Shown piece by piece: positions 1 to 64,000 of a stretch of DNA of 64,000 bases. Both the position numbers and the translations under genes were made by a program. The notes beneath the pieces are model-generated. The model made no database searches and was not told where the DNA came from. It saw nothing but the letters and a program-made list of their open reading frames with translations. How positions within the stretch are numbered: position 1 is the stretch's first letter; each line of letters opens with the position of its first letter. Where the stretch lies: NCBI GenBank assembly GCA_017469405.1, contig JAFUGL010000023.1, positions 1,111 to 65,110 of the forward strand, in the 5' to 3' direction. This stretch comes from Lachnospiraceae bacterium. Its GTDB lineage: Bacteria; Bacillota; Clostridia; Lachnospirales; Lachnospiraceae.

Positions 1-133
1 AACCGGATGGTCCCATAACTGCAACCATTTCTCCTTCATTTACTTCAAAATTAACATTCTTAAGTACGTTATTCTGTCTCTTATTTACAACATAGGTTTT
101 ACATAAATCCTTTACCTCTAAAATCTTTTCCAT
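1..133 (-). CDS. ABC transporter ATP-binding protein (LolD/MacB-like), N-terminal part, runs off the window
   Basis: Manual translation MEKILEVKDLCKTYVVNKRQNNVLKNVNFEVNEGEMVAVMGPSG reaches the start of Walker A. AAGGAG RBS upstream. Lies downstream of the FtsX-type permease. Confidence 0.9.
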   Translation of the reverse strand, partial: MEKILEVKDLCKTYVVNKRQNNVLKNVNFEVNEGEMVAVMGPSG

Positions 134-261
134 AATCTGTTCTCCTTTTTAATATTCATATTCAAACTGTTTAACAACTCATAATTCATGATTAATTTTT
201 TATCTGTCAAAGTACGTATTTTTATCTTATATCCAAAACAATTTTTAATTATTTTTTTACA

Positions 262-2640
262 CTATTCTATATCCGCTGTATGATATGCCTTGATAGTGTT
301 GGTATAAAGTGCTGTCAAAAATGCGCTTATTGTCGTTGCCGCAAGTATTATAAGCGGGCAGATTATGAAAACCTCCAAAGGCTTAATCTCATATTCAAGG
401 CTGTATGCCACACCCATAATTCCAAATATCGGGTCGATACAAAGCTTGGTTAAAGGTACTGCAAGTAAGGCTGCTATTATAATCGCAAGAACCATAACTA
501 TTACAAATCTTAAGGTATGCTGAATTATTATCCTTTTATTTTTTATTCCGACAGCCTTCATAAGGGCTATCTCGCTCTTTTCCCTGCTTATGAAGGAACG
601 CTCCATAAGTATTGCAATAAGTGCTGCTATAATAACCGTAAGAACAAGTGCAAGATACTCAACCGAACGCATTGTATCCGACACACCTGTTAAATTGTTG
701 GTATAATCCGCTGCATTACGTACATCCTTTGTATCAAATATTACCTTCAAACGCTCAATTCTTTCATCAATTGTTTCATCATCAGGATTATCGTCAAAGT
801 CAATCTGATACGCAAACGATGAAGAAATCTCCGACCTGTCGGTCTTTGCATCCTCATGAAGCCTTCCTATCTGACCTAGCTGATTAAAGCTTGTAAAAAG
901 TCCTGTAACCATATAATCATGCTCTACACCGTTTATCTTGATGCTTACCGTATCTCCTATCTTACAGCCGATGGTCTTGGCTGACTGAGGTGTAAGTGCT
1001 ATCTCATATTCATTTTGCGGAGCTGTTCCTTCGTTATACACGTAGTCGCTCGCTTTTGTTAATTTATTTTGCTGAAATGTAATCTTTTGAGTCTTACCGT
1101 TAAAGGTTACCGGATATTTATACTGAAGCTCTATAACAACCTTTCCCGGCATATCATTTTCAGCAAGTATATCTTCTATCTCATTTAATGTCTCATATAT
1201 TTTTTCATCACCGGTACCGCCGTCCATAAGTTCCATGACTCTCTTTACATCATCCATATAGACATCACTTTTTACCGTTCCGAAAAGATATATAAGCTTT
1301 TCGCTGCAAAGAGTGTTTGCGGTATTGGCAAGAATCATTACAAGAAGCAGACAAATTGTAAATACCACTGTAATGATACCAAACTGCTTTTTGCTGCTTA
1401 AGACATCATTTGCAGCTAAAAATCCTGTAGGTGAAAGCTTGCTCTTGCCAAGTGACAAAAAGCCCTTCTTACCGTATCTTTCACCTGTCTGACCACTTCT
1501 TACCGCGTCAATAGGTGACATCTTCTTAATCCTCTTGGTACTTGAGTAAGCAAACCATACTATAAGAAATACAACCAGCACTGCAGATAAAAGTCCGACG
1601 ATTATACTGTTTTCATTTCCAAGCACCATATTTTCCGATACGCTCTTAAGAAGAATATTTCCAAAAGGAATCGAACCGAAAAATCCGACAACCGCACCTA
1701 AAACCGCTATTGCAAAATACTTTGTTATATAAAGTCTTCTGATGGCGGAATTCTTAATACCTACAGCCTTCATAACACCAATCTCACGGAACTCCTCGGT
1801 TATGGTAAAGCCGATTGTAAATCTAAGCACCGTAAAGGATACAAGTATAAGTCCGAGACTTATAACAAGCAGCACACCTGCCACAATCATATTCATTACA
1901 TAAGTCATTTTTATTACGCTTATATCAGCATCAAACAATATTCCGTCTTTAGTGGAAAGCATTTCCTTTAATGCATTTGCATCATCGGCATCTATATAAT
2001 AAATCTTTCCGAAGGATTTACTTAATACTTCGTCGTTTGATTTAAATTTTTCGTAATCCTTATCATTTATGATATATCTCGGATTGCCCATAAAGTCCGA
2101 GCCAAGCAAGGCATCCTTAGCAATACCTGCTATTTTAAACTTAACGCTTACTCCGTAAAGCTTAATCTCTATCTCATCTCCTACGGAAAGCTTGGATTTT
2201 TTCAGTATAGAGTTATTGACATAAACCTCGCCTTCTTTGACCTTATCTATACTGTTATTATTCTTATCAAAATATTTGATGGCAGTTCTGTCAACAGATA
2301 CCACCAGCGAAATATTCTGATATTCAAACGCCTTTTTTCCGTCATGAAGCACATCCGTACTGTTTGCATAAATCAATTCCTCAACGCGATAATCCTTTAC
2401 AAAGCTTTCCTTATCAAGAGCTTCCTCGATAGAGGTATCGCCCTCTTTTGACATGGATATTACAAAATAATTTCCGTCAAGACCTGCTTTGTCAAAATAA
2501 TAATCCAATCCGCTCACAACCGTAAAAATGTTGTTTACGCTTGCCGCAACAAACATCGCCGAAAGAATTACAAAAAGCAAAAGAATAATATTCATGGTCT
2601 TTTTTCTTTTTAAATCTTTTTTCAAAATCCTGAAAAACAT
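262..2640 (-). CDS. FtsX/MacB-like ABC transporter permease (two FtsX domains)
   Basis: 792 aa with two REIGVMKAVG / SEIALMKAVG motifs, TM clusters and two extracellular domains. Confidence 0.9.
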   Translation of the reverse strand: MFFRILKKDLKRKKTMNIILLLFVILSAMFVAASVNNIFTVVSGLDYYFDKAGLDGNYFVISMSKEGDTSIEEALDKESFVKDYRVEELIYANSTDVLHDGKKAFEYQNISLVVSVDRTAIKYFDKNNNSIDKVKEGEVYVNNSILKKSKLSVGDEIEIKLYGVSVKFKIAGIAKDALLGSDFMGNPRYIINDKDYEKFKSNDEVLSKSFGKIYYIDADDANALKEMLSTKDGILFDADISVIKMTYVMNMIVAGVLLVISLGLILVSFTVLRFTIGFTITEEFREIGVMKAVGIKNSAIRRLYITKYFAIAVLGAVVGFFGSIPFGNILLKSVSENMVLGNENSIIVGLLSAVLVVFLIVWFAYSSTKRIKKMSPIDAVRSGQTGERYGKKGFLSLGKSKLSPTGFLAANDVLSSKKQFGIITVVFTICLLLVMILANTANTLCSEKLIYLFGTVKSDVYMDDVKRVMELMDGGTGDEKIYETLNEIEDILAENDMPGKVVIELQYKYPVTFNGKTQKITFQQNKLTKASDYVYNEGTAPQNEYEIALTPQSAKTIGCKIGDTVSIKINGVEHDYMVTGLFTSFNQLGQIGRLHEDAKTDRSEISSSFAYQIDFDDNPDDETIDERIERLKVIFDTKDVRNAADYTNNLTGVSDTMRSVEYLALVLTVIIAALIAILMERSFISREKSEIALMKAVGIKNKRIIIQHTLRFVIVMVLAIIIAALLAVPLTKLCIDPIFGIMGVAYSLEYEIKPLEVFIICPLIILAATTISAFLTALYTNTIKAYHTADIE

Positions 2641-2673
2641 AGCTTTTTCTCCTTTAATTTATTTCTCACTGTA

Positions 2674-2831
2674 ACGGTTCTCATTGACACACTTTACAAA
2701 CTTCCGACTTTGTATAAAATGTACACGCATGGCACGTTGACACTTAACGCCATGCTTAGCACATTTTTTTACAAAGTCTGCTATAGTTCATAGTATAAAA
2801 ATGTGTCAATGAGAACCGTCCATATGACACA
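2674..2831. repeat. REPIN-like long palindrome, copy 1
   Basis: Perfect 18-bp inverted arms ACGGTTCTCATTGACACA (2674-2691 / 2802-2819) around a shared core at 2721-2762 (reverse complement GTGCTAAGCATGGCGTTAAGTGTCAACGTGCCATGCGTGTAC). Confidence 0.85.
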
Positions 2832-2987
2832 CGAATTAACTTTACAAGAAGACTATAACATGCAAATTATTAAATAATAATTAAATGAGAAAAATGAGCA
2901 AAAAAATACTTCTTTGGAAGAATATACATTATACTTCCAAAGAAGTAATCACATCAATAAAACATCCATTAAAGAACCTGTTCTATA

Positions 2988-3941
2988 TTAGCTTACCACA
3001 TTTTCTTTTCGACCTTCCGTAAATGCCTTAAAATTATTTGCCACGATATCGACAAGTCTCTTTCTTGCATCGACACTTGCCCATCCCATATGCGGGGTAA
3101 AGGTTATATTGGGTGCGTCAAGCAAAGGATTATCTTCTTTCATCGGTTCAACCGAAACAACATCCACACCTGCTGCCGCAACCTTGCCACTCTTAAGCGC
3201 CAAAGCTAAATCGGCTTCATCGACAAGACCGCCACGACTTACATTTATTATAATCACTCCATCCTTCATCTTGTTAATATTGGACTTATTAATTATCTTT
3301 TCAGTATCAGAGGTTAGCGGGCAATGAAGTGATACTATATCCGCCTGGGAAAGCAAAGTATCAATATCCACAAATTGAACCTTATCATCCGTGTATTTTT
3401 CCGGATGTGCCGTATTTACAAGAACATTCATATTAAATGCCTTTGCGATTTCACAAACTCTTCTTCCTATATTTCCGTAGCCGACAACCCCTATGGTTTT
3501 TCCTGCAAGCTCAGTTACGGGAGCAAGCCAGTAGCAAAATATTTCCGACTTAATCCAATCACCGTTATGCACACTCTCATTATGTCTGCTTATATGGCAA
3601 ACCGATTCAAGAATAAGTCCCCAGGTAAGCTGGGCAACCGAATCCGTACTGTATGCCGGAACATTTGTAACCGTTACATTGTGCCTTTTTGCCGCCTCTA
3701 TATCAATCACGTTATAGCCTGTTGCACAGACACCGATATAGCGGATGTTTGGACACCTCTCAAACACTTCCTCATCCATTTTTATTTTATTAACAAATAA
3801 AATATCAGCATCTCCTATATGCTCATACTTATCCTGCTCGGTTGTATTTGCATATATCTTTGTATCAATAAGCTTCGTCAACGGTTCCCACGAAAGGTCA
3901 TTGTGATTAACCGCATCACCCTCAAGCAAAACTGCTTTCAT
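2988..3941 (-). CDS. D-2-hydroxyacid dehydrogenase (glycerate dehydrogenase-like)
   Basis: GVVGYGNIG NAD-binding motif, INVSRG, TPHMGW. Start set at MKAVLL after a GGAGG RBS. Confidence 0.9.
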   Translation of the reverse strand: MKAVLLEGDAVNHNDLSWEPLTKLIDTKIYANTTEQDKYEHIGDADILFVNKIKMDEEVFERCPNIRYIGVCATGYNVIDIEAAKRHNVTVTNVPAYSTDSVAQLTWGLILESVCHISRHNESVHNGDWIKSEIFCYWLAPVTELAGKTIGVVGYGNIGRRVCEIAKAFNMNVLVNTAHPEKYTDDKVQFVDIDTLLSQADIVSLHCPLTSDTEKIINKSNINKMKDGVIIINVSRGGLVDEADLALALKSGKVAAAGVDVVSVEPMKEDNPLLDAPNITFTPHMGWASVDARKRLVDIVANNFKAFTEGRKENVVS

Positions 3942-4019
3942 ACAAATATCCTCCAATTATTTCTTTATTTCAAACTTAGCCCGCACATCAGACTGTCTGT
4001 TCCCATGTTAAATATAAGG

Positions 4020-5144
4020 TTATTCTTTTTCCATACTTTTCCAGTAGCTGTGGAGCATAATAAATATAATGAACACATAAATTACAGTTATCGCTATATT
4101 TACATACATCAATTCGCGGAAGACTATCATAAATGCCACAAAGGTTATAATTAAAACCGCCGTATTTATCCAGAATCTCTTATCCGGTCTAAGCCTTTCC
4201 TTCGCATATCTGCCGGTTGCAAAAAGGAATATATAATAAAGTAAAAATGAACCGGTTAAAAATAACGTTTTCGGCATCAAATCAACCTCTTCCTCGCGCA
4301 TAAACTCAAGAGCGGTTGTTATATTATTTAATGCAAATATGATAAACACATGAAGCATCATATAACCTGTTCCGTTGGTAGTCATTTCACGGTCAATCAG
4401 ATGGTCGTATATCGTACCGTAGCAAAGGAAAAGACCGACTACAATCAAAAATCCCATTATAGAAAAATAAATTGTATTAAATCCTATCTCGCCTTCAAAA
4501 TAACCCGAAACGGCAATTATCATTTCACCAAAAGTAAATACCACATAAAGCATCGCTCTTTCCGTTAAGTGCGCAAAATCAACCGTCACAAGGCTGTTAA
4601 TCCTTCCTGAAAGAGAGGTTGCAACTATACCAAACAAAATCGGAAGTGCCGCAATCGCAACTCCTGTTATATGATAAACAGGTATAGAAACAAACACCAT
4701 AATTGCTTCTATAAAAATGATAATCATACTTCTTCTTATCTGCACCGTCTCCCATGGTGCCTTTCTTCTGCATTTATTAAATTCGATAAAATACTGCAAG
4801 CATATATTTAACAGAATCAGTCCCCACGCGACATTGTATCTGTTGAAATGAGTCTGCCAGTGAATCCTTGTTCCATCCGCCATGTAGTACAAAAGGTACA
4901 TATTTATAAACAGAAAAATATGATCTCTTAACCCGTTTGTACCGTATCTGTTTATGTAAAAGGTTGTAAAATTCCATATCTGTATAATCGCAAGCGTACA
5001 AAGGACATATGTTAAAAATATTTCTCCCGAAACAAACCCATCCTCCACATGATGAAGTAAAGAATTATTGCGACCGATAAGATATACAAATATCAAATCA
5101 TATATAAGCTCCAGATATTCAACTTTCTTTTCTTCCTTTTCCAT
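4020..5144 (-). CDS. Low temperature requirement protein A (LtrA) family membrane protein
   Basis: LELIYDLIFV N-terminal motif, HLTERAMLYVVFTFGE motif, multiple TM helices. Confidence 0.85.
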   Translation of the reverse strand: MEKEEKKVEYLELIYDLIFVYLIGRNNSLLHHVEDGFVSGEIFLTYVLCTLAIIQIWNFTTFYINRYGTNGLRDHIFLFINMYLLYYMADGTRIHWQTHFNRYNVAWGLILLNICLQYFIEFNKCRRKAPWETVQIRRSMIIIFIEAIMVFVSIPVYHITGVAIAALPILFGIVATSLSGRINSLVTVDFAHLTERAMLYVVFTFGEMIIAVSGYFEGEIGFNTIYFSIMGFLIVVGLFLCYGTIYDHLIDREMTTNGTGYMMLHVFIIFALNNITTALEFMREEEVDLMPKTLFLTGSFLLYYIFLFATGRYAKERLRPDKRFWINTAVLIITFVAFMIVFRELMYVNIAITVIYVFIIFIMLHSYWKSMEKE

Positions 5145-5158
5145 TTTCGCCTCCTATG

Positions 5159-5190
5159 ATGTGACACAGTAACAAACAAAATTGTCACAT
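5159..5190. repeat. Short REP-like hairpin (TGTGWCA family)
   Basis: ATGTGACA...TGTCACAT arms, same end motif as the larger palindromes. Confidence 0.5.
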
Positions 5191-5304
5191 AGCTACATTA
5201 TTATCTTGCGTCATTTTATCATAATTTTAAACATTAAGAAATATTTAAAAATGCATTTTTAAAAAATGAAGAAATAGAGCTGTTATTTATATCTAGCAAC
5301 ATAT

Positions 5305-5973
5305 TCAAATTGGATACTTGACACTTTTTATCGAATATGCTATCGTACTATTGAAGTTGATGAATGTGGTCGCCTTGGGGAAATCTCCCCCTATGGAAAG
5401 ACACAATTCATCAACTTTTTCTATATTTACTGCTATTATGTAATCTTTTTTTATACATTGATTAATATACTCTTTTAATCCTTCTCTTCCATACATACTT
5501 GCTATACAATTATTTTTTTTAATTCGGCCAAAATTGTTTAACCTAATAAAGACAAAAATATATCTTCCGTCATTATCTATTTGATCCGTCATAACAGCTA
5601 AAGTATTCTTGGATGATCCTTTTAGGACCATTAAAGGTCTTTTAAAAGCCCATAGTACATCCAATACTTGCTGTTTAGTTAATCCATGTCCACTTTTCTT
5701 GGTTCTTTTCCCATTATTATCACGGATTTCAGGCATCATACACTTATCAATCACAGATTTTGATATAGTTAAATCAAGCTCTCCATAATCACAACATATT
5801 GATATAGCTTTAGGTGTTTTTCCAACCAATAATGGGCTGCTTGCAACCTTTTTATCTCCAAGAAGCAGTTTCTCAAAGCATTTTGAAAACTCTTTTTCTT
5901 CTTTTTTATTTTCATTTATATTATTAAGTTCATCCTCCGTAAAACCATTTATATACATAGAATCACAATCCAA
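5305..5973 (-). CDS. MuF-C-terminal / BECR-fold-like domain protein (putative RNase toxin)
   Basis: Pattern VGKTP...GHGLTK...RPLMVLK...NNCIASMYGR resembles the phage MuF_C domain as recalled; not searched. Confidence 0.55.
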   Translation of the reverse strand: MDCDSMYINGFTEDELNNINENKKEEKEFSKCFEKLLLGDKKVASSPLLVGKTPKAISICCDYGELDLTISKSVIDKCMMPEIRDNNGKRTKKSGHGLTKQQVLDVLWAFKRPLMVLKGSSKNTLAVMTDQIDNDGRYIFVFIRLNNFGRIKKNNCIASMYGREGLKEYINQCIKKDYIIAVNIEKVDELCLSIGGDFPKATTFINFNSTIAYSIKSVKYPI

Positions 5974-5988
5974 TCTTTTGAGGTGTAT

Positions 5989-6261
5989 TTATCCATTACC
6001 TTTAGATACAAATTTTATCTCTAAATCCATATCAAGTGCCATTGCTAATTTTAATAAAACTTCAATAGTCGGAACATTTATTTTTTTTTCAATCCTGACA
6101 ATATTAGTTCTTGCTATTCCGGTAATTTCAGCAATTTTTTCTTGAGAATATCCTTTTTCTTTTCTAATCCTTATGTACTGCTCAATAATATCATCTTTTG
6201 TTCTTTTTTTTTCTTCCTCAATAATAATATCTAAATTATTATTTTTTTTATAATATTCCAT
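5989..6261 (-). CDS. XRE-family HTH protein
   Basis: IRKEKGYSQEKIAEITGIARTNIVRIEK HTH motif. Start at MEYYKK after GGAGG. Confidence 0.9.
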   Translation of the reverse strand: MEYYKKNNNLDIIIEEEKKRTKDDIIEQYIRIRKEKGYSQEKIAEITGIARTNIVRIEKKINVPTIEVLLKLAMALDMDLEIKFVSKGNG

Positions 6262-6388
6262 GCGTCCTCCTATGTCTCCAATATTACGTATCACAAATTA
6301 TACGTATCATTATTATAACATATTTTTTAATTATGTAAATAAAAAAGAATACTTATTTAAAAAGTATCCTTTTTTATCAACTATTTAA

Positions 6389-7201
6389 TTATTTATCAAT
6401 ATTCTTATTCATGCTTCCCATCTTATATCCACCCAGATCAAGCGTTACATATGAGAAACCAAGCTCTTGAAAATAATTATTAATAAATTCAGAAATCTCC
6501 GGTCTGATTATTTTTTCAAAATCCTTCTTTTCAACCTCTATCCTCGCCATATCACCATGTATGCGGACGCGCATCTGCCTAAATCCAAGCTCCAAAAGCT
6601 TTTCCTCTGCCTTTTCCACCATACCGAGTTTTTCCTTTGTTATGGTTTCACCATATACAAATCTTGATGCCAAACACGCATAAGAAGGCTTGTCCCATGT
6701 AGGAAGATTAAGCTCCTTTGAAAGCTTACGTATATCATCTTTAGTAAGCCCTGCATATCTTAACGGACTTTTAATCTCAAGCTCGGCTACTGCCATAAGC
6801 CCGGGTCGGTAATCTCCTTCATCATCTACATTCGAACCCTCGACAACATATTCTATGCCACGCTCGGAGGCGATATCCTTTATTTTGGAAAAAAGATTTT
6901 TCTTACATAAGTAACATCTGTTTTTTGGATTTTTACAAAAACCGGGAACCGAAAGCTCATCCGTCTCCAAAACAATCTGCTCTATACCCTCTGCCTCACA
7001 AAAAGCCTTTGTCTCCTCAAGTTCCCTTGCCGGAAATGAGCAGGACTGCGCAGTTACCGCCACCGCCTTATCACCTAAAACAGCATGCGCTTCCTTTAAC
7101 AAAAAGGTCGAATCAACCCCCGATGAAAATGCAACCAAAACACTTCCAAGCTCACGTAGGTATTCTTCTAGCTTTTCTTTCTTTTTATATAATTCTTCCA
7201 T
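6389..7201 (-). CDS. larE: ATP-dependent sulfur transferase LarE
   Basis: PP-loop AFSSGVDS, RCYLCK, DYRPGL, PSYACLASRF; adjacent to larC and larB. Confidence 0.92.
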   Translation of the reverse strand: MEELYKKKEKLEEYLRELGSVLVAFSSGVDSTFLLKEAHAVLGDKAVAVTAQSCSFPARELEETKAFCEAEGIEQIVLETDELSVPGFCKNPKNRCYLCKKNLFSKIKDIASERGIEYVVEGSNVDDEGDYRPGLMAVAELEIKSPLRYAGLTKDDIRKLSKELNLPTWDKPSYACLASRFVYGETITKEKLGMVEKAEEKLLELGFRQMRVRIHGDMARIEVEKKDFEKIIRPEISEFINNYFQELGFSYVTLDLGGYKMGSMNKNIDK

Positions 7202-7296
7202 AAGTATCCCTTTCTTATATCAAACTTATATGTGACAAGTTTACGCTCCCATATTACAGTTGCGCCAAGACTCTTTCTCAAATAAACTAATATATG

Positions 7297-8634
7297 TCAC
7301 TCTTCAATCAGTTTCTTTACCTCTTCGATACCGATATTTTTCTCCCTTGCTATGCGTGCCAAATCTTCGTATTCATATTTGCATCTCTTAGCGCCATATC
7401 CTGATGATATTTTTTGCCTTACTTCGCCATAAGGAGTTTCCACAGACTCTATCCGGCGCTTCAACACATATCTCTTTGTCTCGGTCTCACGCACTCCGAT
7501 AGTTGTTGTATATTTAAATATCAGTTCAATCATTTTCTCTTTGATTTCTTCTTTGCACATAACCCAGATAAGGGTGCCCGGTCTTGATTTTTTCATACCG
7601 ATCGGAATAGTATAAACCTCAAGTGCACCGCCATCAAACAGCCTTTCTGTTGCAAAGCTTATTTCCTCCGCAGTCATATCGTCCACATTACAGGATAGCT
7701 CAAGAACAGTATCCGTCTTATCATCTGCTTCGCCCATCATAGCCCTTACACAGTTAGCTGCTTCAAAATCCTTTTTTCCCATTCCGTATCCGATAGCGTG
7801 TGTTATCATAACCGGCATCTCACCAAAACTGTCTGTAAAATATTTCAATAATGCAGCTCCGGTCGGAGTGCAAAGCTCTCCGTTTATCTTACCGCCATAA
7901 ATCGGTACATCCTTTAAAATATAAGCTGTTGCAGGTGCCGGTACCGGAAGTATGCCATGTGCACACTTTACCTGACCGCTTCCTACATGCACAGGTGATG
8001 TAACTATTCTTTCAGGCGCAAGCTCTTCCATAAGCATACATACCATCGTAACATCCGCAACTGCATCCATGGTTCCCACCTCGTGAAAATGTATCTCGGT
8101 AACAGGTCTTCCATGCGCATGACTTTCTGCTTCAGCAATCAATCCATACACAGCCAGTACGTCTTTTTTCACTTTATCAGAAATATTTAAACTATCAACA
8201 ATATGCTCTATATCGTGCATGCTTGCATGGTGATGATGACCATGTTCGTGATGATGTTCGTGTTCGTGCTCGTGTTCTCCATGCTCGTGGTAATGATGCT
8301 CGTGCACATGCACGCCATGTTCATGATGATGGTGTTCATGTTCCCCATGCTCATGATGGTGTTCATGATTTTCATGTTCATGATCATATTCTCCATGCTC
8401 ATGATGGTGTTCGTATATATTTTCATCTTCCTCGGAACCGTTCACCCTAACTGCGATATGTGTTCCTGTAATTCCACACTTCACAGAACTTTCCTTTTCA
8501 ACCACCACACCGGGTATTGAAAGAGAATTTATTTTATCTATAAATTTATCAGGTTCAGGCAGGAGCTCAACCAACGCTGCTGCAAGCATATCTCCCGCTG
8601 CACCCATACTGCAATCCAGATATAATGTTTTCAT
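7297..8634 (-). CDS. larC: Nickel insertase LarC, single ORF with His-rich region
   Basis: DCSMGAAGDM, IHFHEVG, CAHGILPVPAPAT, ELCTPTGAA and a long His/Glu tract. Confidence 0.95.
   Translation of the reverse strand: MKTLYLDCSMGAAGDMLAAALVELLPEPDKFIDKINSLSIPGVVVEKESSVKCGITGTHIAVRVNGSEEDENIYEHHHEHGEYDHEHENHEHHHEHGEHEHHHHEHGVHVHEHHYHEHGEHEHEHEHHHEHGHHHHASMHDIEHIVDSLNISDKVKKDVLAVYGLIAEAESHAHGRPVTEIHFHEVGTMDAVADVTMVCMLMEELAPERIVTSPVHVGSGQVKCAHGILPVPAPATAYILKDVPIYGGKINGELCTPTGAALLKYFTDSFGEMPVMITHAIGYGMGKKDFEAANCVRAMMGEADDKTDTVLELSCNVDDMTAEEISFATERLFDGGALEVYTIPIGMKKSRPGTLIWVMCKEEIKEKMIELIFKYTTTIGVRETETKRYVLKRRIESVETPYGEVRQKISSGYGAKRCKYEYEDLARIAREKNIGIEEVKKLIEE
8220..8412 (-). repeat. His/Glu-rich low-complexity coding repeat within larC
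   Basis: Iterated HEHHHEHG-like units. Confidence 0.85.
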
Positions 8635-8664
8635 CGTAAACCTCCAAATTAAATTCGTTTAACA

Positions 8665-8834
8665 TGTCATCAGAGACGATTCTCTCTGACACATTATATA
8701 TCATCATCCATTCTGTAAGACTGTATATAAAAATGTGCTTAGCATGGCGTTAAGTAACACGTGCCATGCGAGTACATTTATATATACTGTCGAAGCATAC
8801 AAAAATGTGTCAGAGAGAATCGTCCCTGATGACA
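8665..8834. repeat. REPIN-like long palindrome, copy 2 (between larB and larC)
   Basis: Perfect 21-bp arms GACGATTCTCTCTGACACATT (8675-8695 / 8804-8824), extendable to 8665/8834. Core GTGCTTAGCATGGCGTTAAGTAACACGTGCCATGCGAGTAC at 8735-8775. Confidence 0.85.
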
Positions 8835-8841
8835 CATTTGT

Positions 8842-9585
8842 TCACCTGTGGTTTATCATGCTTGCAAGATACCCTGCTCCAAATCCGTTATCGATATTTA
8901 CAACAGACACTCCGCTGGCACAGGAATTAAGCATAGATAATAACGCAGAAAGCCCTCCAAAGGATGCTCCATATCCGACACTTGTCGGTACTGCTATAAC
9001 CGGACAATCGCAAAGTCCTCCTACCACACTCGCTAAAGCACCTTCCATACCTGCAATTGCAATCACAACGCTCGCATCCATAAGTTCCTCCTTATACGCA
9101 AGCAGCCTGTGAATTCCTGCGACCCCGACATCATAGATTCTCGTCACCTCATTTCCAAGTGACTCGGCCGTGATGGCAGCCTCTTCTGCAACAGGTATGT
9201 CGCTTGTGCCCGCTGTCGCGACAACAATCTTTCCTAAACCGTCTGCCTTGTGAAATGTACCGTAAAATCCGATTCGTGCATCAGCATAATAGGTTATAGG
9301 ATAATTTTTTGATAAGTCTTCCGCCTTATCAGGTTCAATCCTGGTTATCAAGATCTTATCCTGTCCGTTTTCCTTCATCACATCAATAATGCCGCTTATC
9401 TGCTCACAAGTTTTTCCGGCTCCGTATATAACCTCCGGCACTCCCTGCCTTATCTTGCGATGATTATCAACCTTAGCATATTCTATATCAGTAAACGGTT
9501 CAACCTTTAACTTTAAAAGTGCCTCATCAACCGAAAGCACACCATTTTTTACATCCTCAAGTATACGCTTAGTCTCATTTATCAT
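8842..9585 (-). CDS. larB: Nickel-pincer cofactor carboxylase/hydrolase LarB
   Basis: PEVIYGAGKT, TAGTSDIPVAEEA, AGMEGALASVV, VPTSVGYG, VNIDNGFGA. Confidence 0.95.
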   Translation of the reverse strand: MINETKRILEDVKNGVLSVDEALLKLKVEPFTDIEYAKVDNHRKIRQGVPEVIYGAGKTCEQISGIIDVMKENGQDKILITRIEPDKAEDLSKNYPITYYADARIGFYGTFHKADGLGKIVVATAGTSDIPVAEEAAITAESLGNEVTRIYDVGVAGIHRLLAYKEELMDASVVIAIAGMEGALASVVGGLCDCPVIAVPTSVGYGASFGGLSALLSMLNSCASGVSVVNIDNGFGAGYLASMINHR

Positions 9586-9768
9586 ATGATCATATACTCC
9601 TAACTTTTTGACTAAAGTTTATTCTCACTTCTAACTAACAATAATTCTAAAAAACAAACTACTTATTTGTTTTCTTGTTATTTTCACAGATTAAACATTC
9701 GACAAAACAAATTTACTCTCTTATTATAAAAGCGGTTTTGCATTTTGCAAACCGCTTTTTATAATAAT

Positions 9769-10086
9769 TTAATTTTTATTTTTCATAAGAGAAGCTCTTA
9801 CCACACCTTTTGGATCTTTAATGATAAGAATTATAAGCCAGATGATAAGTCCAAGCGCAACAACCGAAAGGCCAAGGAATAAATCATTTAACATATCCGC
9901 AGGCTCCGGAGTAAAATATGCACTCTTTAATTCTATGAATTCCGCTATCGCATCCACCATCCACATAAGTGATGCACCCCAGTACATAAGTGCAAGAGTT
10001 CCTAGCTTCATCTCATTTTTTGGAGCATTTTTATACCACAAAATTGTTGTAATGATTGCGGCAAAAACTGTAGTAAGTAAAGTCAT
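9769..10086 (-). CDS. Small hypothetical membrane protein (about 3 TM)
   Basis: 105 aa hydrophobic ORF, 1 bp from the upstream ORF. Confidence 0.75.
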   Translation of the reverse strand: MTLLTTVFAAIITTILWYKNAPKNEMKLGTLALMYWGASLMWMVDAIAEFIELKSAYFTPEPADMLNDLFLGLSVVALGLIIWLIILIIKDPKGVVRASLMKNKN

Positions 10087-10087
10087 T

Positions 10088-10525
10088 TTATGCCTCCTCT
10101 AAACTGTCATCGGACTGTTCTTCCAAAGAATCTGCCTTCTTTTCTATCGCAGAAGAAACTGCAACCATACCAAGCCAAACTGCCGTAACAAGTCCCGCCA
10201 TACCAACACCTACTGTTGACATCTCATGGAGCATTTCGGCTGCATCGGTCGGATTACCCGCCGCCGTTAAAAATGGGAACCACGGAACAACCTCTCCATG
10301 CCACAGATGCTCAAATGCGAGAAGTCCCGAACCACCCCAGAGAAGATTATTAAGCCATCCGAGCTTATGTGAAAATGGAATCTTTTTTGAAGTTTCTACA
10401 GACTCTATATCCTTTGAATCCAAGCTAATTTCTAAATTCTCACTTTTTGTTTCCTTTGATTTTACCACCTTTGTTGCAATTGTTGTAACCACTGCCTCAA
10501 CAGCAGGAACGATAAAACATGCCAT
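10088..10525 (-). CDS. Hypothetical membrane protein with FEHLWHGE and MLHEM motifs
   Basis: 145 aa, AGGAGG RBS, TM segments with His/Met-rich motifs. Confidence 0.75.
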   Translation of the reverse strand: MACFIVPAVEAVVTTIATKVVKSKETKSENLEISLDSKDIESVETSKKIPFSHKLGWLNNLLWGGSGLLAFEHLWHGEVVPWFPFLTAAGNPTDAAEMLHEMSTVGVGMAGLVTAVWLGMVAVSSAIEKKADSLEEQSDDSLEEA

Positions 10526-10781
10526 AAAATAACCCTCCTTAAAATAAATAAAAGGTATACGTTATCTCTTTTCTAAGAAAACATACACCTTCATAGCATA
10601 CTATTTTTCAATATTTCAAAACACTTTAAAATACACATTCAATTTAATTTCAAAACTCAAGTATCAAAAATCTTCAATTATATAAATTGAAACATAATTT
10701 TAAAGTTTGCACTTCTGTGCATTAAATCGGCTTCATACCGACACTGATATTATATAATAATATATTTCTTCAAGCAAGTTT

Positions 10782-11198
10782 TTATTTCACTTGTGAATCA
10801 AATTTCTTTATCTCTTCTATCGCCTGTTTTATAAGCTTACCTGTCGAAAAATCATCTATCCCGACTATTATGTTGTCACAATGATTAAACGGAATCAAAA
10901 TTCTCTTTGCACTACTCTGGGAAACAGCGAGGGCCATCTTAGGCGTAACCTCACCCAAAAGCGCATCAGCTATAATAATCCCTATAGGACCAACAATTAT
11001 ATCTGCTTTGCGGCATCCAACCATAACAGAATTTTCTCCGGTTGCTGCCTCATCCGCACCTGCCTTAAGCATGGCAGTTGTCGCTGTACTGTTAGTACCC
11101 ACTGCCAACACATATGCATCCTCAATATTTTGCTTTAAAGCTGTAACAAGCTGCTTTCCTACACCGCCACCCTGGGCATCAATAACAAGTATCGTCAT
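10782..11198 (-). CDS. DUF3842 family protein
   Basis: ILVIDAQGGGVGKQL, AVGTNSTAT, GADEAATGEN as recalled for the family. Confidence 0.8.
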   Translation of the reverse strand: MTILVIDAQGGGVGKQLVTALKQNIEDAYVLAVGTNSTATTAMLKAGADEAATGENSVMVGCRKADIIVGPIGIIIADALLGEVTPKMALAVSQSSAKRILIPFNHCDNIIVGIDDFSTGKLIKQAIEEIKKFDSQVK

Positions 11199-11402
11199 AT
11201 TATCTTCTCCATAAAATAAAAATCAATCTCTAAATAGTTTAACACCATAAAAAGCAGAAAACAATAATTATATAAAACAAAATAATAATATAAAACAAAA
11301 TAATAAAATACAAATCAAAACTCAAGTCAAAGATACAATACAACCTTAAACGCAAGATGTTTGGATTGACTAACCATATGTTTAAATGTTAAATTAAAAT
11401 CC

Positions 11403-11492
11403 CATGAGGGAGTAGCAGGCACATTAATTATGTGCAGTAAGTCAACATACTGATTATTATAATCTGGCTTACTTTAATTTGCGAGACTCATG
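11403..11492 (+). promoter_or_regulatory. yybP-ykoY (Mn2+) riboswitch aptamer
   Basis: GAGGGAGTAGC...GTCAACATAC...GCGAGACTC conserved blocks, P1 CATGAG/CTCATG, directly upstream of mntP. Confidence 0.88.
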
Positions 11493-11537
11493 TATGACGT
11501 TAGTTATGCATGAATTCCCTTCATTTATAGAGTTTTC

Positions 11538-11567
11538 AGGTATAGCTTACGGCTATACCTTTTTTTA
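11538..11567 (+). terminator. Intrinsic terminator of the riboswitch expression platform
   Basis: AGGTATAGC-TTACG-GCTATACCT followed by a T run. Confidence 0.85.
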
Positions 11568-11695
11568 TGCGCAGAGCTTCCAAAAGGAATATGCCAGCTA
11601 AAGCTGACCGGCAGCTCGCGCACGAGTAGGGTGCGATTACATCTTCCCTACTCGATTTGACTCAAAGATAAAATTAAAAAAACAGGAGAAAAATA

Positions 11696-12382
11696 ATGTT
11701 AGAATTCGCTTTTATCGCAAACAGCATATTGCTCGGAATAGGTCTTGCCATGGATGCATTTTCTGTTTCAGTTGCGAACGGTCTAAATGATGCAAACATG
11801 AAAAAATCCGGCAAGATTAAAATAGCCGGAACCTTTGCATTTTTTCAGTTTATTATGCCGCTTATCGGTTGGTTTCTTGTCACAAGGATTGCAGAAAAAT
11901 TTGAAAAGTTCCAAAAATTCATACCTTGGATAGCTTTATTCTTACTTTTATTTATAGGAATAGATATGATAATTGAAAGCATCAAGGATTCCGAAGAAAA
12001 AAAAGAAACCAAGGACGATACAAAGCTTCAAAAAGGCGAACATAATTTATCCTCTGATGAAGCAAAAAACAAACATGAAAAATCATCTGATTCAGCTCAA
12101 AAAAAAGAGGCATTAACCCTTGGTTTTATGACACTTATGCTTCAAGGGATTGCAACCTCTATAGATGCTTTATCTGTTGGCTTTACCATATCTGATTACG
12201 GATTTAAGCCGGCATTATTATGCTCTCTTATAATAGCTGTCGTAACATTTATAATCTGTATAATAGGACTTCGTATAGGTATACATTTTGGAACGAAGCT
12301 TTCCAAAAAAGCTGCTATACTCGGCGGTTCTATTCTTATATTTATAGGTCTTGAAATTTTTATTAAAGGACTATTTTTCTAA
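11696..12382 (+). CDS. mntP: Manganese efflux pump MntP
   Basis: GLAMDAFSVS and ATSIDALSVG duplicated motifs; upstream Mn riboswitch. Confidence 0.92.
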   Translation: MLEFAFIANSILLGIGLAMDAFSVSVANGLNDANMKKSGKIKIAGTFAFFQFIMPLIGWFLVTRIAEKFEKFQKFIPWIALFLLLFIGIDMIIESIKDSEEKKETKDDTKLQKGEHNLSSDEAKNKHEKSSDSAQKKEALTLGFMTLMLQGIATSIDALSVGFTISDYGFKPALLCSLIIAVVTFIICIIGLRIGIHFGTKLSKKAAILGGSILIFIGLEIFIKGLFF

Positions 12383-12430
12383 TTTTTAACAAAATGTTCT
12401 TAATTAGAAATCTAAAAGTTGCAAAAAGCA

Positions 12431-12895
12431 TTAACGCAAATTATCAAAGTCAAACTTTAGCTGCTCATACTCTTCGTTCTTTTCCCGGTCAGAACGTCCG
12501 TCTTTTTTCTGTCCAATTAACTCCTCTTTCTTCTCATGACTGACGTACCCTTCCATCTCTTTGCCAATCCATTTCATTATGACCTCAACCACATAGTCTT
12601 TTTCCTGATTGGTCAATTCTTTCCCAGGCTTGATATGATGCCACTTCTTTAGGCAGCCTCTGCAGCAGCAGGCGGTGGCATGCTGTGCTATAAACACAGG
12701 ATGACCTTTCATTGGAGTCTGTTTTCCGTCATTTGCAATAAATGCAGCGGCGATTTTTTTATTGATCAAATCCTCCGCATGCTCCCTTATGGTCTCTATT
12801 CCCTTATCAGCCACATACTGCTTGTCCTTATCTTTTAAATGAAATCTGCTTCTGAACTTTGACCTTGAAAGTTTTTCAAACAAATCCTCATACAT
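12431..12895 (-). CDS. DUF4186 family protein
   Basis: SKFRSRFHL, NDGKQTPMKGHPVFIAQHATACCCRGCL. Confidence 0.85.
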   Translation of the reverse strand: MYEDLFEKLSRSKFRSRFHLKDKDKQYVADKGIETIREHAEDLINKKIAAAFIANDGKQTPMKGHPVFIAQHATACCCRGCLKKWHHIKPGKELTNQEKDYVVEVIMKWIGKEMEGYVSHEKKEELIGQKKDGRSDREKNEEYEQLKFDFDNLR

Positions 12896-13010
12896 AATCT
12901 ATTCCTCTCAATGTGTATCATGTGGCAAATGTTTCATATGATGTTCAAGATGGCAAGGCATAGTAACAGACACTTTATCACACCTTAGTGTGAAAAAACT
13001 CCTTGCTAAA

Positions 13011-14240
13011 TTATTTCTCATCCTTCTTTTTTTCTTTCTTATCCATATACATTTGAGCATCGGAAAAAGCTATATGATCCTGAATCGGAACCTCACCGTT
13101 TTCCATAGTACTTAGTCCAAAGGAAACACTTAACTCCCTGTCCTTTATTATAAAAATCTTTTCCATCTCATTAAGCTTAACTATATAATCTCTTGCCTCT
13201 GTCTCTGACACACCAGGCAAAAAAATCACGAACTCATCTCCACCGGTTCTGAACATAATACTTTTTTCCGGAAGAATAGTTTTAAACAGCATAACTGCCA
13301 TTCTTATATATTCGTCACCAACCATATGTCCGTAGATGTCATTTATCTCCTTAAGTCTGTCACAGTCCGCAGTTATAATGCTTAACGGATATGTAGATTC
13401 ACTTATCCTTTCTACAAATTCATCAAAATACGACCTGTTATATATACCTGTCAGTTCATCTGTGACAGCACGCTTTTTAAGTTCTCTTTTCAAAAGCTCC
13501 TGTTCGGTGACATTATTGATAATCGCTATTATTCCTCTTACTCTTCCGTCAGGATATTTCAAAGGCTCTTTTATTATCTGCAAAAACTCCTGCTTACCAT
13601 CTTCATTTTCTTCGATAACATATGAAGTACCTATTCCGGTTTCTATCAGTTTCAGGTCACTCTCATAGGCTGCCCTTGCATTTTCCTTATCCCTACGGAT
13701 TTCCATATCCGTCTTACCTCTTATGGTCCAGTCCGGATCGTCATAGTTATCAAGATGATGCCAATACTGTGAGCAAAATACGTATCTTCCATTAGCATCC
13801 TTAAGATATATGAGTGACGGAAGAACCTTTAGCATATTGCCTATTTCCGAAAATGAAACGGAATTAATACTCTCTACCGCCCTTTCAATTCTGTTAAGCA
13901 CAACCCTCTTTGATTGTCCTGCTTCAATTACATCCGCGACCGCATCTCCCAGATATATCTCATCCTTATCTGCATTTTCCTTATCTGTCAAAACCAATGC
14001 CGGTATTGCAAAAATATATGTATTGGATTCACTGATAAAATCCAAAAGTGCATTAATATTATTAATTGATGAAGGATTGTCAATTATTACCGCAGTAATG
14101 CCATCTAACAATTCCTTCAGCTTTTCCAACGCTCCCTCAACATCATTTACTCTGATAAGCTTATACTTTCCAGAAATAATCTTATCAAAATAATTAAGCC
14201 TGTCACTCTCACCGGCTGCCACTACAAGTATGCTTTTCAT
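13011..14240 (-). CDS. Diguanylate cyclase (degenerate receiver-like domain, PAS, GGDEF)
   Basis: DELTGIYNR, NDIYGHMVGD, FRTGGDEF; PAS-like YLKDANGRYVF. Confidence 0.9.
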   Translation of the reverse strand: MKSILVVAAGESDRLNYFDKIISGKYKLIRVNDVEGALEKLKELLDGITAVIIDNPSSINNINALLDFISESNTYIFAIPALVLTDKENADKDEIYLGDAVADVIEAGQSKRVVLNRIERAVESINSVSFSEIGNMLKVLPSLIYLKDANGRYVFCSQYWHHLDNYDDPDWTIRGKTDMEIRRDKENARAAYESDLKLIETGIGTSYVIEENEDGKQEFLQIIKEPLKYPDGRVRGIIAIINNVTEQELLKRELKKRAVTDELTGIYNRSYFDEFVERISESTYPLSIITADCDRLKEINDIYGHMVGDEYIRMAVMLFKTILPEKSIMFRTGGDEFVIFLPGVSETEARDYIVKLNEMEKIFIIKDRELSVSFGLSTMENGEVPIQDHIAFSDAQMYMDKKEKKKDEK

Positions 14241-14546
14241 TCAAATCGCTCCTTAATGTAAAAAAGTTTCGTCAAAGCACAAAGATAACATATATTATAA
14301 TCCTAAATCAGCCATAACTCAACCATTTTATCAGCAACTATAGCTGTAATTCACACAATTTAAACCCATAAAAAAATATGACAAAGTTCCTGTACCCGCA
14401 TCACAAAATCATGACATAATTTCCCTGATAATATTGATATGATTTTAACGCTGTGGTAAAATAAAGTTTAGTATTTATATATGGTTTCTATTCTATAAAA
14501 TGATTAATAAATAACTTAAATTTGTGCGTAAAGGAGCGAAAAGTAG

Positions 14547-16259
14547 ATGCAAACCAGAAAAAGGAGCATATCATTTAAAATACAGCTTTTGTTAATCTTA
14601 GTAATTGTAATCTGTGTCACAGCACTTTCGATATTCTTAAGAATAATATTAAAATCCTATCTTCTTGATGAAAAAAAGGACAGTACCAAATCAATTGCCG
14701 AGCTTGCTGCCATTGATATTGATGCGGATGATTTTCAGGCAATAATTGATGAAGGTGGCGAAACGGATGCCTATGACAGAATTCTTGATACACTCTCACC
14801 TTATATGGATGTGGAGGGAGTAACCTTTATTTACACCATGACCAAGGATGAAGATGATACACTGTATTATGTAGTGGATGCTGACCCTGATGATCCGGCG
14901 GATGCGGGAGAAGAATATGAAGATACTACAGATATTATGGTAAAAACCTTCGAGGGTAAATCCTTATCCGAAGGCGAAATCACCTCTGACGAATGGGGAG
15001 ATTTCATGTCAAGCTACGCTCCTGTTTTTAAAGATGGAAAAGTAATCGGTATAGTCGGTGTTGACTGCGATGTTACATATATCGGCGAAGCATTAAATAC
15101 AATCATGAAAAGATTTATAATAGTTGCATGCTGCTTCCTTGTTTTAGGAATTATATTTGCATTCTTTATGAGCAAGTCATTAAAGAAAAATTTCGTTATG
15201 CTTAACAACAAAATCCTTGATATAGCAAGCGATGACGGAGACCTTCGTAAAACCGTTGACATACGTACCGGCGACGAATTTGAGGTTGTCGGCGAGAGTC
15301 TCAACACACTTCTTCAAAAGACAAGAAATACCATGAGTGTCGCTCAAAGCTCTTCAAGAGAAATAAGCGGCGGCTCAGGAGAAATCGCCATGTCGGTAAA
15401 TGAAGTCGGCGAGCAGATAAGTCAGATCAAGACTGCTGCGGCTGAGATAACCAAGGCTGAAAGCAGCGCCCTTGGCAATATGGAGGATATGACCAATCAG
15501 TCTGCTCTTGCACTTGAAAATACGGAAAACGTGGAAAGAGAGCTTGCTCAATCCGAAGAATTAATAAATGAAATCACAGAACTTTCAAAGGAATTGAGTA
15601 ATTTTGTAAACGATGCCGCCAATAACTTAAGGGATAAAAACGAAGAAATATCAGCAGAACTTAATAACAGTTTGGAAGCAGCAGGTGCAGTAGCCGAGAT
15701 AAAAACTCTTACTGCTGCTATCCTTGATATCGCGGAACAGACCAATATGCTTTCTTTAAATGCAAGTATAGAAGCTGCCAGAGCAGGCGAAGCCGGAAGA
15801 GGTTTTTCAGTTGTAGCAACCGAAATCGCCAAGCTTGCAAATGATTCCGGTGAAGCTGCTGAAAAGATAAGTATCATCGGCGAATCCATCATAGATATAG
15901 TTGAAAGCTTAGGCTGTGTATCAAGTGAGATGATGTTGTTTGTATCCGACAATGTAATGAATGATTACGAACAGTTCCAGAATTACGGTAATGAATACTA
16001 TGAAAAAGCTCAGGAAATCTCTGAGCGTACAAAGCTTATATATGAAACTACAAAAGCTTTAAGAGACGGTATGAACAGTATGTCAGATTCTGCCTCCTCC
16101 ATGCTTGCTGCATCAGAGGAAAACCTGGCAACCATTCAGGGTATCGCGGACAATCTTCAGGACATTGACAATTCTATGCAGTCTGTCAAGGCAAAAACCA
16201 ACGACAACTTAAACGCAATAAACAGCATGAATTCAGTTGTAGGCGGATATAAAATATAA
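14547..16259 (+). CDS. Methyl-accepting chemotaxis protein
   Basis: Two TM helices, extracellular sensor, [25 protein letters not shown]. Confidence 0.95.
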
Positions 16260-16337
16260 AATTATATTGATAAATTTGTTAGAAAATGGTTTAATTATAT
16301 TATGATTATTTAGCTATTTGAAATGGGAGGTTAAGGT

Positions 16338-18074
16338 ATGGATAATGGCAGAAAAACTATAGCACTTTTACTTAGTGCGCTGGATAACAGTTACGATGAA
16401 TCGCTTTGTAAGGGAGTAAATCTTGCCTGTCAGGAGCTTGGATATAATCTTGTAGTTCTTCCCGGTAATTATATAAAAAGAGAAGTTACTGCAAAGGATA
16501 AAAAACCATTTATATATCAGTTCAATACCATATATGATTGCGTCAATGCATCCAATATATCAGGTATAATTATCGCAGCCGGAAGTATCGGTGCATTTAC
16601 AAATGAAGACGGTGTACGCAGCTTCCTGGATAATTATAAGGATATCCCAATGGTTCTTGTATCTTCGATATATAGCGGATATACATGTGTCAATTATGAT
16701 AATTCAAACGGAATAAGAGACGGACTTGAATACCTTGTTGAAGTCTGCGGATGTAAAAAATTCGGTATGTTAAAAGGTCCTTCCGGAAATTCAGAATTTA
16801 ATCAGCGTTATGATACATTTATGGAGATGATGAATAAATATCATATTACCGTAACCGAAGATAACATATGCAATGTTCACCCTTCGGACGATAATCATGA
16901 TGCATGTAAGGCATTTCTTAAAAAGAATCCTGATATCGAGGCTGTATTTTGTATCAATGATTATTCTGCCCTTGATCTGTGCGACGAGATAAAGGCTCTC
17001 GGGAAAACTCCGGGACACGAGATAAAGGTGCTCGGATATGATAATACTATTCAAAGTTCAAAAGCTATACCGCCTCTTGCAACTATCTCTGCTGACCCTG
17101 TTACACTCGGACACGAAGCAGCTGCATATCTTGACATCAAGATGAAAGGAAGCAATGTTGATTCCATCAATCTTCCAGCAACTCTTGTAAAGAGAGATTC
17201 TCTTGGAACAAATGATAATGCATATATAGGTTCAAGCAGTACAAGACATCTTGCAGAGATGGATACAGATGAAGCCTTTGATTACATCTTCTATCGTCTG
17301 AGAAGAAGCGGTAAATCCAAGGACCAGCTTCCGGAATATAAAGCATTTGTCAAGCTGATTGAAAGTCTGAAGCTTTTCATGAATATGGAAACCATCGATG
17401 ACGATGCATACTTTATGGTATCCAGATACTTTGGAGAATTTGTTGAATGCAATGCTACCAGATATGCAGATATTGAAAATCTTACAAGATATATAGATCA
17501 GATTAAAGTAGATTCAGTCACCCATATGGAGCTGGAATCACAGATTAACTTTGAATATATATATCAGGATCTTTATAAGACAATACTTCAATCAACAGAC
17601 AGTGATATAAGAGCCTCAGAAGACAGAAATGTATTTACCAGAGAAGATATTAAAAAATTCGTTCAAATAACCGGTGATATCAAAGATGGAAATGATGAGA
17701 ACTACACCAAACTTCTCTCTCACTTGGGTGGACTTCAGGCAAAGAACGGATATATTTATATGCTTGACGAACCTGTCATCCATGAAAACATGGAACGCTT
17801 TGTACCAAAGGGAAGCTTTAAATTAAAAGCATTTATTCAGGATGGCTCCATCTGGAACATCCCTTCCGATAATCAAAGTGTAGAACTTAGCAATTTATTT
17901 AACAACGACTTTTTGGGAGGAAATCATTTTTCCATGGTTATGCTTCCACTATACTTTGACAAAACAGTTTATGGATTCATATTACTTGAACTTACAGACA
18001 AGATATATCCTAACTGTGAATTTATTTCATTCCAATTAAGTCAGAGTGCAAGACTAATCAATCTTTTGAAATAA
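16338..18074 (+). CDS. LacI-type sugar-binding-domain protein with no evident HTH or output domain
   Basis: Periplasmic-binding-protein-like motifs EAVFCINDYSA, KVLGYDN, PPLATI; no N-terminal HTH. Confidence 0.7.
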   Translation: MDNGRKTIALLLSALDNSYDESLCKGVNLACQELGYNLVVLPGNYIKREVTAKDKKPFIYQFNTIYDCVNASNISGIIIAAGSIGAFTNEDGVRSFLDNYKDIPMVLVSSIYSGYTCVNYDNSNGIRDGLEYLVEVCGCKKFGMLKGPSGNSEFNQRYDTFMEMMNKYHITVTEDNICNVHPSDDNHDACKAFLKKNPDIEAVFCINDYSALDLCDEIKALGKTPGHEIKVLGYDNTIQSSKAIPPLATISADPVTLGHEAAAYLDIKMKGSNVDSINLPATLVKRDSLGTNDNAYIGSSSTRHLAEMDTDEAFDYIFYRLRRSGKSKDQLPEYKAFVKLIESLKLFMNMETIDDDAYFMVSRYFGEFVECNATRYADIENLTRYIDQIKVDSVTHMELESQINFEYIYQDLYKTILQSTDSDIRASEDRNVFTREDIKKFVQITGDIKDGNDENYTKLLSHLGGLQAKNGYIYMLDEPVIHENMERFVPKGSFKLKAFIQDGSIWNIPSDNQSVELSNLFNNDFLGGNHFSMVMLPLYFDKTVYGFILLELTDKIYPNCEFISFQLSQSARLINLLK

Positions 18075-18085
18075 ATGAGTCATGA

Positions 18086-18226
18086 GGTGTGAGCCTTGTC
18101 ACATCCAATTAGTATATAAGACTGTATAAAAAAATATGCAAAGCATGGCGTTGAGTATCACGTGCCATGCGTGCATATTTTTTTATACAGTCAAAGTATA
18201 TTAATATAGGTGACAAGGCTCACACC
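18086..18226. repeat. REPIN-like long palindrome, copy 3
   Basis: 17-bp arms GGTGTGAGCCTTGTCAC (18086-18102 / 18210-18226), inner 20-bp perfect IR (18120-18139 / 18173-18192), core GCATGGCGTTGAGTATCACGTGCCATGC. Confidence 0.85.
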
Positions 18227-18240
18227 CTACACACTCTTTT

Positions 18241-19542
18241 TTACTCTGTTCCTTCTATTATTTCATTGATTTCATCACAGATTACATCAGCACATTCTTC
18301 TGCGGTTGCTTTATCGAAGATATACTCATCAGCACCTTGTTTAAATGCATCTATTATGCTTTCATTTTCTATGTTTGGAATTATGAGCTGTAGGTTTTCC
18401 TGATGCTCATTCATTTCCTCGATAGCCTTATATTCATTGGTTTCAGATAAGCCTTCTTCGTTCAAAATCTCGATTGCTTTTTTACTAACAGGAACTCCTT
18501 TTTCTGTCTGCTGAAGCTTAACCATATATGGATCATTTAAAAGATAGTTTAAAAGCTTTGCAGCCTCTTCAGGATGCTCAGTATTTGAACTTATCGCCCA
18601 CATGGTTGCAGGTTTGGTGTACCATCCGGAACGCTTGGCACCGGGTAAAACAGGGTACATACATCTGCTAACATTTGCACCTGTTTCCGCAAGTCCGTCA
18701 CAGTAAATCTTTGTATCACTTACCCAGCACATAGTACCGGCTATCTCACCGGACATATATCTGTTTCTGTCAAATGTATCGACCGGACAAAGAACATGCC
18801 CATCGATAAGACTCCTATAAAACTCGATAAGCTCTGTCATTTCATCCTTACTTATTGCAAGTGTTCCATCCTGATTAAACATCTGTTTTCCGCTACTTTG
18901 CTCATAATACGAGATAATAAGTATGAACATCTGCTTTTTGCTCATTCCAAGCACGTATCTGTCATCCTTACCAAGTGCCTCTCCCATTTCAAACAAGTCA
19001 TCCCATGTCTTCGGAAGACTCAAACCGTATTCATCAAGCACATCCTGATTATAATAAAACACATGTGTATTCATCGCAATCGGAAGTGCATTGAGCTTTC
19101 CGTTCTTTGTACCATATGCCTTTTCTTCTTCTGTGAAATTATCGAGGTCAATATATTCAGAAAGTTCATTTAAATCATAGAACCCTTCACCATCAGAAGA
19201 ATACATATCAAGCCATGCATAATTAATCTGCATTACATCCGCCTCGTTATCTGATTCCATCCATACCTTAGTACGCTTTTCATAGCCATTCCACTCGCCA
19301 TACCTGTATGAAACCAAAACATCCGGATAAAGCTCCTGAAAATGATCTACTCCCTCCATGGTATATATGTGTCTGGCATCATTTCCCCACCATGAAAGCT
19401 GTATCACGGTTTCTCCCTGATGAGTGGTAGTATAGCTTTTACCGTATCCGGCATTAAAATTAACCTTTACAAGAGTAAACACAAGAAGAGCGGTCATTAT
19501 GAAAAATATAATAATAAAAGTAAATCGTGCTTTATTTTTCAT
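18241..19542 (-). CDS. Sugar ABC-type solute-binding protein (TogB-like), N-terminal TM anchor
   Basis: QLSWWGNDARH, ADVMQINYAW, HPEEAAKLLNYL. Start MKNKARF overlaps the end of the upstream GGDEF gene. Confidence 0.85.
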   Translation of the reverse strand: MKNKARFTFIIIFFIMTALLVFTLVKVNFNAGYGKSYTTTHQGETVIQLSWWGNDARHIYTMEGVDHFQELYPDVLVSYRYGEWNGYEKRTKVWMESDNEADVMQINYAWLDMYSSDGEGFYDLNELSEYIDLDNFTEEEKAYGTKNGKLNALPIAMNTHVFYYNQDVLDEYGLSLPKTWDDLFEMGEALGKDDRYVLGMSKKQMFILIISYYEQSSGKQMFNQDGTLAISKDEMTELIEFYRSLIDGHVLCPVDTFDRNRYMSGEIAGTMCWVSDTKIYCDGLAETGANVSRCMYPVLPGAKRSGWYTKPATMWAISSNTEHPEEAAKLLNYLLNDPYMVKLQQTEKGVPVSKKAIEILNEEGLSETNEYKAIEEMNEHQENLQLIIPNIENESIIDAFKQGADEYIFDKATAEECADVICDEINEIIEGTE

Positions 19543-21058
19543 CGTCTTCTGCCTCCTCTCCGTAGAAAGTATAGCATGACTTTCCATTATTTTTAGAGAT
19601 ATAAAGTGCACTATCTGCTTTTTCATATAAATCCTTAAAGTCCGTACCGGACACTTCCTTTATATAAACTCCGGCGCTTATGGAAAGCTCGCACTGTTCT
19701 CTCTCATATTCAAATTCTTCTGAAAATGCCTCGATAACCTGTTCCATCCTTTCAATGGCTGCTGCCTTTATATCCTCTATAGGAACATCCTTGCAGCCGG
19801 TATAAAGAGCAAATTCATCTCCGCCCAAACGTCCGATTATAGTCTGATTATTGTATAGTTTTCTAAGCAGCTTACCCATACGGATGATGACCTGATCACC
19901 ATAGCTATGTCCAAGTCTGTCATTTATCTGCTTAAAGTTATCCATATCCATCATTACAAATACGACAAGATCATCCGAAGGTTCCTTTTTAAGTTCATTT
20001 TCCACAGATTCCTGAAATGTGGCTTTATTCATTACACCCGAAAGTCTGTCTATCTCTGCCTTATCCTGAAGTGACGAAACCATACCATCCATAGGTTTAG
20101 ATAGCTTAGTTATTATAACAAGTCCGACAAGCACAAACATCATGGCAAGCGCACCGGATATCCTTAATGTAAAAGATTTAAGCTCCTGATTTTCCTTTAA
20201 AATAATATCAGTAGGAACAGAGCACACAACCCTCCAGCCATTAAAACAAACATTGGTATTTATCAAATAATCACGTGTAACTATACTGCTTGAATTTCCG
20301 GCATCAAAAAATTCATCTTCAATATTTTTAAGTATCTCATCCGGCAGCTTTTCTCCGATTTCCGAATCGTCAGATGAATACATAATTGTATTTTCATCAT
20401 CCACAAGTCTAATCGTCATCTCATCAAGCTGCTCAGGATAAACAAATACAGACGCAAGCTCTCTTGTATAAATTGAAGAAATCAAAATCGCATTTGGATT
20501 TAATCTTTTGATATAGTACATACGGTCGGAATTACCGTTTACACCAAAGCACCAGCCATCATTTTTCTTAGGATTTGTTATATAGCTTGAAAATGTATCA
20601 TAGATACCGCCATCCTTAAACAAATCCTGTGTTCCGTGAGAAACCCAGCCAACCTTATGATCATCTGCAAAAACAATTCCAAAATCAGAATAATTATCCA
20701 TAAGACCTATGTCGACGATTCGATTTTTTATAGTCTCTTCATTTTTAACCTTATCATAATCTTCCATTTTTTCATCTGTTTCATCATAAAGATAATAGAC
20801 TTCATCAGAAAAAAGAAGTGTAGGTGTAGTCTCCATACGCTCCAGATATGAATTGATATTAAGCTCAAGCTGTCTGCTGTTTGCTGCTATAAGATCCGAA
20901 ACCTTTTCCTGCATAGCCTGTCCTGTACGGTCAAGGATAATATAATCAAGAAAGGCCGTAACAATTATTATGAGCATAGCAAATACAAACAACACCTCAT
21001 ATTGAAACAAACGAAAGCGTTCATCCGAACGTTCACGCTTGCGATTTTTATCTGACAT
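19532..21058 (-). CDS. Membrane sensor diguanylate cyclase (Cache-like + GGDEF)
   Basis: Two TM helices, DMDNFKQINDRLGHSYGD, GRLGGDEF. Confidence 0.9.
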   Translation of the reverse strand: MSDKNRKRERSDERFRLFQYEVLFVFAMLIIIVTAFLDYIILDRTGQAMQEKVSDLIAANSRQLELNINSYLERMETTPTLLFSDEVYYLYDETDEKMEDYDKVKNEETIKNRIVDIGLMDNYSDFGIVFADDHKVGWVSHGTQDLFKDGGIYDTFSSYITNPKKNDGWCFGVNGNSDRMYYIKRLNPNAILISSIYTRELASVFVYPEQLDEMTIRLVDDENTIMYSSDDSEIGEKLPDEILKNIEDEFFDAGNSSSIVTRDYLINTNVCFNGWRVVCSVPTDIILKENQELKSFTLRISGALAMMFVLVGLVIITKLSKPMDGMVSSLQDKAEIDRLSGVMNKATFQESVENELKKEPSDDLVVFVMMDMDNFKQINDRLGHSYGDQVIIRMGKLLRKLYNNQTIIGRLGGDEFALYTGCKDVPIEDIKAAAIERMEQVIEAFSEEFEYEREQCELSISAGVYIKEVSGTDFKDLYEKADSALYISKNNGKSCYTFYGEEAEDDEK

Positions 21059-21133
21059 GTAAGTAATCCTCCGCTAGTGTACTGTACATAATTATATAAT
21101 TATTTTATTTAACATTCAAGTAAGGTAAAAAAA

Positions 21134-21166
21134 ATGTGTCAACGAAGATTATCTCCGTTGACACAT
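21134..21166. repeat. REP-like hairpin, probable terminator of upp
   Basis: ATGTGTCAACG...CGTTGACACAT. Confidence 0.65.
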
Positions 21167-21174
21167 CTGTTAAA

Positions 21175-21807
21175 CTATTTCGTTCCGAAAATTCTGTCAC
21201 CGGCATCTCCAAGTCCCGGGCAGATATACGCATCCTTATTGAGACATCTGTCAACCTGTGCTACATAAATCTGAACATCCGGATGCTCACTTGCAACCTT
21301 TTCAAGTCCATCAGGCGAAGCGATGATTGTCATATATTTGATATGCGTGCCACCTGCTTTTTTTATCTGCGCCAATGCATCACAAGCAGAGCCTCCTGTT
21401 GCAGTCATCGGATCAAGCACAACTATCAATCTGTCTTCTATAGGTTGAGGGAGCTTACAATAATACTCCTGTGGAACCTTTGTCTCCTCATCACGATACA
21501 TACCGATATGTCCAACTTTTGCAGCCGGAACAAGTGTAAGCATACCGCTAACCATACCAAGTCCCGCTCTTAAAATCGGAACAAGCGCCGGCTTTTTACC
21601 TGCTATAAACGGTGCCATACATTCCTCTATAGGCGTTTCAATCGCAACATCCTCAGTAGGCAAATCTCTGAGTGCCTCATATCCCATGAGCATAGCCACT
21701 TCCTCAGTAAGCTTACGAAACTCATTGGTACCTGTATTTTTATCTCTCATCATGGATATTTTATGCTTTAGAAGCGGATGATTAATTACTGTGATATTTT
21801 CTCTCAT
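21175..21807 (-). CDS. upp: Uracil phosphoribosyltransferase
   Basis: [34 protein letters not shown]. Confidence 0.97.
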
Positions 21808-21884
21808 ATAAAACTTTCCTCCCCTTGTAAACTACAACTAATTATATACTTAAATTATTTTATATTCAAGTACAGCAAAGAAAA

Positions 21885-21913
21885 ATGTGACATGGTTTAT
21901 GTCCATGTCACAT
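21885..21913. repeat. REP-like hairpin downstream of the large adhesin gene
   Basis: ATGTGACATGG...CCATGTCACAT. Confidence 0.65.
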
Positions 21914-21930
21914 ATCTCAAAAATGAAAAA

Positions 21931-24900
21931 TTATGATTTTTTAATTTTTATATTTTTAAATATGAGTAAACCTATTCCCAATCCTGATACTGTCATCGCA
22001 ATTACTATCCATAAGATATTTCTGTCACCTGTCTTTGGTTCATCAGAAAAAATAATTGTCTGACCTTCATAATTAATATCCTCATGACTCGCAACAAGCA
22101 CCTCACTACCCTGTTCATCTTTTATATACATATATTCATATAAAACAACACTCTTTCCGGCAAGCTCTGATGCGTCAAAGGTAAACACCACGTCGGTTTT
22201 CATATTATTATCAATAGAAGTAAATTCTGATGATGACCATACCTCCTTACCTTCTACCAGGAGCTTTTCTCCCGTCGACTTATCATATACAACTCCGCGC
22301 AAAATAAGATCCTCACCTATGTCAACATTTGATATATCAACAGTATCATTTAAAGTTACTTTCTTATTTGGTGCTGATACTTTTCCTCCATCTGCTGCAT
22401 TTTTTGCAGTTGTACCTATCTTAGGATAATGCACCTGCTGTTCTTTATCATCTAATCGCGCATGACTGTCAATCTTTATATCTTTGTGATATAAATCCTC
22501 GAACACAACTATCGTTGCACCCTCAAGTGATGTGGAATTAAAATTAAACTCCAGACAAACTGTCATATCTTTTTTATCAGCAGTAAATGTATTTTCAGCA
22601 GTGACTTCTTTTTGGTCATCCAAAAATACTTCTCCCGTCTCTGAATTATATAATTTTCCTTTTACTGTATATTCCTTACCGACAATTAAATTGGTACATT
22701 CTACCGAATCTATTATAGTAACATTTTCAGATATCACTCCGGTATGTCCGTTCGTATTTTTATCCTTTGCAGTGGTTTTGACGTGCGGATATTGCACCTG
22801 CTGATTGGTATCAGATATATCAGAGTGCATTGCGACCATTTTACCATCATAATATAGTTCTTCAAATACAGTAACCGTTTCTCCTTCTGATTCCAGGCTG
22901 TTAAATGTAAATTCAAGATCAACAATCTGATTTTCTTTCTCTGCTGTAAAATCAATCTCAGATGCTACTTCTTCTCCGTCTATATCGGTATAAACCTCTC
23001 CTGTGGCGGTATCATACAGCTTTCCTTTTATGGTATATCTCCTGCCAACAACAAGATCGGTACAATCAACCTTATCAACTATAGTAGTTTTCTCACCGAT
23101 TACTCCTATATGATCATTTGTGCTTATATCGGCGGCTGTGGTTTTAATCTTTGGATAATAAACCTTATTTAATAATTCAATGGATTTATCAATATAATAA
23201 ATTCCATTTAATTCAGACTTCTCATCCTCCGCATTAAATTTAATTTCTACGTCATCCAGTCCCACAAAGTCATCAGGTGTATTTAATTCTTTAAGAACAT
23301 AATTTCCCAAAGGTATATCACCTTGTGACGCCTTACCTTCATCATCTGTCATAAGCGAATATACAAGATCACCTTTCTCATACAATTTTTTCCCACTATT
23401 GTCTAAGGTATATATATCCTCATTGGCATATAATCCAAATTCTATATTTTCTAAAGGAATTTCATTAATAATAAATTCCTTCTTCTCTTCATCAAACTCT
23501 CTTATTTCTCCGGTTTTTGAAAGTGACAATTTACAATAAATAGGAGTATCACTATACGCTATATCCACAACTGCAGCCGTGTCACCTTCATTTTCAGTGG
23601 TTGTATAAATTGTATTATCATCTATAGAAAAATCTATACCTTCAGGATTATCTATGTTATATCCTACCGGTGCTGATGTTTCAATCAACTTATAATTACC
23701 ATATGTAAGTGTTCCCGGAGTGATCAAAATACCATTATCATCTGTCATAAATTCATCAATATCATTATATTCGGAGCCGGTATAGGTTTTAAATGAAATA
23801 TAATCATTATCTTTATATGACCATATCTTATATGATGATGAATTATTTAAAACAGGCATCTTTGTAGTACTGTCTATCTTCGTGACTCTTAGATAGTATT
23901 TTTTTGCCTTATCTGTCTTATAAAGTATTTTTTGTGGAGTACGGTTATCTTCTGATATAGTTATATAAAAATCCGCAACCGGCATATACCCTATCGGAAC
24001 TGTTGTTTCACGAACTAAATATGTACCATATCTAAGCTCTGCTGATAAGGCATATCCTTCTTTATTTGTAAACATTTCTTTAGTTCCATCAGAAGCAAGA
24101 TTTACTGCTTTTTTCTCATCAAATACATAGTTCCCTGATTCGTCGGTTGATAAATCTCCCAATCTACATGCCATAAAGCCCGCATTGGCAAGTGGTTTTT
24201 TCTCAGCCGAATCATCTTCTGCCAATTTAACAATCTGAAAAGCCTGTCTTTTTTCGTGATTGGTCACTATCCTCTGATTTTGCTTTTCTATATCATTCAT
24301 ATTTTTCTCAACTTTAACAGTTGTGACTCTACTATCAAGGATATACCCTTTTGGTGCTTCAACCTCCTGAAAGGTTATATAACCAAATGGCAAAATAGTT
24401 TCATTATTATTATTTAAAAATAACGAATCTCCGGATATCCCATTAAAAGAGGTCAGATACTTACTATTAAGATATGCCTTTCCTTCAGAATCTGTCTTTA
24501 TATACCAATGTCTAATATATGAATTATTATTCTGTCCGCCTTCCGGATTTGACGCAAAAAACTTAACTTCATATATTGCTCCCTCAAGATAGAGTTTTTT
24601 AAAGTAATCATCGCTTTCATCATCTTTTTTGGTAAGAATCAACGATATCGGCACATATCCCGGAGTTTCTAAAGAGCTGACAACATTAGCATTGACAGAA
24701 TCATTAACCGCTACTTTATATACCTTGGTATCCAGTGTATATCCCCGTGGTGCAGTAATTTCCCTGACATAATATGTTCCATAATCAAGTTCTTTGCTTG
24801 TTCCTTTTCCGGATGCATCAGTCGTTATGGATGTCACAAGTCCCGTATTTGATTTTGCATTATTTTCGGAAAGATACACCCCATAAACCGCACCTTCAAG

Positions 24901-25863
24901 AGAATAATTATCATTATTTTTTGTCAATGTTTCGTTGTCTGACTTCTTATTTATTTCTATATGACCTTTTTTTATAAGCTTGGCATCTCCAAACAAAACA
25001 GGCTGATAATCTCCGTCATTATTTATGCAATAATTAAGCGTAGTTTCATAATTATCCTTATTCTCATTTACCCAATTGAGCATTTTAGTATAAAACGCAT
25101 CCTGATCTTCTATCGAATATGGTGATAAGGAATCTGTTATATACATTTTATAAGGACTAAATGAAGGATTAACCGAATTAATATAATTCCATATAGCACA
25201 CTGACCAAGATAATAATTCATGGCTCCTTCAGGTCCGCTTATATCATAAAACTCTGTTATATAATAAATCATCAAAGCTATTGTTTTTCCCTGCTCACGC
25301 GTTAATTCAGGCGGATTGCCTGCGTGAAGAGTTACATTATCAGTTTCTTTAAATCTCTTATTTGGATCATAGCAAAAAGCATAGCGGTAATAATATCTGA
25401 GTATACCTTCTTTAAATGTCGTCTTTTTTACGCCATTTACATAAGATGTAACCTGAACCTGATATCCCTGCCTGTTTAAATCTTTTCCGTAATCTCCTGA
25501 ACCAAGTATATCCGGATTATCCTCAAATTCTGCCGACTCCGGTACAGACAGATTATCTTCCGTAGCAATTATATCAATCTCAGATTCTTCTAAATTTTCA
25601 GTTTCAGATACATCTTCTACATTTTTTTCAATCTCAGTTTCAGATACATCTTCTACAGTTTTCTCAATTTCAGTTTCGGATGAATCTTCTACAATTTTCT
25701 CAATCTCTGTTTCAGATGCATCATCTACGGTTTTCTCCATCACGCTTTCAGATATATCTTCTTCGGCGGCAAGCATTGCCGAAGAACCACACATAGAAGC
25801 CAATACAACAGTAACCAAGATTACGGATACCATTTTTCTAAGCAAATTCTTCAGTTTATCCAT
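21931..25863 (-). CDS. Sortase-anchored surface adhesin: putative thioester domain, SpaA/Cna-B domains, VaFE-type repeats
   Basis: Signal peptide, acidic 11-aa repeats, FCYD / GQCAIW / YQPVL motifs, YGTYYVREITAPRGY, repeated VFEELY/VFEDLY, C-terminal PKTGD + TM + basic tail. Confidence 0.85.
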   Translation of the reverse strand: MDKLKNLLRKMVSVILVTVVLASMCGSSAMLAAEEDISESVMEKTVDDASETEIEKIVEDSSETEIEKTVEDVSETEIEKNVEDVSETENLEESEIDIIATEDNLSVPESAEFEDNPDILGSGDYGKDLNRQGYQVQVTSYVNGVKKTTFKEGILRYYYRYAFCYDPNKRFKETDNVTLHAGNPPELTREQGKTIALMIYYITEFYDISGPEGAMNYYLGQCAIWNYINSVNPSFSPYKMYITDSLSPYSIEDQDAFYTKMLNWVNENKDNYETTLNYCINNDGDYQPVLFGDAKLIKKGHIEINKKSDNETLTKNNDNYSLEGAVYGVYLSENNAKSNTGLVTSITTDASGKGTSKELDYGTYYVREITAPRGYTLDTKVYKVAVNDSVNANVVSSLETPGYVPISLILTKKDDESDDYFKKLYLEGAIYEVKFFASNPEGGQNNNSYIRHWYIKTDSEGKAYLNSKYLTSFNGISGDSLFLNNNNETILPFGYITFQEVEAPKGYILDSRVTTVKVEKNMNDIEKQNQRIVTNHEKRQAFQIVKLAEDDSAEKKPLANAGFMACRLGDLSTDESGNYVFDEKKAVNLASDGTKEMFTNKEGYALSAELRYGTYLVRETTVPIGYMPVADFYITISEDNRTPQKILYKTDKAKKYYLRVTKIDSTTKMPVLNNSSSYKIWSYKDNDYISFKTYTGSEYNDIDEFMTDDNGILITPGTLTYGNYKLIETSAPVGYNIDNPEGIDFSIDDNTIYTTTENEGDTAAVVDIAYSDTPIYCKLSLSKTGEIREFDEEKKEFIINEIPLENIEFGLYANEDIYTLDNSGKKLYEKGDLVYSLMTDDEGKASQGDIPLGNYVLKELNTPDDFVGLDDVEIKFNAEDEKSELNGIYYIDKSIELLNKVYYPKIKTTAADISTNDHIGVIGEKTTIVDKVDCTDLVVGRRYTIKGKLYDTATGEVYTDIDGEEVASEIDFTAEKENQIVDLEFTFNSLESEGETVTVFEELYYDGKMVAMHSDISDTNQQVQYPHVKTTAKDKNTNGHTGVISENVTIIDSVECTNLIVGKEYTVKGKLYNSETGEVFLDDQKEVTAENTFTADKKDMTVCLEFNFNSTSLEGATIVVFEDLYHKDIKIDSHARLDDKEQQVHYPKIGTTAKNAADGGKVSAPNKKVTLNDTVDISNVDIGEDLILRGVVYDKSTGEKLLVEGKEVWSSSEFTSIDNNMKTDVVFTFDASELAGKSVVLYEYMYIKDEQGSEVLVASHEDINYEGQTIIFSDEPKTGDRNILWIVIAMTVSGLGIGLLIFKNIKIKKS

Positions 25864-26332
25864 AGGTCTAAATCTCCCTTCTTATACATTTTCACATACT
25901 TTTTAAATCTTATTTTTCATTATTCATTAATATCTCTATTATTTATTTTTCATTATTTATTTTTACATTTTAATATTTAATTTTTTAATCATATAAATAG
26001 CCCTTGGTATTTTGATTCTTTATCAACCCCCATTTCAATAAAAATGCATCAAAAATAATTGCCTTCCTCCCACAGCAATATTTAAGAAAATATTCTTTTT
26101 CCGTAAAAATGAAATAAAATGATAAATAAGCAGGAAAACTCAAATTAAATCCAGACCAATAGAAATATTAAAGAATTATTTCTGCTTGAATAAGAAGATA
26201 CTACATAAAAAATATAAAATCAATAAAAAAATCGAAATGACACAAATAGTATCATTTTTATGTAAACAAATGCAATTATCGTAAACCAAAGCATTATAAT
26301 TTTATAAAAATAACTCTTTTCAAAATAAAAAA

Positions 26333-26374
26333 GTCCTATCAAGTGATATCTTTTGATATATCACTCGATAGGAC
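26333..26374 (-). terminator. Hairpin terminator after the LCP gene
   Basis: GTCCTATC-A-AGTGATAT...ATATCACT-C-GATAGGAC with a T run on the minus strand. Confidence 0.7.
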
Positions 26375-26396
26375 AATTAATCTAATCCGATTATAA

Positions 26397-27935
26397 TTAC
26401 TGTTCAGGTATTACTACTCTTTCGCCGGCATATATCTGTCTTAAATATTCCTTTGCCTGATTGACTGTAGTCTCATCAGGAATCATAACATAAACCTCAG
26501 CACTGCCTGTCGAATAAGTGGTAGACATGGCATCAGAACCTGTTACACTATATTTTACAACTTCCCAGCTTGGACTATCGGCAAGCTGTATCTTAACAAA
26601 TTCTGCAATCTCATCATAATCCATACTTGTTAATACGCAATCCGAAACTTCATTCCAGATATTGGTATAATTTTTAAGGATCTGTGGACTTAAAGCCTTA
26701 TCTATCATACCCTCGATTACAGCCATCTGATTTCTGCCTCTTTGTCTGTCACCATCCAAAAATGCATGTCTTTCTCTTGCAAAGAGCAGTGCCTGTTTAC
26801 CATTTACATCATTATAGCCCTGATTAAAATGGTACGTCATATTTACAACATCATTATCAAATCCATCAAATTCATATTCAGAATAAACCGTAATACCACC
26901 AAGTGCATCTATTACATCCATAAATCCGTCAAAATTGATTCTTACAAAATCATCGACATTTACGCCGTAAAGCATCTCAAGTGTATCCATAGTTACATCT
27001 ACTCCGTAAGCACCCGAATGAGTCAACTTATCTCTTACATTACCGGAAATCGAAAGTGGCACAAAGTAATCTCTCGGAGTACTTATCATAAGTATCTGGT
27101 GTGTATTCATATTAACAGTCAGTAAAATATTGGTGTCACTGTTACTGTTTGTTATTGTTCTGCCTCTTGTGTCTACACCATTTATAAGAATTGTAAAGAC
27201 TTTATCATCTTCACTATTTAGATAATCCTCATTTATATCTTTCTTAATAGATGTCTCAAAATTCTTATTATATATAACTTTTATACGATTTTCCGCATCC
27301 TCATATCCCTCTGAATCAGTTATAAAACTCATATATGCATCATTAAGAATTATAGCCTGAGTCTGGTTATCAAATAAGCCCTTTATCAAATCTATCGCTG
27401 TATCATACTCGGTTACACTAATCGGCTGACCTAAAACGCTTTCAATATCAGCCTTAATTTTATTGGTATTATCTCTATCCAAAGTTGAAAGTATACCAAA
27501 ATTATAATTAGCTGCACCATTTATATCATTTGCGGGATCATCTATTCTTACATATACATTAACATTATCTACCTTGGTATCTACGCCTGATATATTTTTA
27601 ATCTTATTGTAGGTAAAGTTAATATAAAAACATCCAGCAAATAAAAAGAAACTTACTATTATCGATGTAAACGATGCAATAATTCCCGGTATAGACCACT
27701 TTTGCAACATAACAAATAAAACAAATAAAACAAACAAAAGTATATCTATTACAACTATATAAGGTGTAGGAACTATTTTTAACTTTATTACATATATCGT
27801 AGCCAATATGCTCAGGATAAGCTGAATCGTGCACAAAAAATATCCAACTATTCTTATTGTCTTTTTAACTTTATCATCTTTTCTTTTTTTACTGCTTACA
27901 TTTTTATTGGTGCCTTTTTTTCCTGTGTTTCCCAT
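26397..27935 (-). CDS. LCP (LytR-CpsA-Psr) family protein
   Basis: N-terminal TMs, NSDTNIL, STPRDYFV, KLTHSG, LFARERH, RGRNQ. Confidence 0.93.
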   Translation of the reverse strand: MGNTGKKGTNKNVSSKKRKDDKVKKTIRIVGYFLCTIQLILSILATIYVIKLKIVPTPYIVVIDILLFVLFVLFVMLQKWSIPGIIASFTSIIVSFFLFAGCFYINFTYNKIKNISGVDTKVDNVNVYVRIDDPANDINGAANYNFGILSTLDRDNTNKIKADIESVLGQPISVTEYDTAIDLIKGLFDNQTQAIILNDAYMSFITDSEGYEDAENRIKVIYNKNFETSIKKDINEDYLNSEDDKVFTILINGVDTRGRTITNSNSDTNILLTVNMNTHQILMISTPRDYFVPLSISGNVRDKLTHSGAYGVDVTMDTLEMLYGVNVDDFVRINFDGFMDVIDALGGITVYSEYEFDGFDNDVVNMTYHFNQGYNDVNGKQALLFARERHAFLDGDRQRGRNQMAVIEGMIDKALSPQILKNYTNIWNEVSDCVLTSMDYDEIAEFVKIQLADSPSWEVVKYSVTGSDAMSTTYSTGSAEVYVMIPDETTVNQAKEYLRQIYAGERVVIPEQ

Positions 27936-28112
27936 CTTAAAATCTCCATATGTGATTCTTATTTCTTTTTATTATTTTCATTACCTTTTATATTATACTT
28001 AGTTATAAAAAAAAGTAAAGCAATTAAATTATTAAAAATTTATTCATTTCTTTTAACGGTTCCATAGATACTTGCCCAGTCATTATTGTCAAATATTTAT
28101 AAAGAAATTAGT

Positions 28113-28877
28113 TTACAATATAATTGAAAATAAATTAATATCCTGTATAAATGTAAGTATCTTACTCTCCTCTATCTGCTTAACTGCGTTTGCGCAAAAC
28201 TCCTGTCCCGGAAAGCTTACAAATATTTCAAAAAATATCCATACGATAAGAAGTCCCATGAAGCCTCCCAAAAGTGCGCCAAACACCCTGTTGATACCGC
28301 CCAATATCGGAAGCTTTGACACAAGCTTAAGTGCTATAATAATTATAGAAAGGATAAGGCCTATCAGCAAAAATGAAACCGCCTGCGCCACCATCCTCAT
28401 AGCCCTTTCCACAATGTACTTGGAAATATAATCATAGAAATTATCTGCCTTTATGCCGATGCTTTCTCCGTAATTATTGTTATCCAAAATATTCTTTTTT
28501 AGACTTTCAGGAAGATTAAGGTTATTAATTATATTGGTCTGATCACTCTTGGTAGGATCATATTTATAAGCTTCTTCCTTAAGTTTTTCAAGGAGTGTAA
28601 TATCAGTGAGCTCCTGTCCGGTTTTATCATAATACTCACCTTTTATCTTTTGCTCAACATTTTCCTCAATGATCTCACTTACTTTATGTTCGGCATAATC
28701 ATCGATAGTAGTCCTGTCTACCAAAAAGCCGTATACAAAAGGCGATATAAGATATGCAAGTAAAAATGTAATCACTGAAAAAAGGACTCCGAACACACAT
28801 CTGACGAGTCCTTTTACATAGCCGATAACGGCTGCTGATAAAATAATTATTATCGTAATTACAGTAAGAGCGTTCAT
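28113..28877 (-). CDS. CvpA family protein
   Basis: GYVKGLVR N-terminal motif, INRVFGALLG C-terminal motif. Start placed at MNALTV. Confidence 0.8.
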   Translation of the reverse strand: MNALTVITIIIILSAAVIGYVKGLVRCVFGVLFSVITFLLAYLISPFVYGFLVDRTTIDDYAEHKVSEIIEENVEQKIKGEYYDKTGQELTDITLLEKLKEEAYKYDPTKSDQTNIINNLNLPESLKKNILDNNNYGESIGIKADNFYDYISKYIVERAMRMVAQAVSFLLIGLILSIIIIALKLVSKLPILGGINRVFGALLGGFMGLLIVWIFFEIFVSFPGQEFCANAVKQIEESKILTFIQDINLFSIIL

Positions 28878-28935
28878 ATAAAACAAGCCTCATACTTTCT
28901 TTGTATTGCTAATCAAATTAATAATTAAAATCATA

Positions 28936-30810
28936 CTATGACTTTAATAATTTAAATACAACCATACCAAGAATTGCATCAAGAGACATAAGGAGCAAAA
29001 TGGCTGCCTTCATAGGTTTCGCTTTATCGCCTGTGGTTACTCCTGTACCCTTTTTTTCACTCTTGGTAACATTACTATCATCCGTTGAAGTTTCTGTTGT
29101 CAATTCCTCTGATGTTATCTTTTCAGTAGTTAGTTCCTCTGTTGTAATTTCTTCGGTCGTTACTTCTTCAGTTGTTACTTCTTCGGTTGTTACTTCTTCA
29201 GTTGTTACTTCTTCAGTTGTCTCTTCTTCAGTTGTCTCTTTTTCATTGACTATACTGATAGTGTTGGTTGAAGAATCTACTGTTACTCCATCATATGTAT
29301 CATTAAGAATAACGTTATTTTCTGAATCAATATAAAATGATATCTCTGAAGTATTAGCTATATATCCATCCGGTGCCTCAAGCTCTTTTAGAATATGATC
29401 TGAATTTGTCATAAGATTATATAAGGTATAGCTTGACTTGGTTAAATCTTCAAATATTCCTCCCGACGCCTCCTTATTATCAGCATCACGAATTTCAAAC
29501 TTCGCACCCGGTATCGGATTACCGTCAGAATCGGTTTTTAAAATTGTAACATAGGTTCTATCATTTTTTACCCTAATCACTCCACCCGACAAAATCTCAG
29601 CATCACTTTGACCGGATAATAAAGTTATACCATTATCCAGACTTGTTTTAAATTTTATCTCTTCAGATACAGGTATATATCCGGCAGGTGTAGAATCTTC
29701 TATTATGGTATATTCCTTGCCTATTTCAAGATTATTAATTGTAAGATAGTTTTCTCCATCTGATTCCCACTCATCTACAACTTCATCACCATTCTCATCT
29801 AAAACCTGAAATACAGCACCATCTACAAGATTACCGGCATCATCTACTTTAGCTAAATTTGCATTTATAAATACCGCATCACATAAAACATTTTGATGAC
29901 CATCATTAACCATATATATCCATGCATCAAATCCCATTCCATAATAATCCGGCAATGTATCGATATAATCAAAAAGCGGTTTATAAAACAGATTCCACAA
30001 TGAATACTCATCATCTATAGGATTATATGACGGATCATTGGATGTATACCATTTTTTCTGCTGTGTAGTAAATTCTGTTGGGTCGACAGCAGCACCCGAC
30101 TGTATTGAATTTAATCTAAAATCTTCAGGATAAACAGCCATCCACATAAGACGTTGTGGTGCATCTTGTGAAACCTCATTTCGCCAGTAAGTTCTGAAAA
30201 TATTATACGCTATATTACCTTTTAATTCCTCTATTGTTATCAGGCCATTATCATAATCTGCTTTCCACGCAGCCAAAGATTTTCTCTCGCCTTTATATGT
30301 TCTTTCTTTTGAAGCCAATGAATTGTTTAGTGTTATAGAGCCATCAATATACCTGTCTATGATTGAGCTTGTCATACCGGTTATATCTATATTTCTAACA
30401 TTAACATAACTAACGATATCTTTCCTACGTATCAATATCTTCATAAGTCTTGACTTAACATCATCTGTAAGAGTCTTATCGAAATTATATTGTACACCAT
30501 CCTTAATATATTCCTTGGTATATCCGTCAATTTCTGAAAGTCTTTTTCTTGTATAATCAACGCTGGTACCCGGACCGTCACATAAGCCATCAAGACAAAA
30601 TGAATGTCCTGAAATTGTGACTCCATTTGAATCGGTAATATTATTATCTTTATTATAACCGCTAATCTTATAAGTCTCTTCATCACCTTCGGCATATACG
30701 GTTTCTATACCGGTATTTGTTGAAAAAACAAAAGTAACTACAATAAAAACCGCAAGCAGCCACGCACATACCTTATTAAATTTTCCTGATTTAAAACTTC
30801 TTTTAAACAT
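28936..30810 (-). CDS. Sortase-anchored surface protein: putative thioester domain, two SpaA/Cna-B domains, TTEE stalk
   Basis: FCLD / PQRLMW / HQNVL motifs, LVDGAVFQV, IPGAKFEI, EAPDGY, VTTGD + TM. Confidence 0.82.
   Translation of the reverse strand: MFKRSFKSGKFNKVCAWLLAVFIVVTFVFSTNTGIETVYAEGDEETYKISGYNKDNNITDSNGVTISGHSFCLDGLCDGPGTSVDYTRKRLSEIDGYTKEYIKDGVQYNFDKTLTDDVKSRLMKILIRRKDIVSYVNVRNIDITGMTSSIIDRYIDGSITLNNSLASKERTYKGERKSLAAWKADYDNGLITIEELKGNIAYNIFRTYWRNEVSQDAPQRLMWMAVYPEDFRLNSIQSGAAVDPTEFTTQQKKWYTSNDPSYNPIDDEYSLWNLFYKPLFDYIDTLPDYYGMGFDAWIYMVNDGHQNVLCDAVFINANLAKVDDAGNLVDGAVFQVLDENGDEVVDEWESDGENYLTINNLEIGKEYTIIEDSTPAGYIPVSEEIKFKTSLDNGITLLSGQSDAEILSGGVIRVKNDRTYVTILKTDSDGNPIPGAKFEIRDADNKEASGGIFEDLTKSSYTLYNLMTNSDHILKELEAPDGYIANTSEISFYIDSENNVILNDTYDGVTVDSSTNTISIVNEKETTEEETTEEVTTEEVTTEEVTTEEVTTEEITTEELTTEKITSEELTTETSTDDSNVTKSEKKGTGVTTGDKAKPMKAAILLLMSLDAILGMVVFKLLKS
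29103..29244 (-). repeat. 15-bp tandem repeat encoding (V/T/I/L)TTEE spacer
   Basis: Iterated GTTACTTCTTCAGTT units. Confidence 0.9.
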
Positions 30811-30943
30811 ATCATCTTCTCCAATGCATTAAAACAAAACCCATAGCAACATTCAATCCAAAATGGAATTTTATCGTTTTTCATTGTACCATATCTGCAC
30901 GACTGTCGCAATAATGATAGTATTAAAAATGGATATTTTAATA

Positions 30944-31450
30944 CTATTTTACCATTCCAATCTCAGTATAAATCATCCCATTTTTTCCACGTTCTGAACA
31001 CATAAGCGAAACACTTGTTGCAACCATACTGCCTTTCGGCGGTTCCGATATCGGAATAGCTTTTCCGTCTTTATATGAACTCTTTCTAATCAACGTAATA
31101 TGCGAAGAAAATCTCTTTTTATCAAATGGTATACCCTGATTGGACAGTTCTCGACGCAGCCGCCGCACATATCCTGAAAGTTGCGGATTATCAGCAAGTC
31201 CAACCCAGAATAAATCCCCAAAGTTTCCAACTCCGTTCAGACTGATTTTAATCGGGCGAAAGTCCACTTGCTCCATAGCATCAAGAACCCTTTCAGGATT
31301 ACCAAAATCACCGATAAATGCCAGAGTGATATGCAGATTTTCACGTTTTGTATAATTACCCGTCACACCCTGCCTTTTAAGATTATCCTGAAAATCCGTC
31401 AATGCGTTAATTATATTTTCATCAAATTGAATTGCAATGAATAGTCTCAT
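30944..31450 (-). CDS. thpR: RNA 2',3'-cyclic phosphodiesterase (2H family)
   Basis: Two HxT motifs (NLHITL, SHITL), MRLFIAI start. Confidence 0.9.
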   Translation of the reverse strand: MRLFIAIQFDENIINALTDFQDNLKRQGVTGNYTKRENLHITLAFIGDFGNPERVLDAMEQVDFRPIKISLNGVGNFGDLFWVGLADNPQLSGYVRRLRRELSNQGIPFDKKRFSSHITLIRKSSYKDGKAIPISEPPKGSMVATSVSLMCSERGKNGMIYTEIGMVK

Positions 31451-31656
31451 ATTTATACCTCAATTCTATTTATAATAAATATATTATGTTTTTTGATGAC
31501 TTAATAATTATTTTATGTATTATTTGAAATCTAACTCATATTCCCAAACCAGCTGTCGTATATCCTAATTTATAGGGATGAATAAGCTACCCTTTAATAC
31601 AAAAAGACTGAAGAAAAAAACGGTTTCCGATTTATTGCAAAACAGCCATTTTATGA

Positions 31657-34188
31657 TTATTCATCAAATGAATCCAGTATTCTTTTCATCAATTTTTCAA
31701 CATCCACCACTAAAGCAAAACATTGTTCAGCGTCTACTTTTTTTAATTCATTTGTATGAGCCGATGGATTTCGGTAATCCTTTCGAACTTCTTCAATAGA
31801 TTCGGCATAGTCATGCAATATATCCATTATTTCATCATCTGTCTTACCAGATAATAATTTTTCTCTTGAATACTCAATAAGTTTTTCTTTATTATTCTCT
31901 TCTCGAGACTCAGTTAAATCGTCTGCCTTTAAATAACACAGTACATATGCTACAGATCCAAGTGTAAAGTGCTTTGGTCTTATTGGTTTCCCATATTGAT
32001 CAATCAATGGAGTTGGAAACAGTGCGTAATTAGATCTTCCCGGGTATTTTATTCTCAGAAAAGATAAGTAATTCCTACAAAATCTTTTACTTATCTCTAC
32101 TTCAAGTGCTTTTGTTACCAGTAAACAGACGCCCGAATAATCAACTATATCTTCAAGCCCTTCTAAATTATTAAATATCACCTTTGATGACACCAAAAAA
32201 GTTCTTGATGATTCATCCATTTTGTTCCAAGCATCTTCCCCAAATGATATAATTAGTTTATTGAGTTCTATATTATACTCTTTTTCAGAATTCTTCGTTC
32301 CAACTTCTCTAATAATACGTTCAGCACATTCTTCAGAAAATGCATGAATAATCCTCTCTTCCTCTTCTGGCGTTATCGCCAATTCCAACTGTTTTTCCAC
32401 AAGCGACTGATATCCTAATATCTGCTTTGATAATACCTCTATTTTTTCTGTAAGATTATCAACCTTGTCTTCAATACGATATGTAGAAGCTTTGATTTCC
32501 TCAATACCTCTTAGAATTAATTCCATCGTAGTTCTATCTGCAATTGATGATTCATTTATATTTTCCTTTTCAATAGAAATTATTTCTTTGTCGCTTTTCT
32601 CCTTCTTTATGACTTTATTTAAAATTTGTTTCTTACCCGGTCTTGGTAACTCCGGAATTTGTTTGAGTGTACCGTCAATATATTCATAAATATAATCATC
32701 GACAAAAAGATATAGACTTAATTCACCTATGTTTTGCTTAATTGCAAAGAGCTGCCTTGATAAATAGCTGTTATTCTCAATCTGCGATGATTCATAAGTT
32801 TTAACTTCTACTATACCCTTTAATTTTCCATTCTCCCATAATGCGAGATCATATTTAAACCCATTATTAACATATCCTTCCTCAACATACCATCCTAATT
32901 CCTTGAAAAGAAAAGCCACTTTAGCCTCCAAATCAGCTGCATTATCTATACGTTCTGCTGTCTTCATCAACTTAATATCAGGAACATACAAATCAATAAG
33001 TCCTCTTATAGATATGTTATTAAAAAAGCTTCCATGATTCATGAATCTAAGCTGAGTTTCTATCGCATCAATGCCGGTATGAGTGCTAAAAAAGAGCTGA
33101 AGCCATTCTTCATATTCCTGCTTACCACGTATTATTGAAACATAATGATTTGCAATGGCAAAGTCCTCTTCTCCATGATATACAGCCCAATCTTTTCTGC
33201 CAATTGTAGAAATTAAGATATCACCTTTTTTCAGTATGCACTGTTCTGCTCTATTATTAGAAGAAACAAAATCCGCATTACAATACACATTTATATCATC
33301 ATCAAAATGCAACTTTCCCCCACTAATGTTCTGTGGCTTTATAATGATATATTCACCATGATTCTTTCTCTCCTCCGCCGGAATCATATAACCTTTAAAT
33401 ATATCTGCTATATCTCCGAGCTTAACTGTATCTCTTCTTTGTATTAATTCTCTTATTTCTTTATATTTCGGATCATAATAATATGCATCAAAGCGGTCAT
33501 ATACTTCTTCCGCCGCTACATAAAAACCACTCCGACCATTTTTGTATCCCTCATACAGAATTTCAATTTTTTCTTCTGCAAGACTCATAAATATTTTTCC
33601 ACTCTGAGCCTTATTGCGCACAATAATAATTGAACACTGTGTCCCTGTCCAAAGACTAATTCTGCTCAGTGTAAAAACGGCTTCTAAAGAATAATCACAT
33701 AATATTTTTTCACGCATTTCACGAAAAGCAGGTTCTGTCAGTATTTTTTGTGGAACAATAATTATTGCACTTCCATTCTCTGCTAACAGTTTCAAGCTCT
33801 TCTCTATATAAATCACCTCTGAATAACCCTGCTTTGTTCTAACGCCCATAGGCGGAAACAGGATTATTGATGAGTATTGCCTAACGATATCCGCCTTCAA
33901 ATAATCTTCCGTTATTATATTTATATCATCAAAAAATGCACACTCTTCAATCGTTTCTCTTGTTTCAGGAAATACCGAATATGCGTCTGATTTTTCAGCA
34001 CATAGCGCCAATTCTCCCATCCCAACATTTGGGATTAAGCTTCTATCACTCTGAAAATCTCTGTTTAACAAATATAAAAATTTGAGAACCTCTTTTTCTG
34101 TAATGAAAACGCCCATACTCCGATCCATCTTTTTTGTTGCTATACTTTCGAACTTGTTGTATTTCTGTTCAAAATTGTCTGCACTCAT
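31657..34188 (-). CDS. Fusion: N6-adenine MTase-like domain, type I S-like TRD, PD-(D/E)xK domain, coiled coil, HEPN-like domain
   Basis: GVFIT (motif X), IPNVGMG (motif I), ILFPPMG (motif IV variant), KLGDIADI...KGDILIS (TRD), YDLAL..IVEVK, RNPSAH. Confidence 0.72.
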   Translation of the reverse strand: MSADNFEQKYNKFESIATKKMDRSMGVFITEKEVLKFLYLLNRDFQSDRSLIPNVGMGELALCAEKSDAYSVFPETRETIEECAFFDDINIITEDYLKADIVRQYSSIILFPPMGVRTKQGYSEVIYIEKSLKLLAENGSAIIIVPQKILTEPAFREMREKILCDYSLEAVFTLSRISLWTGTQCSIIIVRNKAQSGKIFMSLAEEKIEILYEGYKNGRSGFYVAAEEVYDRFDAYYYDPKYKEIRELIQRRDTVKLGDIADIFKGYMIPAEERKNHGEYIIIKPQNISGGKLHFDDDINVYCNADFVSSNNRAEQCILKKGDILISTIGRKDWAVYHGEEDFAIANHYVSIIRGKQEYEEWLQLFFSTHTGIDAIETQLRFMNHGSFFNNISIRGLIDLYVPDIKLMKTAERIDNAADLEAKVAFLFKELGWYVEEGYVNNGFKYDLALWENGKLKGIVEVKTYESSQIENNSYLSRQLFAIKQNIGELSLYLFVDDYIYEYIDGTLKQIPELPRPGKKQILNKVIKKEKSDKEIISIEKENINESSIADRTTMELILRGIEEIKASTYRIEDKVDNLTEKIEVLSKQILGYQSLVEKQLELAITPEEEERIIHAFSEECAERIIREVGTKNSEKEYNIELNKLIISFGEDAWNKMDESSRTFLVSSKVIFNNLEGLEDIVDYSGVCLLVTKALEVEISKRFCRNYLSFLRIKYPGRSNYALFPTPLIDQYGKPIRPKHFTLGSVAYVLCYLKADDLTESREENNKEKLIEYSREKLLSGKTDDEIMDILHDYAESIEEVRKDYRNPSAHTNELKKVDAEQCFALVVDVEKLMKRILDSFDE

Positions 34189-34199
34189 ATTAGCACCTC

Positions 34200-34440
34200 C
34201 TAAACAACCGCTCTCTCAAAGTAAAATTCATAAATATCATCAATATCCCTATATGCACTATAATAATACATTACTTCATATTTATCCATGATATTTCTCA
34301 TTCAGCTTATTCATTGCAACATACAACGGGATAAGCTGAGCTCCTTCTTTGACTTCTTTTTCAGCCTCAAATATTGCCTGATCAGTTTTGTTTATCTGAG
34401 AAAACTTCTCATAAAACTTTGCACACCCATAAAATCTCAT
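34200..34440 (-). pseudogene. Remnant duplicate of the Phd 3' half and RelE 5' end (two short open frames: 34282-34440 and 34200-34289)
   Basis: 34229-34424 aligns without gaps to 36759-36954. Translations: ...FYEKFSQINKTDQAIFEAEKEVKEGAQ... and MDKYEVMYYYSAYRDIDDIYE... Confidence 0.88.
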
Positions 34441-34447
34441 TTCCATC

Positions 34448-35059
34448 TCAATACACTTCCTTATCCCTGCGCTTATTTACCGTAGGCTGCAACATGTTTA
34501 TCTTCTTAAAACACGGGCAATCCTCATCATGGTCATTGATAATCCCGCAAGCCTGTAGATGTGAATAGATTGTTACCTCTCCCACATACTTAAAGCCCCT
34601 CTTCTTCAGATCTTTACTAATCCGCTTTGACAACCCGTTGCTGACAGGAATCTTCCCACCGGCTTTATTATGCCCATTGTACAAAATCGTCTTGTTGTCG
34701 GAGTATTCCCAAATATAATCACAAAAACTTCCGAATTCATCCCGAATTTTCTGAAAGCATTTAGCATTATTGATGACCGCCGCCACCTTCCTTGGAGATC
34801 TGATCATATCCTCTGTAGCAAGAATTCTCCGTATATCATCCTCGCCATACTCTGCAATCTTATCATAATCAAATCCATCAAAACACGAGCGGAAAATCTC
34901 CCGTTTCTTCAGCATCAGATCCCATGACAGACCGCACTGCATACACTCCAATATCAGATGCTCAAACATCTTTCTGTCATCATGGACAGGAACGCCCCAC
35001 TCACTATCATGGTAAACCTTATTACGTTCATTGGTATCAGCCCATACGCAATAACCCAT
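34448..35059 (-). CDS. tag: DNA-3-methyladenine glycosylase I
   Basis: YHDSEWGVP, LECMQCGLSW, IRSPRKV, LKKRGFKYVG, GIINDH. Confidence 0.93.
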   Translation of the reverse strand: MGYCVWADTNERNKVYHDSEWGVPVHDDRKMFEHLILECMQCGLSWDLMLKKREIFRSCFDGFDYDKIAEYGEDDIRRILATEDMIRSPRKVAAVINNAKCFQKIRDEFGSFCDYIWEYSDNKTILYNGHNKAGGKIPVSNGLSKRISKDLKKRGFKYVGEVTIYSHLQACGIINDHDEDCPCFKKINMLQPTVNKRRDKEVY

Positions 35060-35064
35060 ACATA

Positions 35065-36159
35065 TCACTCCTCAAAAAAATCTTTTATCTCCTGCATCCT
35101 GCTCATCTGATCCACTCCAAACATGCAACGACTGTTACAATGTCCACAGCGGATGCAATCGCCCGCTTTATTGTCCAGTGCACGATAATGTTCCATCGCC
35201 ATATCATCTCCGATTTTTGCCAAATCGTAGAACTTATTGATCATGCCGATATCCAGCCCTACAGGACAAGGCTTACAATGGTTACAATATACGCACTTTC
35301 CATTTGCCTCCGGTGGAGCGAAGCTTCCGATGATGCTGTAATCCAGTTCTTCCTCGCTTAGCTCATAAAACTTCAGCAAATGTTCAATCTCCTCAACACT
35401 CTGTGCTCCCGGCAGGACAGTGAGGATTCCGGGCTTGTCTAAAGCGTATTTTATACACTGGTACTGCGTCAATGCCTTACCGAAAGGAGAAGTCTTTGCA
35501 GACAAAAGCTGTCCGCCCGAAAATGGCTTCATCACCGATATCCCTATCCCCAGCTTCTCACATCTCTTATACACATCCGCCCTCTCATCCACGCCGCCAT
35601 AAGCATAATCTCCATGATTATAGTCATACGCCGGATTTACAGAGAACATAAGCATATCAATCAAATCAGTATCGATAATCTCCTGTATCACGGAAGGTGT
35701 ATGTGAAGAAGCTCCTATATGCTTCACAACTCCCTGTTCTTTCATCCCCAGAAGATAATCAAGAACTCCATTTTTTTGATACTTCTTCCAGTCCGAACTT
35801 TCATCCTGACAGTGAATGAAACCATAATCTATATAGTCCGTCTTCAGATCATGCAGCTGCTTGTCAACAGATCTTTTAATCGTGTCAAGATTAAGTGTCC
35901 ACCCATAGGCTCCTTTGGAATAATCCGCTCCAAAATGTATCTGATACATCACCTGATCGCGTACATCAAAAAGAGCTTCTCCAAATATACCAAATGCACT
36001 GCCGTCACCGGCAGCAAGATCAAAATAATTGATTCCATTCTCATATGCATAGCGCACGGTCTTGACAGCTTCACTATAATCTGTCTCTCCGATATAAGCA
36101 GTCCCCATACCAATCTCGCTGATTTTATCTTTTGTGCGTTTGTTTGTTCTGTATTTCAT
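35065..36159 (-). CDS. Aldo/keto reductase with C-terminal 4Fe-4S domain
   Basis: NYFDLA, DYIDYGFIH, VMKPFSGG, CVYCNHCKPCP and CIRCGHCNSRC. Confidence 0.92.
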   Translation of the reverse strand: MKYRTNKRTKDKISEIGMGTAYIGETDYSEAVKTVRYAYENGINYFDLAAGDGSAFGIFGEALFDVRDQVMYQIHFGADYSKGAYGWTLNLDTIKRSVDKQLHDLKTDYIDYGFIHCQDESSDWKKYQKNGVLDYLLGMKEQGVVKHIGASSHTPSVIQEIIDTDLIDMLMFSVNPAYDYNHGDYAYGGVDERADVYKRCEKLGIGISVMKPFSGGQLLSAKTSPFGKALTQYQCIKYALDKPGILTVLPGAQSVEEIEHLLKFYELSEEELDYSIIGSFAPPEANGKCVYCNHCKPCPVGLDIGMINKFYDLAKIGDDMAMEHYRALDNKAGDCIRCGHCNSRCMFGVDQMSRMQEIKDFFEE

Positions 36160-36194
36160 GTTTTTATGGTTGCTCCTTTCTCTTACGTGATTTT

Positions 36195-36244
36195 TCTTGA
36201 ATATAAAATATATTTGTATTTCCGAATTTTAGTTTTGTAAACAT
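36195..36244 (-). pseudogene. 5' fragment duplicate of the MBL-fold gene
   Basis: MFTKLKFGNTNIFYIQ vs MLTKLKYGNTNTFLIQ (37854-37903); 42/50 nt identical by my count. Confidence 0.8.
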
Positions 36245-36246
36245 AA

Positions 36247-36392
36247 CATAAAAGGCAGGTCATTGTTCCGACCTGCCTCTTCTTAGTTGGGAATCTATAC
36301 CCTAAAAACATTTGTTAGGGCTTTTAGCCCTATTCTTCTTTGTTGGTAGTCTATACCCATAATTCTCAAGCAGAGCATCTTGCTCTTTTCTT
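36247..36392 (-). ncRNA. Candidate ~145-nt sRNA built of two ~56-nt repeat units plus a terminator
   Basis: Own promoter, two hairpins with compensatory changes, two 25-bp boxes (22/25 identical), terminator AGGCAGGTC/GACCTGCCT + T run; no ORF. Confidence 0.55.
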
Positions 36393-36398
36393 GGTCTG

Positions 36399-36427
36399 AT
36401 TATAACATATTGAATTAATAGACACAA
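36399..36427 (-). promoter_or_regulatory. Sigma-A promoter for the candidate sRNA
   Basis: TTGTGT-17 bp-TATAAT with an extended -10 TG. Confidence 0.6.
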
Positions 36428-36516
36428 TAAAACTATATTAGCTTTTGTACGATTTATTAATTTTAGCAGTCATTGATAAAAAGATTACAATACCGTATAC
36501 TACGTTATTCCAGATA

Positions 36517-36819
36517 TTATATATTTCTACCTTGATATTGTACAGTGACTACATACACAATCTTCTTCTCCCTATCTATCTTAAATATGGCAAGATAGTT
36601 ATCAATAAGAATCTGTTTATATCCTTTTTCTGCATATCTTCCAACCAACCTGTCTTGATGAGATTCAGGAAATATATCTAATGACCGAATAGCAGCCCAT
36701 ATTCTATCTGTCTGTCCTTTGGCATTTTCCGGTGCATTTTTTTCCAAAGCAATATAGGCATAAATATCATCAATATCTCTATATGCCCTTGGATATAACA
36801 TTACTTCATATTTATCCAT
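36517..36819 (-). CDS. RelE/ParE family toxin
   Basis: RAYRDIDDIY, SLDIFPE, YKQILIDNYLAIF; overlaps the antitoxin stop. Confidence 0.9.
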   Translation of the reverse strand: MDKYEVMLYPRAYRDIDDIYAYIALEKNAPENAKGQTDRIWAAIRSLDIFPESHQDRLVGRYAEKGYKQILIDNYLAIFKIDREKKIVYVVTVQYQGRNI

Positions 36820-37075
36820 AGTATTTCTCGTTCAGCCTGTTCATAGCAACATCTAACGGTATAGGCTGAGCCCCTTCTTCAACTTCTTTTTCAGCTTCAT
36901 ATATAGCCTGATCAATTTTGTTTATCTGAGCAAACTTCTCATACAACTCCGCACTCATAACTACCAAATCACTGTAACCGTTCTTTGTAATAAAAATAGG
37001 TTCCTGCTTCTTGTGTGCTAATTCAGATATATCACTTGTGTTTCTTAAATCTCTAATCGGCATAATTGTTGGCAT
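36812..37075 (-). CDS. Phd/YefM family antitoxin
   Basis: IMPIRDLRN, EPIFITKNG, VVMSAELYE. Start MPTIMP after GGAGGTG. Confidence 0.92.
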   Translation of the reverse strand: MPTIMPIRDLRNTSDISELAHKKQEPIFITKNGYSDLVVMSAELYEKFAQINKIDQAIYEAEKEVEEGAQPIPLDVAMNRLNEKYYG

Positions 37076-37095
37076 AATCAACACCTCCTCTATTT

Positions 37096-37132
37096 GCAGC
37101 ATCATTATAGCATAATTATGCTGCGCTGTAAA
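37096..37132 (-). promoter_or_regulatory. TA promoter with palindromic operator
   Basis: TTTACA-17-TATAAT overlapping the palindrome AGCATAATTATGCT. Confidence 0.7.
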
Positions 37133-37206
37133 TAAAAAACGTAAACGTAAAGCCGTAAAGTGAACGTAAAGTGAATTTTTAAATCGTAAAGTGAATTTTT
37201 ACCATC

Positions 37207-37252
37207 ATGCGCCACAAATTTAAAAATTTTCAAGATTTGTGGCGCATTTTTT
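37207..37252. terminator. Hairpin terminator after the MBL gene
   Basis: ATGCGCCACAAAT...ATTTGTGGCGCAT 13-bp arms. Confidence 0.65.
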
Positions 37253-37315
37253 AATAACCATATGATTCAGTTATTCGAAAGTCTTTCCACGTTTTCCGAA
37301 TATCCTTCAACGATT

Positions 37316-37903
37316 TTATATAAACCTCTTCTCATTTGCATGAGCATAATATACTACCTTAGGCTTGCATGACATAACCTTGTCCCAATCTTTGGCAAGC
37401 TCTTTGTTATCATCATAAGCCGCAAGAAATGCAAGCGGTTCCAAATCTCCCACAATGCATATCCTCTCATCAAGAACAACCGACACACTATCCACACTAT
37501 GGCTCGGAGTCCGGATAATCTCTCCGTCTATACCTAGCTTACCAAGAAATGCTCTGCTCTCCTCAAAGGAAAGCAAAACCGCCGCACTCTCATCTATCGG
37601 CTTGTATCTAAGTCCCGGTTCCCTTGCAAATATCTCATCGGAATAATGAACCGCTCCTGCTTGTGATTCCATAAGAATCAGTCCCACTCCCTGCTCCATA
37701 AGCTCACTTACCAGCCCGATATGATCAGGATGATAATGTGTAGCAAGAACGTAGTCGATATCCTTTACAGTTATACCATACTCTTTTATGCTTCGGTAGA
37801 ACATAGAAAGCGTACCGGCATAATCGGTATCGATTAGAATATTTCCGGATTCGCCTTGGATTAAAAATGTATTTGTATTTCCGTATTTTAGTTTGGTAAG
37901 CAT
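37316..37903 (-). CDS. MBL-fold metallo-hydrolase
   Basis: THYHPDHIG (HxHxDH), TPSHS, VGD, YAHAN. Confidence 0.88.
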   Translation of the reverse strand: MLTKLKYGNTNTFLIQGESGNILIDTDYAGTLSMFYRSIKEYGITVKDIDYVLATHYHPDHIGLVSELMEQGVGLILMESQAGAVHYSDEIFAREPGLRYKPIDESAAVLLSFEESRAFLGKLGIDGEIIRTPSHSVDSVSVVLDERICIVGDLEPLAFLAAYDDNKELAKDWDKVMSCKPKVVYYAHANEKRFI

Positions 37904-37943
37904 GGGTTGGTCTCCTGTGTGAGATCTCAATTTAAAATTCTCA

Positions 37944-38336
37944 TCACCTAATCTTATCAATAAGCGTAATATCCGCCGGAAGCCATTCAACATTATCCAG
38001 TTCAGACTTTCTTAGCCACCTTGCAGCTTCATGTTCCTTCAAAACCAAATCGCCTTTTATTATTTCACACCAAAAGCAATCCATAGATAAATGAAATGTA
38101 GGATAGTCATATTCAATGGTATCAATTAACTCCCCAACCTCAATATCAGTATCTAATTCCTCTTTAATCTCGCGAATTAAGGCTTCTTGAGGAGTCTCTC
38201 CATCTTCGATTTTTCCTCCAGGGAATTCCCAACCGCCTTTTAAATCACCATAACCTCGCTGGGTTGCAAATATAATAGGTTCGTTATTTTCGTTCTTAGC
38301 TTTGATTACAGCTGCAACAACCCTTATTGTTTTCAT
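37944..38336 (-). CDS. NUDIX hydrolase (MutT-like)
   Basis: GGKIEDGETPQEALIREIKEEL Nudix box; overlaps the helicase stop. Confidence 0.93.
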   Translation of the reverse strand: MKTIRVVAAVIKAKNENNEPIIFATQRGYGDLKGGWEFPGGKIEDGETPQEALIREIKEELDTDIEVGELIDTIEYDYPTFHLSMDCFWCEIIKGDLVLKEHEAARWLRKSELDNVEWLPADITLIDKIR

Positions 38337-41329
38337 ATTTGTTTTTCCTCCGTATCATTACCGCTTTGAAGATAACGCAACAAATCTTCTCTAACAGCGG
38401 TATGCATTTTAACTTTTAGCTTACAAATAGGTTTTAATTCGCCTCTGTTATTCATTTTTTTATCTTCGTATACATCAACGATATCAAATTCCCCCATATA
38501 GAAAAAATTATTTTCTACATCTGTTTTTTGAACCATCAGATGCTTTCTTGGAGAATTTAATACTTTCTGCATATATGCCCCATCAAGTTTTTTATCTATC
38601 TGTGAATCCCATCTAAAAATCACATTGTCTACAAATTCATCTGCATAATCAGGCTTACCATCAATGTACTGCTTTTCTGCATCAGTATTTTCTTCCTTAT
38701 GATACGTAACAAAGATAAAAACATCTTCTCCATCTGACCACATTCCATACATTGTAGAAGAAAGATCCTTTCCGACACCCATGAGCAAACTTACATCTCG
38801 CCTTGAATATTTTTCATAAAGAACAAACGGGCAATCCTTTTTATAAGTATGACTATATTTATCCTGATATCTTGCTAAACCAACTTTAATTATATCTTCA
38901 ACCTGTTCATAGAAATCCTTATGAGCAAGTCTCTGTGAATAGCTCATCATTCTTTCAATAAATGAATCAGAGTTATCATTCACGATATCTATATGACTAA
39001 ATTTTTCAAACTCAGACGAATTGGTAACAAACTCTCCACTAAGCACGTCACATGCAGCTTTGATTTTTGAATTAGTAATTTCATATCCATATTTATCCTT
39101 GCAACTGTCAATAACTTCCTGATATGATATAGACGTTTTATCTTGAAAGAGACGAAGTATTTCCAGCTCATCCGGTCTGACACCACTAAGAATTGTCTTA
39201 GACAAGTATTCTAACGTAAGCTTCTCTTGTTCTGACAACGAGAAAAATGAATCATTATTCTCCATTTTTTCAACAAATGAATAATAGGTCTTATATTCTC
39301 GAATAATAATTAATGGATCAACTTCATCATTTTTATAAAAATCTATGAGCATTGGTATACGACCAAGACGATTTTTTAAATTAGTATATCCCTCTCTAAT
39401 TAACGCCTTAAATGTTTTTGGCTTTATATTATCAATTGCCTTAAATATGCGTTCTCTTGATATAGCATCAAAATGAATCGTTGATGCGCCCGGAATTGTA
39501 TTATTACCACTGATTATATATTTTCGAATTATATCAGCGTTATATGTTCGATCTCCAGATAATGCCACAGGAATCATAAAATTTTGATTATAATTCCCGA
39601 TAAAATCAAGAATAACAACATATTCCTTTCCTTCAGCTTTTCTAAGGCCCCTTCCAAGCTGTTGTATAAATACAATTGGTGACTGTGTTGGGCGAAGCAT
39701 TATTACCTGATTGACCTCAACAATATCTACACCTTCGTTTAAAATTTCCTTTGAGAAAATATAATCCAAAGGAGTTACTTCATCATGCGCATCTTCTTCA
39801 TTCATTGCCAATCGTTCAAATGCATCCTGTCTTTCTTGCTCAGACGCACTACCGTTTAATGCAATGGTTCTATATGGTTTTCCGGTCGCAGGATTTACTA
39901 TCTTGTTAAATTTGGAAGATAATTCTTCCGTTTCTCTTATACTGCTACAAAAGATTAAACCTTTTACCTTTTCCCCACTATACCCATAATAATTAGCCTG
40001 ATTAATAATATGCTTTACTCTCTCATCACTAGTAAGAACTGAAAAATCATGATTGGAATTCTCATCGTCTCCGATAATTGACAAATCAGTTATTCCAAAA
40101 TAATGAAACGGACAAAGCAAATTTTCTTCCATCGCCTGCTGTAATCTTATCTCATAAGCAATCTGATAATGGAAAATCTCATAGACATTTTTTCCTTCAA
40201 TATTGTCATCACGTTTATCCGGTGTCGCAGTCATACCCAGCCAAAGTTTAGGAGTAAAATGTTTCATAATTTTCTGATATGTATCTGCTGGCACATGGTG
40301 TGCCTCATCTAAAACTATGCAATCGAAAGTATCCTTATCGTACTGAAACAAATGCTCATCTCTATTTAACGTCTGTACAGTAGCAAACACATAGTCTGCA
40401 TCATAATTACTATAACCGGCACCTACAAGCCCCATTTTAACAGACTTTGGAAATACCCTTTCGTATGATTTCTTCGACTGTACTGCAAGCTGACCTCTGT
40501 GAACAAGAAACAAAACGCGTTTAAATCCAAGCTCACGCATAGCAAATGCAGATGCATAGGTTTTACCTGTTCCTGTAGCTGAGATAAGTAGAGCTCTTTT
40601 CTCCCCTGAATCTATAATCCTCTTTAAATTTGTTATAAAGCCAACCTGCATACTATTTGGCTCAAGTTTATATTTTTCAATGGAAGTAACATCTTCCTTC
40701 TTTGCCAAAGCTCTCTGATGCTTTATGATATTATAACGTTCATTATATGCCTCATAAAATTCATCATACGAATATGAGTACTCAGAATTCCATAGCTCAT
40801 TATATTCAGCAACTATTTCCTGCGCCATCTCACCTTCTTCGTTAGAAATAAGTTTAGTATTCCACTCGCGATTTCTTGTAAGCGCGAAACCTGTAATATT
40901 GGAACTGCCAATAATGATACTATATATTTCAGATTTTTTAAAAATATACCCCTTAGTGTGAAAGCCTTCACCTGAAGCATCAACATCATACATTTTAAGT
41001 GTAATATTTGATAATTCATTTAGCTTTGTTAATGCTTCCGGCTCACTAAAGCTTAAATAATTTGTAGTTAAGATTTCTCCCGTGACATTCCTTTTTTCTA
41101 ATTCTTTTAATGTTTGAAGAAGCGGAGTAATTCCACTTTTGGTAATAAATGCCACACTTATCTTAAATCCATCGCACATCAACAGCTCATCTTCTATAGA
41201 AGATAAGACTTTCTTTCCTTCTTTATAATTATTAGAAATAAATTGGGGTCTGTATGCAACAGAGGATGCGACGGAACCGTCAATATATGCCGTTTCAAAA
41301 CCAGTTCTTAATTCATCGAATTTTTTCAT
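38333..41329 (-). CDS. PLD nuclease - SF2 helicase - DUF3427 protein (SauUSI-like type IV restriction enzyme)
   Basis: FHTKGYIF (HKD), ATGTGKT, DEAHH, QQLGRGLR, C-terminal YSRRDV/FVTYHK/WDSQ region. Confidence 0.85.
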   Translation of the reverse strand: MKKFDELRTGFETAYIDGSVASSVAYRPQFISNNYKEGKKVLSSIEDELLMCDGFKISVAFITKSGITPLLQTLKELEKRNVTGEILTTNYLSFSEPEALTKLNELSNITLKMYDVDASGEGFHTKGYIFKKSEIYSIIIGSSNITGFALTRNREWNTKLISNEEGEMAQEIVAEYNELWNSEYSYSYDEFYEAYNERYNIIKHQRALAKKEDVTSIEKYKLEPNSMQVGFITNLKRIIDSGEKRALLISATGTGKTYASAFAMRELGFKRVLFLVHRGQLAVQSKKSYERVFPKSVKMGLVGAGYSNYDADYVFATVQTLNRDEHLFQYDKDTFDCIVLDEAHHVPADTYQKIMKHFTPKLWLGMTATPDKRDDNIEGKNVYEIFHYQIAYEIRLQQAMEENLLCPFHYFGITDLSIIGDDENSNHDFSVLTSDERVKHIINQANYYGYSGEKVKGLIFCSSIRETEELSSKFNKIVNPATGKPYRTIALNGSASEQERQDAFERLAMNEEDAHDEVTPLDYIFSKEILNEGVDIVEVNQVIMLRPTQSPIVFIQQLGRGLRKAEGKEYVVILDFIGNYNQNFMIPVALSGDRTYNADIIRKYIISGNNTIPGASTIHFDAISRERIFKAIDNIKPKTFKALIREGYTNLKNRLGRIPMLIDFYKNDEVDPLIIIREYKTYYSFVEKMENNDSFFSLSEQEKLTLEYLSKTILSGVRPDELEILRLFQDKTSISYQEVIDSCKDKYGYEITNSKIKAACDVLSGEFVTNSSEFEKFSHIDIVNDNSDSFIERMMSYSQRLAHKDFYEQVEDIIKVGLARYQDKYSHTYKKDCPFVLYEKYSRRDVSLLMGVGKDLSSTMYGMWSDGEDVFIFVTYHKEENTDAEKQYIDGKPDYADEFVDNVIFRWDSQIDKKLDGAYMQKVLNSPRKHLMVQKTDVENNFFYMGEFDIVDVYEDKKMNNRGELKPICKLKVKMHTAVREDLLRYLQSGNDTEEKQI

Positions 41330-41562
41330 TAGTTACTCCATTAAATATTATTATTCATAATCATTAGCTTCATATTCATTTTTTATAATTCTTTTTCTAT
41401 AATCATGTATTATTAAACTATCGATCTAAATAATTTTTTGCTAACCGTTAATTACAACACGTTTTTACCATTATTATATCACACATCCAATAAACTACAA
41501 ACATTAATCATCCTACTAACACAACTCAAAACACCACATTTATATCATTTCCCAAACAATAA

Positions 41563-41596
41563 GAATATCACAACCAAAAATATGGTTGTGATATTC
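41563..41596 (-). terminator. Hairpin terminator immediately 3' of the tRNA-like fragment
   Basis: GAATATCACAACCA...TGGTTGTGATATTC 14-bp arms. Confidence 0.65.
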
Positions 41597-41616
41597 AAAT
41601 ACAACAATCTAGTTAA

Positions 41617-41640
41617 TGGACATTGGAGGATTCGAACCTC
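41617..41640 (-). other. tRNA 3'-end remnant (att-like)
   Basis: GAGGTTCGAATCCTCCAATGTCCA = T-arm + acceptor 3' strand + discriminator; no D or anticodon arm upstream. Confidence 0.6.
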
Positions 41641-41691
41641 AGGGGTATAACTTTATTAATTCGGTACAAATCTATTATAGGTTGAAGCCTA

Positions 41692-41769
41692 TTACTTCAA
41701 ACAATGCCCGCATACCCCCATGCTACCTATAGAATTAAATATCGTATAGACAATTACCATTAAATCCAT
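41692..41769 (-). CDS. Possible 25-aa peptide MDLMVIVYTIFNSIGSMGVCGHCLK
   Basis: Strong AAGGAGG RBS; otherwise unsupported. Confidence 0.3.
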   Translation of the reverse strand: MDLMVIVYTIFNSIGSMGVCGHCLK

Positions 41770-41998
41770 GACAATTCCTCCTTCAATTTCTATTTCTAGT
41801 TTTTTTAATATTACTGTTATTGAAAGATGTTTTACGACAGTTAGTAAAAATGTACCAGGAATAAACTAATTCATACGATATATACAACTATAACCTGTTG
41901 ATCAGTCTCAATAGGGAACAAAAACAAGACTGAATGTCAACAGAAAAGCTACTGTCGGGGGATGGTTAAATAATTCTGTATAAATTAAAAGCTATCTT

Positions 41999-44074
41999 TC
42001 ATAAATCCTCCAGATGTTCTTCCATATTTTTGTATGCGTAATTCAAAATAGCCTCTGTCTCATCGTCAATTTTTTTAGCGTGAGCATCTGTTCTATTTTC
42101 ATTAATTATTTCCATGTACATATTAAATTTAGTCTTATCTGGCAAAAAACTTTCATAACTCCCATAATCTTTATTTATAATATCTTTCAATTGGATAAAA
42201 TATAGTTCTTGAATTGCATCATCCAATCCATGTTGTTTATTTATTCTTTTTTCTTGCCCTTTATCTTGTGTTGTTTTAGCAGCCACTTCTGCCAGTTTTT
42301 CCTTAGCTTTTTTCCCATATTTACTAAAATAAACTTTTCCAATTAAATTACGTAATTTTAATTCAATATTATTTCTTCTAACTGTATTCTTTGCCCACTT
42401 ATCATCCAATGTCAACGCCGGAATTTCATTTTTATATTTTTCCTTTAAGTGCCTTTCTATCGATTTAATATTAAAACAATAATCCTCTTTATCCCTTTTA
42501 ATCAAACAATAACCAATAAGATGCACAATTATATTATTATCTTCACCAACTTTTTTCCTAAAAGACTGTTCTCCCTCTAAAGCAAATTTCTTTAATAATT
42601 CAAATTCATCAGTATACTGATTTTCTAAAACATTCAAAATTTGGTTAATAATTGAACTAATATCTATTTCTAAATCTTTACGTTGTTTATCATATTTATA
42701 TTTATTTACATTTATAGGTCTCTCCCCTGTATCGTCTAAACTACTGATAATTAAACTACATACTTGTCTTGTAAGAAATGGATGACCGCCATAATCATCT
42801 ATTAATCTAGAATACACTTCTTCGTCAAATTCAACACCTAAATATCCTCCTATTGTAGAAACCATTTCCTTTACATCAGTATATTCAAATAACGGAATAT
42901 AATCAGGTGTCATAATTCCAAATATAGGATTATCATTGCCTTTTATGCTCGATAATTCAATAACATGCGGATTAACACCACATATAATAAACGAAAGAAT
43001 CTCATTATTTTTTTGAGTTATGGATCTAATAGTTTGCCAAAAATTCAACGAATCAGTCCCTGTTTTCCAATGTTTTGTAGGCGAAGTATCATATCCTATA
43101 GACTCAATCTCATCAAACATTAAAAGTATTCTTGTTTTTCCCAATCCTTCATAAATTTCTTTTATGTTATTTTCAAAACTTTTCTTAGCATATTCTTCAG
43201 AATATCTATCTTGAGAATCTTTGAAGTCGTTAATAATAATTTTAAAATCTTTTTCCAGATGCCTACCATAATAATTATCGTCGTCCCTAAACTGAATCAC
43301 CATCTCTTTTATTATTGTTTCTAATACTCTGTACCAGCGCATATTATGATATTGGCTACAGTCGAAATAAATTACCGCGCCATTATCACTTTCAACCCTA
43401 TGCTTTAATAAGTTCAACGTTGATGTTTTCCCAATTCTTCTTAATCCAAACAATCCACTTTGTTCACCTTGCTTATACTTACCAAAAAATGTATGTATTA
43501 AGTTCTGTCTGTCCTTTCCAAAGAAAAATGCATCATCATTTAATGGCGATGCTACACTAAATAAATCTCTTTCATACATAAATACTCGCATCCTATTTTG
43601 AAGAAATTCTGAATTAAATTTCTCATTAAATTCATCGTACGAAAAAGGAATAAAAATCCTGGATTCAGGATGGTCATTTCTATCTCTTAACATTGTATCC
43701 ACAATATCGTCACAATCATCAATTAAAAAAACCGTTATCCTGTCTAAACGATTACGATACTCTCCTGAAATTAGTATATAATCAACTAAATCTTTTGTTC
43801 TGCTCGCAAAGTAGGTCATTGTATTATTTCCACATACAATTAGTACTTCATTATTTAGACCATATAATTGTCTAAGTTTTTTTACAGGTTTAAAAAAGCA
43901 AATACTATATGCAGAACTCTTAAATCTTTGTTCTTTTGAAAATGATATCAATCCAAATTGCGACATACACTCAACTGCATTTCGTATTTTTTCATTTCCA
44001 TTAATCATAATTTTTTTGCCATTAACAGATGCTAATCCAATTTTGTCATCTTTTGACACAAGTTCGTATCTCAT
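41999..44074 (-). CDS. STAND/AAA-type ATPase with C-terminal Swt1/HEPN-like domain
   Basis: Walker A GLRRIGKTS, Walker B LLMFDEIE, GGHPFLTRQ, C-terminal IELKLRNLI...LYFIQLKDII...NENRTDAH. Confidence 0.65.
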   Translation of the reverse strand: MRYELVSKDDKIGLASVNGKKIMINGNEKIRNAVECMSQFGLISFSKEQRFKSSAYSICFFKPVKKLRQLYGLNNEVLIVCGNNTMTYFASRTKDLVDYILISGEYRNRLDRITVFLIDDCDDIVDTMLRDRNDHPESRIFIPFSYDEFNEKFNSEFLQNRMRVFMYERDLFSVASPLNDDAFFFGKDRQNLIHTFFGKYKQGEQSGLFGLRRIGKTSTLNLLKHRVESDNGAVIYFDCSQYHNMRWYRVLETIIKEMVIQFRDDDNYYGRHLEKDFKIIINDFKDSQDRYSEEYAKKSFENNIKEIYEGLGKTRILLMFDEIESIGYDTSPTKHWKTGTDSLNFWQTIRSITQKNNEILSFIICGVNPHVIELSSIKGNDNPIFGIMTPDYIPLFEYTDVKEMVSTIGGYLGVEFDEEVYSRLIDDYGGHPFLTRQVCSLIISSLDDTGERPINVNKYKYDKQRKDLEIDISSIINQILNVLENQYTDEFELLKKFALEGEQSFRKKVGEDNNIIVHLIGYCLIKRDKEDYCFNIKSIERHLKEKYKNEIPALTLDDKWAKNTVRRNNIELKLRNLIGKVYFSKYGKKAKEKLAEVAAKTTQDKGQEKRINKQHGLDDAIQELYFIQLKDIINKDYGSYESFLPDKTKFNMYMEIINENRTDAHAKKIDDETEAILNYAYKNMEEHLEDL

Positions 44075-44338
44075 TTTCGTTCTCCTCCAATATTTAGCTT
44101 GAATTATTTACTTAATAGAAACTTCCCCACAATCGAGTAATGAACTATAAATAAATCATGCAACAATACAATTTCTTATATTATTCCGTCAGTATTTATT
44201 AGTTTCAATACTTACTGCATTTTAAATACCTGATTTTTTCTTGGTGGTAATGTGTTTATAATATCCATTTATTATAATGTTATTATCTTTATACTCTGCT
44301 ACATACAATACTTTTATAGCACGCAAAAAATCTTATTA

Positions 44339-45016
44339 TCAAAAATAAATTGCTATATGCAACCGATCATTCTGACCACCCAAAAACAAACAATCCATAT
44401 CAACATTTCCTTTTCCAATTGTGTTTAAATCCAATTGGCACGGAAATATCTTTCTATAGTTATATACCAAATCTCTTGTTAAAATCTCATTTAAATTTGT
44501 TTTATTATTCATCAAAAATGGAAAATACACTAATCTTTCCTTATTAACCGGATTACGAACACCTCTTCCCATCCCAAGCTGCATTACTTGCCCGAAATAA
44601 TCTAAACAATTGCACCATATTAATACAAATGCTCTTTTTTTCTTGTTACCATTAATCAACTCACCCTCTAACCATTGAAAATCCTTTTCAAATTCAACCC
44701 ACGCTTTACTTGCTGTTTGTGTCTTAAACGCAGAATTCCAATTTTTTAGATATTTTATCTCAATAATAAAATCTTTAGATGGAATAAAAATATCATGATG
44801 AGATTGATTGTTCTTATTATCTTGTACCTCATAATATGCCAAATCTTTAAAATACTCACCAATTTTATATACCCAGTCTCTTTCTACATATCGCTTGTTA
44901 GCCTCCGCTTTAAAATCCTCTAACGAAAAATGCTCATAACGTACATTAACTTGATCAATTATCAAAGAACATATTAAATCCAAATATTCATTAATCGGTT
45001 TTTCATTTCTTTCCAA
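44339..45016 (-). CDS. Putative PD-(D/E)xK nuclease-fold protein
   Basis: HHDIFIPSKDFIIEIKY motif; AT-rich. Confidence 0.5.
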   Translation of the reverse strand: MERNEKPINEYLDLICSLIIDQVNVRYEHFSLEDFKAEANKRYVERDWVYKIGEYFKDLAYYEVQDNKNNQSHHDIFIPSKDFIIEIKYLKNWNSAFKTQTASKAWVEFEKDFQWLEGELINGNKKKRAFVLIWCNCLDYFGQVMQLGMGRGVRNPVNKERLVYFPFLMNNKTNLNEILTRDLVYNYRKIFPCQLDLNTIGKGNVDMDCLFLGGQNDRLHIAIYF

Positions 45017-45328
45017 TTATGCACCTCCAACATACCGTATAATGTAAATATGTTTGATTGACCCTATCAGCAATTTATATACTTATATTCTTCTGTTTTA
45101 TAGTTTAATCTATGAAACATATTTCATCATATAATATAACACAAAATAATAATAACATAAAGTTAAATATAATATATTAAACTAGGTATTTTTTATTAAA
45201 TTTTGAATTTACAATCCACATCATTTCAGATTACATCATTAAAAAATCAACACATTAAATAACAATGTCCTCATCATATATATTTATCTAACAAAGAATG
45301 ATAATTTATCTTAATGTTATTTCAAATA

Positions 45329-45430
45329 TTAATTCATTATCTTCATTGTCGGGAAAAGAAGGACATCCCTAATCGCCGAACTATCTGTCAACAACATACA
45401 CGATCTATCAATTCCATACCCTATATCACC
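45329..45430 (-). pseudogene. Diverged duplicate of the lysS 3' end (att-like scar)
   Basis: Translates [33 protein letters not shown] vs lys[34 protein letters not shown]. Confidence 0.92.
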
Positions 45431-45539
45431 CTATTCAATCATAGTAATCATATCTATATGTAACAAAAAGCACCTGCAAAAAAACAAGTGCTTTTCATTT
45501 CTATTTACAGAAAGTATTTTCCTCAAAACACAGAAAGGT

Positions 45540-46439
45540 TCACATCCACATTTTGTTCTTATAACTCCATCGTTTATCGAAATATTCTTTTCTAAGTATG
45601 TTCAGATAGATTGGTTCAAGAAATACCACCAGCCTGTCCAGCATATCATCAAACAGCAAACCTGTTTCCTTCGCCGGATCAAACGCATTCCACAGGGTAT
45701 TCAATGCAGTATTGTTCTTAAAATCCGCAATTTCCTCAAAAACATCAGCCGATAATTTTCTGTTACGATGAGTCAATGTACTTTTAACCGCTTCTATAAG
45801 AACCATTCCTTCAAAATCAAATATCCCTGACAGATAATAAATGTCATAGAAATCCTTCATCCTGCTTGTTCCGGCCATTCTCTGAAGAATTGCATCAAAT
45901 TTTTCTGCAATAGTACTTTCCAACGAATAAGTGTATACCTCCGGAGAGGTAAAATCGGGTAATCTTGTAACAATTGACCTTTTAATCGGATTAGGTACGA
46001 TTACATCATCAATACCGATATCAATTAAAAACGGAATCCTCACCTTTCCTATACGTCCAATAAAATTAATTTTTACACCGGGATATTTTTTATCTAACGA
46101 TATATTCTCTGTTCCCAAAACCTCCAATGTTATAAAATCATTTCCCGTACTGACATTGCAGATTTCTCTCATTATCTGCTCTATGTTGTCCGGGTTTCCT
46201 TGCAGATTCCTTATCAAGAAATCAATATCTCTTGTCGGTCTTGAATCAAACTCCGTAAGTGTATATATAAACATTCCACCCTTCAAAATCAGGTTATTAT
46301 CATATTTGGAAAGGGATAATTTTCTCAAAAATTCTTCCTGTGCAAAGAGCTGAAGTACCATCTGAAACGGAATCCCCTCTTCTTTTGACTGATTTTTCAA
46401 TCTTGTCAGCACTGATGCCTCCATATTCTTTATAGCCAT
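45540..46439 (-). CDS. AbiEii nucleotidyltransferase toxin (type IV TA)
   Basis: LILKGG, RPTRDIDF, STIAEKF, SRMKDFYDI. Confidence 0.92.
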   Translation of the reverse strand: MAIKNMEASVLTRLKNQSKEEGIPFQMVLQLFAQEEFLRKLSLSKYDNNLILKGGMFIYTLTEFDSRPTRDIDFLIRNLQGNPDNIEQIMREICNVSTGNDFITLEVLGTENISLDKKYPGVKINFIGRIGKVRIPFLIDIGIDDVIVPNPIKRSIVTRLPDFTSPEVYTYSLESTIAEKFDAILQRMAGTSRMKDFYDIYYLSGIFDFEGMVLIEAVKSTLTHRNRKLSADVFEEIADFKNNTALNTLWNAFDPAKETGLLFDDMLDRLVVFLEPIYLNILRKEYFDKRWSYKNKMWM

Positions 46440-47023
46440 ACTCCCAGCACCTCCCTTACCTTCTTTTCCACATGAAGTAGCTTGGCATACTTCATTAGTC
46501 TTGCCGTTGCCTTATTCGGATCTTGGACATATCGTTGGATAGCTACATTGAAAACTTCTCCGTCAACTTTGTTCCTATGCAGAAGCAGATCACAAATTGT
46601 TCTTTCCCTATCATATATCTTGATAGGTTTCCCATCAATTTCAGTTTCTTCTATCCCAACCCGGTATCGATCATTCCGAATAAAGTGTGGCTTCACAATA
46701 GGATAATCTATATAGAATCTTGTTCTTGTACTCTTATTATCCACTGCCAGATGCCACGCTGCCGGAGTCCTGTCTGTGTAACCATAGTAATCCAATGCAC
46801 TTTCCATACAGATTACACCATCCGGAAATAGTGTAGTAATGATAGGAATGTCCGAAAAGGAATCTTCTCCTGAGTACTGATAATAGCCTCGTCTAATCTG
46901 CTCAATCTCACCATCTTCAAGCAATTGCTGAATTTTTTTATAATAAATGCCTTCCTCTTTAAGTTCAGAAGTTCTCATCAGACCACCATACATATCAAAA
47001 ATTTTTTTAATATTTTCATTCAT
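46430..47023 (-). CDS. AbiEi antitoxin / transcriptional regulator (type IV TA)
   Basis: IEQIRRGYY, ICMESALDYYG, IYDRERTICD; overlaps AbiEii. Start at MNENIK. Confidence 0.92.
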   Translation of the reverse strand: MNENIKKIFDMYGGLMRTSELKEEGIYYKKIQQLLEDGEIEQIRRGYYQYSGEDSFSDIPIITTLFPDGVICMESALDYYGYTDRTPAAWHLAVDNKSTRTRFYIDYPIVKPHFIRNDRYRVGIEETEIDGKPIKIYDRERTICDLLLHRNKVDGEVFNVAIQRYVQDPNKATARLMKYAKLLHVEKKVREVLGVWL

Positions 47024-47254
47024 AATACAATCCCTCTTTTTTATCATAATATACAATTTAATTATAGTTTTTGTATAGTTTGATAAATTAAGTATATCTG
47101 TTGTTTCGAAAAAAGTCAAGATAAACAGTCAACAGAGATAATAATTTCTGTTGGCAATTTTTTATAAAAATTGTTATATTTTTTAATTCTAAAAAAAGAC
47201 ACTTCTTAAATACTTAAGAAGTGTCCCATAATCATTTCATAATATTTCAATTTC

Positions 47255-48874
47255 CTAATTCAAACTCTTCATCGTCGGGAAGAGCAAAACATCTCTTATA
47301 GCTGGCGAATCCGTCATCAACATACACAACCTGTCAATTCCATAACCGATACCACCCGTAGGAGGCATACCGATTTCAAGCGCATTTAAGAAGTCCTCGT
47401 CGGTGTGGTTGGCTTCCTCGTCGCCTGCGTCAGCGAGCTTATCCTGCTCGGCAAAACGCTCTCTCTGGTCGATTGGATCATTAAGCTCTGAGTATGCGTT
47501 ACACATCTCCCATCCGTTCATGAACATTTCAAAACGCTCCACGTATTCCGGATTCTCAGGCTTCTTCTTGGTAAGAGGTGAGATTTCGATTGGGTGATCC
47601 ATTACAAATGTAGGCTGGATAAGGTGCTCCTCAACATACTCCTCGAAGAAGAGGTTAAGTATATCGCCCTTCTTGTGTCTGTCCTCATACTCGACATGCT
47701 TTTCGTCTGCAATCTTTCTTGCATCCTCAAGTGTCTTTATCTCATTCCAGTCAACGCCTGCGTACTTCTTAACAGCGTCAATCATGGTTATTCTCTCAAA
47801 CGGCTTGCCCAGATCCATCTCAACGCCCTGATAGGTGATAGTGGTTGTACCAAGCACTTCTTGAGCGATATATCGATACATTTCCTCGGTCAGATCCATC
47901 ATGCCGTTGTAGTCGGTATATGCCTGATAAAGTTCCATAAGTGTGAACTCAGGATTGTGTCTTGTATCAAGTCCCTCATTTCTGAATACTCGACCTATCT
48001 CGTACACTCTTTCAAGTCCGCCGACGATAAGTCTCTTTAAGTATAACTCAAGTGAGATACGAAGCTTAAGGTCCTCGCCAAGTGCGTTGAAATGTGTCTC
48101 AAACGGTCTTGCTGCGGCACCACCCGCATTTGACACGAGCATCGGAGTTTCAACCTCCATGAAGTCCTTGCCTGCAAGGAACTTTCTTATCGCTGCGATT
48201 ATCTTGGAACGCTTGATAAATGTATCCTTAACATCCGCATTCATGATAAGGTCGGTATATCTTTGTCTGTATCTCATATCTGTGTTGGTGAGTCCGTGAT
48301 ATTTCTCAGGAAGTATCTGAAGTGACTTGGTAAGAAGTGTAACCTCATTTACATGAATTGAAATCTCACCTGTCATAGTTCTAAATACATAGCCCTTTAT
48401 ACCAACGATATCACCCACATCGTATTTCTTATAATCTGCGTAGTTTTCCTCGCCGATATTGTCTCTTGCAACATATATCTGGATGTTGCCGGATTTATCC
48501 TGTACATTTGAAAATGAAGCCTTTCCCATGATACGCTTGCTCATAAGACGACCTGCTATGCTTACCTCGATAGGTGAAGCATCCATGATGGCGCGGCGCT
48601 CCTCATAATCCTTCTTTCTAAGCGGTCTTGCCTCCTCCTCAGGAAGTCCTGTTACATCCACAGGAGTTCTGCCGGAAAGCAGCTCGCTCTCTAACTTTTC
48701 ATATAAAGCTACACAGTCGGCAGTATGATGAGTCACATCATACTTGGTTATTACAAATGGATCCTTTCCATTTGCCTGGAGCTCTGCAAGCTTTTCTCTT
48801 CTTACCTTAAGAAGCTGGTTTATGTCCTGCTCCTTAGGCTGTTCATTATTGTTCTTGTTTTGGTTTTCTGCCAT
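47255..48874 (-). CDS. lysS: Lysine--tRNA ligase (class II)
   Basis: [37 protein letters not shown]. Confidence 0.98.
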
Positions 48875-49020
48875 ATCTTTTCTTTCCTAACTTTTTCTTT
48901 AATTTATTATCGGTTCCTTCTTAATCAAAAAAGGAACCGATTAGTTATCATACTTCATTTACCTTAAGTATCCACAGCCCGAAAAAGTCCAAGCCATCTG
49001 TACTCATTTTTTATAATCAA

Positions 49021-49500
49021 TTACTTCTTTCTTATATCAAGTATCTTGTACTGGAATTCTCCGTCAGGAGCCTCTACAGTAACAACCTCGCCGACTTTCT
49101 TTCTCATGATTGCTGCGCCAAGAGGTGATTCATTTGAAATCTTTCCCTTAAGGAAATCTGCTTCAGTTGAACCAACAATCTTATACTCAACAACCTCATC
49201 CATATCGATGTCATGAAGCACTACAAGTGAACCAAAGTTTACAGTTCCTGCCTCAGTTTCATCCTCGTCAAATACCTCTGCATTTTTAAGGATTTTCTCT
49301 ATCTCTTCGATTCTTGCCTCGATATCACGCTGTTCATCCTTTGCAGCATCATACTCAGCGTTTTCTGATAAGTCACCCTGCTCTCTTGCTTCCTTAATCT
49401 TTTGAGCAACTTCCTGTCTTTTATTTACTTTTAAATCCTGTAACTCATCCTCTAACTGTTTAAGACCTTCATAACTAAGAATATTCTTCTTCTCTGCCAT
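49021..49500 (-). CDS. greA: Transcription elongation factor GreA
   Basis: GDLSENAEYDAAK, ISNESPLG. Confidence 0.98.
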   Translation of the reverse strand: MAEKKNILSYEGLKQLEDELQDLKVNKRQEVAQKIKEAREQGDLSENAEYDAAKDEQRDIEARIEEIEKILKNAEVFDEDETEAGTVNFGSLVVLHDIDMDEVVEYKIVGSTEADFLKGKISNESPLGAAIMRKKVGEVVTVEAPDGEFQYKILDIRKK

Positions 49501-49661
49501 ATCAAAATCCCTTTCTACATATCGATGAATAAACCTTGATTTGCATCAGCAATCATGTCATCCATCATATTATTTCACAAAAATTCAATGCCACAATTAT
49601 ACTCCATTAAACCTATATTGTCAAAGCATAAATCGGTTTAAAATGCTATACATAATTTGCA

Positions 49662-50735
49662 TTAAAACAGTATATCCCTAAAGCACAGTATCGGTTCATC
49701 ATTTTCAAAGTCCCAACTATGATATGAATCTCCGTGGCATCTGTCCTTTTCGCTGCAGTCTTGACACTTATCGCATCTGTCGCTTAAATCAATTCTAAAT
49801 TCCCCAAACCGGTTTTCCCATACATCTTTAAATCTATCCTTTAAGATATTTCCCTGCACAAGCTCCGGTCTTCTTTCGATATCCAGACACGCTATAATAT
49901 CACCACTTGCAGTTATGCTTGCGACGTAAAGACCTGCCGAACATATGAAATACCAATCTCTTATCTCATGCTCATAATCCATGCCAAGATAATGACTGCA
50001 GCCGTATTCAACAGGCTCACCCGCCATCCTCTTATCTCTGATAAATTTCATGAGATACTGATAATCTTCCCTGGTTAAAATGAGTTCCGGATGAAGTTTT
50101 GCCCTTCCCATAGGCTCTATATTTATCACTCTCCAGGAATCGATATCCATTTTGTCAAATATTTCGTAGAGAGCATCTAACTCGCCTATGTTTTGATGGG
50201 TAACCACGGTAGTAACCTGAATAGTTTTGAATTTGTCTACATCTATAAGATTTTGGATACCCTCCATAGCTTTCTTATAACCACCCGGTGTCTGTCTGAA
50301 AGCGTCGTGTGTAGCCTCAAGTCCGTCGATACTTACGGATATGGTGCTCATCCCTGCCTCATAGAGTTTTTCGGCAATTTCCGGAGTAATCAAAGTACCA
50401 TTGCTCGTCATTCCCCACTTAAATCCAAGCATTTTTGCATAACCCATTATATCAAAGAAGTCTTTTCTAAGTAGCGGTTCCCCTCCGGTTATGCAAAGCA
50501 TAAAGCCCTTTGTTCCGAAGTCTTCCTTTACCTCATCCAGAAATGCTTTGTATTGCTCTAAGGTTAATTCCTCGCTTTTAACATCTCCGCAGGAGCTTCC
50601 GCAGTGCAGACAATGCTCATTGCACCGAAGTGTAAGTTCAAGAAACAAATTCTTGAGTAACGGTTTTTTCTTAAGATTTTCCCTGTACTCAGCGAGCTGC
50701 CTCATGTGTTCATATTTTGTATCAACATTTAACAT
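49662..50735 (-). CDS. Radical SAM / SPASM domain protein
   Basis: CNEHCLHC, TGGEPLLR, C-terminal CSAG...GDIIAC...CDKCQDC...CHGD..C. Confidence 0.92.
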   Translation of the reverse strand: MLNVDTKYEHMRQLAEYRENLKKKPLLKNLFLELTLRCNEHCLHCGSSCGDVKSEELTLEQYKAFLDEVKEDFGTKGFMLCITGGEPLLRKDFFDIMGYAKMLGFKWGMTSNGTLITPEIAEKLYEAGMSTISVSIDGLEATHDAFRQTPGGYKKAMEGIQNLIDVDKFKTIQVTTVVTHQNIGELDALYEIFDKMDIDSWRVINIEPMGRAKLHPELILTREDYQYLMKFIRDKRMAGEPVEYGCSHYLGMDYEHEIRDWYFICSAGLYVASITASGDIIACLDIERRPELVQGNILKDRFKDVWENRFGEFRIDLSDRCDKCQDCSEKDRCHGDSYHSWDFENDEPILCFRDILF

Positions 50736-50826
50736 ACAAATTACCCCATGCAATCCCTATGTATACTTATCATCTGAAAATTTACTTTGTACATATTTTT
50801 CAGTCATATTTTTCCGACAGGCCATA

Positions 50827-51099
50827 TTAATCATAAAATTCAGGCGGTGGTCCGTACACCTCCACCGGCTCATCATCCTCCGGATTATATTTCTCAGTAG
50901 TTGTCTCTTCAGTAGTTGTATCATCAAAGTCTGTCGGCGGACCATATACAGTCTCCGGCTCAGTTATCTCGATATCCTCTGTTGTCAGCTTATCGGTCGT
51001 TTGATCGTTTTTGTTAGACCGGCAGCTTGTAAACCCTGCCAAAAACACTCCACTGGTCAAAGCAGCCGCTATGAGTTTTGTTTTGGTTGTTTTTTTCAT
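50827..51099 (-). CDS. Small acidic putative lipoprotein with two VYGPP motifs (candidate rSAM substrate)
   Basis: Basic N-terminus, hydrophobic stretch, FTSC lipobox-like Cys; EPETVYGPPTDF and EPVEVYGPPPEF. Confidence 0.8.
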   Translation of the reverse strand: MKKTTKTKLIAAALTSGVFLAGFTSCRSNKNDQTTDKLTTEDIEITEPETVYGPPTDFDDTTTEETTTEKYNPEDDEPVEVYGPPPEFYD

Positions 51100-51164
51100 A
51101 CTCTACCTTCTCCCATATACATTTCCTTTATTATTCATGTAAAGTCATTTCGATTCAATTATAC

Positions 51165-52616
51165 TTATATATTAACTATCTGATTTAAATCGTACAGCAA
51201 TAACCTGCTATCATTTTTTGCCTCTTCAATAATCTTTTTATCAAAGCCCGACTTGGAAAATAACACATAGTAAAAATCAGCTGTTTCCTTAAGGCTCATA
51301 AGCTTTGCCAATGTATCAAGATACTCAGAATAATTAAACTTTGTTTTCTTATACTTACATTCTCCAACGAGATATTCCTTTGCTTCTTTTCCTATTCCAA
51401 GCAAATCTATCTCTGTTTCCGATTCTCTAAAGCCGCTTGACGAACCACTGTCGCGAACAGTTGTTTTTCCCATCCATCTGCCAAGCTGAAGGTACCTGAA
51501 AGGCAATGCATTTTTCTTTTGAAGATTTTTTACAAACTCCTTGCATACATCCTCAAAAACATGTGATGCAAATTCATCAAGTGCAGGAGCAATCATATAA
51601 TCGTATACACCCTCAACATCTCCATCCTCAAGCTGAGAAATATTAACAAATCCAAATGTATACCAGAATCTGAAAAAGTTATCCGTCAAGCTATATGTTC
51701 CTCTGTTTGAATTCGCTTTTTCCTTATCTTTAGAGCCAACCGAAAATTCACGCATTACGATACCAAGTTCTATCAGATTTTTTAAATAGACACTGGTTTT
51801 TGATGTGTCCCCTACAAGAGATTTCTGACTTATATCATTAAGCTTTGTACTCCCAAGAGCGACCGCCTCGATAATAGCATTATAAATCGGCGTCTCCCGA
51901 AGTTCCTGATGAAGTAAGAAATCAACCTCACTGTACAATACCGAACCTTTAGACAAAATGTTTCTCTTTATATTATCAGCTACAGATATTTCAGGATTAA
52001 ACTGGCAAAGATAATGTGGTATACCACCAAGTATTGCATATGCCAATATCTTATCCTCATCAGAATAATTCGGAAAAAACCTGATAGCATCATAAAAGCC
52101 CATTTCAGTCATTTTATATATGCCGGTAGCTCTTCCATATAGTGGATTTTTCTCTGCAAGCAAGTCCTTTTCAATAAAACTCATCGCACTTCCACACAGC
52201 ACAATCATAACATTCTCATCTTTAAGCTCCGTATCCCAGAGATTTTGCAATATAGAAGGTATGCTTCTGTTACCTTTACACAAATAAGGAAACTCATCGA
52301 TTATAACTAATTTCTTTTTTTTGCCAAAAGGTAAATCCTTTAAAGAGCGAAAAGCTGTCTCCCAATCCGGAAAATCTGATATATATTTTTTAGCCGGAAT
52401 ATCTTCCTTAAATATCTGATTTGAAAACTTAGCAAGCTGTATTTTATCCGTACTTTGAGTACATGAATAAAAAATGTGTGGCTTTCCTTTACAAAATTCT
52501 CTTAAAGTTTCTGTTTTCCCAACACGACGCCTGCCATACAAAACAACAAGTTGTCCTTTTTTTTCACTATATTTATCATTAAGAAAAGATAGCTCTGATT
52601 CTCTTCCTATAAACAT
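51165..52616 (-). CDS. Archaeal-type ATPase with C-terminal DUF234 / PD-(D/E)xK domain
   Basis: MFIGRESEL, YGRRRVGKT, IIDEFPY, DNFFRFW, EIDL...VGECKY. Confidence 0.88.
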   Translation of the reverse strand: MFIGRESELSFLNDKYSEKKGQLVVLYGRRRVGKTETLREFCKGKPHIFYSCTQSTDKIQLAKFSNQIFKEDIPAKKYISDFPDWETAFRSLKDLPFGKKKKLVIIDEFPYLCKGNRSIPSILQNLWDTELKDENVMIVLCGSAMSFIEKDLLAEKNPLYGRATGIYKMTEMGFYDAIRFFPNYSDEDKILAYAILGGIPHYLCQFNPEISVADNIKRNILSKGSVLYSEVDFLLHQELRETPIYNAIIEAVALGSTKLNDISQKSLVGDTSKTSVYLKNLIELGIVMREFSVGSKDKEKANSNRGTYSLTDNFFRFWYTFGFVNISQLEDGDVEGVYDYMIAPALDEFASHVFEDVCKEFVKNLQKKNALPFRYLQLGRWMGKTTVRDSGSSSGFRESETEIDLLGIGKEAKEYLVGECKYKKTKFNYSEYLDTLAKLMSLKETADFYYVLFSKSGFDKKIIEEAKNDSRLLLYDLNQIVNI

Positions 52617-52637
52617 ATAAGTGCCTCCTATTTATTC

Positions 52638-52714
52638 AAATCGTAATTTACTAAATCGTGATTTGCTAAATCCTGATTTGAATAAATTATACATAATATT
52701 TACAGCTTTTTCAA
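52638..52714 (-). promoter_or_regulatory. Promoter plus three AAATC-NN-GATTT-type boxes at 15-bp period
   Basis: TTGAAA-17-TATAAT (52709-52714 / 52686-52691); boxes at 52638, 52653 and 52668 between the promoter and RBS. Confidence 0.55.
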
Positions 52715-52756
52715 GAGCTATTTGAAAAACGCCAATGTTTTTCATAATACTTTAAT

Positions 52757-53410
52757 TTACCTTCCCACAAGTGCCTTCGATACTTCAATAACGCCCTTAT
52801 GCTTTAGCTCTCTCGGTTCAAACTTTATAAGATAATACACAAGCTGCATCACAAGTCCCGCTCCAAATGTACTTATCAGAGTTCCTATACCTACCGAGCC
52901 TCCAAGCAGATACCCTGCCAGCAAAACCACAGCCCAAAGCATTACCTCAACTATGCCTATCGGGACCCTTGACATTCTCTTTCCGAGTCCTACCAAAAGC
53001 GCATCTCTCGGACCACAGCACTGCTCCGCACTCATGTATATCCACATTCCGATTGCCATAAACACAAATCCGACAAGCATTATAACAATTCCCAACCAGA
53101 GATTATTATTTTCAGGAAACGGATTGAGACTGTTATACATCTGCACAAAATTACCTGTAAGGAGTGCATCTATGATTGTTCCGTAGCCTATCTTTTCCTT
53201 GAGCAAAACATCTATCAAAAGAATAATCACTGCCATAATCGTCATGGAAATTCCATAATTAAACGGTGTATGCTTCGCCATACCCATCCCCAGGCAGTCC
53301 CATGGTGCAAGTCCGATATTGGCATATATCGTCATATGGACTCCCAATGCGAAAACCAGCAATCCTAACACAATTCTTATCCATTCCAAAAAAAGTCTTT
53401 TACGGGTCAT
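52757..53410 (-). CDS. YczE/YyaS/YitT family membrane protein
   Basis: ANIGLAPWD, EKIGYGTII, GPRDALLVG, VGIGTLI. Confidence 0.88.
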   Translation of the reverse strand: MTRKRLFLEWIRIVLGLLVFALGVHMTIYANIGLAPWDCLGMGMAKHTPFNYGISMTIMAVIILLIDVLLKEKIGYGTIIDALLTGNFVQMYNSLNPFPENNNLWLGIVIMLVGFVFMAIGMWIYMSAEQCCGPRDALLVGLGKRMSRVPIGIVEVMLWAVVLLAGYLLGGSVGIGTLISTFGAGLVMQLVYYLIKFEPRELKHKGVIEVSKALVGR

Positions 53411-54485
53411 TTTTCTGTTTTCTCCCTAACCGCAATCTTTTTGATTAATTTCAGAACATATTTTGTCAATAGCTTAACCAAGAATGCAACAATTATTATA
53501 ACTATAAACTGGTATAAAAACATTAGCAAAATCATATATTTGTTTACATACCATTTTGAAAGCCATGAACCCATATCAAGAATTATGAAATGATGTACCA
53601 GCAATACTTCATAAGAAACACTACTCAAAAAATCAAGTATTCTTAATTTGTATTTTTTCAACAATTCTTCAAAAAACGAACATGATACAAAAAAGGCAAC
53701 TGAAGCCATCGTAATTTTCAACGCCACATTGATATTAAGCGCACTTTTACTGACAATAAAATATACCAGAACAGGAAATGAAACATACATACATTTAGAA
53801 GGAAATCTCTTAAAATATCTTCCAAAATACATTCCCAATATAAATTCGCAGCCCTTGATTATCAAATTCTCCCAAAGCGGCACCTTAAAACTTATGCCAC
53901 TATATGCGGTAATTACATAAACGCACGCTGAAACGACAAAAAATATCTTAGGATATTTATCCATAAAAAATTTAAATACCGGAAACAGTACATACAAGAT
54001 AATTATCGCGCCTAGAAACCATTCGCCTATTGCCTTATAAAATGTAGGAACTTTGTGTATCGCGAGCCAACCGTCAATACCAAGAAATGAATAAATAAAT
54101 CTCCATCTTGGAATGTCAGGAAGTCTATGCCTTTTAATTTGATCCAAAGATACACATATAAAAGAATATTAACTATATAAAACGAAGGCATCAGTCTTAT
54201 AAATCTTTTCTTGTAAAAACTTTTCACACTGTATGATTTATCAGCACTTGTAATAAGTCCCGCACCTGAAAGAATAAAAAATACAGAAACAGAAAGGGTT
54301 GCTATATGCATATTTGGATTTTGAAAATAAACAGCAACCTCTCCAAAAGTATAAACGCCACTTGAATATAGGTACACAAGCATATGATAAAGCACAATCA
54401 ACCCAAAGGATATCACCCTTATCAAGTCATAGTATCTATATCTTTCCGTATCTTTAACATTATCTTTCTTTAATAACGAACTCAT
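53407..54485 (-). pseudogene. Acyltransferase family 3 (OafA-like), frameshifted near 54120
   Basis: N-half has DLIRVIS, FFILSG, KRFIRL; C-half has EWFLGAII..YVLFP, SYEVLLVH. The frames join at ...GIDF / PDIPRW with one base missing. Confidence 0.8.
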
Positions 54486-54522
54486 AAAAACCTCTTTATC
54501 ACTGTTAATCATATATGCACGT

Positions 54523-54559
54523 AAAAAGTGTGTCAAAATAAAATTATGACACACTTTTT
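54523..54559. repeat. REP-like hairpin / terminator after purH
   Basis: AAAAAGTGTGTCA...TGACACACTTTTT. Confidence 0.65.
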
Positions 54560-54563
54560 TTGA

Positions 54564-55742
54564 TTAGTGATGGAACAATCTTATACCTGTAAACGCCATT
54601 ACCATATCGTAGCTGTCGGCACACTCGATTACAAGGTCATCTCTTACCGAACCACCCGGCTGAGCGATATATTTTACGCCGCTCTTCTTAGCTCTTTCGA
54701 TATTATCCGAAAATGGGAAGAACGCATCCGATCCAAGGATAACATCCTGATTTTTCTCTAACCATGCCTTCTTTTCTTCGCGTGTAAATACCTCAGGCTT
54801 AACCTTAAATCTCTTCTGCCATTCGCCCTCGCGAAGAACATCCTCGTACTCATCACCCATATATACATCGATTGCATTGTCTCTGTCTGCACGTCCGAGT
54901 GAATCGATAAACTGTAAACCAAGCACCTGTGGTGACTGACGCAAGAACCAGTTGTCAGCCTTCTGTCCTGCAAGTCTTGTACAATGAATTCTTGACTGCT
55001 GTCCCGCACCGATACCGATAGCCTGACCATTCTTTACATAGCAGACTGAGTTTGACTGAGTATACTTTAAAATGATAAGTGAAATCTTCATATCCATAAG
55101 TGCCCAGTCAGGTATATCCTTATTTTTTGTAACTATATTGGAAAGCAAATCGCCATTTACATCCAGCTCATTTCTTCCCTGCTCAAAGGTAATTCCGTAA
55201 ACCTGCTTTTTCTCAAGTTCAGCAGGTACATATGACTCATCTATCTGAATTACATTGTAGTTGCCCTTCTTCTTTGCCTTTAAAATTTCAAGTGCTTCAT
55301 CGGTATAGCCCGGAGCGATTACACCGTCTGAAACCTCTCTTTTGATAAGCTTTGCGGTATCTACATCACACACATCCGAAAGTGCGATAAAGTCACCGAA
55401 GGAAGACATTCTGTCTGCGCCTCTTGCTCTTGCGTATGCGCATGCAAGCGGTGAAAGTTCACCCAAATCATCTACCCAGTAAATCTTGGCAAGTGTATCC
55501 GAAAGCGGAAGTCCAACTGCAGCACCTGCAGGTGATACGTGCTTAAATGAAGTAGCTGCAGGAAGGTTAGTAGCTGCCTTTAACTCCTTAACCAGCTGCC
55601 AGCCGTTAAATGCATCAAGAAAATTGATATATCCCGGCTTGCCGTTTAATACTGTAACAGGAAGCTCACTTCCATCCTCCATATATATTCTTGATGGTTT
55701 CTGATTCGGATTGCATCCGTACTTTAATTCGATTTCTCTCAT
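54564..55742 (-). CDS. purH: AICAR formyltransferase (stand-alone PurH transformylase domain)
   Basis: [50 protein letters not shown]. Confidence 0.93.
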
Positions 55743-55799
55743 AGTTTCCTCCTATAATTTACGAGAATAAGTAATTGTGAAACATCTACTGTTTCGAAG

Positions 55800-55935
55800 A
55801 TTGTATCAAATAACCAGTTCCAACGCAAACACGTTCTCACTCGGCTTTCGACGTAGCGGTACTAAGTTCGATAATACCTCACTAAGTACTGACGTCTCAA
55901 GACGGTTTGCTTATGGAACTGTTATTTAATACAAT
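55800..55935. repeat. Long imperfect palindrome sharing the TAA-GC / GC-GT internal loop with the REPIN-like family
   Basis: Minus strand ...CAGTTCCA-TAA-GCAAAC...GTTTGC-GT-TGGAACTG... Confidence 0.6.
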
Positions 55936-55963
55936 CAGCCATATTTTTTGCTATGTTTCACAA

Positions 55964-56677
55964 TTACTTATTCTTATTTACTATCCTTGTCTCATATTTA
56001 CCTGTTGCGATATCTATGAATCGCACAAATAAAGATACTTTATTGTCTTCGTTTAAGCTTGTCCATACCTCGTCTGTGAAGGTGTCGATATCGCCTGATA
56101 TTTTTACCCACTTTGGCTCGCCTTCAAAGCTTGGGAGTGGATTGCCGTCGTGCATATATGTATGGATGAAATGTCCCTCACCTGCTACAGGGTTTTGATA
56201 TGCAAAAGTGTATCTGTTGCATGCATCAGGATTTCCGTTATTGCTCTTTAATATTGACATGGCATAGTTAAAGTTACCGCCTTCAACATGCATTATTCCT
56301 GAAATTCTAGGTGTATAATTAGGACCGTCCGGCTCGAACTCACGTGAACGAAGTGACTGTTCAAAAGTGCTCTGCTTGTCCATGCCTTCATAGATTGTAT
56401 CTGTCTGATCTCCGTTTGTAACTATGGTCTTATTGCCAAGTACTCTAACAGGTGCGTAAATTATAAGACTTGGATCCTCAAGCTTGGAAGGATCAAAGGC
56501 TTCGGTACGGATACCTTCTCCTTCTTCCACAAATACTCTGTTTCTGCTGTTTGAACTTCTACCCATTATGAAGTATGCGGTTACAGCCTTTGTACCGTCC
56601 TCGGAAACTCCGATTACAATACCTCTTCCCGGATAAGCGTTCTCCTTTAATTCATTTGCAAGTGATAACATTTCCAT
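55964..56677 (-). CDS. IMP cyclohydrolase (PurO-like)
   Basis: YPGRGI, YFIMGRSSNSRNR, NGDQTD, FEPDGPNYTPRI; upstream of purH. Confidence 0.88.
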   Translation of the reverse strand: MEMLSLANELKENAYPGRGIVIGVSEDGTKAVTAYFIMGRSSNSRNRVFVEEGEGIRTEAFDPSKLEDPSLIIYAPVRVLGNKTIVTNGDQTDTIYEGMDKQSTFEQSLRSREFEPDGPNYTPRISGIMHVEGGNFNYAMSILKSNNGNPDACNRYTFAYQNPVAGEGHFIHTYMHDGNPLPSFEGEPKWVKISGDIDTFTDEVWTSLNEDNKVSLFVRFIDIATGKYETRIVNKNK

Positions 56678-56785
56678 CAAAAAAACCTCCATATTCTATC
56701 TTGTATATAAATCAGCAGCCTGTGCTGTTTTTATCTTTTGCTTTATTCATAAACCGACCGGTAATAATCATCATATATAATTAAT

Positions 56786-57499
56786 TTATTGGTCACTATC
56801 CTTAATGATATCTCCACCCTGGTCATTGGTTACATCACCGCTTTGGTCAAGCGGAATCTTATCACCAAGAAATGTGGGTTTGAATTTAAAGATTGACCAG
56901 ATAAAATCCTTGTCAACCGCAACTATCTCTCTTAAATCCCTTTTGGTCTGTCCGTGATATCTCTCATCTTTAGCTGCCACGCCGTACGAATCCATTCCAA
57001 GACTTTTTGCAACATATACCGAACGGTACAGATGATATCTCTGTGTCACGATAACAACCTTTTTTGCACCAAATATCTCCTTAGCCCTATACATAGTATC
57101 ATAGGTGGAAAATCCGGCATGATCCATAAATATATCTTCTGAAGGAACCCCTGCCTTAATCGCATAATCCTTCATGACCTGAACCTCATTATAATATTTG
57201 CTGCCATGGTCGCCGCTCATAATAATCTTAGGCGCCACACCTGCCTTATATAACTCAATCGCCCTGTCCAGTCTGTCAGAAAGCATAAGGCTTGGAGTAT
57301 TGCCGTGCTTAACAGAAGCACCCAGCACGATAATACAGTCCACATCAGTAAGGTCTGCCGCCTCATCAGCATCAATTATTCTGTTTTTTGTACTAAGTCT
57401 CACATACGCATTTATACCTACAGTAAAAAGAACTACCGCAAGCACAATAACACCAATCAAAATAGCAAATATCTTAATAATCTTTTTAAAAGTCTTCAT
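56786..57499 (-). CDS. SanA/YdcF (DUF218) family protein
   Basis: IIVLGA, DRLDRA, IIMSGD, DHAGFSTYDT, VTQRYHLYR. Confidence 0.88.
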   Translation of the reverse strand: MKTFKKIIKIFAILIGVIVLAVVLFTVGINAYVRLSTKNRIIDADEAADLTDVDCIIVLGASVKHGNTPSLMLSDRLDRAIELYKAGVAPKIIMSGDHGSKYYNEVQVMKDYAIKAGVPSEDIFMDHAGFSTYDTMYRAKEIFGAKKVVIVTQRYHLYRSVYVAKSLGMDSYGVAAKDERYHGQTKRDLREIVAVDKDFIWSIFKFKPTFLGDKIPLDQSGDVTNDQGGDIIKDSDQ

Positions 57500-57526
57500 A
57501 CAAAATCCTACACCAATATACTTGGC

Positions 57527-57606
57527 GGACTGTGTGATAGGACAGGTGCTAAGCATAGCGTTAAGTGCCAACGTGCTATGCGTGCACCTGTCCTATCATA
57601 CAGTCC
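57527..57606. repeat. REPIN-like palindrome, copy 4
   Basis: 23-bp arms with one G-T pair; core GTGCTAAGCATAGCGTTAAGTGCCAACGTGCTATGCGTGCAC. Confidence 0.85.
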
Positions 57607-57615
57607 TTTTTATTT

Positions 57616-59844
57616 TTATTTTTTGTCTGTATAATCGTATCTGAATACCATCACTGAAAGTGGCGGTACATTTACACAGATTGAATTTTTCATTCTGTCA
57701 CAAGGCTGAGGAAGCGCGGTTACTGTTCCGTTTACATTGCCATGTCCGCCAAACTTCTCGTCGTCTGAGTTAAGGATCTCCTCATACTTAGTAAGACAAG
57801 GCGCACCTATCATATAATTATTTCTTTCAACCGGTACAAAATTGCAGATGAACAAGAGCTGATCCTTGGCTGTCTTACCTCTTCTCATAAATGCAACTAT
57901 GCCTTCCTTTGCATCATCAACCTTAATCCACTCAAATCCCATAACTTCATTATCATTATAATAAAGTGCATCGTACTTTGTGTACATATGGTTGAGTGCT
58001 GCCACAAAGTCCTTCATCTTACTATGAAGCGGCTGGTCAAGAAGATACCAGTCAAGACTTCTTGCCTCGCTCCACTCACGAAGCTGTGCGAACTCCTGTC
58101 CCATAAATAAAAGCTTCTTACCCGGATGACCGAGCATAAATCCATAAGCAGCACGGAGATTTGCAAATTTATCAAACTCGAATCCCGGCATCTTATTGAT
58201 CATCGAACACTTAAGATGTACAACCTCATCATGTGAAATTACAAGCACATAATTTTCTGCGTAAGTATATGACAAACTGAAAGTAAGCTTGTTGTGGTTA
58301 AATGATCTGAAATAAGGATCAAGCTTCATATACTCAAGGAAGTCATTCATCCATCCCATATTCCACTTAAATAAGAATCCAAGTCCCTTAAGTGAAGCCG
58401 GTGCAGTAACACCTGCCCAGGCAGTTGACTCTTCAGCTATAAGATACGCTCCCGGATTTTTCTCCTCCATGACGGTATTAATCTTCTGTAAAAGCTCAAT
58501 TGCATCGTAGTTTTCATTTCCACCATCTTTATTTGGAAGCCACTGTCCACTCTGCTTACCATAGTCAAGGTAAAGCATGGACGCAACAGCATCTACGCGA
58601 AGACCGTCGATATGAAATTTCTCAACCCAGAAAAGCGCATTGGCAGTAAGGAAATTACTAACCTCTTTTCTACCATAATCAAATATATATGTGCCCCAGT
58701 CAGGGTGCTCGCCTCTTCTTGAATCCGGATGCTCATATAAAGGCATACCATCAAATCTTCCAAGGCCATGTGCATCTCTAGGGAAATGTGCAGGTACCCA
58801 ATCAAGGATAACGCCTATTCCCTTGCTATGCATATAATCTACAAAATACATAAAGTCATCCGGTGCTCCGTATCTGGAAGTAGGTGCATAGTAATTGGTT
58901 ACCTGATAACCCCATGAACCATCAAACGGATACTCAGCTATACCCATAAGCTCGACATGTGTATAGCCCATTTCCTCAAGATAATCACCAAGCATCTTAG
59001 CAAGCTCACGATAATTATAAAATCCAAAATCCGAATCCTCAATTTTCTTCTTCCAGGATCCAAGATGAACCTCATAAATAGACATAGGACTCTTCATCCT
59101 GTCAACTCTTGAAATCTTATTTCTGTCATCCATCCATTTTGTATCTGTCCATTTATACTTGTTAAGATTTGCCACGATATTTGCATTGTCCGGTCTTACC
59201 TGATTGTAATTACCATACGGATCTGCCTTGTATAATATCTCTCCATCTCTTGTAAGAATCTGGAACTTATATACTGAACCTTCATTTACATTTGGTATGA
59301 AAAGCTCATGTATACCGGAAGCAGAATGAAGCTGCATAGGATTTAAATTTCCATCCCACATATTGAAGTCACCGACAACACTTACACGTCTCGCATTTGG
59401 AGCCCATACCGCAAAATATGTTCCATCCACACCATCAATCTTCATAGGGTGCGCGCCAAGTTTTTCATAAATATCATAATTCTTACCTTCATTGAAAAGA
59501 TAAGTATCGTAATCCGTTATTAGTCCCTCAAAAGCATAAGCATCTGCTGTAGTTACTGTTGTGCCATCCTGATAATTAGTCATGATGCGATACTTATTAC
59601 CCTTATATTTCTTCTTCGGAAAATATGCTCCATAAAGTCCCTCTGCAAGCTTAATCATTTCCACCGGACTCTTGCCTGTAACCGATGTCACAAACACAGA
59701 AGCTGCATGAGGTCTGTAGACAGTTATAACCTGTCCCTCTCCATAATCATGTATTCCGAGAATATGCTTTGGTGCATTTATCTCTCCTTTTGAAAGCTCA
59801 TCATAAAGCACCCAGTTTACCCAGTTTTCAAGTCTCTCGTTCAT
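57616..59844 (-). CDS. glgB: 1,4-alpha-glucan branching enzyme
   Basis: FAVWAPNA, IYEVHLGSW, SWGYQ, DGLRVDAV, SHDEVVH. Confidence 0.97.
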   Translation of the reverse strand: MNERLENWVNWVLYDELSKGEINAPKHILGIHDYGEGQVITVYRPHAASVFVTSVTGKSPVEMIKLAEGLYGAYFPKKKYKGNKYRIMTNYQDGTTVTTADAYAFEGLITDYDTYLFNEGKNYDIYEKLGAHPMKIDGVDGTYFAVWAPNARRVSVVGDFNMWDGNLNPMQLHSASGIHELFIPNVNEGSVYKFQILTRDGEILYKADPYGNYNQVRPDNANIVANLNKYKWTDTKWMDDRNKISRVDRMKSPMSIYEVHLGSWKKKIEDSDFGFYNYRELAKMLGDYLEEMGYTHVELMGIAEYPFDGSWGYQVTNYYAPTSRYGAPDDFMYFVDYMHSKGIGVILDWVPAHFPRDAHGLGRFDGMPLYEHPDSRRGEHPDWGTYIFDYGRKEVSNFLTANALFWVEKFHIDGLRVDAVASMLYLDYGKQSGQWLPNKDGGNENYDAIELLQKINTVMEEKNPGAYLIAEESTAWAGVTAPASLKGLGFLFKWNMGWMNDFLEYMKLDPYFRSFNHNKLTFSLSYTYAENYVLVISHDEVVHLKCSMINKMPGFEFDKFANLRAAYGFMLGHPGKKLLFMGQEFAQLREWSEARSLDWYLLDQPLHSKMKDFVAALNHMYTKYDALYYNDNEVMGFEWIKVDDAKEGIVAFMRRGKTAKDQLLFICNFVPVERNNYMIGAPCLTKYEEILNSDDEKFGGHGNVNGTVTALPQPCDRMKNSICVNVPPLSVMVFRYDYTDKK

Positions 59845-59861
59845 CCAAATAACCTCCGTAA

Positions 59862-60587
59862 TTAAAATTTATGCGGTCTTCCGCAGAATAATATAAACCA
59901 TCTTAAAAAAATCATTAATATTATAAGTACTGCCACAAATATCAAATATGCAACCGCCATCCACCTTGCATAAGAAGGAGGCAAAATCTGAAGCAGTATA
60001 TCCTTATCACTGAAATATCTATAGTTTTGTCTTAAAACCATATCCCTTGCTGCTACGTAAAATTCCTTATCCGATTTCATGAATATAAATGCATTGACAG
60101 ATGTGAAAAAAGCGGCCAAAACTCCACCGTATATAAACGGCATAAACATTCTTCTCTTTGATAAAATAATAAAAGAATTAACCATGCCTGCAAGCGTTAC
60201 AACCGACAAAAGCCAGGCAAGTCTGTAGAACCACTTTATATGATTTAATCTATCCACATTATGCTCATCCAATTCATATCCGACAAGCTCATATTTACCT
60301 TTAAAAAACGCTTTGAAGTCATCCGAAAGCTTTTCAAAATTAGCTTTCATCTCAAAATCCTCAAGCCTTATCTGATATTTTGCATCAGTTCCTGTAGCAG
60401 TATCTGCATTTGGTAAAATATCATTATCTCCGGCGCTTAAAGTTTTATCCGCAACGTAATTGTCAAAGCATTTTTCATAAACAGTCTTATTCATGCAAAG
60501 GATACAGAACGCAAAATTAATGATAAAAAGTGCAACGCAAAAGCTTGCAAAAATCGAAATCTTTCTGTATCTTTCCATAATCATCAT
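59862..60587 (-). CDS. Hypothetical membrane protein (about 4 TM); start uncertain
   Basis: Open frame with hydrophobic segments and an extracellular loop. Confidence 0.7.
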   Translation of the reverse strand: MMIMERYRKISIFASFCVALFIINFAFCILCMNKTVYEKCFDNYVADKTLSAGDNDILPNADTATGTDAKYQIRLEDFEMKANFEKLSDDFKAFFKGKYELVGYELDEHNVDRLNHIKWFYRLAWLLSVVTLAGMVNSFIILSKRRMFMPFIYGGVLAAFFTSVNAFIFMKSDKEFYVAARDMVLRQNYRYFSDKDILLQILPPSYARWMAVAYLIFVAVLIILMIFLRWFILFCGRPHKF

Positions 60588-60822
60588 CTTCTTGTAAATA
60601 TTATAAATAATATGTTTAATCCCAACCAAAAGTCCTTTTAACCGGTCAGGACAACTGCTTTTTCCATTGTATCATTTTTGAGCTTATCTGTAAAGAAATC
60701 TTTGGTTTTTAAAGCACTATTTTAAAGCATTTTTTCGATTATTTATATGAATGTAATTTTCTTGCCATAACACCTTTGGACATGTTATAATTTTAACATA
60801 TTTTGTTATGGGTGGTGAAATT

Positions 60823-63800
60823 ATGGCATTGAATTCAAAGCCAACTGAAAATGTAGTGGCAACCTTCGTCCTTGATACGGCTGCACCATATAATATACTT
60901 GATTTTGATCAGGGCTTATGCGTTATGACTGGCTATTCTCCAAGAGAATTGGCCGGTAAGATTAATACTCTTGATAAACTTCTTTTTGTTGATGATTTTA
61001 CTGAAACAATAACTTCTATTAATTACCAGCTTAGTATATCCAATCTTATTTCATTTCAAAAGAGAATAGTTACCAAAACCGGCGATATACTTACTGTTTT
61101 ATGTAACGGGCAGGCGTATTCCTTAAATGACGGAAGAGATGTACTCCAATGCGTTTTTACTGACATCACCCACCTTGAAACTGCTGCCAGTGAAACAGCA
61201 AAAGCAAAAACCGATCTTGAAATCTTTGCCAACACTGTTCCAAGCGGATTAAGTAAGCACCTTCTTGACAACAACTTAAGTTTGATTTGGGCAAATGATT
61301 TTTTCTACAGCATGTGTGGTTATTCCAAATCATCTTATGAAGATAAATTTGGAAGAAGCACTCTTTCTCTTATTTTAAGCGAAGACCTTTCCACGGTTAT
61401 TGATGCGCTGGCAGACCTTAAGGAAGAAGGAAAATCTCAGATCGTTAATTTTAGAATCAAATGTGAGAAAGGGGATATAAAATGGGTCAATGCTGTATTT
61501 GCAAATGCCGGTGAAACTGCAGAAAATTTTCCGGTTGTAAATATAGTTATGTCAGATATCTCCAACCTTAAAGAGGCTGAAATGAAAGCTGCTCTGGAAG
61601 AACAAAAGTACCTGATTATCTCTGACATTTCCGAAGAGCTTCCATATGAATATGACATAGCCACAGATACAATTAAATTTGCAGACAAATTTGAAAATAT
61701 CTTTGAAGGACATTCCGTTATAGAAAATCCTTCCGTCAATATGCTTAAGACAGGTCTTGTTTCCGCAGACAGTAAAGAAGCAATTGAGGAGCTTTTTTAC
61801 CTTGCCAAAACAGGAACCGAATATCATGCTTCAGAGTTTAAATTAAATACTAAAAACGGTGGTTATCAGTGGTATTTTTCATCATTTTCCAGTATCTATA
61901 ACGAAAAAGAAGAACCGGTAAGAGCTATTGGTCTTTTGCGTAATATCCATGCCCAAAAGGTTGAGCAGCAAAAGCTTATTGAAAAATCCGAAACAGATCA
62001 GATGACCGGACTCCTTAACAAAGTAACGACCGAAAATAAAATCAAATCAAGTCTTAGAGAATTGGACGGTAATGCATTTGATGTATTTATGTTAATTGAT
62101 ATCGATGATTTCAAAATTATCAATGATTCATATGGGCATCTTATGGGCGACGAAGTTATCATTTCAATAGCCGAATCAATAAAAAAATATTCTGGTGAAT
62201 ATGGTTTTGGAGGACGCCTTGGCGGAGATGAATTTTGTCTGTTTCTTACCAATGTCCTTGATATAACTCTTGCATTGGAAAAAGCAGCTTATATATGTGA
62301 AAGCATAAGAAAAACATATCCGGGAGGTCCGGATGCTCCAAAGGTTACCCTGAGTATCGGTATAGCTGCAACCAATGAACAACTTCCTATGAATGTTCTC
62401 ATGGAAAATGCCGACACAGCGCTTTATCAGGTCAAGCAGCGCGGAAAAAATGGATTCTCTCTATACGAAGACAATATGGAGCGTGTTCAGTACAGAAACA
62501 ACCGTGAATCTTCAACCGATAACAGCACCATAAATGAAATAATGTCCACACTTTTTACAGGCACAAATACCTATACATGTATTGAGCGTGCGCTAAAACT
62601 TGTAGGAGCATCTTATCCAATTGATAAAATCTGTATCTTTGAATATGGTTTTAATAAAAATTTTGTCAACTGTACTCATCAGTGGTGTGCTGAGGGAGTC
62701 AAAAATGATATAACCAAAAAGCAGCATACTCCTTCAACAGTATTTGAAGAAATAAATTCCATGAGCAATGATGGCATAGCATATTCATCAGACACCTCAT
62801 TGCTTAAGCTCAATAATTCGAGCATGAACCCTTCTCTGGAAGGTATAAAAAAGCTGGTTCAGTCAGAGATAATGCTATCCGGAAAAGTTATAGGATATAT
62901 ATGCTTTTACTCCATGGATTTAAATGTAAACTGGACCGCTGAAACTCTTTCATCATTTAAGCTTTTATTTAAACTTTTTGCAGAAGCTATATGTACAAAG
63001 CAAAATCAAAAAGCACTCGACTTTTTACGTGATGATACTGCCCAGGCTTTTGATATTATTCAAAATCCAATGATAATAATTGACAGAGATACATACGAAA
63101 TAGTTTACTTCAATGACATAAGCAAGGACTACTATCCGGAAGTTTCTGTCGGTTCAAAATGCTATATGTGCATATCCCAGAAAAATTCTCCTTGTGATGA
63201 TTGCCCTATGCACAAATCAAGCGACCACACCATAACTATTTCCAGATACAATAAAAATTTTGACGAACATCTTGATGCCAGCTTTATCCCTATTACCTGG
63301 AGCATCGGTAAAAATACTTATCTTATGTCTATGGCATCACATAAGCAGACCAAAGCAGAAAAGCTCAAGCTTGAGCTTGAACAAAATATAAATATTGAAA
63401 AGAAAATTGCAGAAGCATCATTTAAAGATATGGTCACAGGCTATGGCAATTTTGAAAAGTTCAAACTGGATGCGCAAAAGATTCTTGATGAAAATAAAGA
63501 TGAGAATTTTGTTCTTTTATATTTAAACATAAAAAGTTTCAAGTATATAAATGAAGCATACGGTTATTCGGTAGGAGATACAACTCTTAAAACTGTTGCA
63601 GATATATTTAATAAATATATAGGAACCAATGAAGCATGTGCCAGAGTTATAAACGATACATTTATCCTGCTGATGCACTATCCTGACAATGCAAGTTTTA
63701 TGCGTTCATTTGAAAACATAAAAAATGAAGTTCATGATGCGTGCAAACTTATTCAGGATAAATTTTCAATTGACTTTATAACAGGTATACTTATAATCGA

Positions 63801-64000
63801 TGATAATGTACGTTCATATGATATAATGCACCTGGTTGACAGAGCAATCATGACCGAAAAATCCATAGATGAAAAATCAGGCATAAGCTATGCCTACTAT
63901 GATGATGAATACCATAAACGGATTTTAAATGCTGCTCAGATTGAAAACAGCATGTATGATGCTTTGGAAAACGGAGAATTCTGTGCCTATGCACAACCAA
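60823..64000 (+). CDS. Multi-PAS, GGDEF, GAF-like, degenerate GGDEF, EAL protein (partial; absent from the ORF track)
   Basis: ATG at 60823 after GGTGGTGA. In-frame DQMTGLLNK, GRLGGDEF (62221), second degenerate site RVINDTF, and EAL start GEFCAYAQP at the window end. Confidence 0.88.
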   Translation, partial: MALNSKPTENVVATFVLDTAAPYNILDFDQGLCVMTGYSPRELAGKINTLDKLLFVDDFTETITSINYQLSISNLISFQKRIVTKTGDILTVLCNGQAYSLNDGRDVLQCVFTDITHLETAASETAKAKTDLEIFANTVPSGLSKHLLDNNLSLIWANDFFYSMCGYSKSSYEDKFGRSTLSLILSEDLSTVIDALADLKEEGKSQIVNFRIKCEKGDIKWVNAVFANAGETAENFPVVNIVMSDISNLKEAEMKAALEEQKYLIISDISEELPYEYDIATDTIKFADKFENIFEGHSVIENPSVNMLKTGLVSADSKEAIEELFYLAKTGTEYHASEFKLNTKNGGYQWYFSSFSSIYNEKEEPVRAIGLLRNIHAQKVEQQKLIEKSETDQMTGLLNKVTTENKIKSSLRELDGNAFDVFMLIDIDDFKIINDSYGHLMGDEVIISIAESIKKYSGEYGFGGRLGGDEFCLFLTNVLDITLALEKAAYICESIRKTYPGGPDAPKVTLSIGIAATNEQLPMNVLMENADTALYQVKQRGKNGFSLYEDNMERVQYRNNRESSTDNSTINEIMSTLFTGTNTYTCIERALKLVGASYPIDKICIFEYGFNKNFVNCTHQWCAEGVKNDITKKQHTPSTVFEEINSMSNDGIAYSSDTSLLKLNNSSMNPSLEGIKKLVQSEIMLSGKVIGYICFYSMDLNVNWTAETLSSFKLLFKLFAEAICTKQNQKALDFLRDDTAQAFDIIQNPMIIIDRDTYEIVYFNDISKDYYPEVSVGSKCYMCISQKNSPCDDCPMHKSSDHTITISRYNKNFDEHLDASFIPITWSIGKNTYLMSMASHKQTKAEKLKLELEQNINIEKKIAEASFKDMVTGYGNFEKFKLDAQKILDENKDENFVLLYLNIKSFKYINEAYGYSVGDTTLKTVADIFNKYIGTNEACARVINDTFILLMHYPDNASFMRSFENIKNEVHDACKLIQDKFSIDFITGILIIDDNVRSYDIMHLVDRAIMTEKSIDEKSGISYAYYDDEYHKRILNAAQIENSMYDALENGEFCAYAQP

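Follow-up and report, generated by a model that had tools for sequence, protein, structure and literature searches.

The 64,000-nt stretch of Lachnospiraceae DNA analysed here (the window) contains four intergenic copies of an imperfect palindrome that share the core GCATRGC-GTTRAGT-N3-4-ACGT-GCYATGC (Table 1). Copy 1 lies in the spacer between a 2-hydroxyacid dehydrogenase gene and an FtsX permease gene, copy 2 between larB and larC, copy 3 between convergent genes, and copy 4 between glgB and DUF218. All four copies claimed in the initial annotation were recovered as exact matches (0 expected) by a pattern search that allowed a gap of 2-6 nt, and none of 100 dinucleotide-preserving shuffles of the window matched. 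The R/Y positions co-varied perfectly in 45/45 copies seen, even though all four combinations were permitted in the search, and the compensatory swap described for copy 4 was present. The scaffold carries a fifth core copy as well, approximately 6 kb upstream of where the window starts.

Table 1. Palindromic elements and U units in the window
Feature	Position	Strand	Details
Copy 1, composite	2654..2839	-	core 2727-2755; inner arms and core module 2706-2778; inverted-repeat arms 2654-2695 / 2798-2839
Copy 1, outer U-type arms	2674-2695 and 2798-2832		TGTGTCAATGAGAACCGTCCATATGACACAC
Copy 2, composite, 181-nt block	8660..8840	+	core 8742-8769; high-copy module 8718-8791
Copy 2, outer U-type arms	8665-8695 and 8804-8834		inverted repeat, complementarity 97%
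Copy 3, composite	18086..18226	+	core 18143-18170, variant GTTGAGT; inner arms 18120-18140 / 18172-18192, complementarity 100%
Copy 3, outer arms	18086-18102 / 18210-18226		GGTGTGAGCCTTGTCAC; U class I; complementarity 100%
Copy 4, subfamily B	57527..57606	+	core 57553-57581; GCATAGC/GCTATGC, 4-nt loop; arms 57527-57549 / 57584-57606, complementarity 96%; family-conserved part 57541-57590, remaining stem locus-specific
Stand-alone U unit, TGTGACA-N16-TGTCACA	5160..5189	.	upstream of LtrA-like gene
74-nt insertion with degenerate U unit (ATATGTGACAAGTTTACGCTCCCATATTACA)	7223..7296	.	larC-larE spacer; missing in RUG10816
Stand-alone hairpin, TGTGTCAACGAAGAT-T-ATCTCCGTTGACACA	21129..21171	-	terminator-like for upp gene
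Stand-alone hairpin, TGTGACATGG-N7-CCATGTCACA	21880..21918	-	terminator-like for SpaA/TQ adhesin gene
Stand-alone hairpin, AAAAAGTGTGTCA-N11-TGACACACTTTTT	54523..54559	-	downstream of AICARFT gene
Sister element "cargo 3"	55764..55974	.	IMP cyclohydrolase-AICARFT spacer; conserved multi-copy centre 55817-55920; perfect 22-nt arms 55764-55785 / 55953-55974

What defines the family is an asymmetric hairpin of 46-48 nt, (A)GGTGCTWA-GCATRGC-GTT-AAGT-loop-ACGT-GCYATGC-GWGYACC(T), which folds into a 7-bp stem with a 3x2 internal loop below it, a GTT bulge of three bases, and a short helix further in that closes a tri- or tetraloop. Among 40 distinct copies, 98% of the cells were paired and both sides had changed in 11 of the 18 pairs; no shuffle of 500 reached these values, and slid controls were 18-53% paired. 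The stem occurred as GCATGGC/GCCATGC, GCATAGC/GCTATGC, and GCAAATC/GATTTGC, and a T-A pair was replaced by C-G in three copies. G.U-compatible pairs were found on one module strand only (pair 12-50: GC 20, GU 16, AC 0). Beyond the tip, the stem sequence is either common to a subfamily or unique to its locus. Subfamily A, to which the mutually homologous inner arms (~20 nt) assign copies 1-3, has a 20-nt A/T-rich arm and forms composites of ~150-180 nt that end in GTGWCA U units; subfamily-B copies, such as copy 4, are without U units. An arm search bore out the inverted repeats reported within each of the four copies. The accompanying claim that the outer arms differ between copies needs refinement: those of copies 1 and 2 are homologous to each other, as are the inner arms in copies 1-3.

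Rfam covariance models gave no hits in the window at the gathering score, only generic long-hairpin (miRNA precursor) matches to copy 2 below threshold, and no relevant hits at loci with sister elements; the comparison with Rfam that had been suggested earlier therefore matched no described ncRNA in either set. An intrinsic (Rho-independent) terminator stands at operon ends and combines a G+C-rich stem of 5-12 bp and a small loop with a T-run downstream. We rejected this identity for the family, as copies 1, 2, and 4 are without a downstream T-run in gene orientation and lie within operon spacers. A terminator scanner picked out nothing but sub-hairpins within the elements. Flanking A-runs and T-runs do occur at some subfamily-B copies at other loci (L010, L024).

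Six hairpins of the form GTGWCA-N5-30-TGWCAC were counted in the window, where 0.19 would be expected, and those near 5160, 21136, 21887, and 54530 stand alone, as the initial annotation had noted. Its description of these units as interchangeable arms of the core family has to be abandoned: the U units are a separate REP-like module, which also flanks two other palindrome families. They bound three different palindrome centres and also occur singly or as a tandem pair. At the ends of composites, the units are ~30 nt long and inverted, with two TGWCAC boxes each, and their loop sequences are alike within a copy and different between copies. Judged by sequence, the stand-alone hairpins at 21129, 21880, and 54523 look like terminators, the first because an A-run precedes it and, on the minus strand, a T-run follows. 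U hairpins mark the ends of several differences in gene content between relatives: 5158-6398 begins at the 5160 unit, which is the edge of a 1.2-kb cassette missing in RUG13380, and 51135-54550 and 53414-54563 end at the 54523-54559 hairpin, a boundary of differences from RUG13380 and bin.107. In the sister element cargo 3, the arm at 55953-55974 includes the final 11 nt, stop codon among them, of the upstream IMP cyclohydrolase gene; therefore, the opposite arm is an inverted duplicate of the host flank. This is the one firm case of flank copying.

The core is lineage-restricted: rumen Lachnospiraceae gave 41 exact matches, spread over five GTDB species (17, 11, 9, 3, and 1 per MAG), and none was found outside them among 185,579 species. 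One true core match was found in the JGI metagenomes, and the core was absent from viral, plasmid, and phage collections. In gut metagenomes, the depth of the core was 40-100x that of its flanks; it reached 1814 against 19-24 at copy 3 (run X1), and the copy 2 module stood at ~40x flank depth. At copy 4, other metagenome contigs matched the family-conserved part only, at ~15x flank depth. Copies are located just past stop codons and ahead of the next RBS inside operons (larB-larC-larE, glgB-DUF218, and purine genes). Relative to genes, 16 cores were co-oriented and 9 anti-oriented, with no significant bias, and convergent gene pairs were enriched and divergent pairs depleted (11 vs 3). No common motif was detected in the flanks of 45 copies.

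Orthologous intergenic spacers differed in whether they contained a whole element. Copy 1 has orthologs in RUG13380 (L016/L170) and bin.107 (L038), is decayed in RUG14549 (L185), and is missing from RUG10816 (L171), where the remnant is a stretch resembling the distal right arm only. Clean empty sites for copy 2 were found in RUG10816 (L171: cacaggtg/ttaaacgaattt) and RUG13380 (L016/L170), and comparison of the filled and empty alleles (cacaggtg/.../ttaaacg vs cacaggtg/ttaaacg) revealed no target duplication at this one clean junction. Metagenome contigs also omit 8654-8840, and one other has 16 nt replacing 8634-8848. At the copy 3 site, bin.107 (L040) carries a subfamily-B copy with unrelated arms; at the copy 4 site, relatives carry a different palindrome of ~330 nt (L042-L044, L046) or a plain hairpin (L045); and RUG10816 and bin.107 have a core-family copy in the spacer that holds cargo 3 in the window. 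The glgB-DUF218, larB-larC, and purine-operon spacers each contain different elements in different relatives, the same spacers having been repeatedly colonised by the core family and by two sister families that also have the U units. Fixation at orthologous positions, against which the family was to be checked, was not what we found, as copies 1 and 2 are missing in relatives. Several element-less alleles (L043, L171, and L143, the last with a symmetric central loss) are best read as deletions. All of these differences were seen between species or strains, with no de novo insertion observed within one strain.

Strain variants at L022 carried mirrored substitutions (3243-3245 / 3304-3306) and mirrored 1-nt deletions (3248 / 3301), and L027 and L250 differed by three mirrored pairs; the arms thus co-evolve within a copy, as had been supposed. 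In orthologous copies, substitutions affected 4/361 paired arm positions vs 77/814 adjoining unpaired positions (1% vs 9.5%, ~9x slower; p = 6e-9). The retained hairpins are therefore under strong purifying constraint, which is more readily reconciled with a host function than with pure selfishness.

The earlier statement that the window encodes no transposase was borne out: none of the ORFs compared with Pfam or NCBIfam was one, and a motif scan for RAYT/IS200 likewise found none. No transposase was found near any copy in the window, 10 kb upstream of it, or ~0.6 Mb of related loci, and a motif scan (Y..NP[VLIM] plus HUH) detected no Y1/RAYT gene in 1.18 Mb of fetched loci (~10-15% of each MAG). 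On balance, we regard the four copies as probably representing lineage-specific, small, non-coding interspersed palindromic repeats, non-autonomous and organised as a REP/BIME-like mosaic. Mobility in trans and an HUH/single-stranded DNA step are inferred: the mobile form would be hairpin DNA, folded and single-stranded, and the enzyme acting on it would recognise the asymmetric tip, the leading candidate being a transposase of the Y1 HUH/RAYT type. Against this reading stand the lack of a significant orientation bias, which single-strand transposons of the IS200/IS605 kind usually show strongly, and the purifying constraint on orthologous arms. RAYT group 1 occurs in Clostridia (PMC5581495), and REPs nested in palindromes have precedent (PMC3733652). 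The stems would stay complementary by arm-to-arm templated copying, selection for pairing, or both, and such copying may occasionally lengthen them into the host flank. Where copies have been retained within operons, they probably serve as mRNA hairpins between cistrons, or are tolerated in that capacity. Of the initial reading as a mobile palindrome family, the multi-copy, lineage-restricted, non-coding, and gained-or-lost character stands; a purely selfish reading would not predict the constraint on retained copies.

A more tentative proposal, which we hold to be possible though rather doubtful, is that these are "tip-defined" mobile hairpins, in which the asymmetric apical module is the element and the stem is either built from host DNA by fold-back, inverted copying of the flank or acquired when the module inserts at the apex of existing hairpins; the unit that moves later would be the hairpin at the size it had reached by then. 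If true, this would explain the conserved tip within locus-specific, perfectly paired stems, as well as the U-unit pairs round three unrelated centres and the spread of composites as blocks. To our knowledge, no structure-defined, self-palindromising repeat has been described in bacteria.

It is unlikely, in our estimation, that the copies are primarily host cis-regulatory RNA stem-loops acting between cistrons or at 3' ends on mRNA stability, processing, or termination, as in selective RNA processing and stabilisation, with their spread incidental. The slow evolution of the paired arms, the positions between stop codons and the next RBS, the excess of convergent over divergent gene pairs, and the restriction of G.U-compatible pairs to one strand all agree with such a role, and intercistronic stem-loops set operon stoichiometry in Clostridia (PMC4423207, PMC8219983, PMC9045158). 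The module was also present in one metatranscriptome contig, although its depth was low and DNA carry-over is possible. However, copies commonly lie in either orientation to transcription, very close relatives have no element or another family in the same operon spacer, and no T-run follows 3/4 window copies in the transcribed direction; moreover, an identical 46-nt tip at >40 unrelated loci requires a copying mechanism in any case. A cis-regulatory role is compatible with the mobile, REP/BIME-like reading as a secondary, exapted role.

The long inverted ends of the composites recall classical double-stranded MITEs, in which a DDE transposase encoded at another locus would recognise the U units as TIRs and the centres would be passengers, and it is consistent with this that one U type bounds three different centres and that composites come and go as blocks. 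We consider this assignment improbable: the one clean junction, that of copy 2, is without a target-site duplication, subfamily-B copies are dispersed without U units, the U loops match within a copy and differ between copies, unlike a single transposase-binding TIR, and 0/23 U loci contained a full-length element bearing a transposase. Recombination sites for gene cassettes, attC-like or other, with the palindromes as cassette boundaries, seem highly improbable, although gene-content differences do end at U hairpins and the folded palindromes have conserved unpaired bases. The attC site has conserved R''/L''-L'/R' boxes at its base, a variable centre, and an adjacent integrase and cassette array. 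In contrast, the conserved part here is apical, the R''/R' consensus (RYYYAAC / GTTRRRY) is missing at the hairpin base, and the window contains no integron integrase or other recombinase; most copies lie in housekeeping operons, and boundaries in intergenic terminators are expected by chance. The attC identity was accordingly rejected.

Among known small repeats, ERIC, Correia/NEMIS, RUP, and BOX elements are likewise long hairpins of 80-180 nt that are intergenic, co-transcribed, and variable between strains; however, they are conserved over their full length with defined TIRs and usually a TA or other target duplication, whereas here 46-48 nt are conserved family-wide and the one clean junction has no duplication. 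The IS200/IS605-derived PATEs share with the present family an asymmetric bulged hairpin of the kind read by HUH enzymes, the lack of a target duplication, and a module strand that folds better than the other. We rejected this assignment because in PATEs the left and right ends form separate hairpins on one strand and a fixed 4-5-nt target lies beside the left end, and IS200/IS605 single-strand transposons usually show a strong strand bias; the family has a single palindrome per element, no common flanking motif, and no such bias. Intrastrand templated synthesis and hairpin processing yield mirrored changes, inverted flank copies, and central loss. Such quasipalindrome template-switching or palindrome revision, known from E. 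coli and yeast, parallels the mirrored substitutions and indels in both arms, the arm copied inversely from adjoining host sequence, and the symmetric loss at L143; it accounts for the upkeep and growth of stems but not for an identical tip at >40 loci.

The closest likeness is to REP, BIME, and REPIN sequences, which are also short, high-copy, narrow-lineage intergenic imperfect palindromes located after genes and inside operons; they too are found singly, in inverted pairs, and in mosaics with further motifs, vary in presence between relatives without target duplication, and have conserved unpaired bases in the hairpin. In the REPIN/REP-RAYT system, a single-copy Y1 (HUH) RAYT gene is flanked by the repeats, and the hosts are Proteobacteria (Enterobacteria and Pseudomonads), whereas the host here belongs to Lachnospiraceae and no RAYT gene was found in the loci scanned. 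REPs carry a terminal tetranucleotide, GTAG, or CGTC in a second superfamily (PMC3733652); alignments of the family copies showed neither GTAG/CTAC nor CGTC/GACG conserved at the module or composite ends. The U-unit pairs resemble inverted REP doublets, with loops that differ from copy to copy. The REPIN-like architecture originally proposed does not apply: a REPIN conserves two REP stems around a variable spacer, whereas in this family it is the tip that is conserved, the stem being for the most part locus-specific. The family is a new REP/BIME-like mosaic repeat system of an uncultured rumen Lachnospiraceae clade in which, unusually, only the hairpin tip is conserved.

A pattern search allowing for a variable loop returned exactly four matches to the core, GCATRGC-GTTRAGT-N3-4-ACGT-GCYATGC, in the window, and none of 100 dinucleotide-preserving shuffles of the window contained a match. 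The search thus recovered the four copies proposed in the initial annotation, and an inverted-repeat finder recovered their arms at the coordinates first proposed, with 96-100% complementarity in copies 2-4. A fifth core copy is located about 6 kb upstream of the window, which is part of scaffold_523 in the ENA assembly ERZ28654170 (ruminant gut metagenome). An exact scan of one genome per species (185,579 species) revealed 41 core loci, all of them in rumen MAGs: 17 in RUG10816, 11 in ERR1278103_bin.107 (hereafter bin.107), 9 in RUG13380, 3 in RUG14549, and 1 in RUG10802. Relaxed core scans yielded 0 true members among viral contigs and one among JGI metagenome contigs, the remaining matches in both being rejected because they lacked the left stem, and a blastn search of plasmids and phages with the module (the 46- to 48-nt asymmetric hairpin around the core) gave chance matches only. 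In public gut metagenomes containing the organism, the depth of the core was 40-100x that of single-copy flanks (191 vs. 4.5, 1989 vs. 20, and 1814 vs. 19-24). Together, the locus counts and depth ratios put the core family at tens of copies per genome, all within a narrow clade. Logan short-read contigs broke within the elements.

Alignment of all copies defined two subfamilies. Subfamily A combines GCATGGC with a 3-nt loop (ANC) and arms of sequence GACTGTATAAAAAATGTGC, and subfamily B combines GCATAGC with a 4-nt loop (GNYA) and with (A)CAGGTGC adjoining the core. Read alignment placed the common stretch of subfamily A at about 74 nt (8718-8791) and that of subfamily B at only about 46-48 nt (57541-57590), outside which metagenome contigs diverged in both subfamilies. 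The conserved tip, the module end of the hairpin, is asymmetric. Its three-helix structure was 98% paired over 40 distinct copies, and 11 of the 18 pairs were changed on both sides; none of 500 shuffles reached the observed level, and slid controls were 18-53% paired. The 7-bp stem took the forms GCATGGC/GCCATGC and GCATAGC/GCTATGC, plus GCAAATC/GATTTGC at locus L148 of the relatives. The closing pair changed from T-A to C-G in L044 and in both tandem copies of L162, which favors a 5' GTT bulge in the structure over the alternative 3' GT bulge. Pair 12-50 occurred 20 times as G-C, 16 times as G.T, and never as A.C, indicating that the module is asymmetric and that one strand is the better folder. 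As ssDNA, both strands folded well, the top strand better by 0.8-2.7 kcal/mol. The tandem core copies at L162 (4505-4654) are separated by ~100 nt; both have a stem of their own and a compensated C-G closing pair, and an RNase P RNA gene is located ~1 kb away.

Other readings of the core were considered. A K-turn at the 3x2 internal loop was ruled out, since most copies lack the G.A/A.G tandem. A dif/Xer-like interpretation of the 28-nt core (11-6-11) was also rejected because the variable bases act as a hairpin loop and the palindrome is formed by the outer, not the inner, bases of the core. The likeness to ssoA CS-6 (TAGCGT) is a coincidence, the setting here being chromosomal, multi-copy, and operon-internal. 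The core family, the U units (GTGWCA/TGWCAC repeats), and the sister palindrome centers cargo 2 and cargo 3 match no Rfam family; searches of the window at the gathering score, of copy 2 by E-value, and of the sister-element loci returned nothing specific.

In copies 1-3, the outer arms consist of U units of the form GTGWCA-(GGGGCGTGAGCC, GGGACAGGCACC or GAGAACCGTCCC)-TGWCAC, which are a module separate from the core. Six GTGWCA-N5-30-TGWCAC hairpins were found in the window against 0.19 expected, and the stand-alone hairpins that had been noted initially were confirmed. A scan for one U variant added 23 loci in the same clade, including the additional MAG RGIG5011. The elements are mosaics with U units: inverted U pairs surround three distinct conserved centers, namely the core, cargo 2, and cargo 3. 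Single U units are located directly upstream of genes at L142, L165, and L167, and L029 contains a 65-nt tandem U pair that L025 lacks.

Coordinates and properties of features in the window and of the sister centers
Feature	Location	Strand	Remarks
Copy 1	2654-2839	-	Core match 2727-2755
Copy 2	8660-8840	+	Core match 8742-8769
Copy 3	18086-18226	+	Core match 18143-18170
Copy 4	57527-57606	+	Core match 57553-57581
Stand-alone GTGWCA hairpins	near 5160, 21136, 21887, 54530
Degenerate U copy	7223-7296		Missing in RUG10816
Cargo 2			~150-nt center; e.g., L030, L149, L155, L166
Cargo 3	55764-55974		~100-nt center, also at L138, L143, L158; in the window, multi-copy 104-nt center, depth about 8x flanks, located between IMP cyclohydrolase-like and AICARFT genes
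Palindrome, 28 nt	52630-52687		15-nt repeats (AAATCGTGATTTGCT); directly upstream of ATPase_2/DUF234 gene; shares word GATTTGCTAAATC with cargo 2; probably an operator
larB-larC-larE operon	6389-9585		Nickel-pincer cofactor synthesis; palindromic repeats in both intercistronic spacers
His-rich tandem repeats of larC	8230-8384
Two-gene cassette	5158-6398		HTH_3 protein (5989-6294), MuF_C-domain protein (5305-5973)
Large SpaA / T-Q ester-bond domain surface proteins	21931-25863, 28936-30810		Pilin or adhesin type; internal 36-nt and 45-nt tandem repeats
Defence-island-like stretch	31657-47119		Includes large protein with Type I R-M S (Methylase_S) domain
ParE/Phd pair	36517-37105
PLD-ResIII-helicase-DUF3427 protein	38333-41329
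Two unannotated ORFs	41999-44074, 44339-45016
AbiEii/AbiEi pair	45540-47119
Region with no ORF listed	60630-64000		Likely a long + strand gene running past the window end; base skew sign change at about 60500

Comparison of orthologous spacers showed that the elements are gained and lost as blocks without target duplication. With a slash marking the junction, the copy 2 site reads cacaggtg/ttaaacgaattt in RUG10816 (L171) and cacaggtg/AACAAATGTGTCATCAG...CTGATGACATG/ttaaacgaattt in the window; relative to L171, copy 2 is a clean 181-nt block whose junction has no duplication. This site is also empty in RUG13380 and is occupied by a cargo-2 element in bin.107, and among metagenome contigs, one skips 8654-8840 and another has 16 nt replacing 8634-8848. 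In RUG14549 (L185 4668-4950), an array of ~11-nt units (AGCTACAGATA / AGCTATAGATA) fills the larB-larC spacer at the position of copy 2. Copy 1 is common to the window, RUG13380, and bin.107, is decayed in RUG14549 (GCATAGCTTGAGCGATAGCGAGATATG), and is missing from RUG10816, where only a stretch resembling the distal right arm is left. The copy 4 site contains a U-cargo2-U composite of ~330 nt in four relatives and a plain hairpin in one. At the copy 3 site, where the flanks are 79% identical, the copy in bin.107 (L040 6485-6640) belongs to subfamily B and its arms are unrelated to those in the window; this may reflect either an independent insertion or a stem replacement. The purine-operon spacer (55754-55964) is empty in RGIG3763 and contains cargo 3 in the window, a core-family copy in RUG10816 and bin.107, and a 26-nt remnant in RUG13380. 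The operon settings include larB-copy 2-larC-U-larE, glgB-DUF218, and the IMP cyclohydrolase-AICARFT pair; copies 1, 2, and 4 sit within operons and have no T-run in the direction of transcription. The alternative raised in the initial annotation, that the copies are ordinary terminators fixed at orthologous positions, is contradicted by this gain and loss and by the missing T-runs of copies 1, 2, and 4. The two-gene cassette of the window is also present in RUG10816 and missing from RUG13380, and a different one (an HTH protein and a 217-aa protein) adjoins the copy 1 site in bin.107 (L038 738-2144) and RUG14549 (L185); both look like mobile pairs of the toxin-antitoxin type.

The stems are concerted and constrained. 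In strain variants of L022, changes at 3243-3245 are accompanied by mirror-image changes at 3304-3306, and 1-nt deletions are likewise mirrored (3248 and 3301), showing that the two arms of a copy co-evolve. A second L022 strain group has 2/3 of the mirrored substitution pairs, and L027 differs from its orthologue upstream of the window by three mirrored pair differences. Across five independent orthologous species pairs, substitutions were found at 4/361 paired arm positions vs. 77/814 neighboring unpaired positions (Fisher p = 6e-9) and at 3/143 core positions. Mismatches in the outer stem were strand-symmetric (16 G.T vs. 10 A.C, not significant); the excess of G.T over A.C (39 vs. 1) lay wholly within the 9 positions adjoining the core and is inherited module design. 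The mismatch spectrum did not depend on gene orientation, and the strand test did not separate RNA, ssDNA, and dsDNA readings of the stems.

One stem arm was copied from host DNA. The cargo-3 element of the window has perfect 22-nt arms, consisting of AGAATAAGTAATTGTGAAACAT and the complementary sequence. In AGAATAAGTAATTGTGAAACAT, the initial 11 nt coincide with the end of the IMP cyclohydrolase gene (final codons plus stop), a stretch conserved in every relative, and the other 11 nt are spacer; the empty allele of the site reads AGAATAAGTAATTGTGAA/TTATAGGAGG. The gene end in one arm and the empty allele sequence together indicate that the other arm is an inverted duplicate of the host flank. 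Independent assemblies from three samples span this structure, and in a scan of about 70 loci, it was the only case (55764/55953) of arms overlapping ORF ends. In bin.107 L143, a cargo-3 palindrome lacks precisely its middle 89 nt, which leaves a perfect 24-bp hairpin; the missing 89 nt are present in RUG14549 L138 and in the closest relative, L158, whose flanks show 95% identity.

An in-situ origin of the elements by snap-back only, without transposition, was ruled out by the identical 46-nt tip at >40 unrelated loci. The idea that the stems generally arise by flank copying was also rejected: L043 (site X) and L171 (copy 1 site), each of which retains the distal part of one arm alone, are partial deletions by species parsimony. 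We consider it rather improbable that the family is a tip-defined hairpin element with a stem made from host DNA. The elements are probably non-autonomous and moved in trans; an asymmetric bulged hairpin tip is the kind of substrate read by single-strand HUH (Y1) transposases. Element orientation showed no strong strand bias. RAYT group 1 is known from Clostridia (PMC5581495). No Y1/RAYT-type transposase gene was seen in the window ORFs, 10 kb of upstream sequence, or about 0.6 Mb of related loci, and a RAYT motif scan was negative. Templated copying from one arm to the other would account for the U pairs as well as for the host-derived arm and the mirrored variants. The 9-fold lower substitution rate would additionally require selection for pairing, which points to a role as an intercistronic hairpin, or at least to a cost of disruption. 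Intercistronic stem-loops are a determinant of operon stoichiometry in Clostridia (PMC4423207, PMC8219983). None of the RNA runs contains the lar locus, and one low-depth metatranscriptome contig with the module was not informative.

To our knowledge, almost all work on REP-type repeats, and on domesticated transposases as their possible partners, has been done in Proteobacteria. The uncultured rumen Lachnospiraceae clade has an abundant, well-delimited system of three center families with a shared REP-like unit, which turns over fast at the same operon spacers, yet whose retained copies are strongly constrained. The system provides a handle on two questions: by what means palindromic repeats maintain complementary arms, with selection and arm-to-arm copying as candidates and the host-derived arm and mirrored strain variants as concrete examples, and whether repeats of this type behave selfishly, have been exapted, or combine the two. 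In practical terms, the repeats fragment short-read assemblies of these genomes, which bears on MAG quality in rumen studies.

The elements could not be assigned to DDE-type MITEs, IS200/IS605 PATEs, attC sites, or intrinsic terminators. The closest known systems are REP/BIME and REPINs, which have in common with the present family abundance, intergenic position, mosaicism, lineage restriction, and the absence of target duplication; REPs nested within larger palindromes have already been described (PMC3733652). However, the stems are conserved in a REPIN, whereas the tip is conserved here, and the GTAG/CGTC tag of REPINs is absent. The REPIN-like reading of the initial annotation is partly supported: it holds for a lineage-specific, non-coding repeat family with gain and loss of copies and fails for the REPIN architecture and tag. 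The system is one of real, non-coding, lineage-specific mosaic repeats of the REP/BIME kind.

What the first reader, a model, noticed from the sequence alone, without database searches (positions are those of the whole stretch)
31657..34188. Single-chain RM-like protein with an altered methylase motif and a C-terminal HEPN RNase: candidate new anti-phage system
Seen: one 843-aa ORF carries, in order, HsdM-type motifs (GVFIT, IPNVGMG, motif IV read as FPPM at 33847-33858 instead of NPPY/F), one S-subunit TRD, a D-x-EVK nuclease motif, a coiled coil, and an R-x4-H motif (RNPSAH, 31756-31773) in a helical C-terminal domain. Established: motif IV N/D is catalytic in N6-adenine MTases; Rx4-6H is the HEPN RNase site; PrrC couples a HEPN tRNase to a type I RM complex and fires when phage inhibit it. 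Inference: this could be a one-protein guard in which a possibly inactive MTase-TRD senses DNA or an anti-restriction mimic and activates HEPN-mediated abortive infection. No separate hsdM/R/S is in the window.
Basis: partly seen in the sequence, partly recalled or inferred. Interest (0 to 1): 0.8.

Follow-up and report, generated by a model that had tools for sequence, protein, structure and literature searches.

The report
Dead-methylase sensor fused to HEPN-like nuclease
One 843-residue gut-bacterial protein joins a catalytically dead DNA-methylase/target-recognition head to a DNA-nuclease motif and, through a long helix, to a widespread unannotated tail with an RNase-type (HEPN) active-site signature, so it is most likely a new single-protein anti-phage sensor-effector, though no activity has been tested.

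Summary
ORF 31657-34188(-) encodes 843 aa with FPPM in place of NPPY, one TRD, D447-x13-E461-V-K463, a long helix and RNPSAH, at the stated coordinates. In about 28 homologues the catalytic N/D of motif IV is missing in all but one and motif I has no Gly-rich loop, so the methylase is very probably dead. The nuclease motif is kept in 26 of 28, and RNxxAH plus E698-x3-R702 are invariant. The TRD is not hypervariable (52% identity against 40% for the MTase-like domain), the reverse of real RM enzymes. Residues ~520-843 are a mobile cassette (1,592 clusters, always C-terminal, no Pfam/PADLOC/NCBIfam/PHROG model). It is also joined to McrB-N or DUF4145-HEPN heads, or encoded as a two-gene cassette on conjugative elements. 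Its motifs and helix order fit the HEPN definition, but Foldseek finds no HEPN or any other fold, and profile evidence is sub-threshold. HEPN is therefore probable, not shown. Neighbourhoods are defence islands; type I RM operons lie beside 3 of 8 distinct loci, none in this window. Best reading: a dimeric sensor-effector defence protein. The Ocr-sensing guard idea remains open and untested. New variant of a known kind; interest about 0.6.

The parts
31657..34188 (-). Whole 843-aa ORF (stop codon 31657-31659)
   Evidence: 27 homologues, mostly full length
33574..34188 (-). Residues 1-205: gamma-class N6-adenine MTase-like Rossmann domain, predicted catalytically dead
   Evidence: AF2 pLDDT mostly 80-94. 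Foldseek matches 7eew, CamA, M.TaqI and BpuSI at E 1e-15 to 1e-13. It is the least conserved globular domain, 40% mean identity.
34000..34038 (-). Residues 51-63 LIPNVGMGELALC: remnant of motif I after beta-1, without a GxGxG/F loop
   Evidence: alignment columns; only P53 and G58 are conserved
33847..33858 (-). Residues 111-114 FPPM at the motif IV position, directly after beta-4 (105-110)
   Evidence: F/C/V/W/I-[PSTLAN]-[PVLA]-x in 27 of 28 homologues; only P0015 has NPPI
32989..33438 (-). Residues 251-400: single target-recognition domain of type I S-subunit type
   Evidence: Pfam Methylase_S E 1.5e-6. PDB Esub1 8vsq profile E 1.2e-6. Mean identity 52%, so not hypervariable.
32653..32931 (-). 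Residues 420-512: PD-(D/E)xK-type nuclease domain
   Evidence: DSSP order alpha-beta-beta-beta-alpha-beta. Pfam HSDR_N is sub-threshold at E 0.0099.
32800..32850 (-). Residues 447-463: D447-x13-E461-V-K463 catalytic motif
   Evidence: D447 and K463 are invariant in A1; the motif is kept in 26 of 28
32299..32544 (-). Residues 549-630: long helix, putative dimerising coiled coil; start of the mobile cassette (~520-843)
   Evidence: AF2 helices 549-603 and 607-628 at low pLDDT. Weak 3.5-residue periodicity. Co-transferred with the tail: 40% identity over 329 aa to P0165.
31660..32298 (-). Residues 631-843: conserved all-helical C-terminal module with HEPN-type signature
   Evidence: AF2 pLDDT 91.8, pTM 0.87. 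1,592 clusters, always C-terminal. No Pfam, PADLOC, NCBIfam or PHROG model.
32125..32142 (-). Residues 683-688 DYSGVC: family-specific invariant motif at the start of the second long helix
   Evidence: D, S, V and C are invariant down to 24% identity
32083..32103 (-). Residues 696-702 E-V-E-I-S-K-R: E698-x3-R702, matching the HEPN helix-2 Ex3[KR] element
   Evidence: E696 and E698 are invariant; definition from PMC3710099
31756..31773 (-). Residues 806-811 RNPSAH: Rx4H with N after R, at the end of the penultimate helix
   Evidence: invariant in 25/25 and RN[PKR]x[ASC]H in 127/128 representatives; DSSP position

Best explanation
The gene encodes a self-contained defence-island sensor-effector. 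SHOWN: the N-terminal half has the fold of a single-chain gamma-class adenine methyltransferase plus one TRD, but it has lost the catalytic motif IV N/D and the motif I glycine loop. It is followed by a conserved PD-(D/E)xK motif. A long helix then joins it to a roughly 210-aa helical module that carries invariant E-x3-R and R-N-x-x-A-H motifs. That helix+module cassette is mobile and is combined elsewhere with other nucleic-acid-binding heads. INFERRED: the dead MTase-TRD head no longer methylates and serves only as a binding module. Its ligand would be a DNA feature common to invaders (a sequence or a modified or flipped base) or a DNA-mimicking anti-restriction protein. The long helices dimerise the protein, pairing two TRDs (as half-S subunits do) and two tail domains, as HEPN RNases need for a composite active site. 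Ligand binding switches on the nucleases: the PD-(D/E)xK site cuts DNA and the HEPN-like site cuts RNA, giving restriction and/or abortive infection. My split for the ligand is foreign DNA about 0.3 and DNA-mimic decoy about 0.2, within the 0.5 given to the overall sensor-effector model.
For: Fold and motif loss. The MTase-like domain is the least constrained globular domain (40%), the TRD is not diversifying (52%) and the tail is the most constrained (67%). D...ExK is kept in 26/28. The HEPN criteria of PMC3710099 are met for the motif, the polar residue after R, Ex3R in the second core helix, the insert between helices 2 and 3, and the motif at the end of helix 3. Nine of 22 trimmed members give a weak hit to a HEPN-clan Pfam family while all other hits are singletons. 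hhalign against real DUF4145 domains aligns the RNxxAH region at E 3e-4. About a quarter of relatives carry a true N-terminal DUF4145 HEPN, a dyad arrangement typical of HEPN proteins. Cassette mobility and alternative heads (McrB-N, DUF4145, TFIIB-like, separate ResIII-like partner). Defence-island contexts: type I RM in L001, L018/19 and L020; type III-like plus SLFN helicase in L004; helicase-DUF2726 in L002; SRA/McrA in L021; LlaJI-McrBC beside P0165; type IV enzyme and a TA pair in the window. The spread across Lachnospiraceae, Oscillospiraceae, Erysipelotrichaceae and Fibrobacter suggests horizontal transfer.
Against: There are no biochemical or phenotypic data at all. The high-confidence tail model has no Foldseek match to any HEPN or any other structure in PDB or BFVD. 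A profile search of PDB sequences finds nothing. The Pfam HEPN hits are all below threshold, and hhalign reaches only 40% probability over 24 columns. The RNPSAH loop itself is modelled at pLDDT below 50. Coiled-coil periodicity is weak and dimerisation was not modelled. With an active DNase and no cognate methylase, how self-DNA is spared is unexplained. SAM binding by the degenerate domain cannot be excluded, because the motif III 'DFL' is largely kept. No RNA-seq run holds the gene.
Confidence: 0.5

Rival explanations
1. Decoy or guard of type I restriction. The dead M-S-like head mimics the HsdM2S1 DNA-binding groove, captures DNA-mimic anti-restriction proteins (Ocr, ArdA), or reports on a resident type I enzyme. 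It then releases the nucleases and causes abortive infection.
For: MTase catalysis has been lost while the fold is kept. The TRD is conserved rather than diversified, as expected if the ligand is a common mimic rather than varied DNA sites. Family members lie at the 3' end of, or close to, type I hsdRMS operons in L001, L018/19 and L020. The best structural match is an M-S fusion MTase solved with Ocr bound (7eew). In Ronin, HsdMS senses Ocr/ArdA independently of methyltransferase activity (bioRxiv 10.1101/2023.04.06.535777).
Against: Five of the 8 distinct loci examined, including this window, have no type I system nearby. The same effector cassette is attached to McrB-N and DUF4145 heads, which are not RM decoys. 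The conserved DNase motif has no role in a pure decoy. No interaction data exist.
Confidence: 0.2
2. The C-terminal module is not an RNase. The RNxxAH/ExxxR residues would serve another role (ligand binding, regulation, oligomerisation or a different chemistry), and the protein would act only as a methylation-independent, TRD-guided PD-(D/E)xK DNA endonuclease, type IV-like or type II-like.
For: No structural or above-threshold profile match to HEPN. The family has its own invariant DYSGVC motif and two invariant cysteines that are not typical of HEPN. The PD-(D/E)xK motif is conserved. Type IV enzymes and NUDIX genes are neighbours.
Against: The stand-alone and DUF4145-fused versions have no PD-(D/E)xK domain but keep the module, so the module itself must carry a function worth mobilising. 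The motif, its position and the Ex3R partner match the HEPN definition closely. RNxxxH arises by chance with P=0.022 but is invariant here.
Confidence: 0.15
3. A selfish stabilisation or exclusion module of mobile elements (addiction or entry exclusion) rather than anti-phage immunity.
For: The stand-alone cassette sits on conjugative-element backbones among ParA/ParB, RepA_N, TraG, sortase/SpaA, Lar and PBECR4 genes. L021 lies next to a serine recombinase and terminase remnants. TA pairs are frequent neighbours.
Against: The fused form in this window and in most loci is chromosomal, among RM and type IV genes, with no evident antitoxin partner. Defence genes are themselves commonly carried on conjugative elements.
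Confidence: 0.1
4. An ordinary, active single-chain RM enzyme (type IIG/IIL-like) or orphan methyltransferase whose unusual motif IV still supports methylation.
For: The MTase+TRD fold is intact and well modelled. Motif III 'DFL' is largely kept and one homologue has NPPI. NCBI names one homologue 'restriction endonuclease subunit S'.
Against: Motif IV N/D is absent in 27/28 and the position is variable (F/C/V/W/I). Motif I lacks the glycine loop and no conserved acidic residue ends beta-2. The MTase-like domain is the least conserved domain while the TRD is conserved, the reverse of active RM families. The search with the N-terminal half found no catalytically intact sister group.
Confidence: 0.04

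Closest known systems
PrrC / RloC anticodon nucleases
   Same: A C-terminal HEPN-type Rx4-6H RNase is held in check by an N-terminal sensor. They are often encoded inside or beside type I RM operons and fire as a back-up when restriction is blocked (PMC3710099). Three of the 8 distinct loci place this family next to hsdRMS.
   Different: PrrC/RloC use an ABC-ATPase sensor, which is absent here. This protein uses a dead MTase+TRD and also carries a PD-(D/E)xK motif. Most loci, including this window, have no type I partner. There is no detectable sequence relationship.
Ronin decoy system (HsdM + HsdS + RonA; Silas et al. 2023 preprint)
   Same: An RM-derived M/S module is used as a sensor, independently of methyltransferase activity, and is coupled to a cell-killing effector.
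   Different: Ronin has three separate genes, its HsdM is catalytically intact, and its effector is a 61-aa membrane toxin. Here everything is one chain, the MTase motifs are lost, and the effectors are nuclease-type. A trigger by Ocr or ArdA has not been tested here.
HEPN-REase fusions and DUF4145 HEPN proteins in RM contexts (Anantharaman et al. 2013)
   Same: A HEPN domain is combined with restriction-endonuclease-fold domains and located in RM neighbourhoods. Relatives of this protein carry real DUF4145 domains.
   Different: The tail is not recognised by any Pfam HEPN model. It is about twice the size of a minimal HEPN and has its own DYSGVC motif. A dead-MTase+TRD head is not among the listed architectures.
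CoCoNuT CnuE effectors (wHTH - coiled coil - HEPN)
   Same: The design principle is the same: a nucleic-acid-binding head, a coiled-coil spacer predicted to multimerise, and a HEPN RNase effector, within type IV/RM superoperons (PMC11090510).
   Different: CnuE works with CnuB/C McrBC-like GTPases and a helicase, and none is linked here. The head domain is different.
Single-chain gamma-class MTase+TRD enzymes (M.TaqI, CamA, M.BseCI, Vibrio 7eew, type IIG BpuSI)
   Same: The fold of residues 1-400 is the same (Foldseek E 1e-15 to 1e-12).
   Different: The catalytic NPPY and the SAM-loop motifs are missing. The nuclease is C-terminal to the TRD rather than N-terminal as in type IIG. The TRD is conserved rather than variable.

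Membership tests
HEPN superfamily | Rx4-6H motif with a polar residue (N/D/H) directly after R | tested here: met
   R806-N-P-S-A-H811 is invariant in 25/25, and RN[PKR]x[ASC]H is present in 127/128 representatives. Definition from PMC3710099.
HEPN superfamily | Upstream conserved acidic residue in helix 2, typically within Ex3[K/R] | tested here: met
   E698-I-S-K-R702 lies in the second long helix of the domain. E696 and E698 are invariant down to 24% identity.
HEPN superfamily | Four-helix up-down bundle with an insert between helices 2 and 3, and the motif at the end of helix 3 or start of the loop to helix 4 | tested here: inconclusive
   The DSSP order fits: H30-52, H56-85, insert 86-154, H155-176 ending in YRNPSAH, H191-211. 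The coordinates could not be inspected, so helix packing and R/H/E proximity were not checked.
HEPN superfamily | Detectable homology (sequence profile or fold) to an established HEPN family | tested here: inconclusive
   Foldseek against PDB and BFVD gave no hit better than E 0.5. hmmsearch against PDB sequences found nothing. Pfam hits were only sub-threshold: Hypoth_Ymh in 6/22, and HEPN_Swt1, Csm6_HEPN and HEPN in 1 each. hhalign against DUF4145 domains gave probability 40%, E 3e-4, over 24 columns.
HEPN superfamily | Metal-independent RNase activity | not testable with these tools
   Needs biochemistry.
Active gamma-class N6-adenine DNA methyltransferase | Rossmann MTase fold with an attached TRD | tested here: met
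   Foldseek matches 7eew, 7lni, 2ibs and 3s1s at E 1e-15 to 1e-12. PADLOC MTase_II E 1.3e-11.
Active gamma-class N6-adenine DNA methyltransferase | Motif IV (N/D)PP(Y/F/W) after beta-4 | tested here: not met
   FPPM in this protein. N/D is absent in 27/28 homologues, and the single NPPI lacks the aromatic residue.
Active gamma-class N6-adenine DNA methyltransferase | Motif I glycine-rich SAM loop (xxGxGxF) | tested here: not met
   The sequence is LIPNxxxGE(L/I), with a single conserved Gly.
Active gamma-class N6-adenine DNA methyltransferase | Gene-dependent m6A motif in genomic DNA | not testable with these tools
   Needs methylome sequencing.
Type I RM specificity subunit (HsdS), the name given by NCBI to homologue P0017 | Two TRDs separated by two conserved helical regions, partnered with an adjacent hsdM | tested here: not met
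   There is one TRD only. No hsdM or hsdS lies in the window. The protein is 843 aa and carries three extra domains.
Type IIG RM enzyme | One chain with an N-terminal PD-(D/E)xK nuclease, an active gamma-MTase and a TRD | tested here: not met
   A nuclease motif is present, but it is C-terminal to the TRD, and the MTase catalytic motifs are absent.
PD-(D/E)xK nuclease superfamily | alpha-beta-beta-beta-alpha-beta core with D on beta-2 and (D/E)xK on beta-3 | tested here: met
   DSSP gives H420-430, E434-437, E448-452, E455-462, H474-487 and E491-496. D447 and E461-x-K463 are conserved in 26/28. Pfam HSDR_N is only sub-threshold at E 0.0099.
PrrC/RloC | N-terminal ABC-ATPase domain fused to the HEPN anticodon nuclease | tested here: not met
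   No ATPase domain appears in Pfam, PADLOC, NCBIfam or the model.
Ronin | hsdM + hsdS genes tightly linked to the small transmembrane toxin gene ronA | tested here: not met
   This is a single fused ORF. No separate hsdM or hsdS is present, and the effector domains are nuclease-like rather than a 61-aa membrane peptide.
CoCoNuT (CnuE) | Operon with a CnuB/McrB GTPase, CnuC/McrC and a helicase; CnuE is wHTH-CC-HEPN | tested here: not met
   No McrB/C-like genes lie beside the gene in the window or in L001-L005, L018-L021. The head is MTase-like, not wHTH.

The most novel reading that the evidence does not exclude
The ~320-aa coiled-coil+tail cassette is a large, so far unnamed clade (at least 1,592 clusters) of HEPN-like nucleases with a fold that current structure libraries do not recognise. 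It would be used as a plug-in suicide or restriction effector behind interchangeable nucleic-acid sensors. In this protein the sensor would be a fossil restriction-modification enzyme turned into a single-chain, methylation-independent decoy that detects DNA-mimic anti-restriction proteins (or a modified flipped base) and answers with both DNA and RNA cleavage.
Probability: 0.15. Interest if true: 0.8.

Novelty: new variant of a known kind. Interest (0 to 1): 0.6.

Why it matters
If the prediction holds, this would be a compact, one-gene immune protein showing how a restriction-modification enzyme can lose its chemistry and be reused purely as a sensor. That idea has so far been shown experimentally only for the multi-gene Ronin system. 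It would also give a name and function to a widespread effector cassette in gut Firmicutes and their conjugative elements, which is currently invisible to Pfam, PADLOC, NCBIfam and PHROGs. The cassette's interchangeable heads (dead MTase-TRD, McrB-N, DUF4145) offer a natural set of comparisons for asking what each sensor detects.

Tried and rejected
2. phmmer and hmmsearch of the whole protein, the family profile and the tail profile against PDB sequences hit only the TRD and MTase parts; nothing matched the tail.
3. The idea that the ~255-aa upstream partner of the stand-alone cassettes, or the Bacillus 360-aa partner, is homologous to part of the fusion was rejected: BLASTP E is above 0.5.
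4. The idea that the nuclease domain belongs to the mobile cassette was rejected: the alignment with P0165 starts at residue ~520.
5. A conserved neighbouring gene was sought by clustering all ORFs of 7 loci plus the window. None was found.
6. The downstream 2H phosphoesterase as a functional partner was rejected as a conserved feature; it is absent from the other loci.
7. Promoter and terminator scans gave counts no higher than shuffled sequence.
8. Searches for RNA-seq evidence found no run. DNA runs are gut metagenomes only.
9. The search for a catalytically intact sister family of the N-terminal half found only this family and weak hits to ordinary HsdS TRDs.
10. 'GVFIT' as an MTase motif was rejected because it is not conserved.
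Full report
1. THE OBSERVATION. The ORF listing returns a single 843-aa ORF at 31657..34188 on the minus strand. Pfam recognises only one Methylase_S TRD (254-368, E 1.5e-6) and a sub-threshold Eco57I methylase match (126-174). PADLOC gives MTase_II (114-332, E 1.3e-11) and several type I specificity-subunit models, with nothing beyond residue ~470. NCBIfam gives only far-sub-threshold MADS hits. The only PDB sequence match is the half-S-subunit-like Esub1 (8vsq/8vsr) over the TRD. tblastn with a real hsdR/M/S trio finds no hsdM or hsdS in the window. A bare Rx4-6H is not remarkable: it is expected 1.5 times per shuffle, and a second, unconserved one sits at residue 331. RNxxxH arises by chance with P=0.022, and the motif at 806 is invariant.

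2. FAMILY AND MOTIF CONSERVATION. The full-length search found 27 proteins, almost all 810-880 aa and collinear. One, from Butyrivibrio sp. AE3009, is named 'restriction endonuclease subunit S'. In the 25-sequence alignment, R806, N807, P808, A810, H811 and T812 are invariant, as are D447 and K463 and a block DYSGVCLLVTKALEVE (683-698). More distant fused members from the exhaustive search (P0136, P0161, P0172, P0180, P0213, P0215, P0226; down to 29% identity) were then added. With them, the motif IV position reads F/C/V/W/I-[PSTLAN]-[PVLA]-x in 27 of 28, and the single NPPI lacks the aromatic fourth residue. The motif I position reads LIPNxxxGE(L/I) with one conserved glycine, and no conserved acidic residue ends beta-2. 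D...(E/D)xK is kept in 26 of 28, and RNxxAH and E-x-E-x3-R are kept in all. Established knowledge is that the N/D of motif IV is required for N6-adenine methyl transfer. On that basis the methylase domain is very probably catalytically dead across the family. SAM binding cannot be excluded, because a motif III-like 'DFL' is largely retained.

3. STRUCTURE. The full-length AF2 model (pLDDT 76.5) divides into five parts: a Rossmann-like domain (1-205), a TRD (~250-400), an alpha-beta-beta-beta-alpha-beta unit carrying D447/E461/K463 (420-510), a long low-confidence helix (549-628) and a helical domain (634-840). Foldseek places the N-terminal half with single-chain gamma-class adenine MTases that carry a TRD. 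These are the Vibrio M-S fusion solved with Ocr (7eew), CamA, M.TaqI, M.BseCI, the type IIG enzyme BpuSI and BrxX, at E 1e-15 to 1e-11. The tail was modelled alone with a 35-sequence alignment and reaches pLDDT 91.8 and pTM 0.87; only the RNPSAH loop is below 50. That model has no significant match in PDB (best E 0.63) or BFVD (best E 0.5).

4. IS THE TAIL A HEPN DOMAIN? The 2013 survey of the superfamily (PMC3710099) defines HEPN as follows. It is a four-helix up-down bundle, often with an insert between helices 2 and 3. [quoted passage not shown] An upstream acidic residue lies in helix 2, typically within Ex3[KR]. The tail shows H30-52, then H56-85 containing E698-I-S-K-R702, then an insert, then H155-176 ending in Y-R-N-P-S-A-H, then H191-211 (domain numbering). 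The motif and topology criteria are therefore met on paper.

Independent homology evidence is weak but points the same way. Among 22 trimmed, diverse members, the only Pfam family hit repeatedly is Hypoth_Ymh, a HEPN family (6 members). HEPN_Swt1, Cas_Csm6_HEPN and HEPN are each hit once, and all other hits are unrelated singletons. The N-terminal domains of dyad-type relatives are real DUF4145/Swt1/RiboL-PSP HEPN domains. A profile-profile comparison against them aligns 24 columns around RNxxAH at E 3e-4 and probability 40%. A profile search of PDB sequences finds nothing. I conclude that the domain is HEPN-like and probably a divergent HEPN, but this is not demonstrated.

5. THE TAIL IS A MOBILE CASSETTE. 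A profile of the tail finds 104 proteins in the indexed database and 1,592 representative clusters (410 at E below 1e-30) in the exhaustive search. The match is always at the extreme C-terminus, on proteins of about 290, 440-580, 640-860 or more than 1,000 aa. RN[PKR]x[ASC]H is present in 127 of 128 new representatives, about 37 residues from the end, and roughly a quarter carry a second RNxxAH near residue 100. The N-terminal partners include DUF4145 (L006, P0142, P0078), Swt1-like HEPN (P0133), McrB-N followed by an HsdR-N-like region (P0165), a TFIIB-like module (P0173), and the dead-MTase architecture. BLASTP of P0165 against the window protein aligns residues ~520-843 (40% identity over 329 aa) and nothing else, so the shared unit is the long helix plus the tail.

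Stand-alone 312-323-aa versions lie on conjugative-element backbones carrying ParA/ParB, RepA_N, TraG, sortase/SpaA, Lar and PBECR4 genes. They are always preceded by a ~255-aa gene that overlaps them by 8 bp and hits the first half of ResIII. In Bacillus sp. MKU004 the overlapping partner has two Rx4H motifs of its own. No model in Pfam, PADLOC, NCBIfam or PHROGs covers the module in any architecture.

6. CONTEXT OF THE FUSED FAMILY. No neighbouring gene is conserved, so the protein is self-contained, but its neighbours are defence genes. L001 has hsdR-hsdM-hsdS immediately upstream on the same strand. L018/19, which hold the closest homologue (79%), read hsdS-x-hsdR-x-gene, followed by a DUF6361/helicase/PDDEXK_1 set. 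L020 has AbiEi and hsdR-M-S 2.4 kb downstream. L004 has a type III-like Mod/Res pair and an SLFN-type helicase. L002 has an SF1 helicase with DUF2726. L021 has an SRA/ScoMcrA gene, then NUDIX, then the gene, beside a serine recombinase. L003 and L005 show no obvious partner genes. The window has a type IV enzyme (PADLOC 5.7e-184), a NUDIX gene and a RelE/Phd-like pair within 7 kb. The family occurs in Lachnospiraceae, Oscillospiraceae (Faecousia) and Fibrobacter, and the cassette also in Erysipelotrichaceae (Longicatena). The window sequence itself is found only in gut metagenome DNA runs, and no RNA run holds it.

7. A DISCRIMINATING STATISTIC. In active type I and IIG families the MTase core is conserved and the TRDs diverge with specificity. 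Here the order is reversed: MTase-like 40%, TRD 52%, nuclease 49%, helix 56%, tail 67% mean pairwise identity. The head is therefore not under selection to keep methylating, and the TRD seems to recognise one common ligand. The search with the N-terminal half alone finds only this family and weak hits to ordinary HsdS TRDs, with no catalytically intact sister group.

8. MECHANISM. What is shown is the anatomy and conservation described above. What is inferred is the following chain:
(i) The dead MTase-TRD is a binding head.
(ii) The long helix dimerises the protein. Half-S subunits such as Esub1 dimerise through such helices, and HEPN RNases act as dimers (established knowledge).
(iii) Ligand binding licenses the PD-(D/E)xK DNase and the HEPN-like RNase, giving restriction and/or abortive infection.
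The ligand is the open point. The McrB-N and DUF4145 sister heads favour a nucleic-acid feature. The conserved TRD, the dead catalysis and the type I neighbours favour a DNA-mimic decoy, as in Ronin, where sensing does not depend on methyltransferase activity. How self-DNA is spared is unexplained.

9. COMPARISON AND NOVELTY. In working principle the protein resembles PrrC/RloC, Ronin and CoCoNuT CnuE. It fails the defining features of each, namely the ABC ATPase, the separate hsdMS plus ronA, and the McrBC/helicase partners. It also fails the catalytic criteria for an active MTase, a type IIG enzyme or an HsdS subunit. HEPN-REase fusions in RM contexts were catalogued in 2013. I found no description of a dead-MTase+TRD head or of this tail family in the papers searched. 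I rate it a new variant of a known kind, that is, RM-derived sensor-effector immunity with a HEPN-type effector. It is of moderate to high interest because of the size of the unannotated cassette family and because the decoy hypothesis is testable.

Noticed in passing
window 30944-31450 (-): The gene directly downstream is a 2H-family RNA 2',3'-cyclic phosphodiesterase / 2'-5' RNA ligase (LigT/ThpR) homologue with two HxT motifs (PDB 1vdx E 4e-11, 5ldi E 3e-5). That enzyme acts on the kind of RNA ends HEPN RNases leave. The adjacency is not conserved in other loci, so it is probably coincidental.
   Followed up: yes
window 37944-41329 (-); L021 6818-7989: A type IV methyl-directed restriction enzyme (PADLOC mREase_IV E 5.7e-184) has a NUDIX gene overlapping its 3' end. 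That NUDIX is 71% identical to the NUDIX gene immediately upstream of the family member in L021, which itself follows an SRA/ScoMcrA gene. This may be a recurring type IV - NUDIX - sensor-effector neighbourhood.
   Followed up: partly
window 36517-37105 (-): Two small overlapping ORFs (100 aa and 97 aa) look like a RelE/ParE-type toxin with a Phd-type antitoxin, judging from their sequences only. They were not scanned against any library.
   Followed up: no
L010-L017, around 7232-8972 in locus coordinates: A two-gene cassette sits on Firmicutes conjugative-element backbones. A ~255-aa protein matching only the first half of ResIII (E 2e-7) overlaps by 8 bp a 312-323-aa coiled-coil+module protein. 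In L014 and L017 the upstream gene is shortened or split.
   Followed up: partly
L008 6935-8894 (Bacillus sp. MKU004): The stand-alone module gene is overlapped by a 360-aa partner that carries two Rx4H motifs (IRNIAEH and RNEAAH). The island also holds nSTAND3/AAA_5, PDDEXK_7, dynamin-like GTPases and a Ser/Thr kinase with Metallophos.
   Followed up: no
L007 10001-10111: An orphan 37-aa remnant, 68% identical to the last helix of the module (residues 806-842), lies between a NERD-helicase gene and the next ORF. It looks like a decayed copy of the cassette.
   Followed up: no
L018 1325-4462: The HsdR next to the closest homologue has an N-terminal 'VRILGMNAQH' stretch that resembles the DUF4145-type HEPN motif known to be fused to some HsdR proteins. 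This was seen in the sequence only.
   Followed up: no
window 28936-30810 (-): A 624-aa protein with an N-terminal signal-like segment, a C-terminal hydrophobic anchor and a (T-E-E-V/I/L-T) repeat run is probably a cell-wall-anchored surface protein. It is unrelated to the finding.
   Followed up: no

Follow-up and report, generated by a model that had tools for sequence, protein, structure and literature searches.

The RNA-antitoxin classes in the literature comprise toxIN, cptIN, tenpIN, AvcID and AbiF, none of which has a toxin of the PemK/MazF family. In the canonical type III arrangement, a promoter, a tandem-repeat array and a terminator precede the toxin gene, and the reversed order is noted in that literature once, for a single toxIN locus of L. 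jensenii in which the repeats come after the toxin gene (Blower et al. 2012, PMC3401426). ToxI is built of 36-nt pseudoknot repeats and its partner ToxN belongs to PF13958; CptIN (Coprococcus/Eubacterium, PDB 4RMO) has about two repeats of 40–48 nt with an A-rich single-stranded stretch. Here, we analyzed a small RNA gene within a 64-kb stretch of DNA (64,000 nt, hereafter the window) from a rumen Lachnospiraceae host. Relatives of this RNA elsewhere adjoin genes for PemK/MazF-like proteins, and the resulting RNA–toxin pair would work like a toxin–antitoxin (TA) pair of type III but falls outside each known family. The reading that we favor, and consider probable, is that the family constitutes a reversed-order type III-like pair with a MazF-fold toxin, of which the window holds an orphan RNA copy.

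The RNA gene lies on the minus strand at positions 36427–36247. Its own promoter consists of the −35 hexamer TTGTGT (36422..36427) and, after a 17-nt spacer, the −10 hexamer TATAAT (36399..36404) with an upstream TG (extended −10); related loci keep the TTGTnT form and its position, immediately past the stop codon of the toxin gene, and TGnTATAAT is conserved family-wide. The transcript probably starts near 36393–36391. An AAGAA motif (36388..36392), near-invariant in family alignments, is located 5′ of the unit 1 hairpin A, AGAGCA-AGA-TGCTCT (36372..36386; folded as AGAGC-AAGAU-GCUCU), the helix of which covaries across 52 units. The unit 1 box, GGGTATAGACTACCAACAAAGAAGA (36334..36358), recognized by the box pattern and a covariance model match, comprises hairpin B GGGUAUAGACUACC and an AAC-A-AAGAAGA tail; a C-to-A change breaks its third GGG/CCC pair, the sole unpaired case at this position among the 52 units. 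In unit 2, hairpin A (UAGGGCU-AAA-AGCCCUA, 36316..36332) differs from that of unit 1 by two compensatory changes and contributes one of three G-C pairs found among the 52 units at the family’s A-U position. The unit 2 box, GGGTATAGATTCCCAACTAAGAAGA (36278..36302), supported by the box pattern and alignments, combines an intact hairpin B, GGGUAUAGAUUCCC, with an AAC-U-AAGAAGA tail, within which the stem of an intrinsic terminator begins (36247..36281; 13 pairs, six of them G-C, at 36281–36250, followed by a T run).

The two boxes are identical at 22 of 25 positions with a spacing of 56 nt. A degenerate box pattern occurs twice in the window compared to an expectation of 0.01, and the inferred transcript of ~145–149 nt folds with z = −5.9 relative to shuffled sequences. 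Overlapping open reading frames (ORFs) of 41 and 42 aa are mechanical; unit alignments reveal 1–3-nt indels and, therefore, no conserved reading frame. Promoter, hairpin-plus-box units and terminator are real, far beyond chance. These were the elements called in the original prediction, which had listed the TTGTGT-17-TATAAT promoter, the two hairpins with their compensatory pair changes, the box identity and 56-bp period, a strong terminator and the lack of an ORF, and each held on recount.

A covariance model, R1, matches the window at 36334–36400 (67.5 bits, E 6e-12), identifying the window RNA at the sequence level as a member of a wider RNA family. The 25-nt box was found, near-identical, at about 85 loci in Clostridia, on one C. 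perfringens plasmid and on phage contigs, with exact-pattern scans yielding 30 genome loci (mostly Lachnospiraceae, with other Clostridia), 51 metagenome loci and six viral contigs. One candidate, L052, was discarded as a chance box match inside GC-rich coding DNA. Family units follow the order AAGAA, hairpin A, A-rich linker, hairpin B (GGGUAUAGAYUCCC) and AAC-N-AAGAAGA. Across 52 distinct units, hairpin A is 95% paired, compared to 32–64% in slid registers, and three of its five pairs covary (A-U/G-C/U-A, C-G/U-A/U-G and A-U/G-U/G-C), a score reached in none of 500 shuffles; the hairpin A structure is thereby demonstrated. Almost no variation occurs in hairpin B (GGG/CCC) or in the AAGAA and AAC-N-AAGAAGA tracts, even where the associated toxins are only about 50% identical, with 24–25 of the 25 box nucleotides shared between such loci. 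This near-invariance indicates strong constraint of a kind that leaves no covariation to support the pairing. A clade-specific hairpin B variant, GGGCUUAAAYGCCC, adds a fourth C-G pair. The RNA’s strong own promoter is conserved in all loci.

Comparison to Rfam, suggested in the original prediction, returned no family match and marks the RNA as uncatalogued in Rfam 15. The window and 18 related loci yielded no match at curated gathering thresholds, and combined gathering and permissive scans of the window and about 25–28 related loci gave only noise. The best subthreshold match, SQ1002, was rejected because it fell on the opposite strand with 27.8 bits against a cutoff of 128; SQ1002 is a C. 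difficile sRNA adjoining feoA2. Rfam also contains the ‘pemK RNA motif’ (Weinberg et al. 2017), by name a candidate structured RNA found with pemK genes of Bacillota. Compared by model, and otherwise by name only, it differs from our family; its model matched neither the window RNA nor any of 25 related loci at E values up to 10 (up to 1 for the distant plasmid loci described below). The RNA family is apparently undescribed.

What accompanies the RNA in other genomes provided the central clue to its role. A plasmid blastn search located the same RNA, with both units, on a C. perfringens plasmid of 3.6 kb, where it immediately follows a 212-aa gene with a PemK/MazF toxin annotation. Of the 30 genome loci, 20 have a same-strand homolog of this toxin ahead of the RNA, as do about 19 of the 51 metagenome loci, with the toxin stop codon 78–118 nt before box 1, that is, 5–40 nt before the −35 element of the RNA. 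The linkage also held in reverse: for five toxins picked by protein alone (58–76% identical to the reference), all 15 loci carried an R1 match of 66–81 bits, beginning 34–45 nt past the toxin stop codon. The toxin–RNA modules occur on plasmids and in defense islands with DruA, AbiH, Mrr and TIR genes. Inspecting the genes next to homologous boxes, a check proposed at the outset, therefore did reveal a toxin linkage, with PemK/MazF directly upstream in roughly half of the loci.

The reverse test additionally sampled three distant toxin homologs (30–45% identity) from another C. perfringens plasmid and small plasmids of the B. cereus group. In the corresponding position behind each of them are a promoter, tandem hairpin repeats of a different type and a terminator. 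At L113, the repeats comprise 4.3 copies of a 29-nt unit (AGGGAGUGAAAUCCCAACG...), and L114 and L115 feature three hairpins in which the UGUGAUG loop is constant, the stems are swapped (GAGC/GCUC and GGGU/ACCC) and AAC follows each. The repeat type, thus, shifts with the toxin clade, as expected of cognate partners. These repeats also show that the 56–58-nt unit of the window family is in fact two ~29-nt units, one made up of hairpin A and an A-rich tail and the other of hairpin B, AAC and an A-rich tail.

The partner is a highly conserved protein of ~204 aa with an N-terminal PemK/MazF domain and a predicted helical C-terminal domain of ~100 aa. Its residues 8–100 match PF02452 (PemK_toxin) above the curated cutoff. 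For an AlphaFold (AF2) model with a pLDDT of 80, MazF structures were the top matches (E about 1e-3, TM about 0.6 on target) and CptN appeared at rank 22 with a probability of 0.97. The modeling assigns the toxin a PemK/MazF fold and makes it a predicted endoribonuclease. T48 and H28, invariant across all clades, occupy positions that we take to be those of the catalytic Thr and Arg of MazF. Searches against PDB structures of ToxN, CptN and TenpN gave no sequence match, and neither PADLOC nor NCBIfam offers a specific model for the partner. Clustered at 50% identity, the toxin family forms 149 groups, many of which are fragments; NCBI annotates the proteins as ‘type II PemK/MazF family toxin’. 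Members include WP_338844151 of C. perfringens pZ1322WCP0014-3, the Clostridium porci protein at L033:1267–1878 and WP_215253610 of B. cereus pHT3, and cultured carriers comprise Lachnospiraceae bacterium A4, Clostridium porci and Acetivibrio ethanolgignens. Upstream of the toxin gene, we found only a promoter and ribosome-binding site (RBS) and no conserved ORF that might encode a MazE/PemI-like antitoxin, and the genes neighboring the module differ from locus to locus; a candidate protein antitoxin is, therefore, lacking.

At many loci, the toxin was lost independently and the RNA retained together with its promoter and terminator. Only the last few toxin codons (..EAKNL*) are left at L071, L081, L082 and L085, 16 codons at L088, and terminal codons persist as remnants at L012, L084 and L032; other loci are rearranged, with the toxin N terminus fused to the RNA linker (L063) or half of hairpin A gone (L057). 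The 216-aa protein upstream of the RNA at L011 proved unrelated to the toxin profile, and this locus was classed as an orphan. Further orphans reside in unrelated contexts, including one type present in eight metagenome contigs, at least one from human gut. Conversely, among the 15 main-family loci and three distant homologs sampled, we saw no toxin gene without a downstream repeat RNA. Common RNA-only loci and unseen toxin-only loci are what one would expect of a protein that does harm when the RNA is missing. Both the RNA–toxin linkage and this asymmetry are established, and together they are the genetic hallmark of a type III-like toxin/RNA-antitoxin pair with reversed gene order and a genuine MazF-fold toxin.

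A further form, present on several viral and metagenome contigs, is a single exact box, often with a AAGAAUUUUA linker, that is intergenic, is devoid of hairpin A and lacks a toxin. Phage genes flank the box in all four contigs scanned, encoding a tail fiber in L041 and a phrog_284 exonuclease in L042, L043 and L045, in the last of which its gene immediately follows the box. BLAST searches of INPHARED phage genomes recovered neither toxin nor RNA. Phage PhiTE reportedly escapes ToxIN through pseudo-ToxI, an RNA mimic, and the phage boxes recall it as single boxes without a toxin; they do, however, lack hairpin A, and we treat the resemblance as a lead only. Regarding expression, low-depth metatranscriptome contigs from cattle and pig gut span the commonest type of RNA together with the 3′ half of its toxin gene, and one low-depth contig covers a one-unit relative of the window RNA. 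As these contigs have no transcript ends and may contain DNA, they suggest at most that the loci are transcribed.

In the window, the RNA has different neighbors. Downstream on the same strand follow genes for an aldo/keto reductase with an Fe-S domain (364 aa, 36159–35065), syntenic with the RNA only in the window lineage, and for the 3-methyladenine glycosylase Tag (35068–34448), not the metallo-β-lactamase (MBL) gene fragment originally reported there; the MBL-fold gene is complete and located upstream (37993–37316, minus strand). The stretch from the RNA terminator to the reductase gene contains a promoter-like TTTACA-17-TACAAA sequence. Between the MBL gene and the RNA, a minus-strand type II TA cassette (36517..37105) composed of Phd (37105–36812) and ParE (36819–36517) fills a variable slot and lies outside the RNA module. 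A NUDIX gene and a DUF3427/helicase/PLD protein are found beyond the MBL gene. Together with a type IIG-like restriction–modification (RM) enzyme, an AAA ATPase and AbiEii/AbiEi nearby, they bear out the proposed defense-island setting. Homologs of the PemK-type toxin are absent from the 64-kb window, and no remnant of it is detectable in the window or in close relatives.

These close relatives, with reductases 95% identical, contain a complete canonical toxIN between the MBL gene and the RNA, in which a promoter and ToxI repeats of 49 nt are followed by a terminator and the gene for ToxN (PF13958, E about 1e-43), with the RNA starting about 65 nt past the toxN stop codon. In L039, the ToxI repeats are retained and toxN is deleted. 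In the window, the whole toxIN module is replaced by Phd/ParE, with a breakpoint about 8 nt upstream of the −35 element. The RNA itself also varies in this lineage: L116 has two units, as in the window, and L117, L039, L066 and one metatranscriptome contig have a single unit that joins the unit 1 hairpin to the unit 2 box. Hairpin B of unit 1 is broken in the window (ACC) and differently in L116 (CTC), and unit 2, promoter and terminator are intact in the window, L116, L117, L039 and L066, the flanks of which have diverged by ~9–12%. In this lineage, the RNA has, therefore, long been without a PemK-type partner, and it marks the constant border of a slot where TA cassettes are swapped. Its adjacency to toxN looks lineage-specific. 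Searching the whole plasmid collection with the RNA by blastn gave NZ_CP148683.1, the C. perfringens plasmid with the PemK-type toxin, as the only match, and this plasmid is absent among the 12 matches listed of 72 plasmids with ToxN homologs.

The original prediction of an orphan type III antitoxin-like RNA was, thus, partly confirmed as an observation and partly supported as an interpretation. At the family level, the linkage to a toxin with an endoribonuclease fold at other loci agrees with it, but the partner is PemK/MazF rather than ToxN, CptN or AbiF, and the toxin lies upstream of an RNA with its own promoter instead of following it. Of the two explanations offered for the orphan state, deletion of the toxin finds parallels at the many loci that lost it and kept the RNA; however, with no trace of a PemK-type toxin and the RNA positioned behind a complete toxIN with its own ToxI, a deleted toxin is only a possible history for the window lineage. 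The other, action on HEPN proteins nearby, drew nothing from our data that links the RNA to HEPN.

Relative to known systems, the family shares with type III loci in general a tandem-repeat RNA adjoining a toxin gene, mostly as two units, with the window retaining the repeats alone. It resembles ToxIN in pairing a short tandem-repeat RNA and terminator with a predicted endoribonuclease of the Kid/MazF superfold on plasmids and in defense islands. It differs in its toxin (PF02452 rather than PF13958), in units composed of two alternating hairpin kinds (about 29 + 29 nt) instead of pseudoknot repeats and in placing, at every locus, the toxin first and the separately promoted RNA second. Where ToxN genes adjoin the RNA in close relatives, each is preceded by ToxI repeats of its own. 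With CptIN, the family has in common Lachnospiraceae hosts, a similar repeat number and the A-rich single-stranded stretch. Yet its toxin displays no homology to CptN or TenpN, MazF structures match it far better than CptN, a distant fold neighbor, and gene order and RNA sequence are different. MazEF/PemIK systems share the toxin domain family and supply the best structural matches but lack both the additional helical domain and the repeat RNA, which here takes the partner position in place of a MazE/PemI-like gene.

Several other explanations merit consideration. The RNA could belong to the toxin module without being an antitoxin, acting as a 3′ untranslated region (UTR) or decoy that tunes stability or translation of the toxin mRNA, as a processed RNA cofactor required by the MazF-like protein or as a sensor substrate, in which case the window orphan would have no neutralizing role. 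Its location 3′ of the toxin gene, with a terminator that the toxin probably shares, fits such a function, and the near-invariant box could equally be a recognition or cleavage site. We nevertheless regard this as improbable: a strong dedicated promoter is conserved at all loci, the excess of RNA-only over toxin-only loci is expected for an antidote and not for a cofactor, and the distant toxins each have their own repeat type, like cognate antitoxins. Pairing of the RNA to the toxin translation start was no better than for shuffled sequences, which argues against a UTR or antisense mode; antisense control is further unlikely for same-strand, nonoverlapping genes, and no UCUUCUU was found near the toxin RBS. 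A cis-acting leader, either a riboswitch or a protein-dependent attenuator, controlling the aldo/keto reductase–tag operon would account for the synteny kept in close relatives and for the presence, ~90 nt upstream of the reductase start and oriented like it, of a promoter, a structured RNA and a terminator. This idea is highly improbable, since the RNA moves together with the toxin or by itself rather than in company with the reductase. Reductase homologs of 72–90% identity occur in other contexts without the box, unrelated or opposite-strand genes follow the RNA in all other lineages, Rfam has no match, the fold offers no alternative antiterminator pairing or competing structure, and a promoter-like sequence intervenes between the terminator and the reductase gene.

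A role at the DNA level, as a boundary of a recombination or insertion hot spot for TA cassettes or as an att site shared with phages, would explain the sharp breakpoint of a slot occupied by toxIN, by a toxN deletion or by Phd/ParE, the identical 25-mer on phage contigs and an IS91-type transposase near the RNA in relatives. The compensatory changes in hairpin A and the conserved promoter and terminator speak for a transcribed RNA instead, no integrase was seen next to the phage copies examined and the phage copies are missing the flanking sequence that a shared att core would need to rebuild a gene, all of which renders a DNA element quite improbable. A stronger competitor concerns the window copy alone, which might be a functionless relic of a genuine antitoxin family. 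The missing partner toxin in 64 kb, the differently broken unit 1 hairpins B in the window and L116 and the loss of one unit by box-to-box recombination in relatives are all compatible with decay, but promoter, unit 2 and terminator have stayed intact despite the divergence of the flanks, and the pairing of unit 2 hairpin A has survived two double changes. We, therefore, rate the relic as unlikely, while considering it the most credible of these alternatives.

Returning to the type III-like reading, the window RNA is, most likely, a stand-alone RNA antidote that lacks its toxin partner. For toxicity, RNA–protein binding, processing and present-day function in the window genome, we infer the following scheme. 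The RNA would be produced in excess from its extended −10 promoter, with the 3′ portion of the toxin transcript as a probable second source. The toxin would then probably cut it at the purine-rich unit borders, and the released hairpin units would bind and silence the MazF-fold RNase. The window orphan may still be transcribed and could neutralize incoming toxins of the family on plasmids or other mobile elements; alternatively, it may be a slowly decaying remnant.

A broader proposal, which in our estimate may equally well prove right or wrong, is that these loci represent an unrecognized type III-like family in Clostridia and Bacilli. It would unite a PemK/MazF RNase bearing a helical extension with a downstream, separately promoted array of ~29-nt hairpins, and its chromosomal orphans and phage-borne single units would be portable antidotes. 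We found no paper describing a pair of a MazF-like toxin and a downstream RNA in a literature search of incomplete coverage, mostly without subscription journals. If the proposal is true, orphan chromosomal RNAs would provide immunity against plasmid addiction and the phage units would be antidefense mimics. Confirmation would mean that MazF/PemK, the best-studied type II toxin family, is controlled by RNA as well as by protein antitoxins, joining the type II and type III classes by a shared toxin fold, and would correct a systematic database annotation of partnerless ‘type II PemK/MazF toxins’. It would also add a compact RNA–protein pair from gut Clostridia and Bacillus plasmids for studies of plasmid maintenance and phage defense, with the orphan RNAs and phage units offering a tractable case of RNA antidotes that move independently of their toxins.

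The type II Phd/ParE cassette upstream of the two-unit hairpin-plus-box RNA in the window (37105-36517, minus strand) occupies a slot that, in close relatives (loci L117, L116, L066 and L118), holds a canonical toxIN type III module. This module, located at 1975-2729 in L117 and 1585-2112 in L116, comprises a promoter (TTGACA-17-TATAAT), 49-nt ToxI repeats, a terminator and the ToxN gene (PF13958). Locus L039 has kept the ToxI repeats (oriented 4808-4960), while toxN is deleted; these repeats are a second orphan RNA antitoxin, adjoining the first, window-type RNA.

Between the MBL gene and Phd in the window (37140-37205, minus strand), a terminator-like hairpin (GCGCCACAAAT..ATTTGTGGCGC) is followed by two direct repeats of AAAAATTCACTTTACG. 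Shorter (T)TTACG copies also occur in this interval, and the repeats, lying just upstream of the Phd promoter, may serve as operator repeats of the Phd/ParE cassette. The surrounding island, within 10 kb of the RNA, encodes an AbiEii/AbiEi type IV toxin-antitoxin pair, a DUF3427-helicase-PLD protein and an AAA ATPase (45540-47119 and 38333-44074). A Pfam search gave no match for a 225-aa open reading frame at 44339-45016.

Elsewhere, modules pairing a related RNA with the PemK/MazF-type toxin were likewise found in defence islands (L102-L107, 1-5300; L111, 4931-5615), one being flanked by nSTAND3/DruA and AbiH/Mrr genes and another adjoining a TIR-domain gene. The linker of the unit tolerates insertions, since in two toxin-linked loci with a single unit, L051 (6640-6750) and L079 (oriented 1130-1240), it holds an extra small hairpin (GACCGCAAGGUCGG / GGCUGAAAAGCC). 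Other RNAs and genes were also observed beside toxin loci. In a Phascolarctobacterium MAG, a ‘drum RNA’ (RF02958; L017, 2118-2226, minus strand), scoring just above threshold at 43.6 bits, immediately precedes the PemK-type toxin gene, and Bacillus cereus plasmid pHT3 carries a ‘Bacillus-plasmid RNA’ (RF01691, 63.8 bits; L114, 2477-2530) ~130 nt downstream of its toxin-linked repeat array. The toxin gene on a 3.6-kb Clostridium perfringens plasmid has, on its upstream side, a gene (L010, 969-1577, minus strand) whose 202-aa product weakly matches a proteasome subunit (Ntn hydrolase-like; PF00227, E = 1e-7); the adjacency of this gene to the toxin is not conserved at other toxin loci.

Among Rfam families, the Clostridioides difficile sRNA SQ1002 matched the window weakly at 36193-36400 (27.8 bits versus a threshold of 128), on the plus strand, opposite to the RNA. 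Read as its reverse complement, the SQ1002 consensus features GGGUAUAAUUC after a hairpin, a resemblance that may reflect either distant kinship or chance.

Lastly, the conserved 25-nt box occurs as one exact copy each, without the preceding hairpin A and without the toxin, on viral and metagenome contigs (L041:5907, L042:437, L043:168, L045:7575, L046:3915, L060:808, L078:2133, L080, L089:3606 and L093), four of which were checked for phage genes. A AAGAAUUUUA linker often accompanies the single box, and in L045 an exonuclease gene (phrog_284) lies directly downstream. These single boxes may act as RNA antitoxin mimics.

Follow-up and report, generated by a model that had tools for sequence, protein, structure and literature searches.

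A CIME-like AbiE islet between two copies of the lysS 3' end in a Lachnospiraceae bacterium

Directly downstream of the lysyl-tRNA synthetase gene lysS, in the 64-kb stretch of DNA analysed here as a whole (the window), an abiEi-abiEii pair lies between two diverged copies of the lysS 3' end. The copy in use is a mosaic, clade-typical in its first part and foreign-looking thereafter, while the copy beyond abiE resembles the lysS end of the closest relatives. We consider it somewhat better than an even chance (roughly 0.55) that this arrangement arose by Campbell-type integration of a small circle carrying abiE and a foreign lysS end, a reading that rests on comparison of sequences.

Two lysS ends around an abiE operon

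On the minus strand, positions 45329-45430 align without gaps to the end of lysS (47255-47356), with 77 of 102 nucleotides and 27 of 33 amino acids identical and a stop codon closing both, exactly as the initial annotation had described. That annotation had also noted an excess of third-position differences, and 16 of the 25 differences indeed fall there (5, 4 and 16 at codon positions 1, 2 and 3). Blastn lengthens the repeat to 115 nt (E 3e-17; limits in Table 1), the full LysS protein retrieves the fragment by tblastn against the 64-kb window (E 2e-12), and a repeat scan ranks the pair, with a spacing of 1926, as the largest direct repeat in the window. Neither a third copy of the lysS end nor any other att-like repeat was found in the 64 kb by tblastn, blastn at word size 7 or the repeat scan. 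On formal alignment the divergence between the copies, named A (the end of lysS) and B (the fragment), is biased towards synonymous change, with 14 differences over 20.8 synonymous sites and 10 over 78.2 non-synonymous sites by the NG86 method (pS 0.67, pN 0.13, dN/dS 0.08; Fisher p 2.6e-6); the longest run of identity between them is 11 nt. A transposon-type target-site duplication was rejected, the copies being 76% identical with a synonymous bias and the Pfam and repeat scans having found neither a transposase nor terminal inverted repeats at the islet.

The same structure is present in at least six independent assemblies. It occurs at 99.9-100% identity in ENA scaffolds and Logan contigs of several samples, a recurrence that rules out an assembly artefact, and exact-protein look-ups with AbiEii, p225 and LysS returned an identical context in every contig. 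One contig (L083) passes from a lysS 5' part of 72% identity into sequence that matches the window at 100% from 47518 on, and was set aside as a probable assembly chimera; its junction falls inside a conserved 15-residue motif. The host is a gut Lachnospiraceae bacterium.

The copies enclose nothing but the lysS terminator, the abiE promoter with its inverted repeat, abiEi, abiEii and a second terminator, so that the earlier description of a gene pair and one terminator holds, with the promoter region and the second terminator now added. The two adjacent genes overlap by 10 nt and form one operon, as expected of an AbiE gene pair; the gene call in public contigs gives the same length for abiEi (197 residues), and the closest solved structure to AbiEii is AbiGII (9hlo_B, 1e-26). 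The inverted repeat over the promoter is likely the AbiEi operator, a role assigned from its position, and from about 47148 onwards the nucleotide sequence is 79-85% conserved among abiE relatives. We predict that the islet, which borders a larger defence island, functions on its own as an AbiE type IV toxin-antitoxin and abortive-infection module. It shares with the AbiE prototypes of Lactococcus and Streptococcus agalactiae the two overlapping genes, the winged-helix antitoxin, the nucleotidyltransferase toxin and the promoter inverted repeat; the prototypes are on a plasmid, whereas this islet is chromosomal and its AbiE activity is a prediction. No recombinase lies between the copies, no integrase-like open reading frame was detected in the window (tblastn with the L024 integrase; Pfam on large open reading frames), Rfam and tRNA scans of the window returned nothing, and searches of phage and plasmid collections gave nothing close.

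Table 1. Features of the lysS-abiE region (window coordinates; positions in the copies are counted from the start of the 102-nt alignment)
Feature	Coordinates	Strand	Evidence
lysS, class II lysyl-tRNA synthetase, 539 aa, intact	47255..48874	-	Pfam tRNA-synt_2 4e-96 and tRNA_anti-codon OB fold
Repeat copy A (attL-like): last 102 nt of lysS including the stop, and 12 nt beyond	47243..47357	-	Alignment, blastn, repeat scan
Copy A positions 1-39, clade-typical (native) part	47318..47356	-	38/39 identical to L001 and L004
Copy A positions 40-102 and 12 nt, probably imported; codes for the last 20 LysRS residues	47243..47317	-	Sister-species comparison
GTGTATGTTG, 10-nt block common to both copies, putative crossover (positions 30-39)	47318..47327; copy B partner 45392-45401	-	Mosaic switch
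Integrase core TCCCGACGATGAAG in copy A	47267..47280	-	Start motif of family repeats
Intrinsic terminator now serving lysS, in probably imported DNA	47196..47227	-	Terminator scan; fold -17 kcal/mol, z -6.1
abiE promoter TTGACT-17-TATACT with an overlapping inverted repeat of 12-bp stem (putative AbiEi operator)	47091..47155	-	Conservation in abiE relatives
abiEi, autorepressing winged-helix antitoxin, 197 aa	46430..47023	-	Pfam AbiEi_4 (PF13338); PADLOC AbiEi 1.9e-82
abiEii, 299 aa, nucleotidyltransferase toxin (DUF1814)	45540..46439	-	Pfam AbiEii PF08843 5.5e-42; PADLOC 6.9e-87
abiE terminator hairpin and U tract	45462..45499	-	Fold -19.1 kcal/mol, z -5.5
Repeat copy B (attR-like): probable displaced lysS 3' fragment	45318..45431	-	Alignment, tblastn, blastn
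Integrase core TCCCGACAATGAAG in copy B	45341-45354	-	Start motif of family repeats

Mosaic end and relic

LysS is 98-99% identical in amino acid sequence to its counterparts in four sister-species MAGs (L001-L004), and the gene is clade-typical through codon 13 of the repeat, the mosaic switch lying between positions 29 and 40. All inference about the mosaic is drawn from segments of 39-45 nt, among which positions 40-84 of copy A match L001, L004 and L003 at 33, 34 and 30 of 45 nucleotides, worse than any of 1500 other 45-nt windows of lysS when compared with these three sister species (binomial p ~1e-5). Their best match is a distant Lachnospiraceae, L027 (41 of 45), which itself carries a lysS-targeting element with a Tn916-type integrase. 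Over the same positions copy B matches the nearest relative, L004, at 41 of 45, the gene-wide mean being 42.6. Because copy A is diverged in this stretch but copy B is clade-typical, the C-terminus of the working enzyme is most likely imported and the relic native. The suspicion in the initial annotation that one copy is foreign is thus upheld, the foreign one being the copy in use, and its suggestion that an element supplied the current LysRS C-terminus gains support as far as import is concerned. This part changes a single LysRS residue relative to the sister species (Leu to Met). The lysS terminator, to which nothing after lysS in relatives is homologous, most likely arrived together with the C-terminus and abiE.

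Copy B most likely represents the native lysS end after displacement and is now non-functional. Its best blastn match is L004 (90% over 90 nt), its alignment to L001 continues 19 nt beyond the stop, and it carries substitutions at residues invariant in 75 relatives, namely Gly to Asp in GGIGYG and Leu to Ser. Its positions 1-39 agree with the native sequence at 34 of 39 (p 0.05) and may be of either donor or native origin. The last 12 nt also blur the mosaic somewhat, looking native in copy A but not in copy B.

Integrative elements at the lysS 3' end

That lysS 3' ends serve as integration targets, as the initial annotation stated, is established for streptococcal ICEs and IMEs, whose repeats measure 13-17 bp (Ambroset et al. 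2016, PMC4701971), and it holds for a family of elements with lysS-specific tyrosine integrases that we find in Clostridia, Lachnospiraceae among them. At least 14 loci, L024 included, contain elements of 5-11 kb that encode a Tn916-type integrase and whose repeats start at TCCCNACNATGAAG in lysS. In 14 of 17 integrase-bearing elements the repeats start at a 14-nt core, 28 nt before the lysS stop; the elements (L024, L203, L205 and others) duplicate 13-32 nt, typically about 28, and supply only about 14 nt. Both islet repeats have retained this core, TCCCGACNATGAAG, with the same G/A difference as in the attL/attR pair of L205, and its presence in both gives the islet a CIME-like anatomy.

The likeness has limits. 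CIMEs are defined as lacking integration and transfer genes, as keeping attL and attR, as derived from an ICE or IME and as mobilizable in cis by the integrase of an incoming element (PMC5704250); the repeats here enclose no genes but abiEi and abiEii, and no parent ICE or IME of the islet was identified. Like streptococcal CIMEs, such as those beside ICESt1 and ICESt3, the islet sits at an accretion site of integrative elements, lacks integrase and transfer genes and has a defence or addiction module as cargo, but CIMEs have short, near-identical att cores and the islet has repeats of 115 nt that are 76% identical. Read as attL and attR, the copies are direct repeats of a gene end that both contain the core, yet they start 102 nt before the stop, as against 28 in the integrase family, and the breakpoint appears to fall some 60 nt upstream of the family core. 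With the streptococcal lysS elements and those of the L024 type the islet shares the target gene end and a replacement end that keeps lysS intact. The L024-type elements, however, span 5-11 kb, with an integrase beside attR and 13-32 nt duplicated, whereas the islet measures 1.9 kb, has no integrase and duplicates 102 + 13 nt, and on both counts it falls outside that class. The earlier label of an integrase-less, att-bounded islet therefore stands in its first half; the second is unproven, since the family duplicates about 28 nt and not 115 and neither an empty site nor a circle junction was found. Among the integrase loci retrieved, none was an integrase-bearing element at lysS with this abiE, and the non-coding flanks of the islet have no homologue in 80 integrase loci or 80 lysS loci.

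The four sister species have no abiE and a single lysS end each; among these genomes the second copy occurs only with the island. Each has different cargo directly after lysS, including an FtsK and Rep element, a ParB and actin-like element and a restriction-modification block, which marks the lysS 3' site as a hot spot. Among 80 other abiE loci, abiE lies no more than 4 kb downstream of lysS in 3 (p 2e-4). In L091 it starts 177 nt after lysS with no repeat, in L243 it adjoins tandem lysS-end remnants, and in L089 it lies downstream of lysS with a truncated integrase; in L201 and L243 it is next to Tn916-type integrases of lysS elements. On the far side of the islet lies a block at 37.9-45.3 kb (p225, AAA ATPase, type IV REase, NUDIX); L001 lacks it, the space from its lysS to a shared MBL gene being taken up by another block. 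Relatives of the 691-aa ATPase gave no lead to an empty site, since even the closest homologue shares just 57% identity and the surroundings of the homologues are unrelated.

Proposed route of insertion and its meaning

We propose that a small circle would have carried abiEi-abiEii with its own promoter and terminator, together with a lysS-3'-like segment of about 115 nt from another Lachnospiraceae lineage. A single, Campbell-type crossover within the last 102 nt of lysS, near GTGTATGTTG, would leave the working gene native up to the crossover and imported beyond it, including the last 20 codons, the stop and a new terminator, and would push the native gene end 1926 bp downstream, where it would persist as copy B. 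The product would be a 1.9-kb islet with CIME-like anatomy and no recombinase. Since an identity of 11 nt is too short for RecA, we favour either a site-specific recombinase supplied in trans or recombination through microhomology. The circle junction predicted by this scheme is B(1-29)+GTGTATGTTG+A(40-), reading ...GATAGATC GTGTATGTTG ATGACGGATTCG..., and the predicted empty site is A(1-29)+GTGTATGTTG+B(40-), reading ...GACAGGTT GTGTATGTTG TTGACAGATAGTTCGG... Neither was present in the assembled contigs of the runs that hold the strain (X1-X4), which contain the occupied form only; contigs drop rare variants. A degenerate pattern for copies A and B and for attP- and attB-type hybrids had 0 matches in metagenome contigs and 0 in viral contigs, and in genome contigs it matched only the lysS ends of L001 and L004 themselves. 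Apparent joints in runs X5-X13 were discarded as chance matches of related lysS ends, only lysS fragments of other species being found there. Against Campbell-type integration, the repeat (102 + 13 nt) and its breakpoint mismatch the only lysS integrase family found.

This mismatch of repeat length is one of several observations in favour of an explanation that needs neither circle nor recombinase, and which we regard as unlikely. Linear foreign DNA, made up of a donor lysS 3' part, a terminator and abiE, would have entered by homology-facilitated illegitimate insertion, its left end recombining inside lysS and its right end being joined illegitimately 102 nt before the recipient stop, thereby duplicating a recipient segment. 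Copy B would then be wholly native and decaying, in agreement with the closeness of its whole length to the nearest relatives (90% to L004 over 90 nt), with a left part that is not significantly non-native (p 0.05) and with excess differences, some at invariant residues, that fit pseudogene decay. In addition, abiE relatives are bracketed by 32-216 nt repeats of many unrelated local sequences with no integrase; yet their sites (a tRNA 3' half, gene ends) resemble classic integrase targets. Such an insertion would also need a homeologous anchor of only ~75-82% identity, and gives no reason for landing inside an integrase hot spot.

It is doubtful that the relic came instead with the downstream block (copy B, p225, AAA ATPase, type IV REase, NUDIX) from a close relative, after an A-type lysS and abiE were already in place. 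Eubacterium xylanophilum does have lysS followed by abiE with no repeat, the arrangement seen in L091 at 177 nt, the block is missing from L001 and copy B is clade-typical. However, positions 1-39 of copy A are native and 40-84 foreign, so that the foreign tract is contiguous with abiE and the breakpoint in lysS is tied to the abiE side; nor was any genome found in which p225 directly follows lysS. We give as little credence to a decayed L024-type element with its crossover at the 14-nt core, in which internal deletions would have left only the addictive abiE pair and an aberrant earlier excision would account for the longer lysS similarity in copy B. It would explain the core in both copies, with its L205-like G/A difference, and has parallels in the abiE with a truncated integrase in L089 and the abiE pairs beside such integrases in L201 and L243. 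It predicts that positions 1-76 are native in copy A and element-derived in copy B, but the opposite is seen for 40-76, and no remaining homology to those elements was found. Lastly, the idea that a lysS end was duplicated locally in tandem and the copies then drifted apart in place, or that the assembly is faulty, can be regarded as refuted: beyond the presence of a repeat nothing speaks for either, the copies (pS 0.67) are far more diverged from each other than this genome is from its sister species, the synonymous bias exists although one copy is untranslated, and the structure recurs in independent assemblies.

Bracketing by repeats is not specific to lysS, because abiE relatives are often flanked by repeats of other upstream sequences, among them the ends of other genes, terminators and a tRNA half; no conserved cassette ends were found among these loci beyond the promoter and operator. 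One tentative idea, to which we assign a low probability, is that the abiE pair is a recombinase-less mobile cassette of 1.6-1.9 kb that lands after gene ends, terminators or tRNA 3' halves and duplicates 32-216 nt of upstream sequence. Possibly, recombination between flanking repeats would form a circle that contains a piece of the old target and enters a new host's genome at the orthologous site; alternatively, resident integrases of differing specificity may be hijacked. The lysS islet would then be one case of an undescribed general way in which toxin-antitoxin and defence cassettes spread, and a common mechanism would bear on how such genes move without recombinases of their own. The tycheposon-type islands of Prochlorococcus are cargo satellites that have no integrase and lie between partial tRNA repeats. 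They likewise consist of cargo alone between partial target copies at tyrosine recombinase sites, but they target tRNA genes in another phylum, whereas the target here is protein-coding and no specific recombinase is linked to it.

Returning to the integration that we favour, the islet is a CIME-like minimal defence islet, the outcome of a familiar type of event at a site already recognised as a hot spot. With the elements described here, lysS-3' targeting, known from streptococci, is extended to Lachnospiraceae of gut and rumen, and a widespread lysS integrase family with a defined 14-nt core is identified. The islet itself illustrates how far a defence islet can be reduced and still retain what are probably the scars of integration, and it would be a natural example of an essential housekeeping enzyme whose end and terminator are encoded by imported DNA, with the protein almost unaltered (one residue).

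The lysS repeat and the islet that it encloses

The initial annotation described a duplicated lysS 3′ end bracketing AbiE, and the duplication is borne out. The last 102 nt of the working lysS (copy A) and a second lysS end downstream (copy B) share 77/102 nt and 27/33 aa, and each ends with a stop codon. The similarity reaches 12-13 nt beyond the stop (115 nt, E 3e-17 by blastn) and copy B is detected by tblastn at E 2e-12; blastn, tblastn and a repeat search found no third lysS-end copy in the 64-kb window. The copies enclose, in the direction of transcription, the lysS terminator, a promoter with an inverted repeat, abiEi, abiEii and a second terminator; the first 80 nt past copy B contain no terminator. 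Since independent assemblies of several samples, in ENA and Logan, contain the same structure at 99.9-100% identity, the islet is not an assembly artefact. The gap between copy B and the following 225-aa gene has a G+C content of 20% and contains a promoter-like site.

Coordinates of the features discussed (window positions, or positions in the retrieved relative locus L...)
Locus	Feature	Coordinates	Remarks
Window	lysS, class II LysRS, 539 aa	47255-48874	minus strand
Window	copy A, last 102 nt of lysS	47255-47356	minus strand
Window	strong intrinsic terminator of lysS	47196-47227	-17 kcal/mol
Window	sigma-70-like promoter, overlapping inverted repeat	47091-47155	
Window	abiEi	46430-47023	
Window	abiEii	45540-46439	10-nt overlap with abiEi
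Window	second terminator	45462-45499	-19.1 kcal/mol
Window	copy B	45329-45430	1926 bp downstream of copy A
Window	gap between copy B and 225-aa gene	45017-45328	310 nt
Window	promoter-like site	45298-45325	in the gap
Window	225-aa gene and 691-aa ATPase	within 41999-45016	
Window	phd/parE junction, partial copy	34229-34424, 36759-36954	196 nt, 86% identical
Window	second variable islet	51134-54551	
L024	element after lysS	2298-9405	7 kb
L045	Fic-family gene after lysS	10115-11795	
L243	second tandem lysS-end copy	11397-11760	
L045, L089	LysS C-terminal extension	9676-10113, 6940-7386	~146 aa
L083	different lysS 5′ part	1-2970	contig k141_473583, against window 47519
L087	bracketed abiE, 3′ end of MerR/GyrI-like gene	8953-11089	repeat 146 nt, 96.6%
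L126	bracketed abiE, part of another gene	1954-4031	repeat 95 nt, 76%, decayed
L107, L112, L139	bracketed abiE, intrinsic terminators	607-2276, 9280-10971, 9265-10954	repeats 37-44 nt, 89-100%
L146	bracketed abiE, tRNA 3′ half	9010-11086	repeat 86 nt, 96.5%
L130	bracketed abiE, non-coding stretch	3287-5513	repeat 216 nt
L092, L160	bracketed abiE	9261-11050, 1188-3021	

Origin of the two lysS ends

The synonymous bias noted earlier between the copies is real on formal codon counts (NG86): 14 differences over 20.8 synonymous sites and 10 over 78.2 non-synonymous sites (pS 0.67, pN 0.13, dN/dS 0.08; Fisher p 2.6e-6), distributed 5/4/15 over the codon positions (p 0.003). Most of the divergence therefore accrued in working lysS genes of different lineages, and decay of a duplicate in place does not account for it.

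The host is a gut or rumen Lachnospiraceae, and the lysS genes of its four closest species representatives (L001-L004) are 87-94% identical in nucleotides to that of the window; the sister species without abiE carry a single lysS end each. Identity to L001, L003 and L004 stays at ~94% along the gene and collapses over the last ~80 nt. Counted along the repeat, positions 1-39 of copy A are of the native type (38/39 to L001 and L004). Positions 40-84 match L001, L004 and L003 at 33, 34 and 30 of 45, below all 1500 other 45-nt lysS windows (minimum 34-36, mean 42-43; binomial p ~1e-5), and their top match among 75 lysS ends (41/45) is L027, from a distant member of the Lachnospiraceae (LysS identity to the window 82%). 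The same segment of copy B matches L004 at the gene-wide average (41/45), with L004 ranking first and L001 fourth among 75 references. The best blastn match of the B region is also L004 (90% over 90 nt), and its alignment to L001 runs on 19 nt past the stop codon. Compared segment by segment, copy A thus appears to be a native left part joined to an imported right part that is contiguous with the abiE cassette, and copy B, from position 30 on if not in full, is probably the native end moved downstream. The switch in copy A probably lies at a block common to both copies, GTGTATGTTG (positions 30-39). This mosaic, with its imported tract abutting abiE, supports the earlier suggestion that the current LysRS C-terminus is element-supplied. 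Neither of the two counter-findings named in the initial annotation is borne out: the sister species without abiE do not carry both copies, and the synonymous bias stands up to formal counting. The imported end alters a single LysRS residue (Leu to Met); in copy B, Asp replaces Gly in the GGIGYG motif and Ser replaces Leu, both at residues invariant in 75/75 relatives.

With copy A hybrid and copy B hybrid or native, the topology is that of a circle with a lysS-like segment inserted by a single crossover. The recombining partners share identical runs of at most 11 nt, which makes RecA-type homologous recombination unlikely; the action in trans of a site-specific recombinase, or an illegitimate event mediated by microhomology, is more plausible. 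Insertion of linear DNA by homology-facilitated illegitimate recombination is a serious rival to the circle, because the left segment of copy B differs from the native type at 5 of 39 positions (p 0.05), so that its positions 1-29 may equally be donor-derived or native with decay. Arrival of copy B together with its downstream block is less likely, since the foreign tract in lysS adjoins abiE.

The integration hot spot and the status of the repeats

The region directly after lysS is clearly a hot spot, in line with the initial annotation. The DNA found there is different in each sister species: L001 has an R-M block, L002 and L004 have a partition element with ParB and an actin-like protein, and L003 has an element with FtsK, Rep_OBD and a helicase. 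In a further relative, L024, lysS and a 29-nt repeat of its end flank an element that encodes an HTH repressor and a tyrosine integrase of the Tn916 type; it also has a small-terminase-like gene, so the element may be a phage satellite. Among relatives of this integrase taken from 80 genomes, lysS lies within 10 kb in ~20; in 14/17 lysS ... int loci TCCCNACNATGAAG, which lies 28 nt upstream of the stop codon, is the exact start of the repeat, and the elements span 5-11 kb (L024; L183-L261, e.g. L203, L205, L244). A lysS-3′-specific integrase family is widespread in Lachnospiraceae and other Clostridia, a parallel to the lysS ICEs of streptococci with their repeats of 13-17 bp (PMC4701971), and L027 carries one of the family's elements. 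In some Lachnospiraceae, LysS has a C-terminal extension resembling, by eye, a tRNA-binding Trbp111/CsaA-type domain.

The islet had also been called att-bounded and integrase-less. Its anatomy appears to be that of a CIME, a cis-mobilizable element, as defined in PMC5704250, and copies A and B alike keep the TCCCNACNATGAAG core. The att status is unproven, because several features depart from those of the integrase elements. These elements bring in no more than the last ~14 nt of the gene and show no similarity to lysS on the left side of the core, whereas the window repeat begins at -102 with a breakpoint ~60 nt upstream of the core, and a core crossover would predict the opposite mosaic at positions 40-76 from that seen. 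The non-coding flanks of the islet have no match among the retrieved integrase elements, and contigs of strain-bearing runs and the genome, metagenome and viral collections yielded neither an empty site nor a circle or attP-type hybrid. The earlier interpretation largely holds for the imported lysS end and for the hot spot; as regards att sites and a part played by an integrase it is unproven. The islet is a CIME-like relic at this hot spot of integration.

AbiE in its defence island and in other genomes

The AbiE module is predicted to be complete from strong PADLOC profile matches (1.9e-82 and 6.9e-87), and its closest solved relative is AbiGII (9hlo). The islet occupies the lysS-proximal edge of a defence island that encodes the 225-aa protein, an AAA ATPase of 691 aa, a methyl-directed type IV restriction enzyme and its NUDIX partner, the Phd/ParE pair and an R-M enzyme resembling type IIG, a content unlike that of the sister species between lysS and the common MBL, AKR and LigT genes. 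The 225-aa protein has no family match, and the 691-aa AAA_22 ATPase has no PADLOC match. The latter belongs to a family of >500 members of ~690 aa in gut metagenomes (nearest 57% identical), its homologues are solo genes in varied contexts, and it may be an undescribed defence gene. Part of the phd/parE junction recurs between tag and the type IIG-like R-M gene, and this copy looks like what is left of a second toxin-antitoxin cassette. Beyond greA-lysS in the opposite direction lies a second variable islet, absent from L001, whose genes encode an acyltransferase, a DUF6198 protein and an ATPase_2/DUF234 protein that matches PADLOC candidate PDC-S27. In one public contig, L083, the 5′ part of lysS is a different one (72% nt identity) and MatE, not greA, lies upstream; from window position 47518 on, the contig agrees with the window at 100% identity for >12 kb. 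Either the assembly is chimeric, with the join at a conserved motif, or the entire island linked to lysS was transferred very recently.

The DNA common to abiE relatives (46-85% aa identity, from 80 genomes) comprises only the promoter and the two genes. Direct repeats of local upstream sequence closely enclose the cassette (1.6-1.9 kb) at 10/82 testable loci, as against an adjacent repeat in 1/122 random 1.5-kb intervals of the same loci (Fisher p 6e-4). These repeats are 32-216 nt long and copy the 3′ end of a gene, a terminator or the 3′ half of a tRNA. No recombinase lies between the repeats of the loci tabulated, which come from unrelated genomes. In three other lineages abiE lies ≤4 kb downstream of lysS without repeats, and in L201 and L243 just past the attR of lysS integrase elements. 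A second tandem copy in L243 (the last ~20 nt of lysS plus ~110 nt of flank) follows the lysS-type integrase and its attR, with abiE next; these remnants look like accretion with a nearly erased earlier element. In L045 a Fic-family gene sits directly after lysS within a perfect 59-nt direct repeat, and a 22-nt piece of lysS is joined to the distal repeat copy. Given brackets at many unrelated targets and this Fic case, repeat-bracketing is a property of small toxin-type cassettes and not of lysS alone. Such cassettes are either addictive-module survivors of decayed integrative elements or movers by a route without their own recombinase, and their recurrent bracketing in the case of abiE is the lead most worth following.
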